Shown in pieces: positions 1-64,000 of a stretch of DNA of 64,000 bases. This DNA comes from Phaeosaccion multiseriatum. Lineage: Eukaryota; Protista; Ochrophyta, other classes. The notes below the pieces were generated by a model, which ran no database searches, was not told the DNA's origin, and saw nothing but the letters and a program-made list of their open reading frames with translations. The DNA lies in NCBI GenBank assembly GCA_965112735.1, contig OZ218962.1:992001-1056000 (forward strand), read 5' to 3'. Within the stretch, counting starts at the first letter, position 1. Each line of letters starts with the position of its first letter. The translations under genes and the position numbers were made by a program.

Positions 1-90
1 GAGACAGAGAGGGGAGGGGCGGAGAGGCGTGGATAGAGACAGAGAGACATGAGTGAGAGACAAACAGAGGGAGAGAAAGCAAGAGAGCGA

Positions 91-130
<40 letters not shown>

Positions 131-220
131 CAAGGAGAGAAAAGGGGGAGAGAAGGAGGGAGAGGGAGAGAGAGAGCAAGAGGAAAGGGCAAGACAGAAG
201 AAGGGAGTGGGAGTGCTCAC

Positions 221-28743
<28,523 letters not shown>

Positions 28744-29081
28744 TGCTTTCTCAAAGTTTTACCTCAGCCGCAGCAGCCAGAACGCTCATCCCTCCCTTCT
28801 CTCTCCCTGCTGCTTCACCCACAAGCAAACCCCTTCTGCGTTTGATTCTAGGTCGAAACGGCAGCAGCAGTCAATGAAAAAAAAGTTTCAGTTTAGGGTT
28901 GGGGATCTCGGGAGGATCGAGGCGGGAAAAAAAAAAGCGCATTTGGCCCAGAAGCGATTTCAGGGTCGATATTGAGGATCGATACTGTTGGTTGAAGGTC
29001 TATTGAACTGCCGTCGGAGAGGAGAGGTCGCGACGAGGTGGCGGTATACTAAAACAGCTTTGTCAGCTCGGCGGTTCCGAC

Positions 29082-31495
29082 CTATGCCGCTGCTGCTGCT
29101 ACTACCGCTGCTGCTGCTGGTGGTGGTGGTGGTGGTGGCGGTTGTGGTGATTGTGGTGGTTGTGGTGGAGGTGGCGGTGGTGGTGGTCTGCTCCTATCGG
29201 CCATGGCTGCTGTCGGTGGCACTTCAAGAGCGGGCACGGGCGACACGTATGCTGCTATTGGTACTGCTGGCGATCGATCGGAGAAGGACGAATCCGGTCC
29301 TTGCCTCCACCACGGCATATGACACTGCGCATTGACCTGCCCGAAGCGAAGCTCGCAGCAGTACAGCCCGATGGGCCGATGAGGGTCCACTGCCGAGTCC
29401 ATTCGCTGCAGAGCCAGGCCCTCCAGCTGCATCGACGCGGCTGCTGCTACTGCTGTTGTATCACCATCTGCTGCTGCTGCTGCTGCTGCTGTTGTTGTTT
29501 TTGCTGTTGCTGCATCACCAACTGCTGCGGGTGAAGGCAAGCCGCCGGTCTCTGCTGTCGCTGCGCCTGCTGCCCCAGGATGCACATCGTCGCCCTCATC
29601 ACTGCCACGCCGTGGTGGCCTACTGCTGCTACTACTGCTGCTGCCACTCTCCTCCTTGTAGCTCTGGCCCGGTACTGCTGTAAGGTACTCCATCCCTCCG
29701 CCCACATCGAAGAGGAAACCCTCCATGGGGGCGTATACCGAGTCGTGGAGCAGCGGGGCTCCAACGGTGGCCATCTGCGCTCTGACCTGGTGCGTCCTGC
29801 CTGTGACCAGATGAATCAACACCTCGTAGCAAGTTCGCGTTGTTGTCCTTCGCCGCCCCTCCTTCCCCGCCGCCCCCTTCTCCCCCATCTGCTCCTCCTC
29901 CCCCCCCTCCTCCCGCTCCTCCATCTCCATCTCCACCTCCACAGGCTCGCAGCTGAGCACTCTCGCTTCACACCGTCTCCAACCGGCGTGTTGGGTGGTG
30001 CTAATGAGCCTGGGTTGATGCCGACGCAAGAGCGGTTTGCGAGGCATATAATGCACCAGAGTGGTGTCTGTGGGAACGGGGACTGCGGTGAGAGCAAGGT
30101 ACTTTTTATGCACAACCTTTTCTTGCAGCCAGGCGTTGAATTGGGCACGTGCGGGCTTGTTTCGCGCCACGGCCACCTGAGGAATGACGGACGTTACATT
30201 ACAGACGTTACGGAAATCACGTTCGGGAGACGAGAAGTCATGTACATCCAATCGATAGACACGTGGGGGGTAGAGGGCGTTCGGAGGGAAGGGTCGTGTC
30301 GAGAGATGAGGCGTTCGGTTCGATCGATGGCGGTGTGGGTTGGTTGGAGAGAGAGCAGGGGGGTGGTAGGTGGTGGGTTAGGTGGAGAGAGGTCAGGAGG
30401 GAGGGAGGTGGAGAGGCAGGCGGGGCACGCGCACTGAGCCGCGAGCGATGAAAGCAGGGCAGGGCGGCTGGGGCAGTCGAATGAATGGTGTTTAAAGGCC
30501 CAAAGACGGGGGGGAAACACACGGGGTCTTTCCCTTTCCTTCCCCCCTCCGTTCCTCCCTCTCTTGCATCATGAATCACTCACCAAGCCTGTTGTAAAGT
30601 GGTCAATTCTATGAAGCGACAGTAGGTCCTCTGGCGGGGTGTCGGCCCCCTCTCCCGCCAGCCCCGCTGCAAGGCATCTGTGAAGACACTCCTTGGTGTT
30701 GCTCACATGCGGCATGCACGGGAGGCCCGGGGGCTTGTTGACCACGATGAAGTCCTCGTCCTGATAGACCACTCTCTGTGGCCAGTCGGGCACGTAGCAG
30801 CTAGGGTAGCGCTTGGGCTCCAGGTGTAGGCGGACGGTGGTGCCGGCCCGGAGAAGAGGACCTTCATCATCTTCTCCGGCGTCCGACTCGTCGCTAGATG
30901 ATACCGATGCTGCTGCTCCTGCTTCCCCTTCTCGCCCCTTCTCCTCCTCCTCCTCCTCCTGCTGCTGCTGCTGCTGCTCCTCCTGCCGCTGCTGCCGCCG
31001 TAGTAGTGAAGTCTTGGTCGTCGCAATCATCTCCATGGACGCCCTCTCCATCCCCGAGAACGTTCGAGCCTTGCCATCATCGGGTAGTGTCGACAAGAAG
31101 ACTGCCCCCAGGTCCAAGAGAAGGAGGGCCGCAGAGATGGATAGCCCAGCTGATCCAAGCAAAACGTCAGACAGTCGCTGGTTCCCAGACACCTGCACAA
31201 GGGCGATGGGTGCCTTGGCTTGCATCGTTGCCATTCTTTCCGATGCACTCCGTTGGAGCCTGGCCACATCATCGACAGCCGCTGCCCTTTGCGCTGTTGC
31301 TGTTGCTACTGGTTCCTTTAAATTCACTGTTTGTGCTGTTTCTTCTGAGGATTGGGCGCTGAGGGAAAGGGAGGGAAAAGGGGAGCGAGGAGAGAAGGTG
31401 GGGAAGGAGGAGCAGCGTGAAAGCTGAAACCCGAAACAACAGGGAGAAGCGAGAGCAAGAAACAACCCGCAGAGAAATGTACGGCTTGGTGCCAT
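29082..31495 (-). CDS. RluA/RluD-family RNA pseudouridine synthase, probably plastid-targeted
   Basis: Exons 31495-30584 and 30176-29082 with a phase-0 GT-AG intron, ~668 aa. Motifs VVNKPPGLPC, HRIDHFTTGL (catalytic Asp), KKYLAL, TGRTHQVRAQMATVGAPLLHDSVY. N-terminus is a hydrophobic signal peptide, then Phe and a Ser/Pro/Arg-rich transit-like segment. Confidence 0.88.
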
Positions 31496-31683
31496 CCCCC
31501 AAACACTATATTACACAAACAAGGAGGGCAATGTCCATTGGCCCGTTGGTGGTACACATTTATTATTAAAACAGTTTTTAATTTTGGTCGGAAATGCATT
31601 CCGCGATGAATTTTTGTTTTTTTGGAATACAATTGTAATAGCAATATATATTTGCCAAAAAAGAGGCCGATTTCAGTGTGATA

Positions 31684-31833
31684 AGGAGGAGGAGGAGGAG
31701 GAGGAGGAGGAGGAGGAGGAGGAGGAGGAGGAGGAGGAGGAGGAGGAGGAGGAGGAGGAGGAGGAGGAGGAGGAGGAGGAGGAGGAGGAGGAGGAGGAGG
31801 AGGAGGAGGAGGAGGAGGAGGAGGAGGAGGAGG
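31684..31833. repeat. (GGA)n trinucleotide tract, intergenic
   Basis: Direct reading. Confidence 0.97.
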
Positions 31834-32039
31834 CGCCCCCTGGCTGGGTGAATACAAGCTGTTGTAGTACGGAAAGAGAGAAGGAGGCGCTAGCAAGCGT
31901 AGACGGAAGGAGAGCCGGGAGACGAGAAAAGAGCCTTGGTGAAAAACAGAGTAAATTACTTACGGAGGAAATATCTCCTGCTAGGAAAAGACTATCGCAC
32001 GTGGGGAGTCCGACACGTGCGCACTATGACTACTTGAAG

Positions 32040-32320
32040 CCGATGGGCAGACAGAGCTCAGTAGCTTTATACCCATCGCACCCCTATCGTACGGAATGCT
32101 CTGAGTAGGTTGAGCTAAGTCAGCGAATCTTCTGTAACTGTCTCACACACACTATGATACAAGCAAGCTTTTGCGAACGTGTGCTATCCTGCGTTAATAA
32201 TGTTGTCACGGACGGCAACATACTGCTAGACCCGGCGGAGGTGGAGATGGTGTGTGTGCTTCGCATGAACAAAGACTTTATGAAGTACATGAGGACCGAG
32301 CTCATGACGCCTCGGCCCAT
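32040..32320 (+). mobile_element. Degenerate hAT-superfamily transposase C-terminal (dimerisation) fragment
   Basis: ORF 32154-32375 reads SFCERVLSCVNNVVTDGNILLDPAEVEMVCVLRMNKDFMKYMR, resembling the hAT dimerisation consensus S-x-x-ER-x-FS...L...E-M-L-x-x-LR-x-N. Upstream sequence has stops and frame breaks. No TIRs recognised. Pattern recognition only. Confidence 0.5.
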
Positions 32321-33385
32321 CGCAGCCAGCCATCGCTCATGTTGTCCGGCCATTGCAATGGGGGCGACGCTGTAGCCGGAAAAGCAGCGGCAGCAGAGGC
32401 CATGAGCAGGCGGAGGAATGTTTTTCTGGGGATTATATTTCTTTTTGTACCTTACGTAAGTACGTCACGTAAGGGAATTGGGTGTCTGTCCGCTGGGGAA
32501 ATGCCCCCCCCCCTGCCCCCCTCGCCCCCCCCCCCCTTTTTTTTTCCACTTTCCAGAGGTGCGTGTGACTTTCTGCTCAGCGTCCAGAGTAGCCATAGGC
32601 AAGGGAGGCACAACAAAGCCATCAGCCGCCGTAGCGCTGCGCCTGTTCTCTTGCGGAAGGGCGGGCAAGCTGCCCATGAGCGATTTCCGTGGCGTGCACA
32701 TCCCCCTTCTCCCCCCCCCGGGAAGGGGGTGCTCGTGCAGAAATGCTGACAACTACGGAAGGGAAGAGGCGATGAAAGCCGAAAGACCATGGATCGGTGG
32801 GTGATCTCAAAGAGCTACACGAAGAGCTACTTCTCCCAGCGTCATTTTGCCGCGTAAAACGTGTGTGTACCACCAACGGGCCAATTTTTCATTCCTGTAG
32901 CGCGCTCCGACTTTTACCCCTTTTATCTTTTGCCTCAGGAGGGGGGGTGAAGATATAAAGCTACAAAGGGAGAAGGGAAAAAAAAAGTGTTCATATATAT
33001 TCCCGCGGAATGTGGCACAGCTGCAGCAGAGAAGAGGAAGGCAGGATGATAACAGCAGCACAGCAGGGGAGAGGAGAAGAAAAAAGGTGGGTAGCTACGA
33101 ATATATTTCGTTGTGGCTGGCACCCGGAAAAATTGCACATGCAACACGTGATGTTCTGGCCATCCCAAGGAATGTCTTCAAGCTCTAGACGCTTGCGGCC
33201 CATAACCCTCTGTTTCTTCATCCCCCTCTCGCCTCCTGCCTCAGCCATGGCTGACTCCCTTTCGATCCCTTTCCTCCAAGCAAGGGAGCGTCATAGTTCT
33301 CCGCGGTCTCTCTCTCACCATCGTTTTACTCCCATGCTTTGCTTGCCCCTCCAGCAGCGATGGAGCTGACCAAGGAGGAGAGAGA

Positions 33386-36300
33386 ATGCCCGGGCCCGGC
33401 AAGGATCAGCCTCAGGGTGCAGCAACAGCAGGTGTGGGGGAGGGACCGGCGGCGGAGCCACCCGCAGCAGCAGCACCAGTGCCAGGCAAAGAGGACGAGG
33501 TTCGAAAGGCGCCTCTCTCCCCCACGCACCCAAACATGGGCAGCGGACCAACGAGAAGCGAGAAAGGCGGCCATCGTCATGGCGACATTGCCATTGTTGG
33601 AATGGCCTGCCGCTTCCCTGGAGGTGCCAACTCTATTCCTGAGCTGTGGGACCTGCTCTGCAGGGAGGGCAGCGGCATCACAGACATGCCCACAGATAGG
33701 TGCGTGAGTGGGCGGTGGCTGGGTCTCGGCGACGGAACCTTGTGGAGATGATGGACAGCGTGCAGCCATCACGGCGCTTAGCAATTTCCCCCTGCCCCCT
33801 GCCACCGCAGCAGATTTTGCTGGAGTGGTTGGGCGGGAGGGAGTTCGGATGGCCGTGGACGGGATGAGGGCTGGAGAATAGAATCACTGTACACACGCTC
33901 GAGAGCTGATGGCGCTCAGCCTCACGTATCTTTCTCTCCTTCTTCACCACGCCCCCTCCCTGCTTCACTGCCCTGGCTGGCGCCTCCCAAAACACCCCTC
34001 GCGCGTTCGCGCACGTCTCTCTCACAGATGGGAGCCTGCGGCCTTGGACAAGCTCAAGCGTGGAGAAAGCGGTTACCCCACGCGGGGGGGCTTCCTCCCC
34101 GACGTAGAGCTGTTCGACAACGCCTTCTTCAACATCTCTGACCCGGAGGCATCCGCAATGGACCCTCAGCAGCGAGGTAAGCTCATCTGACTTCACCTCC
34201 TTGTGTGACGCGGACTTGTTTCGTCTTCAGTAGAACCAACAAGGTCTCACCTGCTTTGTTGTTCTCCTCAACACACGCAGTCATGTTGGAGGTGGCCTAC
34301 GAGACATTTCGCGACGCAGGGCTTGACAAGGAAGCTCTTCTTGAGAGCAAAACAGGTGCGTCGATGTATCACTATCAGAGTAGTGATGACAGAAGCAAAA
34401 AATAGACAAAGAGTACAACTGCTCTGATGCTCTGATGGTCACTGACCTCACCACTTACCTCACAACAAAGTCCTCTTCTCGAACGTCCAGGAGTGTTCAT
34501 CGGGTGCGGCAACGGAGACTGGATGTCCAAAATGCAGTCCCACGCTCCTGGACCGTACGTTGCTACGGGCGCTTCAGAGGCTCTCGTGGCCAATCGGGTC
34601 TCCTTCGTCCTCGGTCTGACTGGACCTTCGCAGACCATCAACACGGCCTCTTCCTCCTCTCTCGTGGCCGTGCACCAGGCCTGCCGAGGCCTCCAAAGCC
34701 GCGACTGTGACATGGCCCTGGCCGGAGGAGTGTCCATCATGACCAATACCGAGCCCTTCTCCGCCATGTCATCGCTGCACTTGCTGTCAGACAAGTGCAT
34801 GGTCTTTGATGCCGCTGCCAACGGCTACGTGCGGGCAGGTGAGCACGAGCGGCGCCTGCGAGACTGTAAAGAATACCAGAAGGACGAGAATGAGATTGAC
34901 ATTTGGAGGAGCTTACCGCAGCGCTGTGATTCACGGCCCTTTCCAGCTCCGCAAGGGGGGCCGTGAGAGGGAGAGGGAGAGGGAGAGGGAGACGGAAAGG
35001 CGGAGGCGGGGAGAGGGAGAGAGGGGAAGAGGGAGCAGGAGCGGGAGAGGGAGAGGGAGAGGGAATGAGAGAGGGAGGGAGAGAAGGGGAGATGGAGAGA
35101 AAGTTCGGGAGTGCGAGAGAGGTAGCGGGAGAGAGAGAGGGAGAAGGCGAGACAGGGAGAGATGGAGAGGAGCAGGGGCAGAGACAGGGAGAAAGGGAAA
35201 GGGAGAGGAAGGGGGGGAGATAAGGGAGATAAGTGCAGGATGAGCAGGGAGTGTTTCTTTGGGTCTGAGATTGTCCTTGTTTTATGAGCCTGATGAGCGC
35301 GGCTCGACCATCCCCTAGCTCACCCTCCAGTCACCTCCATTTGCTGCGTGTGCCCTGTGGCTGCGAGCAGAGGGCTGTGGCGCCGTCGTGCTAAAGCGCC
35401 TCGAAGACGCCATAGAGGCCCAAGACAACATATTGGCGGTGATTCGAGGCTCCTGCATCAATCACACGGGCCTCGGCACGACCCTCACTGCCCCCAACGA
35501 AGCGGCACAGAAGGCCGCGGTCTTGGACTCCGTAGCAGAGGCGGGCATCGCTCTGTCCGACGTGAGCTTCATCGAGGCACACGGCACGGGCACACCCCTC
35601 GGGGACCGCACGGAGTGGGCTTCCATCGCCGGCACCTACGGAGACCACGACCTGGCAACAGCCCGCCGTCTCGTCGTTGGAGCGATCAAGACCAACCTTG
35701 GTCACGCGGAGGCTGCGGCAGGCATTGCGGGGCTCATCAAGACGGTGCTGGTGCTCAGGCATGTCCAAGCGCCTCCCAACCTCAACCTGTCCACGCTGAA
35801 CCCGGCACTGAAGACGGAGGGCAACAGCGCTCTGCTGCCCATCCCCGGAGGCATGACCCCCATCTCCACCCGAATCGGAGGTGCGTTGGGGCCCTTATTC
35901 AAAAACGTTTCCTGTGATCACTCACTCACTCACTCACTCAACTCACTCACTCACTCACTCACTCACTCACTCACTCACTCAACTCACTCACTCGCTCACC
36001 CACTCTCACTCACTCACTCGCTTGTTCTTGAGACAAGTTAAAGAGGACTTTAGATGGGGATGAGCTATCGTATGATGGTAAATGGCTGAACCCGTTCTCA
36101 CCTTGCCCTTCTGCTGGCGGTGATTGCTTCTGCTTCTTTCACAGCTGTCAACTCCTTTGGGTTTGGCGGTGTCAACGCCCACGTCATCCTGGAGGGGACG
36201 GCCATCTCACACGCAGAGAAGACCAACGTCAGAGCCTCCCCGTTCACGAGCAGAAAGGCCTTCAAGCTGCTGCCCGCCCCACCGATATCGGCGGCCGGAA

Positions 36301-39300
36301 AAAACTCCTTGGCAGCAGAGCTCCGCGGTGTCAGTCCAGCTGAACGCCAAGAGAGGCTTCGATCCGTCATCTCCGACATCGCCCTCTCCAGCACGGCAGG
36401 CTCTGTCGGCATCGACATGGACAAGCCTCTCATGGAGGCTGGCATGGATTCGTTGGCGCTCATGGAGCTAAGGCAGCGTCTGCACCTGCTCACGGACATT
36501 CCCGTTAGCAGTGCCGCCCTCTTCGCCCACCCCACCGTGGCGGCCTTGGCGGAGTGGTTGGGCTCAGCGCTCATGGAGGGAAGTGCGAGCAGCCTGCGCC
36601 TGCCCAGGATGATGCCATCGTCCCAAGGGGGGGGCAACGCTTCTGCCCCGCTTGCAATAGTGAGCATGGCGTGCCGCTTCCCTGGAGGCACAGACAGTCT
36701 CGACGCCTTCTGGTCCATGCTGCTGGAGGGAAGGGACTGCATCACCGCCATGCCCCCGGGAAGACTCACTGGTGCGGCGAAGGAGTGGCACGGAGGCTTC
36801 ATCGACGGCGTGGAGATGTTTGACAACGCCACGTTTGGCATCTCCGTAGCCGAGGCCGAGGCGATGGACCCCACTCAGCGCATCATGCTCGAGGTCGGCT
36901 ACGAGGCGCTGCACGAGGCAGGCTTCTCTGTGGCCACGCTGCGCAACAGCAACACCGGAGTGTTCGTGGGCTCCATGCAGCACGGCGACTGGGCCGCGCT
37001 GAACAAGAATGGTGACACCAAAGCTCACTCCATGATGGGCGAATCAGCGGGCTGCCCTGCCAATCGCCTGTCCTACGCACTGGGCTTGCGAGGGCCAAGC
37101 ATATCGGTTGACACGCTTTGCTCTTCCTCGCTCGTTGCCTTGGACACGGCTTGTCGCTACCTTCGCTTCGGCATGTGCGAAGCTGCGGTTGTGGGAGGAG
37201 TGAACCTGCTACTCGGCTCCCGTTCCTTCGAGCAGCTCGACAAGGGAGGTTTCTTGTCCAAGGACTGGTACGTACGGGAGAATGGGGGGGGCTGGCCTTG
37301 GGTAACATCGAGCTCCTGTAATGCGAGTAGAGTTATAAAGGGCTTGCTGACAGGTAGACACAGGAGTCATCCCTCTCATCGGCTTGTCCTTCCTTCTCTG
37401 CCCCCATCTGCCTCGTGCTGTTCCCGAAGGCGCTGCAAGACGTTCGACGCAACGGCGGACGGCTACGTCCGAGGAGAGGGCTGCGGCGCCTTGGTGGTGA
37501 AGCGGCTTGACGACGCGGAGCGCAACGGAGACAGCATCCTGGCCGTCGTGCGGGGAAGCTCCGTGAACCACAATGGGCGCTCTATGCGGCTCACAGCACC
37601 CAGTCCATACGCACAGCAGACGCTGATTGAGGCAGCCTTGGAGGAGGCGGGTGTAGCGGGCAGGGAGGTTCACTTCGTGGAGGCGCACGGCACCGGCACG
37701 GCTCTTGGCGATCCGATTGAGATGAGTGCTCTCAAAGCCGCCTACGGAGAAGGGCGGGAGAACTCTTTCCCACTCATGGTGGGAGCGGTCAAGACTAACA
37801 TTGGTCACTTGGAGGGCGCCGCAGGCATCGCGGGAATCATCAAGACCGTCATGGCTCTTCAGCACAGAGCTGTTCCAGGCAATCTGCACCTCGGTACGCT
37901 CAATCCTCAGCTGGGCATTGATGGATTTCCGGTGGTCTTCCCGTCGTCCAGACTAACCCCCTTGAGTGGCGAGGGACACCCCAATGGCAGCAGCGAGCTC
38001 TTGTACGCAGGAGTAAGCTCGTTCGGAGCAGGAGGCACCAACGCCCACGTGGTGCTGAGCAGCGCTGCGCCGAAAGTGGAGGGGGAGGGTTCGGAGACAC
38101 CGACGAGGAGGAAGACGGAGGTCGCCACATCTCTGGTCGCCTTCCTCTTCACGGGGCAAGGCTCCCAGTACCCCGGCATGGGCAAGGAGCTCTACGATGA
38201 GGTGAGTTCGCTTGCTCGTTTTAACCTCAGTATCTGTCAGCGCTCCTCTTGTCATCTGCGTCGCTTCGCATCACCTCGGCCAACTACCTTCGTTCTCATA
38301 TGCTTTTCTCTCTTGTCTCTGCTTTGCGTGTCTCTCGTTCGCTGCCTCAACAGCGCGAGGTCTTTCGTGAAGCTGTTCGGCGGTGTGATGGCCTCCTGCA
38401 GGACCAGGCCTGGCTGGACAAGTCTGTGGTGGAGCTCCTATATCCTGCTGCCGAGGAAGAGGAGAGTGCACAAGCGCTGCTGAAGGAGACACGCTACTGC
38501 CAGCCGTGTCTGTTTGTGCTGGAGTACGCCCTGTGTGAGCTGTGGAAGTCGGAGGGCGTGGAGCCGTCCATGGTGATGGGCCACAGTCTGGGCGAGGTAG
38601 TGGCGGCGTGCGTGGCCGGCGTCATGTCGCTGGAGGACGGGCTGATGCTGTCCGCCAAGAGAGGAGCCGCCATGCAGGCCTGCCCCGAGGGGGATGGAGT
38701 GATGTTCGCAGTGAGGGCGAGCAGGTGGACAACCTTGGCGAGCATCGCCGCTGTGGGGGTGGCAGGCGAAGTGGTGCTGGCGTCGTCGAATGGACCGAGG
38801 GCGAGCGTGATCTCTGGAGCGCGCAGTGCTGTGGGCAAGGTGGTAGAGATGCTCACGGCGGATGGGGTGGGCTGCAAGGCCCTGGAGGTGTCGCACGCCT
38901 TCCACTCTCCTCTGATGGAGCCCGCTGTACGTGCGCTGGAGGAGGTTCTGAGGCAGGTGTCATTCAGCACCCCACGCATTCCCCTGGTGTCCAACGTGAC
39001 GGGTGAGGTGGTGAGAGGGGAGGAGGTGACGCAGGCGACGTATTGGGTGCAACACATGCTATCGCCGGTGCTGTTCGCGGAGAGTATCACCACGCTTCTC
39101 CGGGAGAGGCCTGAAGGTGTACGAGTGGTAGAGATTGGGCCCAGCTCTGTGCTGATCAACATGGCACGGCAATGCGAGGGAGAGAGGTCGGACGTGATGT
39201 GGCAGCCGTCCATGCGGTGGGAGGGGAGCGACACCGCCTCGTTCGACAGAGCAGTGGCGGCAGTGCTGGGCAAGCCCACACCTCTGTTCCCCACCCGTCG

Positions 39301-42300
39301 TGCGCTCCCTTGGTTCGAGCAGCAGGCGCATGCGATGGTTCCAAGCGGCGGCGTCGTCGAGAAGAAGGGAGGAACACTCCTCTCATGCCGCTTCACCCCT
39401 CAGCTCAAGGGCTTGCTGCAAGATCACGCGGTGGGAGGAGTGGTGCTCATGCCGGGCATGGGGTACATCGAGATTGGCCTTGCCGCCTTGCTGAAGGGCA
39501 AGCCTTTCCCTGGTGAGAGGCAAGTGGTCCTGAAGGGCCTGGTCTTCATGGCTCCACTGGAAATTGCAGGCGCTCGTGCCCCCTATGTGGACCGTACGGT
39601 GGAGGGCTCCACTACTGTGGTCGCTTCTGAAGTCAGTGCCTTCATCACTGCCCGCGGCAGCGTGCAGTTTAACGGAGGTCCCCACGGCAAGGCTGGAGAG
39701 ACGGTGGCGAAGGCGACTTCCCTTCAATTGCGCACAAGGACGGAGGCAGAGACATTGGACGTGGCGCGGGTGAGAGCCGCGGTGGGGGACGAAGACATCG
39801 CCGAGGGGCTGTACCTCAAGCTTGCCAGTGCTGGGTATGACTACGGTGCCAGCTTTGTCCGAACGCAGCATCTGTTCGCCGCCAGTGGACAGGCCTTGTC
39901 GGTTGCGGCGGCAATGGATGGCAGCCTATCGGCGGAGTGGGAGATCAACGGCTTCTACCTCCACCCTGCAGTGCTGGATAATGCCGCGCACACCATGCTG
40001 GCGCTCTTGCCGGAGGAGCTGACGAGCAAGGCCTTTGCCGCCGTCTTCTTGCCCACCGGCTGCGAAGAGGTGCTTGTGCGAGGGGCCATCACGAGCGAGA
40101 AGGTGTGGGTGCATGCGGTGGTGAAGAAGGTGGACTCTCAAGCTCGTGCGATCGAGTGCAACGTCGTGATAGCACACTTCGAGACGAAGCAAGTGCTCGT
40201 GCAGCTCAACCACTTCCGGATGCAGCTGGCCCGAGGCTTCTCCCGCACCAACCCCGTCACCCGAGCGCTGTATTCTCTACAGTGGCTGCCCAACGATTCC
40301 ATCTCCCGCAGCAGAGGTGACGTGGAAGAGCGAGAGGAAGCTTGGCTGCTCCTCACCAGCGGCGCTCGTGGCAGCTTGGACAAGGCAGCGAAAGAGAGCT
40401 TGCCCATCTCTGTGACACTGACGGAGAGGGAGGTCAGGAGCATCGACGACTCCACCCTCGCTTCAGAAGCGCCCGCAGGATGGGGCCGTGTGGTGTGCAC
40501 ATTGTTCGGCGGCAAGCAGCAGAGCCCCAGCCAAGAGGCACAGACACTCCTCCTGTTGCTACAGCAGCTTTTACGAAGGCCAGCTCCCTTGATGGTGCTG
40601 GTGCAGGACACACTAAGCGGCGGCGAGGGGTGGAGGCATCACTGGGTGTACGGCATGATTCGAACCGCTCGTATCGAGCACCCTTCACTAGCCATCACGG
40701 TGGTGGACGTGGGCAGCGAGTACCTGCCCAAGTGCTGGACCATTGCGTCACTGGGGCAGGACGTGTGGGTGCGAGACGGACGATACCTCACGCCTCACCT
40801 GGCGCCCTCAGCAGATGCGCACCTCCCATTCTCCTTCGATCTCATAGCGAGGGGAAGCATCGAGGGAGGCTTGAAGCGCAGGGACGTACTCCCTTCCGAG
40901 AGAGACGCTGCCTTGCAGGACGGGGAGATTGAAATTTGTGTCAAGGCGGTGGGGCTCAACTTCAGAGACGTGCTGAATGTGCTCGACCTGTACCCTGGCG
41001 ACCCTGGACAGCCTGGCATCGAGCTATCGGGAGTGGTCACTCGAGCATCGCGAAAGTCGCGCTTTCAAGTGGGAGACAAGGTCTACGGGTTTCCGGACAA
41101 GGGCTGCTTCCGCTCCCACGTAACGACAAGTGACGTGTGTCTGGCCAACATGCCTTCCAGCAGGACCTTTGAGGACATGGCAGCGCTGCCTACCGCGTGG
41201 CTCACAGTGGTGCACGCATTCGAGCAACTCGCTGGCTTGAAGCGTGGTGAGAAGGTGCTCATCCATGCCGCGTCAGGTGGAGTGGGTCTGGTGGCCGTGC
41301 AGATTGCTCAGCGCATCGGAGCGGAGATCTACGCCACTGCTGGATCCGAGGAGAAGCACGCCTACTTGCGAGGCCTGGGCGTGAAGCACATTGCGTCGTC
41401 GCGAGATGCGGAGGCCTTCAAGGCTTCCATTGGAGCTGCGAAGGTGGATGTGGTGCTCAATTGCCTGTCGGACAACTTCATCCCTTACTCTCTGGGGCTG
41501 CTGACGAAGAACGGGCGCTTCATGGAGATCGGCAAGCGAGGCGTGTGGACCAGGGAGGCGATGAAGGCTGCCAGGCCCGACGTGCTGTACGAGCTGATTG
41601 CGCTGGACTCCATGATAGCAGACGACTTCAAGGCCGAGAAGCAGGGCTGGGCGTTCGCTGGGCTGGAGCAGCTGACAGCGGACAGTGAGGCGGGCAGGGC
41701 CGAGGCGCTACCAGTGAAGACATTCGACTTGAGGGATGAGCTTGTGGAGGCAATGAACTTCCTCAGAACTGCGAAGCACATTGGGAAGGTTGTGCTCAGT
41801 AGCCCTGAGTGTGGCATTCCCGTCGTGCGAGACGGGACTTACGTTATCAGCGGTGGGCTGGGGGCGCTTGGGCTGGCGACTGCGAAGCATTTGGCTGATA
41901 AAGGAGCTCGTCATCTTGTACTGCTCTCGCGAGGGGGAAAGGTCAAGGCGGACTCCAAGGCGCTGTGGGAGGAGCTTCTCAACGTGCCCGGCGGAGTGAG
42001 CACCAGGGCTGTATCGTGCGACGTGTCTAGCGCGCAGTCGCTTGGGAAGGCCCTAGACACGGCGCTCAGCAGCATGCCGCCCGTGCGAGGTGTCATCCAC
42101 GCTGCCGGCGTGCTCGACGATCGCTTGCTGGTGGACCAGACGCCCGAAAGTATCGAAGAGGTCTTCAAGCCGAAGGTGGAGGGCGCTTGGAATCTGCACG
42201 AGCTGTCGCTGCAGATGGCCTGGCCCTTGGACTTCTTTGTGTCCTACACATCCATGGCAGGTGTGTTAGGCAATGCAGGCCAGGCCAACTATGCTGCAGC

Positions 42301-45300
42301 CAACGCTGCTGTGGACGGGTTGATGCAGCATCGTCGGCGCCTCGGTTACTCCAGCTCTGTGGCCCTCCAGTGGGGGCCGTGGGGCGAAGCTGGCATGGCC
42401 GCTCGGTCCGAAGTTGCCATGGCCAGTCTGGAGATGGCCGGCGTTGGGCTCATCAGTAAGGCATTGGGTATGGCGGCGCTTGATGCCGGCGTGTCAGCCC
42501 CATCTGCGGCATCACGCGAGCTCTTGGTTCTGCCTGGCATGGACTGGCCCGCCTTCTCTGAGACGGCTAGCAACCCGGGGATGCTCGATGCTCTCGTTAG
42601 AGAGGCTTCGATGGTGGGACCGCAGAACAAGACTAGCAACAGTGTGACTAACGAGGTTAAGCGCGACCTACTGGAGCTGTCGGAGGGTGAGCGAAAGCCC
42701 ATGCTGCAGGCTTTAATCATGGAGATGGCAAAAGCATGCATTGGGGAAGCAGGCATCGAGCTCGACGCTTTGAGGCCTTTGATGGAGGCTGGGCTGGACT
42801 CCATGTCTACGGTGGAGCTTCGGAGTCGACTTCAAGCTCGTTTCGGCGTGCCGGTCCCCAACGACGTGCTCTTCAGTTACCCCTCAGTGGCAGCGCTGAC
42901 AGAGTGGCTCGAGGGCTTGGTCTTGGGGGCTGAGGAGGGTGAAGATGAGGACAGGAATGCTGAACCCTCTGGAGGTGGCATGACTGCCCCCCTGGCTGTT
43001 GTGGGCATGGCGTGCCGCTTTCCGGGGGGCTCGAACAGTCCAGAGGCCTTCTGGTCAATGCTGCGAGCAGGTACTGACTGCATTCAGACTGCCCCTCTGA
43101 ACCGGTGGGCGGGAAAAGAGGGGAGCGAGGATTGGCAAGGCAGCTTCATTGCTGAGGTGGAAATGTTTGACCCCGCCGTATTCGGCATCTCGTTTGCCGA
43201 AGCGGCTGCGATGGATCCGCACCAGCGAGTGATGCTGGAGGTTGGATACGAGGCATTGGTCAACGCGGGGTGCGACAAAGCAAGCTTGGCGGGCAGTCGG
43301 GCAGGCGTCTTCATCGGCATGATGAGCCTCGGCGACTGGGGCTACCAGGGCAAGCATGTAGGGGCTGGAGTATACCGCACTATGGGTCGCGTCCAATGTG
43401 GCGTTGCCAATCGGCTCTCGTACGTGCTGGGGCTGCAGGGGCCGTCCATGACCACTGACACGGCGTGCTCGTCATCGCTGGTGGCCTTGGACAACGCCTG
43501 CAGCAGCTTACGCATGGGCAAGTGCGATTCCGCTGTCGTCGGGGGCGTCAATTGCTTGCTCGGGCCAGTGGCCTTTGAGGACATTCAGGGCAGCGGCTTC
43601 CTGTCGCCGGACTGGTAAGTTCTTCCTTTTCGTTCCTCCGCACTTATGGTTCTGCTCCTCCGTCTCGTCCTACTTGCGCCGCCGACTACAACTCCCCTCA
43701 CGCTACCCATGCCCTTCTCAGGCGCTGCAAGACGTTCGACGCGTCGGCAAACGGATACGTGCGGGGTGAAGGGTGCGGTGCCGTTGTGCTGAAACGTCTA
43801 GATGACGCCCTCGCTGCCGGAGACACGATCCTCGCCGTGATTGAGGGCTGTGCCGTGAACCACAACGGAGCCAGTGCCCGCCTCACAGCCCCGAGCCCCG
43901 CCGCTCAGCAGAGACTCATCGAGGCGACGCTGCGTGAGGCCGGTCGAGAGGGCTCCGAGGTACGCATCGTGGAGGCGCACGGCACGGGAACCTCCCTCGG
44001 TGACCCCATCGAGATCAGTGCTCTCAGGGCCACGTACGGGAAGAACCGTGACGACTCTTTCCCGCTGGTGGTCGGTGCGGTCAAGACCAACATTGGCCAT
44101 CTGGAGGGTGCGGCGGGAATTGCCGGGGTCATCAAGGCCGTCTTGATGCTGCAGCACCGCGCTGTGCCGGCCAACCTCCACCTCGAGAGTATCAACCCGG
44201 AGCTGGACATGGACGGCTTCCCCGTGCAGCTCCCGTCGGCGATGGTGGAGCTGGAGGACGAGGGAGATATGTTGGTGGGGGTGAGCTCGTTCGGGGCGGG
44301 AGGAACGAACGCTCACGTGCTGCTGAGGAGCTACGGGAACAAGCCTGACTCCGTATTGACGGCTGGCATGAATCGCGATGGGGGGCCCTTCGTCAAGGAG
44401 GAGGCGCTGTTCCCGAATCGTGTGGCCTTCCCGTGGTACAAGAGCGATAATCACGCTTTTTGTCCGAGTGGAGGGGTGCGAGATGAGAAGGGCGGGGTGC
44501 TGCTGTCCTGCCCATTCTCTCCAAGGCTCAAGGGCCTGTTGCAGGAGCACGCAGTGGGGGGGGTGGTGCTCATGCCGGGCATGGGCTACATTGAACTGGC
44601 CCTGGCCACGCTGCTGAGGGGCGAGGCCTTCCCCGCCGATGGCCAGGCGCGCATGAAGGGCCTCGTCTTCACGGCCCCGCTGGAGGTGGCAGGTGCCCGT
44701 GTGCCTGGGGTGGAGCGGATGGTGGATGGGTCCACGACGGTGGCATGCTCGGAGGTGAACGTGTTCCTCTCTGCCCACGGCAAGACGCGGATCACGGGCG
44801 GCCCCCGCGGCAAGGCAGGTGAGGCTGTGGCCAGGGCGGCGTCAGTGGTGCTGGAGGCAAGAGAGGCTACTGCAATGATGGACGTGAGGAGCATCCAGGA
44901 GGCAGTGGGGCAGCGCGACATTTCGGGTGAGCTGTACGCCACGTTCGCCAAGGCCGGCTTCAACTACGGCCCCCGCTTCAGGCGGACAGAGCGCTTGTAC
45001 GCTGCCGAGGGACAGGCTCTGTCCGTGGCGACAGCGCAGGACCCCAGCCTGTGCTCTGAGTGGGAGGTGCGTGGATTCTACCTCCACCCCGCCGTGCTGG
45101 ACAGTGCCGCACACACCATGCTTGCCCTTCTGCCTTCTGAGCTGACCAAGGGTGCTACATTCTTGCCAGCTGGATGCAATGACGTGGTTGCGAAGGGCGC
45201 CATCAGAGCGAACAAGGTGTGGGTGCATACCGTGCTCACCGAGATCAGCGACAAGCGCGACAGCATCAACTTTGACATTGTCATTGCCGACTTTGACAGC

Positions 45301-48300
45301 CAGTGCGTGCTCGTGACCATGAAGGGCGTCAAGCTGCAGAGGGCCAAGGGCTTCACGCTCCTGAACCCTCTTCGTCGAGCCTTATACTATCTGGAGTGGC
45401 AGCCAGACGAGGCGCTGGCTCTGGCAACCACCACGGGGAAGCATGGTGTGGAGAAGGAGACGTGGCTGGCTTTGGTAGATAGAGTAAGTGCAGCTGCAGC
45501 GTTGGTGAAGCGGATTAAGCAGTCCATGCCCGAGCACGTGACGCTGCGTGTGCAGGAGTCTGTCTATGACCAGGATGTGGTGAGGGCATTGGAGAGGGGC
45601 GAGTGGTCGCGAGTGCTATACGTGCTCGGCGGTGGAAGAGGGGAAGGACAGACGGCAAGGTCTTCAGCCAGCGCCGCGCAGCAGGAAGCACAGAAGCTGC
45701 TGACGGTAACGCAGCAGCTGGCCAAGAGACCAATCCCCTTGATGGTGCTACTGCACGACACGCTGAGCGGTGGGGGCGAGGGGTGGGCACACATGCTGGT
45801 CTTTGGCATGATTCGCTCCGTTCGTATCGAGCGGCCAGAGATGCAGATCATGGTCGTGGAAGCGGATGTGGAGGACATGAGCTTGGTGCTGTGTCTTCCC
45901 CTTCAGAGTCAGGACGTGCGTGTGCAAGGAGGAGAGTGCGAGACGCCTCAGCTGACTCGCTCCTCGGCAATCAGCCTTCCCTTCTCTTTCGATCTCATGG
46001 CGAGGGGAAGCATCGAGGGAGGCTTGAAGCGCAGGGACGAACTCCCTTCCGAGAGAGACACTACCTTGCAGGACGGGGAGATTGAAATTTGTGTCAAGGC
46101 GGTGGGGCTCAACTTCAGAGACGTGCTGAATGTGCTCGACCTGTACCCTGGCGACCCTGGACAGCCTGGCATCGAGCTATCGGGAGTGGTCACTCGAGCA
46201 TCGCGAAAGTCGCGCTTTCAAGTGGGAGACAAGGTCTACGGGTTTCCGGACAAGGGCTGCTTCCGCTCCCACGTAACGACAAGTGACGTGTGTCTGGCCA
46301 ACATGCCTTCCAACAGGACCTTTGAGGACATGGCAGCGCTGCCTATCGCGTGGCTCACAGTGGTGCACGCCTTTGAGCAACTCGCTGGCTTGAAGCGTGG
46401 TGAGAAGGTGCTCATCCATGCCGCGTCAGGTGGAGTGGGTCTGGTGGCCGTGCAGATTGCTCAGCGCATCGGAGCGGAGATCTACGCCACTGCTGGATCC
46501 GAGGAGAAGCACGCCTACTTGCGAGGCCTGGGCGTGAAGCACATTGCGTCGTCGCGAGATGCGGAGGCCTTCAAGGCTTCCATTGGAGCTGCGAAGGTGG
46601 ATGTGGTGCTCAATTGCCTGTCGGACAACTTCATCCCTTACTCTCTGGGGCTGCTGACGAAGAACGGGCGCTTCATGGAGATCGGCAAGCGAGGCGTGTG
46701 GACCAGGGAGGCGATGAAGGCTGCCAGGCCCGACGTGCTGTACGAGCGGATTGCGCTGGACTCCATGATAGCAGACGACTTCAAGGCCAAGAAGCAGGGC
46801 TGGGCGTTCGCTGGGCTGGAGCAGCTGACAGCGGACAGTGAGGCGGGCAGGGCCGAGGCGCTACCAGTGAAGACATTCGACTTGAGGGATGAGCTTGCAG
46901 AGGCAATGAACTTCCTCAGAACTGCGAAGCACATTGGGAAGGTTGTGCTCAGTAGCCCTGAGTGTGGCATTCCCGTCGTGCGAGACGGGACTTACGTTAT
47001 CAGCGGTGGGCTGGGGGCGCTTGGGCTGGCGACTGCGAAGCATTTGGCTGATAAAGGAGCTCGTCATCTTGTACTGCTCTCGCGAGGGGGAAAGGTCAAG
47101 GCGGACTCCAAGGCGCTGTGGGAGGAGCTTCTCACCGTGGCCGGCGGGGTGAGCACCAAGGCTGTATCGTGCGACGTGTCTAGCGCGCAGTCGCTTGAGA
47201 AGGCCCTAGGCACGGCGCTCAGCAGCCTGCCGCCCGTGCGAGGTGTCATACACGCTGCTGGTGTGCTCGACGATCGCTTGCTGGTGGACCAGACGCCCGA
47301 GAGTATCGAAAAGGTCTTCAAGCCGAAGGTGGAGGGGGCTTGGAATCTGCACGAGCTGTCGCTGCAGATGGCCTGGCCCTTGGACTTCTTTGTGTCCTAC
47401 ACATCCATGGCAGGTGTGTTAGGCAATGCAGGCCAGGCCAACTATGCTGCAGCCAACGCTGCTGTGGACGGGTTGATGCAGCATCGTCGGCGCCTCGGTT
47501 ACTCCAGCTCTGTGGCCCTCCAGTGGGGGCCGTGGGGCGAAGCTGGCATGGCCGCTCGGTCCGAAGTTGCCATGGCCAGTCTGGAGATGGCCGGCGTTGG
47601 GCTCATCAGTAAGGCATTGGGTATGGCGGCGCTTGATGCCGGCGTGTCAGCCCCATCTGCGGCATCATGCGAGCTCCTGGTGGCGCCGGGCATGGACTGG
47701 CAAGTATCTGCGCCGGGGGCTTTTGGTGGCTCGACAATGCTTGAGGCCCTCGTAGAGGATGCGGGCTTGGGTAGCCGCGCGGGAAGCGGGGTGGGGAATA
47801 ACGTTACTGCTACCGTGAGGCGTGACCTGCTGGAGATGCCAGAGCCGAGTCGGAAGCCCATGCTCGAAGGCGTTATCACGGAGATCGCAACGGCATGCAT
47901 TGGTGAAGCGGGCACCGTGCTCGAGGCTGATACGCCTTTGATGGAGGCTGGACTGGACTCCATGTCTACGGTGGAGCTTCGGAGTCGACTCCAAGCTCGC
48001 TTCGGCGTGTCCGTCCCCAACGACGTGCTCTTCAGTCACCCCTCAATCGTAGCGCTGTCTACCTGGCTGGAAACCTTGGTGATGGGATCTGAGGAGGATG
48101 AGAGTGAGTCGGTTGGATACCAGGGGGGCGACATGAAGGCACCGTTGGCAGTGGTGGGCATGGCCTGCCGCTTGCCAGGTGGTTCGAACAGCCCAGAGGA
48201 GTTTTGGGCCATGCTTAGCAATGGCAAGGACTGTGGCCAGCCTGCTCCGCTCGACCGCTGGGCGAGCAAGGAGGAGGATGAGCAGCAGTGGCAAGGAAGC

Positions 48301-51300
48301 TTCATCGACGGCGTGGAAATATTCGATCCATCTGTGTTCGGCATATCGAGTGCTGAGGCTTCTGCCATGGACCCACACCAGCGGGTGATGCTGGAGGTAG
48401 GACTGGAGGCACTTGTGAATGCGGGCTATACCAAGCGAAGCCTGAGTGGCAGTCAGACCGGAGTGTACGTGGGCATGAGCGGCAGTGACTGGGGAGCACG
48501 CGGGGAAGGCTCATCCTTGACAGGCGTGTATAGCACCATGGGCGCAGCAGGGGCAAGCGTGTCCAATCGTCTGTCGTACACGCTCGGACTGCAGGGCCCG
48601 TCCATGACCACTGACACGGCGTGCTCGTCCTCTCTGGTGGCCCTGGATAGCGCTTGCAGCAGCTTACGCATGGGCAAGTGCGACGCAGCCGTAGTGGGCG
48701 GAGTGAATCTGTTGCTGGGCACGCAGAGCTTCGAAAGGCTGAATGGAAGTGGTTTCTTATCGCCCGACGGGTACGTGCGCGTGAGTGTGGAGTGCTTCCA
48801 TTCCTGTTGTGTTCACCCCGCTTCTCCCTTTGACCATCGCCTCTCTGGCAAGTCGCACAGTGAGAACGACTTGTGTGAGTGCTATTTAAGTCAACTTACC
48901 TCATCCCACTCCACAATTCCCATGCCCTTGTCAGGCGCTGCAAGACGTTCGACGCGTCGGCAAATGGATACGTGCGTGGTGAAGGATGCGGTGCCGTTGT
49001 GCTGAAACATTTGGACGACGCCCTTGCTGCCGGAGACACCGTCCTCGCCGTGATCGAGGGCTGTGCCGTGAACCACAACGGAGCCAGTGCCCGCCTCACA
49101 GCCCCGAGCCCCGCCGCTCAGCAGAGACTCATCGAGGCGACGCTGCGTGAGGCCGGTCGAGAGGGCTCCGAGGTACGCATCGTGGAGGCGCACGGCACGG
49201 GAACCTCGCTCGGCGACCCCATCGAGATGAGTGCTCTCAGGGCCACGTACGGAAAGAACCGTGACGACTCTTTCCCGCTGGTGGTGGGTGCGGTCAAGAC
49301 CAACATTGGCCATCTGGAGGGTGCGGCGGGAATTGCCGGGGTCATCAAGGCCGTCTTGATGCTGCAGCACCGCGCTGTGCCCGCCAACCTCCACCTCGAG
49401 AGTATCAACCCGGAGCTGGACATGGACGGCTTCCCCGTGCAGCTCCCGTCGGCGATGGTGCAGCTGGAGGACGAAGGAGACATGTTGGTGGGGGTGAGCT
49501 CATTCGGGGCGGGAGGAACGAATGCACACGTGCTGCTGAGGAGCTATGGGGAGAAGAGTGAGGGTGCGCCAGGCCCTAATGCCCATCAAGCAGAGCCTCC
49601 AGTGGCGTTTTTGTTCACCGGACAGGGTTCGCAGTACATGGGCATGGGCAAGGAGCTGTACGAGAAGGAGGGCGTGTTCCGCGAGTGCGTGCAGCAGTGC
49701 AGCACGCTGCTTATGGAGCGGGCCTGGCTGGACAAGTCTGTGGTGGAGCTCATGTACCCTGCCGCCGCTGAGGATGGGAAGGAGGAGGAGAAGACTGCAC
49801 AAGCGATGCTGAAGGAGACACGCTACTGCCAGCCGTGCCTGTTTGTGCTGGAGTACGCCCTGTGTGAGCTGTGGAAGTCGGAGGGCGTGGAGCCGTCCAT
49901 GGTGATGGGCCACAGTCTGGGCGAGGTAGTGGCGGCGTGCGTGGCCGGTGTCATGTCGCTGGAGGACGGGCTGATGCTGTCCGCCAAGAGAGGAGCCGCC
50001 ATGCAGGCCTGCCCCGAGGTCGATGGAGTGATGTTTGCAGTGAGGGCAGGCAAGGAGGCTACTTTGGCGAGCATCGACGCTGCGGGGGGGGCAGGCGAAG
50101 TGGTGCTGGCGTCGTCGAATGGACCGAGCGCGAGCGTGATCTCTGGAGCGCGCAGCGCTGTGGACAAGGTGGTGGAGAAGCTCATGGCAGATAGGGTGGG
50201 CTGCAAGGCCCTGGAGGTGTCGCACGCCTTCCACTCTCCTCTGATGGAGCCCGCTGTACGTGCGCTGGAGGAGGTTCTGAGGCAGGTGTCATTCAGCACC
50301 CCACGTATTCCCCTGGTGTCCAACGTGACGGGTGAGGTGGTGAGAGGGGAGGAGGTGACGCAGACGACGTATTGGGTGCAACACATGCTGTCTCCCGTGC
50401 TGTTCGCAGAAGGCATCCACACGCTGGTGGAGCACTGGATGGGAGACGGGAGGGGGGCTGACCTGAGCATCGTTGAGGTGGGCCCCAGCCCTGTGCTGAG
50501 CAGCATGGGAGCCAAGTGCGAGCGTCGCGAGGGGCTGGCGTGGATCTCCTCCCTCACGCGAGGGCAGAACTCCGAGGATTCGTTTGGAGCGGCTCTGAGC
50601 ACAGTGCAGCAGCAAGAGTGTGAGGGCAAGGAGCACATCCTGTTCCCAACGCGCAAGGCCTTTCCTTGGTACACAGCGCGAGCCACCGACGCACCTCAGA
50701 CGCGGAGTGAGGTTGACCAGGGCCCGCTCTATGGTGTTGAGTGGAAGGCGGTGGAGGTACTCTCGGCTTCGCAGCAGGTTTCGCCCGACGGCCTTCCGTG
50801 GCTCGTCGTGATTCCCGAGGCAGCCGAAGGGCAGCACGCATCGAACAACCACAGGGCCTTGGAAGCTATCCGAAGCGCGGGGACAGCAAATGGCGTAGAG
50901 GTGCACGTGGTGGAGGCGGTCGGTTCAGACGTGCAGCCACGTGGGGCCCATCTCTTCTACTTGACGTCAGCAACGGGCTCTCCTACCGATGGGGCAATCC
51001 ACTTTGTGCAAACTGTACAGAGCTTAGGCGGGGACGAGGCAATGATGCCCGTCACCGTGGTCACAACGGGAGTGTACAGCGGTGCTGGTTGGCAGGACAG
51101 TTGGGCAGTGGGACTGGTGAGAAGCGTACGACTGGAGCGGGGCGACCTCGCCGTGAACCACGTGGACCTTGAGTGTGCAATGTATCCTCAGTCTAAGGGT
51201 GCTCAACCTAGAGCAGGGGAGATGGAAGCCCAAACTATCTCCCAGGCTGTGACGTTGGCTGCAGAAGCTCACGACGGGGGGCGAGGTGTTGACCTGCTGG

Positions 51301-54300
51301 TTCGAGGGTGTGAGATCCTCGCTCCGAGGCTGGTGCCCAGCACACTCCATCTGACATCGGCAAGAGTCGATCGCTTCACGTACAGGGAGGATGGGACCTA
51401 CCTGATCAGCGGTGGCCTGGGGGGGCTGGGTCTGACGACGGCGAATCACTTGGTCTCCCAGGGTGCTCGGCACCTGCTCCTCCTATCTCGAAGCGGCCGG
51501 GCGGCAGAGGAAGTTTCAGAGCTGTGGCAGGCCCTGCACAGCATGGAGAGTGTCACCGCTGTGGCCGTGGCCTGTGATGTGTCCGACATGGGCCAGCTTC
51601 GAGATGCTGTAGCAACGGCCTTGGTGGGGCTGCCTCATGTTCGGGGTGTGATTCACGCAGCGGGTGTGACTGGCGCAAAGGGAATGTTGTCGGGCGAGAC
51701 GGAAGAGAACATGCGAAATGTCTTTGCCGCCAAGATCCAGGGAGGTTGGAATCTCCACGCGCTGTGCCTTGAGTGGATGGCGAGCGGCAGGGAGGAGATC
51801 GACTTCTTCGCCTCGTACTCATCGACCTCGGCTTTGCTTGGCTTGTCCAATCAGAGCGCCTATGCCGGGGCCAATGCTGCTTTGGACGGGCTGATGCGGT
51901 ACCGCCGACGCCAGCTTGGCCTTCCTGCTTCCAACATTCAGTGGGGCCCATGGGGCGACGTGGGTATGGCGGTGCGGCTGGAAATGGTGTCCAAAGCTGC
52001 GGAGATGACCGGAGTGGGCGTGATCTCATCGGCGCTGGGTATGAAGGCACTGGATGCCGTCCTTGTAAGTCACGCGCAAGCCAACGTACAGGAGGTGGCC
52101 GTCATGCCGGCCATGAGGTGGGGCAGATTTCGAGCGAGCTTGGACCCGGTGCACAACGATTTCCTCGGGCAATTGACCGACCGCGGAGAAAGTGGTGAGG
52201 CGTCAAAGGGCTGCAGCGTCAACGCCGAGGTGCGGGAGGAGCTTCTGCACTTGCCGGAATCGGCACGGCGGGAGAGGATCGAGCAAGGCCTGACGGACAT
52301 GGTGGTCGAGTGCGTTGGCGAGGACTTCACCTTGGCAGCAACGGTGCCCTTGATGGAAGCCGGACTCGATTCGATGGCGTCCGTGGAGTTTCGCAAGCGA
52401 ATCGAGGCCTGGTGTGGTGTCACCGTTTCGAACGGAGCCTTCTTCTCGTATCCATCAGTGTCTACAATGGCCGCGTGGCTCGAGGCCCAGATTCTCGAGG
52501 TGCTGAATGATGTAGAGAGGGGTAAAGAGGTGCTGACAGGACAGCACTTGTCCTCGGACTCTCGAGCCCCCATCGCTGTGGTGAGTATGGCGTGTCGCCT
52601 CCCCGGCGGAGCCAATAGCCCGGAGCAGTTCTGGTCGATTATGTGCGAGGGTAGAGACTGCATTACGGCAGCGCCACACGACAGGTGGGAGAGTAAGACG
52701 GGCGAGCTGCAGCTACAGGGCGGGTTCATCGAGGGCGTTGAGATGTTCGATAATGCCTTCTTTGGCATCAGTGCTGCCGAGGCAGAGGCAATGGACCCCA
52801 ATCAGCGCCTCATGCTGGAGGTGGCCTTCGAGGCCCTCCATCGCGCGGGCCACAGCAAGAGCAGCCTGCGGGGCAGCAACACCGGCGTGTTCGTGGGCTT
52901 GTCGGACACGGACTGGGGCTTCGTGGCAGGAGATGCCGCTGCTCAGAGCGCCTACGGCGGAATGGGCCTGACGGCTTCGAACATTGCTAATCGCGTATCC
53001 TACACTCTGGGTCTCTGCGGCCCCAGTGCGTTGCTGCAGACAGCATGCTCGTCGTCTCTGGTGGCTCTGGATGCTGCTTGCAGCAACCTCCGCCTGGGCA
53101 AGTGCGACTCGGCGGTGGTCGGTGGCGTGAACCTGCTGCTCGGGAAAGGCACCTTTCAGTCCTTGATTGCGGGGACCTTCCTCTCCCCCGACTGGTACGT
53201 GGCACTGGCCGCTCTGGTCTGAGTGCTCTGTTTCATTTATCCCTTTTCTGCTTTGTGCAGCTCATTCTTGGGCGTCCTCTACAGTCAAACAAGACCTTCC
53301 GTTGCACCCCACTCACACCCCACCAACCTTTCTCTGCCTCGTGACAGGCGCTGCAAGACGTTTGACGCATCGGCCAATGGTTATGTCAGAGGCGAAGGAT
53401 GTGGTGCCATTGTGCTGAAGCGTTTTGATGATGCTGTGGCCAGCGGGGACACTGTGCTAGCGGTGATCGAGGGATGTGCTGTCAACCACAATGGGGCCAG
53501 CGCTCGTCTGACGGCACCCAGTCCTCTTGCTCAGCAGCAGCTCCTGTCGGCTACTCTGGCAGAGGCGGGAAGGGACCCCGTAGAGGTGAGCTTCGTGGAG
53601 GCGCACGGCACGGGAACGGCGCTGGGAGACCCCATCGAGATGAGCGCTCTCAAGGCCGTGTACTGCGGACCGGACCGCAGCGAGGCAAATTCCTTGGTGG
53701 TAGGTGCGCTGAAGGCCAACATCGGCCATCTGGAGGGTGCCGCAGGTATTGCAGGCCTCATCAAGACCGTACTGGTGCTGCAGCACCGCGCCGCCCCCCC
53801 GAACCTGCATTTGAAGGACATCAACCCCGAGCTGGAGCTCGCCGGCGTCCCTGTGACGTTACCTGTGACCATGGAGCCCGTGGGTCAAGGCGGGCAGACA
53901 GGAGCGCTCGTTGCTGCCGTGAGCTCTTTCGGTGCCGGCGGAACCAATGCTCACGCCGTGCTATCCGGTCCCAGAGCTGGGAGTACGGCCACGCATGCCG
54001 ACGGAGAGGGCGTCGGCTTCAACGATGCTCTTCAGAAGGACGGCGAATCAGAGCGTGGCGCATTGTATTCCACACGCCAAGCATTTCGTTGGTTCAGGCC
54101 TCCAATGGCATTCCTGCCGAGTGGCGAGGTGGTCCAAGAGGGAGACGGAATGCGGCTCTCTTGCCCCTTCTCGCCTCACTTCAAGGACCTTCTCAAGGAC
54201 CACGCAGTCAATAATGTGGTGATCATTCCGGGGGTGACGTACATTGAAGTGGGTGTTGTCACTGCCCAAGGAGGAAGACAGCTCGGGGTGGAGCAGCAAG

Positions 54301-57300
54301 TCGTCCTGCAAGGAGCCAACTTTGTGGCTCCGTTGGAGATTGAGGGTTTCCGGTACACGGGCACGGACCAAGCGCAGAGCCGCAATACTATTGTCTGTGA
54401 CGGCTTGAGTGCTCTATACGCGAGCGATGGAAGCATGCAGTTTTTCGGAGGCGTTGAGGGTGACAAGGGAGCGACCGCGAGGATGGACCACGTGTCTGTC
54501 ATGGAGCGAACCGACCCGCGTGACATGCTCGATATAGAGGGAATCAAGGGGCGGGTAGGGACTGTGGACTCGGCCCATGGCCTGTACAAGGCAATGGCGG
54601 ATGCCAACTTCAACTATGGCCCTCGCTTTGAGCGGAATTTACAGATGTTCGCCAATGACGGAGAGGTGCTATCGGTCGTGCGTGCTCTGGACTCGGACCT
54701 GTGTGAGCCTTGGGAGGTAACGGGCTTTGCTCTGCACCCTGCGGTGCTCGACAATGCGACTCACTCACTTTTGCACGCAATCCCACGCCAGTTGCTGAGA
54801 GCGAGGGATGGAGCTCCATTCCTGCCTGTTGGCTTCGACGAGGTGGTCGTTTCTGCACCCATAACGGGAGAGACAGTTTGGGTGCACACAAGGCTCGTCG
54901 AAGTGGAGCCCGGGGGCAACAGCATCAAGTTTGATATCAAGATTGCCGACTTTGATAGCAAGCAGATTCTCGTGGAGATGCGTGGGTTCCGCACTCAGCG
55001 GGCGAGAGGCTTTGCGCGCCCCAATCCGCTTCGTCGGGCGATGTACACGCTGGAATGGCAGACCACTGAGCCGTCTACACAGGAGGAGGCCCCTGGTAGT
55101 GATACTGACCCTGCTGAGGCGGCGGCGCGACCGAAGTGGCTGGTGGTTATTCCGCAGGACGAGGGGGAGCGGGAGACTTCAATCATTGCTGCAGTGCGGC
55201 TCTGTGTTCCGGAGAACGTGCACGTACACGCCCGATATGGGGGGATGGACGGCTCCTGCGATGATGGTGCTTTTCTTCTCGGAGAGGACGAGTGGGCTCG
55301 CGTCTTGTACGTGCTAATTCCCGGAGCTGGCGAAGAAGACGCAGACGGAAACCTGCAAGCACGAGCGGCCTACGCCCTGATGGCTCTACTCAGGAGCCTG
55401 TGTACTGCATCAAGGGTGCCGCTGACGGTTTTGACGAGAGGCGTCCAAAGCGGCGAGGACTGGCGTCACAGCTGGGTGACTGGGCTGGTGCGGACTGCGA
55501 GGGTGGAGCACCCTTCCATGCAGATTGGCGTGGTGGACCTCAGCGGCAAGAAGGCCCAAGACAGCGAACTTGCCTTGGGATTGACCGTCTCTACTGCCAC
55601 AGAAGATGTTTGGGTACGCGACGGACAGTGCTGGGCTCCTCAGCTTGTACGTCAGCCCCTGCAGCTTCCCTTCTCACTGGATTTGAAGGCAAGAGGCAGC
55701 ATTGCAAACGCGTTCGCCCTTCGTGATGATGTGAACCATGGCAAACACCAGCGCCTTGACCCAGTTGGCAGCCATGTGGAGGTGGCAGTGAGGGCTGTTG
55801 GGCTGAACTTCTGGGACGTGCTGAATGTGCTGGACATGTACCCTGGCGATCCTGGAGATCCCTGCTCCGAGTTTGCCGGGGAGGTGATCAGTGTGGGAGC
55901 AAGCTCGCGCTTCCGTGTCGGCGATGCAGTGTTTGGCTTTGCAGACGGAGGATGTTTGCGCAGTCATATGACGACGAGTGATGTGTGTCTGGCCGTGATG
56001 CCGGCCGTACTGAGCTTCGAGCAGGCCGCTGCACTTCCCACCGTGTTCCTCACCGTGAGGAAGGCCCTTGAGGGCCTCAAGGCTGGAGAGAAGGTTTTGA
56101 TTCATGCCGCATCGGGCGGTGTGGGCCTTGCCGCGGTGCAGTATGCTCAGCGGGTGGGCGCAGAGGTGTACGCTACTGCCGGTGCTGCTGCGAAGAATGA
56201 CTTCCTCCGGAGCTTGGGAGTTGAGCACATTGCGTCATCGATAGACGCAGAGGCATTCAAGCAGTCCATGGGTGAGATGAAGGTGGATGTGGTGCTCAAC
56301 TCTCTGAGTGAAGACTACATTCCCTTCTCGTTGGACATGCTACGCGAGGGTGGTACATTCGTCGACATTGGCAGGCGAGGCGTGTGGAGTCACGAACAGA
56401 TGCGCACCGCCCGGCCCGGTATAAGGTACGAGCTGCTGGCATTGGATACTATGATTGAGTCTGACTTCGTAGCTCGTGAGCCAGGCTGGATCAGTGGCGG
56501 GCTGCAGCGTCTTGCTGAAGACTGCATGTCTGGCAATGTGAAGCTCTTACCAACCATACCCTTTGACATGAGGGAGGATACTCAGAAGGCCATGGCATTC
56601 ATGAGCCAAGCGAAGCACATCGGCAAGGTGGTGCTGACCAACCCCTCGTACGGTGTGCCAGTTGTGTCTGATGGCACGTACGTCATCAGCGGCGGTCTGG
56701 GGGCTCTCGGCCTCGTGACTGCTCAGCACCTCACGTCGAGGGGCGCTCGTCACTTGGTGCTGTTGTCGAGGAGTGGAAAGGTCGCCGAGAGCATGACGGA
56801 ACAGTGGCAGCAGCTTCGAAACATTGTGGAGCTGACTATCCATACTCCTACTTGCGATGTTGCTGACGCTGAGGCACTTCGGACTTGTCTGGGGGGTGTA
56901 CTGCCTCTGCTGCCCCCTGTGCGCGGTGTGGTGCATGCTGCCGGGGTGCTGGATGATAAGCTGCTGGGAGAGCAAACGGTGGAGAGCGTGACGAACGTCT
57001 TCCGACCGAAGGTGCAGGGAGCGGTCAACTTGCACGAGCTTTCGTTGGCTTGGGCGAACGAGGAGGGGCGCGCTCCTGGCCTTGACTTCTTCTTTTGCTT
57101 CACATCCATGGCCGGAGTACTCGGCAACGCTGGACAGGCCAACTACGCTGCGGCGAACGCGGCGGTGGATGGGCTGATGCGGCACAGGCGACACCTCGGG
57201 CTCGCAGGGACGTCATTGCAGTGCGGGCCGTGGGCTGACGTTGGTATGGCCGCCCAGCTCGATATCGTTCAAAAGCAGTTGGAGTTGGCGGGTGTGGGCA

Positions 57301-60300
57301 CGGTGTCAGCTGAGCTGGGCATGGCTGCCTTAGATGCCGCTGCGATGCCGTCAGCGTATTTGGGCAATGTGGCCGTTCTGCCGGGGATGGACTGGGCCAA
57401 GTTTGCAGACAGCATGGGTGCGTCCCGCGGCTCGTTCCTGCTGTCAGGGCTTGTCTCAACAGCAGCAGGCGCATCAAGCAACACCAAAATCAACAATGAA
57501 GTGCGCGAGGCGCTCTTGAGACTGCCCCCTGGCGAGCGACAGCAATCAGTGCGACTGGCGGTGCTTGATATGGCCAAGGACCTACTTGGAGAGGGTGCCG
57601 AAGAGCTGGATGCGAACACGCCTTTGATGGAAGCTGGTCTTGACTCTTTGTCAACAGTGGAGCTGCGCGGCCGGCTACAGGCTCGCTTTGGGGCTGTAGT
57701 GACCACTGACGTGCTCTTCGCGTATCCCACGGTAGCGGCGCTGGCAGTGTGGATCGAAGCGGAGGTGCTTGGCGAAGTAGAGGAACCCTCTAGCAGTCGC
57801 TCTGCGGCGATCGCTGCTGAAGCGCACCGCACTGACTCAAGGGCGCCGCTGGCCGTCGTCGGGATCGCCTGTCGCTTCCCTGGAGGGGTTAAGAACCCCG
57901 AGGACTTCTGGGCTATGCTCTGTGCAGGGACAGACTGTATTGGAGCCAGCCCTGTTGGTCGCTGGGCCGATGATGGTCAGAAGCAGTGGCAAGGGGGCTT
58001 CATTGATGGAGTGGAGGCTTTTGATAACACCTTCTTCGGCATCTCTGCGGCCGAGGCGGGTGCCATGGACCCGCATCAGCGCGTCATGCTGGAGGTGGGG
58101 TACGAGGCTCTGTACAGGGCGGGATACCGCAAGGACACACTACATGGCAGCAACACAGGTGTGTTCGTGGGTGCGTCCGGCAGCGACTGGAGCTCAATGG
58201 TAGACGATTCGAACAAGGGTGCGTACTCCGGCCTGGGCATGTCCAATGCGAGTCTGGCAAATCGGATGTCTTACGTGCTGGGCCTTGGAGGGCCGAGCAT
58301 GAGTGTAGACACGATGTGCTCGTCGTCTTTGGTGGCACTGGAGGGGGCCTGCAGTAGCTTGCGACTGGGGAAGTGTGACATCGCCTTGGTGGGAGGCGTC
58401 AACTTACTGCTGGGTACACAGACGTTCGAGACCGTCGCCGCAGGAGGTTTCCTGAGTCCTGACTGGTAAGTCCGTGTCTCTTCTGTGTCGATGGGAGCTT
58501 GTTCTTGGGGCCGGTATGAGAGCCAGATCACAAGGCCGAAGCTGTTTGAAAGGCCCCTGTTGCTGATGGATTACCTCTTCTCTATTCTTCACTTTTGCGA
58601 ACCCACAATTCCTCATGGTCAGGCGCTGCAAGACGTTCGACGCTGCGGCCAACGGTTATGTTCGAGGTGAGGGCTGCGGCGCCGTGGTGCTGAAGCGACT
58701 CGACGATGCACAGACCAATGGCGACCACATCCTCGCTGTCGTCAATGGCTGCGCTGCAAACCACAACGGGAGAAGTTTGCGCTACACTGCCCCGAGCCCT
58801 TCTGCTCAGCAGCGTCTGATGGAGCAGGCACTGGCGGAGGCCGGCTTGAACGGTCATGAGGTTGATTACGTGGAGGCACACGGCACCGGGACTTCTCTCG
58901 GCGACCCCATCGAGATGAGTGCTTTGAGGGCCGTGTATGGCCATGGCCGCGAGGAAGCTCGGCCCCTGGTGGTTGGGGCGGTGAAGACCAATATCGGGCA
59001 TCTAGAGGCTGCGTCCGGAATCGCTGGCTTCATCAAAGCTCTGCTGGTCCTTCAGCATGGATCTGCTCCCCCAAATCTCCATATGAGGAAGCTCAATCCG
59101 GAGCTTCGTTTGGATGGCTTTCCGGTGACTTTGCCGTCTACCATGGTGCCACTAAGTGCCAGGGACGGGGAGAGGCGCACTGCTGCTGTCAGCTCCTTCG
59201 GCGCGGGAGGAGCCAACGTCCATGCGGTGCTTAGCAGCTTCGGGCCGACGATGGTAGAGGAGAGCGAGAGCGAAGCCTTGCTGCAGCTTGATGGGCAGCA
59301 AAGCAAGGAGAGTTCGCCGGTGACATTCTTGTTCACAGGACAGGGTTCGCAGTACGTGGGCATGGGCAGGGAGCTGTACGAGAAGGAGGGCGTATTCCGC
59401 GAGTGCGTGCAGCAGTGCAGCACGCTGCTCATGGAGCGGGCCTGGCTGGACAAGTCTGTGGTGGAGCTCATGTACCCTGCCGCCGCTGAGGATGGGAAGG
59501 AGGAGGAGGAGGAGGAGGAGGAGGAGGAGGAGGAGGAGGAGGAGACTGCACAAGCGCTGCTGAAGGAGGCACGCTACTGTCAGCCGTGCCTGTTTGTGCT
59601 GGAGTACGCCCTGTGTGAGCTGTGGAAGTCGGAGGGCGTGGAGCCGTCCATGGTGATGGGCCACAGTCTGGGCGAGGTAGTGGCGGCGTGCGTGGCCGGT
59701 GTCATGTCGCTGGAGGACGGGCTGATGCTGTCCGCCAAGAGAGGAGCCGCCATGCAGGCCTGCCCCGAGGGGGATGGCGTGATGTTCGCAGTGAGGGCAG
59801 GCAAGGAGGCTACTTTGGCAAACATCGACGCTGCGGGGGGGGCAGGCGAGGTGGTGCTGGCGTCGTCGAATGGACCGAGCGCGAGCGTGATCTCTGGAGC
59901 GCGCAGTGCTGTGGGCAAGGTGGTAGAGATGCTCACGGCGGATGGGGTGGGCTGCAAGGCCCTGGAGGTGTCGCACGCTTTCCACTCTCCTCTGATGGAG
60001 CCCGCTGTACATGCGCTGGAGGAGGTTCTGAGGCAGGTGTCATTCAGCACCCCACGCATTCCCCTGGTGTCCAACGTGACGGGTGAGGTGGTGAGAGGGG
60101 AGGAGGTGACGCAGGCGACGTATTGGGTGCAACACATGCTGTCGCCAGTGCTGTTCGCAGAAGGCATCCACACGCTGGTGGAGCACTGGATGGGAGACGG
60201 GAGGGGGGCTGACCTGAGCATTGTTGAGGTGGGCCCCAGCCCTGTGCTGAGCAGCATGGGAGCCAAGTGCGAACGTCGCGAGGGGCTGGTCTGGATCTCC

Positions 60301-63300
60301 TCCCTCACGCGCGGGAAGAGCTCCGAGGATTCGTTTGGAGCAGCTCTGGGCAGTGTAACGGGGCCGGAGCATCTTGAGCTTTATCCGACTCGCCGATCAT
60401 TTCCTTGGTACAAGCCTCCGTTGGCGCTTATGCCAAGTGGTGAGGTGGTCCAAGAGGGAGACGGAATGCGGCTCGCCAGCCCCTTCTCCCCTCACCTCAA
60501 GGACCTTCTCAAGGACCATGCCGTCAACAATATGGTGATCGTTCCGGGGGTGACGTACATTGAAGTGGGTGTCGTCGCTGCTCTAGGAGGAAGACAGCTC
60601 GGGGTGGAGCAGCAGGTAGTCCTGCAAGAAGCCAGCTTTGTTGTTCCACTGGAGATTGAGGGTTTCCAACAGGCCGGCACGGACCAGGCCCAGAGCCGCC
60701 ATACAATGGTCTGTGCCGGGATGAGTGCCCTTCTCGCGGCAGATGGAAGCATGCAGTTCTTCGGAGGTGCCACGGGCGACAAGGGCACCACGGCAAGAAT
60801 GAAGCACGCGTCTGTCATAGAGCGAAGCTCGGTGCGTGTTTCGCTGCACGTGGAATCCATTCGAGCTAGAGTTGGCGAGCATGACGTATCGAGTGGGCTC
60901 TACAAGTCTTTCGCAGACGCCGGCTTCCAGTACGGCCCCCGCTTTCAGCGGACCCGCCACATGTACGGAGGGGACGGAGAGGTTCTGTCGGTCGTGTGTG
61001 CCATGGATGAGGAGCTGTGCGAGCCGTGGGAGATGAAGGGCTTTGTTCTGCACCCCGCGGTGCTGGACAATGCTACCCATACCATCATGCAAGCGCTGCC
61101 AAGGAAGCTGCTCAAGGAGGGGGGGGACTCTCCATTCCTACCTGCAGGCTTTGACGAGGTGGTCGTTTCCGCCTCCATGACGGGAAAGAACGTGTGGGTG
61201 CACACGAAGCTGAGTGAGGTCCAGTCAGTGGCGGACAGCGTCAAGTTTGACATCCGCATTGCAGACTTTGACAGCAAAGAGGTGCTTGTGGAGATGCGGG
61301 GCTTCCGCGTGCAGCGAGCGAGGGGCTTTGTGCGTGTCAGTCCCGTTCGTCGTGCAATGTACGCATTGGAGTGGCAGGCCGCTAAACCGTCTACACAGGA
61401 GGAGGCCCCTGGTAGTGATAATGACCCTGCTGAGGCGGCCGTGCCACAGAGGTGGCTGGTGGTTATTCCACAGGACGAGAGGGAGGAAGAGATTTCAATC
61501 GTTGCTGCAGTGCGGCGCTGTGTTCCGGAGAACGTGCACGTACACACTCGATATGGGGGGATGGACGCCTCCGGGGATGATGGTGCTCTTCTTCTTGGAC
61601 AGGACGATTGGACACGAGTCTTGTACGTGCCGATCTCTGGGGATGGCGAAGAAAACGTAGACGGGGGTCAGCAAGCACGAGCGGCCTACGCTCTGTTATC
61701 GCTACTCAGGACCATGTCCACTGCGTCGAATGTGCCGCTGACGGTCTTGACGAGGGGCGTCCAAAGCGGCGAGGACTGGCGTGACAGCTGGGTGACAGGT
61801 CTGGTGCGGACCGCGAAGATGGAGCACCCCTCCATGCAGATTGGTGTGGTGGACCTGAGCGACAAGAAGGTCCAAGACAGCGAGCTTGCCTTAGGCTTGG
61901 CCTTCCCTACTGCCACAGAAGATGTTTGGGTACGAGATAGGCAGTGCTGGACGCCTCAGCTTGTACATCAGCCCCTGCAGCTTCCTTTCGTGCTTGACTT
62001 GAAGGCAAGAGGCAGCATTGTGAACGCTTTCGCCCTTCGTGACGATACGAGCGTTGGTAAGCATCAGTCCCTCGACCCAGCAGCTGGCAGCTCCGTAGAG
62101 GTGGCAGTGAGGGCCGTTGGGCTGAACTTCCGGGACGTGCTGAATGTGCTGGATATGTACCCTGGAGATCCTGGAGATCCTTGCTCCGAGTTTGCCGGGG
62201 AGGTGGTCAGTGTGGGAGCAAGCTCGCGCTTCCGTGTCGGTGATGCAGTGTTTGGCTTTGCGGACGGAGGATGCTTGCGCAGTCATATGACGACGAGTGA
62301 TGTGTGTCTGGCCGTGATGCCGGCTGTGCTGAGCTTCGAGCAGGCCGCTGCACTTCCCACCGTGTTCCTCACCGTGAGGAAGGCCCTTGAGGGCCTCAAG
62401 GCTGGAGAGAAGGTACTGATTCACGCCGCGTCTGACGGTGTGGGCCTTGCCGCCGTCCAGTATGCTCAGCGGATCGGCGCAGAGGTGTACGCCACTGCTG
62501 GTGCTGCTGTGAAGCATGACTTCCTCCGGAGCTTGGGAGTTGAGCACATTGCGTCTTCAAGAGACGCAGAGGCGTTCAAGCAGTCCATGGGGGAGATGAA
62601 GGTGGATGTGGTGCTCAACTCTCTGAGTGAAGACTACATTCCCTTCTCGCTGGCCATGCTAAGCCAGGGTGGTACATTCGTCGAGATTGGCAAGCGAGGC
62701 GTGTGGAATCACGACGAGATGCGCACCGCCCGGCCCGATGTGAGGTACGAGCTGCTGGCACTGGACAGCATGATTGAGTCTGACTTGTCGGCGGGTGAGC
62801 CGGGCTGGATAAGCGACGAGCTGCAGCATCTGGCTGAGGACTGCATGTCTGGCAATGTGAAGCCCTTACCAACCATACCCTTTGACATGAGGGAGGATAC
62901 TCAGAAGGCCATGGTACTCATGCACCAAGCGAAGCACATCGGCAAGGTGGTGCTGACCAACCCCTTGTATGGTGTACCAGTGGTGTCCGATGGCACGTAC
63001 GTCATCAGCGGCGGTCTGGGGGCTCTCGGCCTCGTGACTGCTCAGCACCTCGCGTCGAGGGGCGCTCGTCACCTTGTGCTGCTGTCGAGGAGTGGGAAGG
63101 TCGCCGAGAGCATGACAGAACAGTGGCAGCAGCTTCAGAACAAGGTGGAGCTGATCCATACTCCTACTTGTGATGTTGCTGATGCTGAGGCACTTCGGAC
63201 TTGCCTGGGGGGCGTGCTGCCCCTGCTGCCCCCTGTGCGCGGCGTGGTGCATGCTGCCGGGGTGTTGGATGATAAGCTGATGGGAGAGCAGACGGCGGAG

Positions 63301-64000
63301 AGCGTGACGAACGTCTTCCGACCGAAGGTGCAGGGAGCGGTCAACTTGCACGAGCTTTCTTTGAGTTGGTCGAGGGAGGAGGATCACGCCTCAAGCCTGG
63401 ATTTCTGTGTGCTTCACATCCATGGCTGGAGTACTGGGCAACGCTGGACAGGCCAACTACGCTGCGGCGAACGCGGCTGTGGATGGTTTGATGCGGCACA
63501 GGCGACACCTCGGCCTCGCAGGGATGTCATTGCAGTGGGGACCGTGGGCTGACGTTGGTATGGCCGCCCAGCTCGACAGTGCGGTCCAAAAGCAGTTTGA
63601 GCTTGCGGGAGTGGGCACGGTGTCAGCTGAGCTGGGTATGGCTGCCTTAGATGCCGCTGTGATGTCGTCAGCGTCTTCAGCGTCTTTGGGTGATGTGTCC
63701 ATCCTGCCTGGGATGGACTGGGCCATGTATGGGAAGGCCACGAGAGGTGGGCGTGTTCACATGCTCGAAGGGCTTTTGGGCGATGTAAAGGGGGATCTGA
63801 AAGCAGGAGAAGGAAATTCGGAGCTACATGAGGAGTTGTTGGACCTGCCACCGGTGGCGCGCCAGGCGATGGTCGTGAACAAGGTGAAGCAGGTTGTGGC
63901 GCACTGCATTGGAGACGAAGGTGGTCTGATTCATGATTCCACGCTCCTCATGGAGGCCGGTGTGGACTCGTTGGCTTCGGTGGAGATTGTCAACCGACTC
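33386..64000 (+). CDS. Giant multimodular type I polyketide synthase (loading module plus at least 5 extension modules), 3' partial
   Basis: 12 GT-AG exons with consistent phases: 33386-33699, 34028-34176, 34281-34355, 34491-34838, 35371-35880, 36145-37267, 37430-38201, 38354-43614, 43722-48770, 48935-53194, 53348-58465, 58623->64000 (~28.4 kb coding, ~9450 codons). Contains six KS (MDPxQR, TxCSSS, HGTGT, KxNxGH, SFGxGG), three AT (GHSLG, HAFH), four DH, four ER, five KR and six ACP (G[LMV]DS[LM]). Start codon uncertain; one frameshift near 63406. Confidence 0.95.
33584..36570 (+). other. PKS loading module: KS (active-site Cys>Ser) - ACP1, no AT
   Basis: DIAIVGMACRFPGG; INTASSSSL (TCT at 34649-34651); EAHGTGT; KTNLGH; NSFGFGGVNAH; ACP EAGMDSL at ~36435-36455. 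Confidence 0.88.
35918..36020. repeat. (CACT)n microsatellite in PKS intron 5; GA-rich tract at 34965-35230 in intron 4
   Basis: Direct reading. Confidence 0.92.
36645..42920 (+). other. PKS module 2: KS-AT-DH-ER-KR-ACP (fully reducing)
   Basis: DTLCSSS; FLFTGQGSQY, GHSLG, VSHAFHS; DHAVGGVVLMPG and HPAVLD; LNFRD, LIHAASGGVG, EIGK; ISGGLGALG, VLDD, GQANYAAAN; GLDSM. Confidence 0.92.
40825..42520 (+). repeat. Near-identical direct repeat (ER-KR block), copy 1; copy 2 at ~45978-47670
   Basis: Constant offset of 5153 nt; off-frame ORFs in the track recur almost verbatim (e.g. 40936/46089, 41708/46861, 42187/47340). Confidence 0.92.
42985..48080 (+). other. PKS module 3: KS-DH-ER-KR-ACP (AT-less)
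   Basis: DTACSSS; KS ends ~44333 and the post-AT linker motif LFPNRVAFPW follows after ~25 aa; EHAVGGVVLMPG; ER and KR near-identical to module 2; GLDSM. Confidence 0.92.
43722..44335 (+). repeat. Near-identical repeat (C-terminal half of KS3); copy at ~48935-49548 in KS4
   Basis: Offset 5213 nt; the peptide from RCKTFDASANG to NAHVLLRSYG is nearly identical. Confidence 0.9.
48140..52500 (+). other. PKS module 4: KS-AT-KR-ACP (no DH, no ER)
   Basis: DTACSSS; GHSLG, HAFH; KR ISGGLGGLG, HAAGVTGAK (no LDD), NQSAYAGAN; GLDSM. Confidence 0.9.
49612..50595 (+). repeat. Near-identical AT-coding repeat; copies at ~59330-60350 and partly at ~38405-39085
   Basis: Long identical stretches such as YCQPCLFVLEYALCELWKSEGVEPSMVMGHSLGEVVAAC at nucleotide level. 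Confidence 0.9.
52566..57770 (+). other. PKS module 5: KS-DH-ER(degenerate?)-KR-ACP (AT-less)
   Basis: QTACSSS; LYSTRQAFRW shortly after KS; DHAVNNVVIIPG; ER with LNFWD, SSID, DIGR substitutions; VLDD; GLDSL. Confidence 0.9.
54110..57400 (+). repeat. Diverged direct repeat (DH-ER-KR of module 5); copy at ~60430-63720 in module 6
   Basis: Collinear with many identical blocks (PSGEVVQEGDGMRL, PSTQEEAPGSD, ER core, VVSDGTYVISGGLGALG). Confidence 0.88.
57843..64000 (+). other. PKS module 6: KS-AT-DH-ER(degenerate?)-KR-ACP; frameshift within KR, ACP cut by window end
   Basis: DTMCSSS; GHSLG, HAFH; DHAVNNMVIVPG; LIHAASDGVG; VLDD; after the shift at ~63406 the next frame gives FTSMAGVLGNAGQANYAAAN...EAGVDSLASVEIVNRL. 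Confidence 0.88.

Follow-up and report, generated by a model that had tools for sequence, protein, structure and literature searches.

To our knowledge, no multimodular polyketide synthase (PKS) of an ochrophyte has a known product. CpFAS1 of Cryptosporidium parvum begins with an acyl ligase-ACP loader and carries an AT in each module. Algal multimodular PKSs evolving by module duplication and AT loss (PMC4661987), AT-less modular PKSs of a pelagophyte, Chrysophaeum taylorii (PMC10366177), and FAS-I-like giants of chromerids (Chromera/Vitrella) and apicomplexans (PMC7464705) have been described, and the degree of surprise that a first-pass annotation attached to the present locus was thus overstated. 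Shelest et al. (2015; PMC4661987) assigned iterative cis-AT PKSs to photosynthetic heterokonts, with Aureococcus as a possible exception, reported that algal multimodular PKSs are almost all AT-less, and found no intermediate cis-/trans-AT state. Synthases of the CpFAS1/CpPKS1 type are believed to supply resistant walls with long saturated chains (PMC7464705), and the role proposed for the KS^S loaders of polyene macrolides is selection or decarboxylation of the starter rather than condensation (PMC4540446). The PKZILLA genes of Prymnesium parvum, in which most modules are AT-less, were missed or split by automated gene calling (bioRxiv 10.1101/2024.01.29.577497), and Nannochloropsis PKS-Clade II has the order AMP-ACP-KS-AT-KR with membrane helices (PMC6872974).

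Across the 64,000 nucleotides of the whole stretch analysed (the window), an independent gene model starting from the ATG at 33386 joined 12 exons through exactly 11 canonical GT-AG introns into a single type I PKS (Table 1), in agreement with the eleven introns, the loader and the five extension modules claimed at first. The spliced domain order is KS(Cys->Ser)-ACP, KS-AT-DH-ER-KR-ACP, KS-DH-ER-KR-ACP, KS-AT-KR-ACP, KS-DH-ER-KR-ACP and KS-AT-DH-ER-KR-ACP; but for a frameshift in KR6, all six KS and all six ACP are read in a single spliced frame, as expected of a multimodular enzyme. The locus, from a microalga related to the brown algae, is a further example of a known but uncharacterised protist enzyme class. 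Taken together with the priming, extension and release scheme proposed below, it is probably a single nuclear, intron-split gene encoding a multimodular type I polyketide/fatty-acid-type synthase of the protist PKS clade. The exon map, checked by hand, covers six modules that automated annotation would split or miss.

Table 1. Positions of the PKS gene, its introns, modules and other features within the window
Feature	Position	Strand	Description	Basis
PKS gene	33386-64000	+	start codon to window end, 3' end cut off; 12 exons/11 introns	gene model
Intron 1	33700-34027	+	328 nt, GTGCGT..CACAG, within KS1	excision joins KS profile positions 41 and 38
Intron 2	34177-34280	+	104 nt, GTAAGC..CGCAG, within KS1	gene model
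Exon 3	34281-34355	+	75 nt, precedes intron 3	
Intron 3	34356-34490	+	135 nt, GTGCGT..TCCAG, within KS1	gene model, six-frame profile scan
Intron 4	34839-35370	+	532 nt, GTGAGC..AGCAG, within KS1, GA-rich low-complexity content	gene model
Intron 5	35881-36144	+	264 nt, GTGCGT..CACAG, close to KS1 end, (CACT)n-like run	gene model
Intron 6	37268-37429	+	162 nt, GTACGT..GAAG, KS2 at SPD[W/G]/RCK site	gene model, tblastn
Intron 7	38202-38353	+	152 nt, GTGAGT..AACAG, phase 0, close to AT2 start	gene model
Intron 8	43615-43721	+	107 nt, KS3, phase 2, conserved KS site	gene model
Intron 9	48771-48934	+	164 nt, KS4, conserved KS site common to introns 8-11	gene model
Intron 10	53195-53347	+	153 nt, KS5, same conserved site	gene model
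Intron 11	58466-58622	+	157 nt, KS6, same conserved site	gene model
Module 1	33587-36578	+	loader, KS1-ACP1	domain calls, motifs, six-frame scan
Module 2	36651-42937	+	KS2 36651-38054, AT2 38142-39244, DH2 39350-40255, ER2 40880-41812, KR2 41825-42412, ACP2 42695-42937	domain calls, motifs
Module 3	42992-48096	+	no AT; KS3 42992-44322, DH3 44473-45369, ER3 46033-46965, KR3 46978-47565, ACP3 47854-48096	domain calls
Module 4	48145-52505	+	KR only; KS4 48145-49535, AT4 49608-50588, KR4 51384-51983, ACP4 52269-52505	domain calls
Module 5	52572-57782	+	no AT; KS5 52572-53960, DH5 54129-55028, ER5 55734-56651, KR5 56664-57263, ACP5 57540-57782	domain calls
Module 6	57849-64000	+	KS6 57849-59229, AT6 59326-60339, DH6 60445-61344, ER6 62050-62970, KR6 62983-63577, ACP6 63869-64000 (cut by window end)	domain calls
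AT core (putative cassette), module 4 copy	49600-50590	+		DNA comparison between modules
Frameshift in KR6	63400-63412	+	2 nt absent between 63406 and 63407	comparison with KR2, KR3 and KR5
Pseudouridine synthase gene	29082-31495	-	upstream neighbour of PKS gene	

Every long plus-strand ORF from 36.1 to 64 kb contained PKS domains, in domain calls on the raw ORFs and in a six-frame scan with profiles built from the PKS gene itself; the same scan of the whole window found no PKS domain outside the gene on either strand. Each long ORF ended in mid-KS at PF00109 position 222, and the next restarted at position 223, supporting the earlier claim that the long ORFs are exons of one gene. The intron model draws on homology, which requires the 11 introns, and KS and AT alignments became uninterrupted once these were removed. 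GC1/2/3 showed codon periodicity in the coding sequence (0.65/0.48/0.71) and was flat in introns (0.54-0.56). Introns 6 and 8-11 occupy an identical site, in phase 2, in five KS domains; they are only ~40% alike among themselves, and the exons on either side are conserved. Because intron 6 is in frame and stop-free, it is hidden within a long ORF, and tblastn revealed it as an insertion of ~54 residues at exactly the site of introns 8-11. Comparison with public DNA contigs gave 36 exonic differences; 19 are synonymous in the frame of the model, a share about double the roughly 25% that unconstrained sequence would give. On 33200-39000 these contigs (four runs, one sample) covered the introns and showed no GT-AG joints, as genomic DNA would; positions 34956-35087 in intron 4 were treated as a repeat in read mapping and skipped. 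No upstream exon (FAAL, AT or other) was found, and the ORFs at 31.5-33.2 kb had no meaningful Pfam matches; an extra exon 5' of 33386 is conceivable, but there is little room for it beside the pseudouridine synthase gene.

Extension KS2-KS6 have the Cys-His-His set (T[ALM]CSSS, HGTGT, N[IL]GH). KS1 reads TASSS, with Ser for Cys, retains HGTGT and NLGH, and is followed by ACP1, the arrangement of a KS^S loader. GHSLG and HAFH are present in all three ATs and the phosphopantetheine serine (DSL/DSM) in all six ACPs, with [ML]EAG[MLV]DS[LM] found six times. KR4 has no LDD motif. In ER5, LNFRD is changed to LNFWD (Trp for Arg), and in ER6 Asp replaces the first Gly of the nucleotide-binding motif (GGVG to DGVG), substitutions which suggest that the last modules may be decaying. 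As the first-pass annotation had stated, the window contains no release domain.

The KS phylogeny against protist and bacterial KSs that had been suggested as a check placed all six KS in a protist PKS clade (Chrysoparadoxa, chromerids, Symbiodiniaceae; SH-aLRT 100) apart from bacterial KS, within a small sample picked from the analysis' own matches. This clade holds 22 rows: the 6 KS of the window, 14 protist KS and one Logan protein with two KS rows. KS2-KS6 are monophyletic, and AT-less KS3 is sister to cis-AT KS4 (85% identity, SH-aLRT 100). The position of KS1 within the clade indicates that its Ser for Cys is probably a change independent of bacterial KS^S. The best database matches were giant PKSs (36-47% identical), headed by a Chromera velia protein that likewise combines AT-less with cis-AT modules of the fully reducing kind; the architecture survey, applied to this protein only, used profiles from the PKS gene alone, which under-call divergent bacterial domains. 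The best whole-module relative, an AT-less module of Chrysoparadoxa australica, shares 40% identity over 89% of the query; therefore the gene has no characterised orthologue, and 1.84 billion representatives included neither its own full-length product nor a close orthologue. The Chrysoparadoxa relative, the protist KS clade and an upstream dynein heavy chain gene bear out the earlier assignment to a eukaryotic, ochrophyte-like alga with a PKS that, judged by architecture, would be of the non-iterative type.

The enzyme resembles algal and protist multimodular type I PKSs (PMC4661987, PMC10366177, PMC7464705) as a giant single polypeptide of several KS...ACP modules, with protist-clade KS, module duplication, many modules without an integrated AT and an uncharacterised product, and differs from them in the sister relationship of KS3 and KS4 and in the low identity of its best relative. 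Algal multimodular PKSs are almost all AT-less according to Shelest et al., whereas here a single heterokont polypeptide has three cis-ATs in strict alternation with three modules that lack one. With C. parvum CpFAS1/CpPKS1 (PMC7464705) the enzyme shares its eukaryotic setting and colinear KS-AT-DH-ER-KR-ACP modules, most of them fully reducing; unlike CpFAS1, however, the present gene opens with KS^S-ACP, and half of its modules are AT-less and one is KR-only. The Ser-for-Cys KS followed by an ACP recalls the loaders RimA, PimS0 and NysA (PMC4540446), but these bacterial loaders own an AT (...KS^S-AT-ACP), whereas here KS^S joins ACP1 directly. Set side by side from descriptions, PKZILLA (bioRxiv 10.1101/2024.01.29.577497) is likewise an intron-containing giant eukaryotic assembly-line PKS, although it is several times larger and has a known polyether product, in contrast to six modules with mostly full reduction here. 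Nannochloropsis PKS-Clade II (PMC6872974), likewise from an ochrophyte, has been proposed to retain a 3-hydroxyl, which ends up in mid-chain position once the chain is elongated further; it is a single module, primed by an AMP-ligase and served by separate elongases, whereas in the present gene the later elongations would occur in the same polypeptide.

From domain order alone we infer starter, colinearity, AT sharing and product, and propose the following scheme for the synthase. The N-terminal KS^S-ACP would prime the line, most likely through decarboxylation of malonyl-ACP1 to acetyl by KS^S, as proposed for KS^S/KSQ loaders, and less likely through uptake of a preformed acyl chain. Next would come five malonyl extensions in colinear order, with full reduction in modules 2, 3, 5 and 6. 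Module 4, with an A-type-like KR alone, would keep a hydroxyl, which two extensions later would stand at C7 of the ACP6-bound chain. An acetate starter would give a 7-hydroxy-C12 acyl, or its 2-enoyl form if ER6 is dead. Malonyl groups for the AT-less modules 1, 3 and 5 would have to come in trans, with the AT of the following module as the simplest source, and release would take place beyond the window. The most likely product is a fatty chain that is largely saturated and bears a single hydroxyl group, and the location of this group, seven carbons from the thioester end, is a testable prediction. The long, reduced and partly oxygenated product envisaged at first thus stands in part: reduction with one oxygen kept fits the domain content, but 'long' goes beyond the mere 10 carbons that five extensions add to the starter.

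The spliced frame from 33386 reaches a stop at 63550, after 9,302 codons, because KR6 lacks 2 bases relative to KR2, KR3 and KR5. Contrary to the first-pass reading, the frame does not run on through ACP6 to the end of the window, and the more than 9400 aa given there (9,452 codons to 64000) are reached only if the frameshift is silently repaired. The KR6 match divides into a frame 1 part (62983-63411) and a frame 2 part (63407-63577), which meet at the same profile position; the catalytic Tyr, the remainder of KR6 and ACP6 lie in frame 2. The KR profile runs without a break across the site, where the two parts overlap by 5 nt, so the change is a frameshift and not an intron, for which there is no room; the only GT..AG pairs nearby would remove multiples of 3 or delete conserved residues. 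With the KR6-ACP6 piece as query, no near-identical database protein covered the site (best <=53% identity). The gap may reflect a genuine lesion of very recent date or else an error of assembly or haplotype, and is a practical warning to anyone annotating or expressing the gene.

If the gap is real, the gene is broken, as a recent pseudogene or the null allele of one haplotype, and its protein ends 48 codons past the gap without the KR6 catalytic Tyr, ACP6 or any release domain. We consider this a serious but lesser possibility. A frameshift within a continuous KR alignment, the clustering of several defects, including those of ER5 and ER6, in the last two modules, and the rarity of a single frameshift in 28 kb of polished assembly all speak for it; however, no stop interrupts the 198 codons left in frame 2, where the KR and ACP motifs are intact and codon periodicity is normal (0.68/0.44/0.66), the T-run/(TG)n context at the gap is typical of consensus errors, and the 9,250 codons upstream show no other defect. 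A bacterial-type contaminating cluster, or separate adjacent genes, would explain the many bacterial PKSs among the top matches and the stop codons bounding each long ORF, but is highly improbable given that every ORF boundary cuts KS at the same residue with the remainder 107-164 nt downstream after GT..AG, that none of the ORFs has its own ATG or upstream signals, that the KS domains group with protist rather than bacterial ones, and that the flanking genes, including the dynein heavy chain, are eukaryotic.

The preferred reading of an acetate-primed de novo PKS also has to be set against a fatty-acid-elongating, FAS-I-like synthase comparable to CpFAS1, in which KS^S or ACP1 would be loaded with a preformed C14-C18 acyl, the five modules would add 10 carbons, and a 7-hydroxy very-long-chain acyl would go to wall or storage lipids. 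All extension modules but module 4 carry the full reductive set, chromerid and apicomplexan relatives are interpreted as elongating enzymes (PMC7464705), and a link to PKS enzymes has been tentatively drawn for mid-chain hydroxy fatty acids and diols in other ochrophytes (PMC6872974). Nevertheless, the gene has neither an acyl ligase/FAAL domain nor a loading AT, module 4 departs from the CpFAS1 type in having no DH and ER, and malonyl-type starters have been proposed as the substrates of Ser-for-Cys KS in the KS^S systems known so far (PMC4540446), and we regard elongation as plausible yet the weaker of the two.

An AT is present only in modules 2, 4 and 6, in strict alternation with modules 1, 3 and 5, where about 40-50 residues separate the KS end from a post-AT-linker-like motif (only about 50 codons lie between KS3 and DH3). 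The six-frame scan found no AT between KS1 and ACP1 (36188-36348) and no free-standing AT elsewhere in the window. The gene is thus neither a cis-AT PKS with an AT in every extension module nor a trans-AT PKS in the bacterial sense, given the KS3-KS4 pairing and the single protist clade of its KS. This alternation might be a working principle, each AT charging its own ACP and that of the AT-less module directly upstream, with the AT core as a cassette; we put this forward as a speculative proposal, more doubtful than likely. The ACP of the upstream AT-less module would have to dock on the adjoining KS anyway, and half the usual AT complement would be built into the line. If true, this would be a novel PKS logic lying between the cis-AT and trans-AT types, and the gene a live example of the intermediate state sought by Shelest et al.; if functional, the arrangement would bear on the origin of AT-less assembly lines. 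This one gene displays module duplication, clean AT loss and AT-core homogenisation, processes thought to shape algal PKSs. The AT core of ~1 kb shows 90-100% DNA identity, with sharp edges, among module 4, module 6 (59326-60339) and module 2 (about 38440-39140), and may be a cassette that stays uniform across, or moves between, modules and genes of the genome. Depth in the public DNA contigs rises 13-25-fold from 38438 onward.

Six very long open frames, with several short frames ahead of them, covered the + strand between 36.1 kb and the end of the window, and the Pfam matches in the long frames were to PKS domains only. The long frames ended at position 222 of the ketosynthase (KS) N-terminal profile and the following frames started at position 223, indicating that the stop codons between them lie mid-domain. 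A six-frame scan of the whole window with domain profiles made from this gene gave a continuous PKS domain map along the gene and detected no PKS domains outside it on either strand. The gene model, built by tblastn with the spliced KS4 as a guide and by direct reading of the junctions, had its start codon at 33386 and contained eleven predicted introns, all GT..AG, in agreement with the number claimed in the first-pass annotation, and the domain map bore out the predicted loader plus five extension modules. In this model, KS1 consisted of six exons split by five introns, with a smallest exon of 75 nt, AT2 had one intron close to the domain start, and introns 6, 8, 9, 10, and 11 shared one common phase 2 site, between SPD[W/G] and RCK, in KS2 to KS6. 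Intron 6 was hidden within a long open frame because it is in frame and without a stop.

Modelled introns and modules of the PKS gene (modules numbered from the loader as module 1)
Feature	Position	Strand	Boundaries	Domain order
Intron 1	33700-34027	+	GT..AG	
Intron 2	34177-34280	+	GT..AG	
Intron 3	34356-34490	+	GT..AG	
Intron 4	34839-35370	+	GT..AG	
Intron 5	35881-36144	+	GT..AG	
Intron 6	37268-37429	+	GT..AG	
Intron 7	38202-38353	+	GT..AG	
Intron 8	43615-43721	+	GT..AG	
Intron 9	48771-48934	+	GT..AG	
Intron 10	53195-53347	+	GT..AG	
Intron 11	58466-58622	+	GT..AG	
Module 1				KS1-ACP1
Module 2				KS-AT-DH-ER-KR-ACP
Module 3				KS-DH-ER-KR-ACP
Module 4				KS-AT-KR-ACP
Module 5				KS-DH-ER-KR-ACP
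Module 6 (cut by window end)				KS-AT-DH-ER-KR-ACP

GC1/GC2/GC3 values were 0.65/0.48/0.71 in the coding sequence and flat, at 0.54–0.56, in the introns, and the five same-site introns compared were only approximately 40% alike, whereas the exons on both sides were conserved. Between 33.4 and 38.4 kb, the window and public DNA contigs differed at 36 exonic positions, of which 19 were synonymous in the modelled frame, about double the share of roughly one quarter that an unconstrained sequence would show, and some of these contigs may derive from paralogues. The GC periodicity, the intron divergence, and the synonymous excess are homology-independent backing for the gene model. The PKS locus is a real feature, and the gene model is confirmed at the sequence level. 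The locus was contained in four public runs from a single sample, which were judged to be DNA-like because their contigs covered introns with no spliced joints. In intron 1 (33742–33973), these contigs carried two deletions or replacements of approximately 55–60 nt relative to the window, and in the exons they differed from the window at about one base in 80, indicating that the runs derive from a strain or haplotype other than the assembled one. Intron 4 contained a long GA-rich tract (GAGAGGGAG-like; 34950–35250) and intron 5 a run of CACT/CACTCA repeats (35912–36030) with the in-frame reading SLTHSLTHS, which could misdirect an ORF-based reading.

The claim that the frame is open to the window end did not hold, as the modelled frame stopped at 63550 after 9,302 codons. 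The match to the ketoreductase KR6 was spread over two frames, with frame 1 reaching as far as 63411 and frame 2 taking over at 63407 at the same position of the profile, and DNA alignment with KR2, KR3, and KR5 placed a 2-nt gap between 63406 and 63407 (GATTTCT--GTGTGC). A twelfth intron was ruled out as the cause of the frame change, as the frameshift sits within a continuous domain. Past the gap, frame 2 was open to 64000 with normal codon periodicity and contained the KR6 catalytic Tyr motif and the ACP6 serine motif. The gap is accordingly an error of the consensus or haplotype, or else a lesion that arose very recently.

KS1 had Ser instead of Cys at the active site (TASSS) and kept both His residues, and the Cys-His-His triad was complete in KS2–KS6. 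All three ATs carried GHSLG and HAFH, a pattern that denotes malonyl specificity in ATs. The LDD motif was present in KR2, KR3, KR5, and KR6 and absent from KR4; its absence from a module lacking DH and ER would fit a retained hydroxyl. Substitutions were found in ER6 (GGVG to DGVG) and ER5 (LNFRD to LNFWD). In the AT-less modules, the KS–AT linker and the AT were cleanly missing, with the post-AT motif LYxTRxxFxW retained. Protein identity between modules was 97% for ER2/ER3, 96% for KR2/KR3, 95% for AT4/AT6, 92% for KR5/KR6, 86% for KS3/KS4, and just 57% for DH2/DH3; judged from these uneven values, the modules are a mosaic. In the DNA identity profile, an AT core of approximately 1 kb was 90–100% identical across modules and had sharp edges, with 40–65% identity in the flanking DNA. 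Summed contig depth in the four DNA-like runs, which does not equal copy number, jumped 13–25-fold exactly at the start of this core, over 38438–39000 in AT2, suggesting that the core exists in many near-identical copies genome-wide. The other copies within the gene lie at 49600–50590 (AT4) and 59326–60339 (AT6). A loop of AT6 (59530–59600) carried a run of approximately 20 Glu codons, corresponding to a shorter KEEEK in AT4; this run reads as an expanded simple coding repeat within a domain otherwise 95% identical.

The best matches among 1.84 billion representatives were giant PKSs with 36–47% identity, the top match being from Chromera velia and the other source-named matches bacterial. Like the present gene, the Chromera protein mixes AT-less and cis-AT fully reducing modules. 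With a single module as the query, the best full-coverage relative was an AT-less Chrysoparadoxa australica module, which showed 40% identity across 89% of the query length; Symbiodiniaceae and Vitrella proteins came next. A KS phylogeny, envisaged in the first-pass annotation, placed all six window KS domains in one clade with protists (SH-aLRT 100), in which KS2–KS6 were monophyletic and the AT-less KS3 was sister to the cis-AT KS4. This topology indicates that the modules multiplied inside the eukaryotic lineage and that the AT-less state is recent. The AT-less state does not stem from belonging to the bacterial trans-AT clade.

Considering the domain order, we propose the following as the most likely scenario. 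The Ser-type KS1 with ACP1 would prime the assembly line. Such loaders are known from polyene PKSs, in which their suggested role is to choose a malonyl-type starter or to decarboxylate it (PMC4540446); the loader here is without its own AT. Five malonyl extensions would come next, four of them fully reducing. Module 4 would keep a hydroxyl, which two more extensions would place at C7 of the final thioester, giving a 7-hydroxy-C12 acyl chain from an acetate starter or, from a preformed fatty acyl starter, a 7-hydroxy chain of the starter plus ten carbons. Fatty acyl priming has been put forward for the relatives in apicomplexans and chromerids (PMC7464705). The AT-less modules would take malonyl from elsewhere, the simplest source being the AT of the next module, as the ACP of an AT-less module must visit the KS of that module anyway. 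The strict alternation of AT-less and cis-AT modules is suggestive of such AT sharing, but three ATs spread at random over six modules would give it in about one of every ten to twenty cases. The release chemistry is located outside the window.

Shelest et al. (2015; PMC4661987) described algal multimodular PKSs as products of module duplication and AT displacement and found them nearly always AT-less, whereas the heterokont PKSs in their study were cis-AT enzymes of the iterative type, Aureococcus possibly excepted. Modular PKSs that lack ATs and have unusual end domains have been reported from a pelagophyte genome (PMC10366177), and a tentative connection with mid-chain hydroxy lipids has been drawn for Nannochloropsis PKSs (PMC6872974). 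The present gene falls into this known, uncharacterised class of multimodular algal PKSs; it is set apart by modules that alternate between AT-less and cis-AT, by a loader with a Ser-type KS and no AT, and by the homogenised AT core.

Upstream of the PKS gene lie an RluA-type pseudouridine synthase gene (29082–31495, − strand) as well as segments of a dynein heavy chain gene (1255–2556 and 14459–15994, − strand), which have no link to polyketide synthesis. Long simple repeats adjoin one another at 15500–20500, comprising (TG)94, a perfect (CCT)50, (AGGG)50, (GTGA)306 over 1.2 kb, (CAA)126, and (ACCCCAT)92, and this pile accounts for the extreme GC skew there (+0.74 and −0.49).

Follow-up and report, generated by a model that had tools for sequence, protein, structure and literature searches.

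Introduction

Assembly lines in which AT-bearing and AT-less modules are mixed are as such already known, both from bacteria and from a fungus. Among 8,799 catalogued bacterial assembly lines, 122 PKS and 351 PKS-NRPS lines combine cis-AT and AT-less modules, trans-AT modules being, by the definition of that review, those served by a stand-alone AT (PMC10394414). In the LasC/LasD system of Lasiodiplodia theobromae (strasseriolide C), described in 2026, an AT is present only in modules 2, 4 and 7, a heterologous host forms the product with no dedicated trans-AT present, and ACP-to-ACP transfer of malonyl was shown (PMC13749307). The premise of our initial annotation, that modular PKSs are either all-cis or all-trans, is outdated in the light of these examples. 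Algal multimodular PKSs are reported to be almost entirely devoid of embedded ATs, and the AT-bearing algal enzymes to be single-module (PMC4661987, PMC10366177). The order in which AT loss and module duplication occurred in algal PKSs has been left open (PMC4661987).

Here we describe a PKS gene in a window of 64,000 nucleotides from Phaeosaccion multiseriatum. The locus is one copy in a large family of assembly-line type I PKSs of a stramenopile alga, with cis-AT ancestry.

Results

The gene extends on the + strand from approximately 33386 past the end of the window. It encodes a loading didomain composed of a KS with a Cys-to-Ser replacement and an ACP, five extension modules, ACP6, a membrane-like region and a terminal thioester reductase, the last three lying past the window end. 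The domain order according to Pfam is KS1-ACP, KS2-AT-DH-ER-KR-ACP, KS3-DH-ER-KR-ACP, KS4-AT-KR-ACP, KS5-DH-ER-KR-ACP and KS6-AT-DH-ER-KR. Six KSs thus stand in series, and the Cys-His-His residues are present in KS2 to KS6, as in assembly-line type I PKSs. A Pfam search of all six modules placed the AT family PF00698 in modules 2, 4 and 6 alone, and the motifs GQGSQ, GHSLG and HAFH were likewise confined to AT2, AT4 and AT6. A single synthase therefore contains both AT-bearing and AT-less elongating modules, and an AT is not present in every extension module as it would be in a cis-AT PKS. The alternation of AT-less (1, 3, 5) and AT-bearing (2, 4, 6) modules proposed earlier agrees with these results, and all the motifs named at that time were recovered from the spliced translation at the positions given for them. 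Since the gene ends after module 6, -A-A-A is the AT pattern of the entire gene. We are highly confident of this architecture.

The first "module" of the initial annotation is the loading didomain, KS(Ser) followed by ACP, with the following features:

33386..36140, + strand, probable start Met (33386) and KS1 (tblastn against KS3, Pfam KS N and C domains, translations)
~33566-33700, 34083-34179, 34280-34352, 34482-34834, 35330-35900 and 36138 onward, + strand, the about 6 exons of KS1 (tblastn against KS3)
36237..36263, + strand, post-AT-type motif SPFTSRKAF, 24 residues past the end of KS1 (spliced translation)
36411..36560, + strand, ACP1, the loading ACP, with its Ser in GMDSL (Pfam PP-binding, motif)

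Codon 34649-34651 of KS1 encodes Ser where the catalytic Cys is expected, and Pfam found no AT after KS1. A KSQ-type decarboxylase loader was considered and rejected, the residue being Ser instead of Gln and the loader being without an AT.

The AT-bearing modules 2 and 4 contain:

36648..37892, + strand, KS2, Cys codon 37119-37121 (Pfam, translation)
38142..39181, + strand, AT2, with GQGSQ at 38154, GHSLG at 38579 and HAFH at 38894 (Pfam, motifs)
39284, + strand, post-AT motif LFPTRRALPW after AT2 (spliced translation)
39365..42910, + strand, DH2-ER2-KR2-ACP2 (Pfam)
48142..49400, + strand, KS4, Cys codon 48622-48624 (Pfam, translation)
49608..50669, + strand, AT4, with GQGSQ at 49620, GHSLG at 49908, HAFH at 50223 and post-AT motif LFPTRKAFPW at 50640 (Pfam, motifs)
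51393..52481, + strand, KR4-ACP4, without DH or ER (Pfam)

The following GT-AG introns were identified, and a conserved intron is present in each KS of the gene:

37268-37429, + strand, intron in KS2
38202-38353, + strand, intron in AT2
43615-43721, + strand, intron in KS3
48771-48934, + strand, intron in KS4
53195-53347, + strand, intron in KS5
58466-58622, + strand, intron in KS6

After splicing, the frame comprises 8,793 codons with zero stops. The modules had earlier been described as lying in one polypeptide, which holds once the GT-AG introns are removed but not for the unspliced sequence, the DNA being eukaryotic.

The AT-less modules 3 and 5 contain:

42989..44187, + strand, KS3, Cys codon 43466-43468, both His present (Pfam, translation)
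44299..44436, + strand, KS3-to-DH3 junction, a 36-residue spacer followed by LFPNRVAFPW at 44407-44436 (translation, linker search)
44488..48069, + strand, DH3-ER3-KR3-ACP3 (Pfam)
52569..53813, + strand, KS5, Cys codon 53046-53048 (Pfam, translation)
53937..54092, + strand, KS5-to-DH5 junction, a 42-residue spacer followed by LYSTRQAFRW at 54063-54092 (translation, linker search)
54141..57746, + strand, DH5-ER5-KR5-ACP5 (Pfam)

In modules 1, 3 and 5 the post-AT motif lies 24, 36 and 42 residues past the GGTNAH that closes the KS; the earlier estimate of ~15-35 residues was close. In both module 3 and module 5 the junction from KS to DH sits within a single stop-free stretch (43579-49002 and 53223-58466, respectively), and a hidden AT exon is therefore impossible there. 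When the isolated linkers of the AT-less modules 1, 3 and 5 were scanned for AT remnants, as the initial annotation had proposed, no match was obtained even at E <= 10. The likeness to the AT-bearing modules restarts exactly at the post-AT motif. The AT had been thought to be cleanly excised together with its KS-AT adaptor. It is indeed precisely missing, but there is hardly any adaptor to excise: even in the AT-bearing modules KS and AT are just ~20-45 residues apart, whereas the KS-AT linker in the DEBS structure is ~100 residues.

KS3 and KS4 are ~98 % identical until 8 codons past NAHV, after which the DNA diverges abruptly. The C-terminal half of KS3 has its best single-stretch PDB match in the cis-AT CurL KS-AT (229 bits), compared to 160-178 bits for trans-AT KSs. 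Both results place the KS with the cis-AT type. A flanking subdomain of ~100 residues (AT-docking or linker remnant) usually follows trans-AT KSs; here only 24-42 residues separate the KS end from the post-AT motif, and the Pfam family for the KS C-terminal extension is matched by its first half alone, under the cut-off. Judged by these similarities, the AT-less modules derive from cis-AT-type modules.

KS3 and KS5 retain Cys-His-His, and the AT-less modules look functional. Modules with these residues intact should elongate, and their ACPs would then have to be malonylated in trans. Up to the end of the window, module 6 contains:

57846..59085, + strand, KS6, Cys codon 58317-58319 (Pfam, translation)
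59323..60408, + strand, AT6, with GQGSQ at 59338, GHSLG at 59659, HAFH at 59974 and post-AT motif LYPTRRSFPW at 60379 (Pfam, motifs)
60457..64000, + strand, DH6-ER6-KR6 (Pfam)

The glycine motif of ER6 is DGVG (62434-62436), compared to GGVG in ER2, ER3 and ER5. KR6 lacks 2 bases at ~63406 that all 35 paralogous copies have, which breaks the frame ahead of ACP6. Given the KR6 break and the ER6 motif, this gene copy may have been recently disabled, or the assembly may be in error. It is conceivable that the AT-less modules are skipped or do not elongate, or that the copy is a decaying pseudogene, the pattern then being without mechanistic meaning. The frame break and the ER6 motif would fit such a view, as would a paralogous AT-less junction (L041) that is out of frame and the lack of spliced reads in the sequencing runs that contain the DNA of the gene, although those runs look like DNA. 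We nevertheless find it most improbable. The catalytic residues of KS3 and KS5 are intact, the 8,793 spliced codons are stop-free, and the break, 2 bases by which the copy differs from a paralog with 99 % identity, may be an assembly error. Each AT-less module type, moreover, is conserved as a clade of 10-12 copies, and among paralogs its KS and DH have dN/dS values of 0.13-0.35, i.e. they are under purifying selection. The catalytic residues and the paralog dN/dS are indirect signs that the AT-less modules may be loaded and elongate.

The genome contains at least 113 PKS ketosynthases in ~20 clusters, 64 with and 49 without an AT. The paralogs show patterns including -A-A-A-A, -AAAAA-, AAA and -A--AA-AA. 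In the present gene each AT-less module directly precedes an AT-bearing one, and the initial annotation had suggested that each embedded AT loads two neighbouring ACPs. Taken as an obligatory architecture, in which each AT serves exactly two ACPs, its own and the one in the neighbouring AT-less module, this is in our view quite unlikely. Three paralogs (C2:495875 with -A-A-A-A, C15:259687 and C1:1326584) alternate as this gene does, C2:495875 resembles it with one additional pair of AT-less and AT-bearing modules, which suggests duplication as a unit, and ACP(n) would have to dock at KS(n+1), beside AT(n+1). The variable patterns of the other paralogs, including three AT-less modules in succession (C1:2403820, 2398596, 2393387), mean however that a fixed rule of one AT per bimodule fails, and the C15 sister gene finishes with an AT-less module. 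In paralogs an AT-bearing module comes next after 15 of ~20 AT-less modules, which against a background of ~63 % AT-bearing modules is no clear enrichment. Five of ~20 AT-less fully reducing modules have no AT-bearing successor and one is flanked by two AT-less modules, so simple neighbour loading is not general. Nor is the alternation by itself statistically remarkable: if module 1 is taken as AT-less and module 2 as AT-bearing, which they are in all paralogs, -A-A is one of 6 arrangements for the rest.

The initial annotation had also called for a genome search for a stand-alone malonyl transacylase. One such gene was found, of the FabD type (C5:58.1-60.9 kb), complete and intron-rich, with the motifs GQGAQ, GLSLGE and GAFHT; the other AT outside the family is within a KS-AT-DH gene. 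None adjoins the PKS: on its contig, C13, the only AT matches are the three embedded ATs, so that a dedicated free-standing AT is not encoded with the PKS as in trans-AT systems. A FabD is expected to act in organellar type II fatty-acid synthesis, which speaks against a role for it here, as do the cis-AT type of the KSs, without the flanking subdomain, and the 64 embedded ATs that have been kept. True trans-AT logic, with the FabD-type MCAT or another AT-bearing protein loading ACP1, ACP3 and ACP5 and the embedded ATs serving only their own modules, thus seems rather unlikely to us, even though a complete FabD gene is available, runs of AT-less modules in paralogs would suit a diffusible loader, and the usual reading of multimodular PKSs in algae is that of trans-AT systems (PMC4661987, PMC10366177).

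Across the genome the ATs share 74-96 % identity (median 91 %), so that none of them stands out as a specialised class. Between ACP2 and ACP3 the identity is 73 %. Self-acylation has reportedly been observed by Keeler et al. 2023 for ACPs of a eukaryotic modular PKS, the apicomplexan TgPKS2, and the ACPs of the AT-less modules might similarly take malonyl straight from malonyl-CoA. TgPKS2 likewise has short KS-AT linkers (PMC9301873). The similarity of ACP3 to ACP2, whose module has its own AT, makes this explanation very unlikely, and no sequence feature distinguishing the ACPs of AT-less modules was seen.

Discussion

We suggest that the gene is a copy of a cis-AT-derived family and that its loader and modules 3 and 5, both fully reducing, each lost the AT, with the boundaries of the loss lying exactly at the KS end and at the post-AT motif; modules 2, 4 and 6 kept their malonyl-type ATs (HAFH). 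Modules without an AT would elongate with ACPs malonylated in trans. The likeliest donors are the ATs embedded elsewhere in this megasynthase, which are almost interchangeable, such as the one in the module that follows, adjacent to the KS where the ACP must dock anyway. The malonyl transfer could be direct or from ACP to ACP. The alternation would be a by-product of module duplication and recombination, with no fixed structural rule, the pair of an AT-less fully reducing and an AT-bearing module probably acting as a duplication unit. To this explanation as a whole we give close to an even chance; the identity of the loader is the step that we infer. That the same pair is also a working unit, its downstream AT malonylating, besides the ACP of its own module, the one docked at the adjoining KS, appears unlikely. 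If it were so, module duplication would have preceded AT loss, an order that Shelest et al. 2015 left undecided, and these genes would be living intermediates between cis-AT and trans-AT assembly lines.

The multimodular family is large and recently expanding, and since the presence of an AT differs from module to module between almost identical KSs, AT loss can be studied "in the act" in this genome. Whether embedded ATs can serve foreign ACPs is a question that the family lets one address in many natural cases; it bears on PKS engineering and was raised experimentally only in 2026, in the fungal system. Natural AT-deletion junctions tolerated by evolution may also be of practical value.

The canonical cis-AT PKSs (DEBS, CurL) share with the P. 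multiseriatum gene the KS type, the KS-AT-DH-ER-KR-ACP order, the HAFH-type AT and the post-AT motif before DH or KR, but the algal modules 3 and 5 and the loader are without AT, and the KS-AT linker is ~20-45 residues compared to ~100 in DEBS. Bacterial mixed lines likewise have AT-bearing and AT-less modules in one line. Whereas a stand-alone AT belongs to them by definition, the algal gene has no AT gene nearby, and the KSs of its AT-less modules hardly differ from the cis-AT KSs beside them. The "trans-AT" PKSs of chlorophytes, haptophytes and the pelagophyte Chrysophaeum are also giant and intron-containing, with module duplication and common AT-less modules (PMC4661987, PMC10366177); unlike them, the multimodular genes of P. 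multiseriatum, which have at least 113 KSs, keep an embedded AT at 64 of these. LasC/LasD resembles the algal gene in being eukaryotic, in its partial set of embedded ATs and in a loading module without AT, and there the malonyl for the loading ACP comes from module 2. Compared at the level of the PKS domains that they share, the fungal system is split over two polypeptides, carries MT domains and four ACPs in tandem, and releases its product through a TE, while the algal synthase comes from one gene, begins with a KS(Ser)-ACP loader, lacks MT, releases reductively and alternates regularly.

Gene architecture

The polyketide synthase (PKS) gene occupies the + strand from ~33.4 kb to the end of the window as long stop-free stretches in shifting frames, joined by short pyrimidine-rich GT-AG introns, among them the following:

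37268-37429, + strand, GT-AG intron in KS2
38202-38353, + strand, GT-AG intron in AT2
43615-43721, + strand, GT-AG intron in KS3
48771-48934, + strand, GT-AG intron in KS4
53195-53347, + strand, GT-AG intron in KS5
58466-58622, + strand, GT-AG intron in KS6

The five KS introns share one site, between SPD(W/G) and RCKTFD, that of KS5 containing a stop, and with all six introns removed the frame from 36090 to 63364 comprises 8,793 codons with zero stops. A plausible start Met lies at 33386, with KS1 beginning ~66 residues later. Pfam and motif searches gave the domain order KS1-ACP1; KS2-AT2-DH-ER-KR-ACP2; KS3-DH-ER-KR-ACP3; KS4-AT4-KR-ACP4; KS5-DH-ER-KR-ACP5; KS6-AT6-DH-ER-KR6. Past the window end follow ACP6, ~900 membrane-like residues and a terminal NAD-binding thioester reductase, and the gene therefore has six KSs, its entire pattern being -A-A-A (A, KS with an acyltransferase, AT, behind it; -, KS without AT). 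Downstream of module 6 there are no further modules where the alternation could go on or break. With every module used once, the predicted product is a C12 chain built from acetate and five malonates, carrying one mid-chain hydroxyl and set free reductively. In the region between ACP6 and the reductase (C13:1056280-1058100, at ~916-2740 of the fetched stretch L034) about eight segments are hydrophobic, and there are weak matches to hexapeptide repeats (LbH).

The alternation of AT-less and AT-bearing modules described in the initial annotation is confirmed. A motif search recovered every motif named there, each at its coordinate, and PF00698 was found in modules 2, 4 and 6 and nowhere else in the gene. 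When the linkers of the AT-less junctions were scanned in isolation for AT remnants, no AT similarity was found even at E <= 10, and as these junctions lie inside single open stretches, a hidden AT exon is excluded. KS2-KS6 all have Cys-His-His. In KS1 the catalytic Cys is replaced by Ser (INTASSSS, codon 34649-34651), with both His kept and the ACP fused directly without AT, which makes 'module 1' a loading didomain rather than an extension module.

As assembled, KR6 is 2 bases short at ~63406 compared with all 35 paralogous copies (181 vs 183 bases), so that the frame is lost just before the catalytic-Ser segment and stops at 63549, ahead of ACP6 and the reductase. The closest copy (C15:237884-238066) is 99 % identical and in a single frame throughout. 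Either a misassembly or a very recent disabling mutation could account for the gap. The alternative reading of 63365-63431 as a 67-base 'intron' in KR6 was rejected, since splicing there would remove the catalytic-Ser segment and a simple 2-base difference is what the paralogs show. In ER6 the nucleotide-binding glycine motif (62434-62436) reads AASDGVG, compared with AASGGVG in ER2, ER3 and ER5.

Five sequencing runs with this DNA (two studies, four of the runs from one sample) look like DNA. Their contigs read through the intron without splicing and are fragmented by paralogous repeats; no spliced joints were seen in them, and the runs are silent on expression either way.

Paralogous family

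A scan of the genome (67 Mb, 22 contigs) for PKS domains found 64 PKS-type AT domains and at least 113 full KS C-domains, the latter a lower bound as only part of the candidates were scored. Pairing of the two gave 64 KSs with an AT next and 49 without, in ~20 clusters.

KS patterns of paralogous clusters (C-numbers denote contigs of this genome)
C2:495875: -A-A-A-A
C15:259687 and C1:1326584: -A-A-
Other clusters: -A-AA-A-; -A--AA-AA; -AAAAA-; AAA
C1, 17-KS stretch with two genes: one gene with three AT-less modules in series (2403820, 2398596, 2393387)

Judged by module spacing, the AT-less extension modules are of the 5.2-kb fully reducing kind, and AT is found in KR-only modules (4.4 kb) and in 6.3-kb modules. 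The successor is known for ~20 AT-less fully reducing modules, and is an AT module in 15 and not in five; as the AT background is ~63 % of non-loading modules, this gives no clear enrichment.

The nearest paralog (C15:259687 to ~236000, stretches L077-L079 and L090) is apparently the present gene less one module. The KR of its fifth, AT-less module is 99 % identical to KR6 of the window, a likeness which points to a recombination event between module 5 and module 6. The loading-KS clade to which KS1 belongs opens 11 paralogous genes (L039, L043, L044, L054, L057, L059, L063, L065, L073, L074 and L079), the Ser itself having been checked in the window, and in many of these (L039, L043, L044, L059, L065, L073) the intron after the loading KS is filled with long microsatellites reading (SLTH)n. 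Three paralogs (L053, C1:2405706; L066, C3:382592; L076, C8:1934103) have a divergent KS in which the second catalytic His is changed to Asn (NMGNLEG), with an ACP directly behind it and the next KS ~1.9 kb further on; this KS is possibly non-elongating. A protein word-index search with the module-3 exon as query returned only bacterial PKSs, matching in the KS part, and no close relative, and is uninformative for other algae.

Descent of the AT-less modules

Comparison of 46 AT-less KS junction loci with 30 AT loci showed that the AT-less junctions are of a few near-invariant types, i.e. the KS3 type (11 copies), the KS5 type (12 copies) and the Cys-to-Ser loading, terminal and His-to-Asn types. 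In the KS tree, from which the row 'W_KS1' was disregarded because its stretch also held KS2, which was what got picked, the KS5 type forms an entirely AT-less clade (12 rows, support 100) and the KS6 type an entirely AT-bearing one (16 rows, support 99). Rows of the KS3 and KS4 types are intermingled (10 AT-less and six with AT), and the strongly supported branches require at least four changes of AT state.

The AT-less KS3 and the AT-bearing KS4 (43831-44330 vs 49044-49540) are ~97-98 % identical in DNA and protein, and the DNA diverges abruptly and completely from 8 codons past NAHV. In a paralog on C8 the C-terminal halves of two adjacent KSs are identical. This pair and the near-identity of KS3 and KS4 suggest gene conversion between neighbouring modules, confined to the KS. 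When module 2 was aligned with 3, and module 6 with 5, similarity restarted exactly at the post-AT motif and extended into the DH. The proposed clean excision of the AT together with its KS-AT adaptor thus holds as regards the point where similarity resumes, but there is little adaptor to excise, the linker in this family being only ~20-45 residues even with AT present. Short KS-AT linkers have likewise been noted in the apicomplexan modular PKS TgPKS2 (PMC9301873).

The top match of the C-terminal half of KS3 was the KS-AT of CurL, a cis-AT PKS (229 bits vs 160-178 for trans-AT KSs). Among paralogs, the KS and DH parts of the AT-less modules had a dN/dS of 0.13-0.35, compared with 0.5-0.8 for the spacer, in pairs that are non-independent and with the estimate blurred by gene conversion. 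Judged from their sequences, the AT-less modules descend from the cis-AT type and are kept under constraint, with no decay.

Loading of the AT-less modules

Trans-loading is needed for the AT-less modules, and the embedded ATs are plausible donors. All of these are of the HAFH (malonyl) type and 74-96 % identical genome-wide (median 91 %), and no special class among them stands out by identity. ACP3 is 73 % identical to ACP2. Self-acylation of the ACPs of the AT-less modules is also possible, as is skipping of these modules. Loading by a FabD-type malonyl transacylase is another possibility, and the genome search for a stand-alone enzyme found one complete gene of this kind with at least nine introns (C5:58.1-60.9 kb, in stretch L086, C5:57401-61600). 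It has GLSLGE where GHSLGE is expected, and the apparent first exon of the putative gene model (MAADGDAVSDDDF...) has no obvious signal peptide. A second candidate, a weak AT match at C11:2364.5-2366.3 kb, was rejected: with KS-like exons upstream and a DH motif downstream, it is part of an intron-rich KS-AT-DH gene and so is not free-standing. This gene (L087, L035 and L088, C11:2358501-2372500) is unlike the main PKS family and may be an iterative PKS or fatty-acid-synthase-like.

We favour loading by the embedded ATs, which would act directly or via ACP-to-ACP transfer, because many ATs are retained, because the site where ACP(n) has to dock is KS(n+1), beside AT(n+1), and because the fungal modular PKS LasC/LasD manages without a dedicated trans-AT. 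The suggestion that each AT loads two neighbouring ACPs as a bimodule is partly supported, but the varying patterns of the paralogs show no fixed bimodule rule.

Comparison with known systems

Shelest et al. (2015; PMC4661987) described algal multimodular PKSs as devoid of embedded AT and heterokont PKSs as single-module enzymes with AT, and left open the order of duplication and AT loss. The same split between multimodular AT-less and single-module AT-bearing PKSs occurs in the pelagophyte Chrysophaeum (PMC10366177). The initial annotation had taken modular PKSs to be normally either all cis-AT or trans-AT; as 473 assembly lines combining cis- and trans-AT modules have been catalogued in bacteria (PMC10394414), such architecture was already known. 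LasC/LasD has AT in modules 2, 4 and 7 only, and its loading ACP receives malonyl from module 2 (PMC13749307). Within the literature searched, and as far as found, mixed architecture at such a scale in an alga, with the AT state differing between near-identical KSs, is new.
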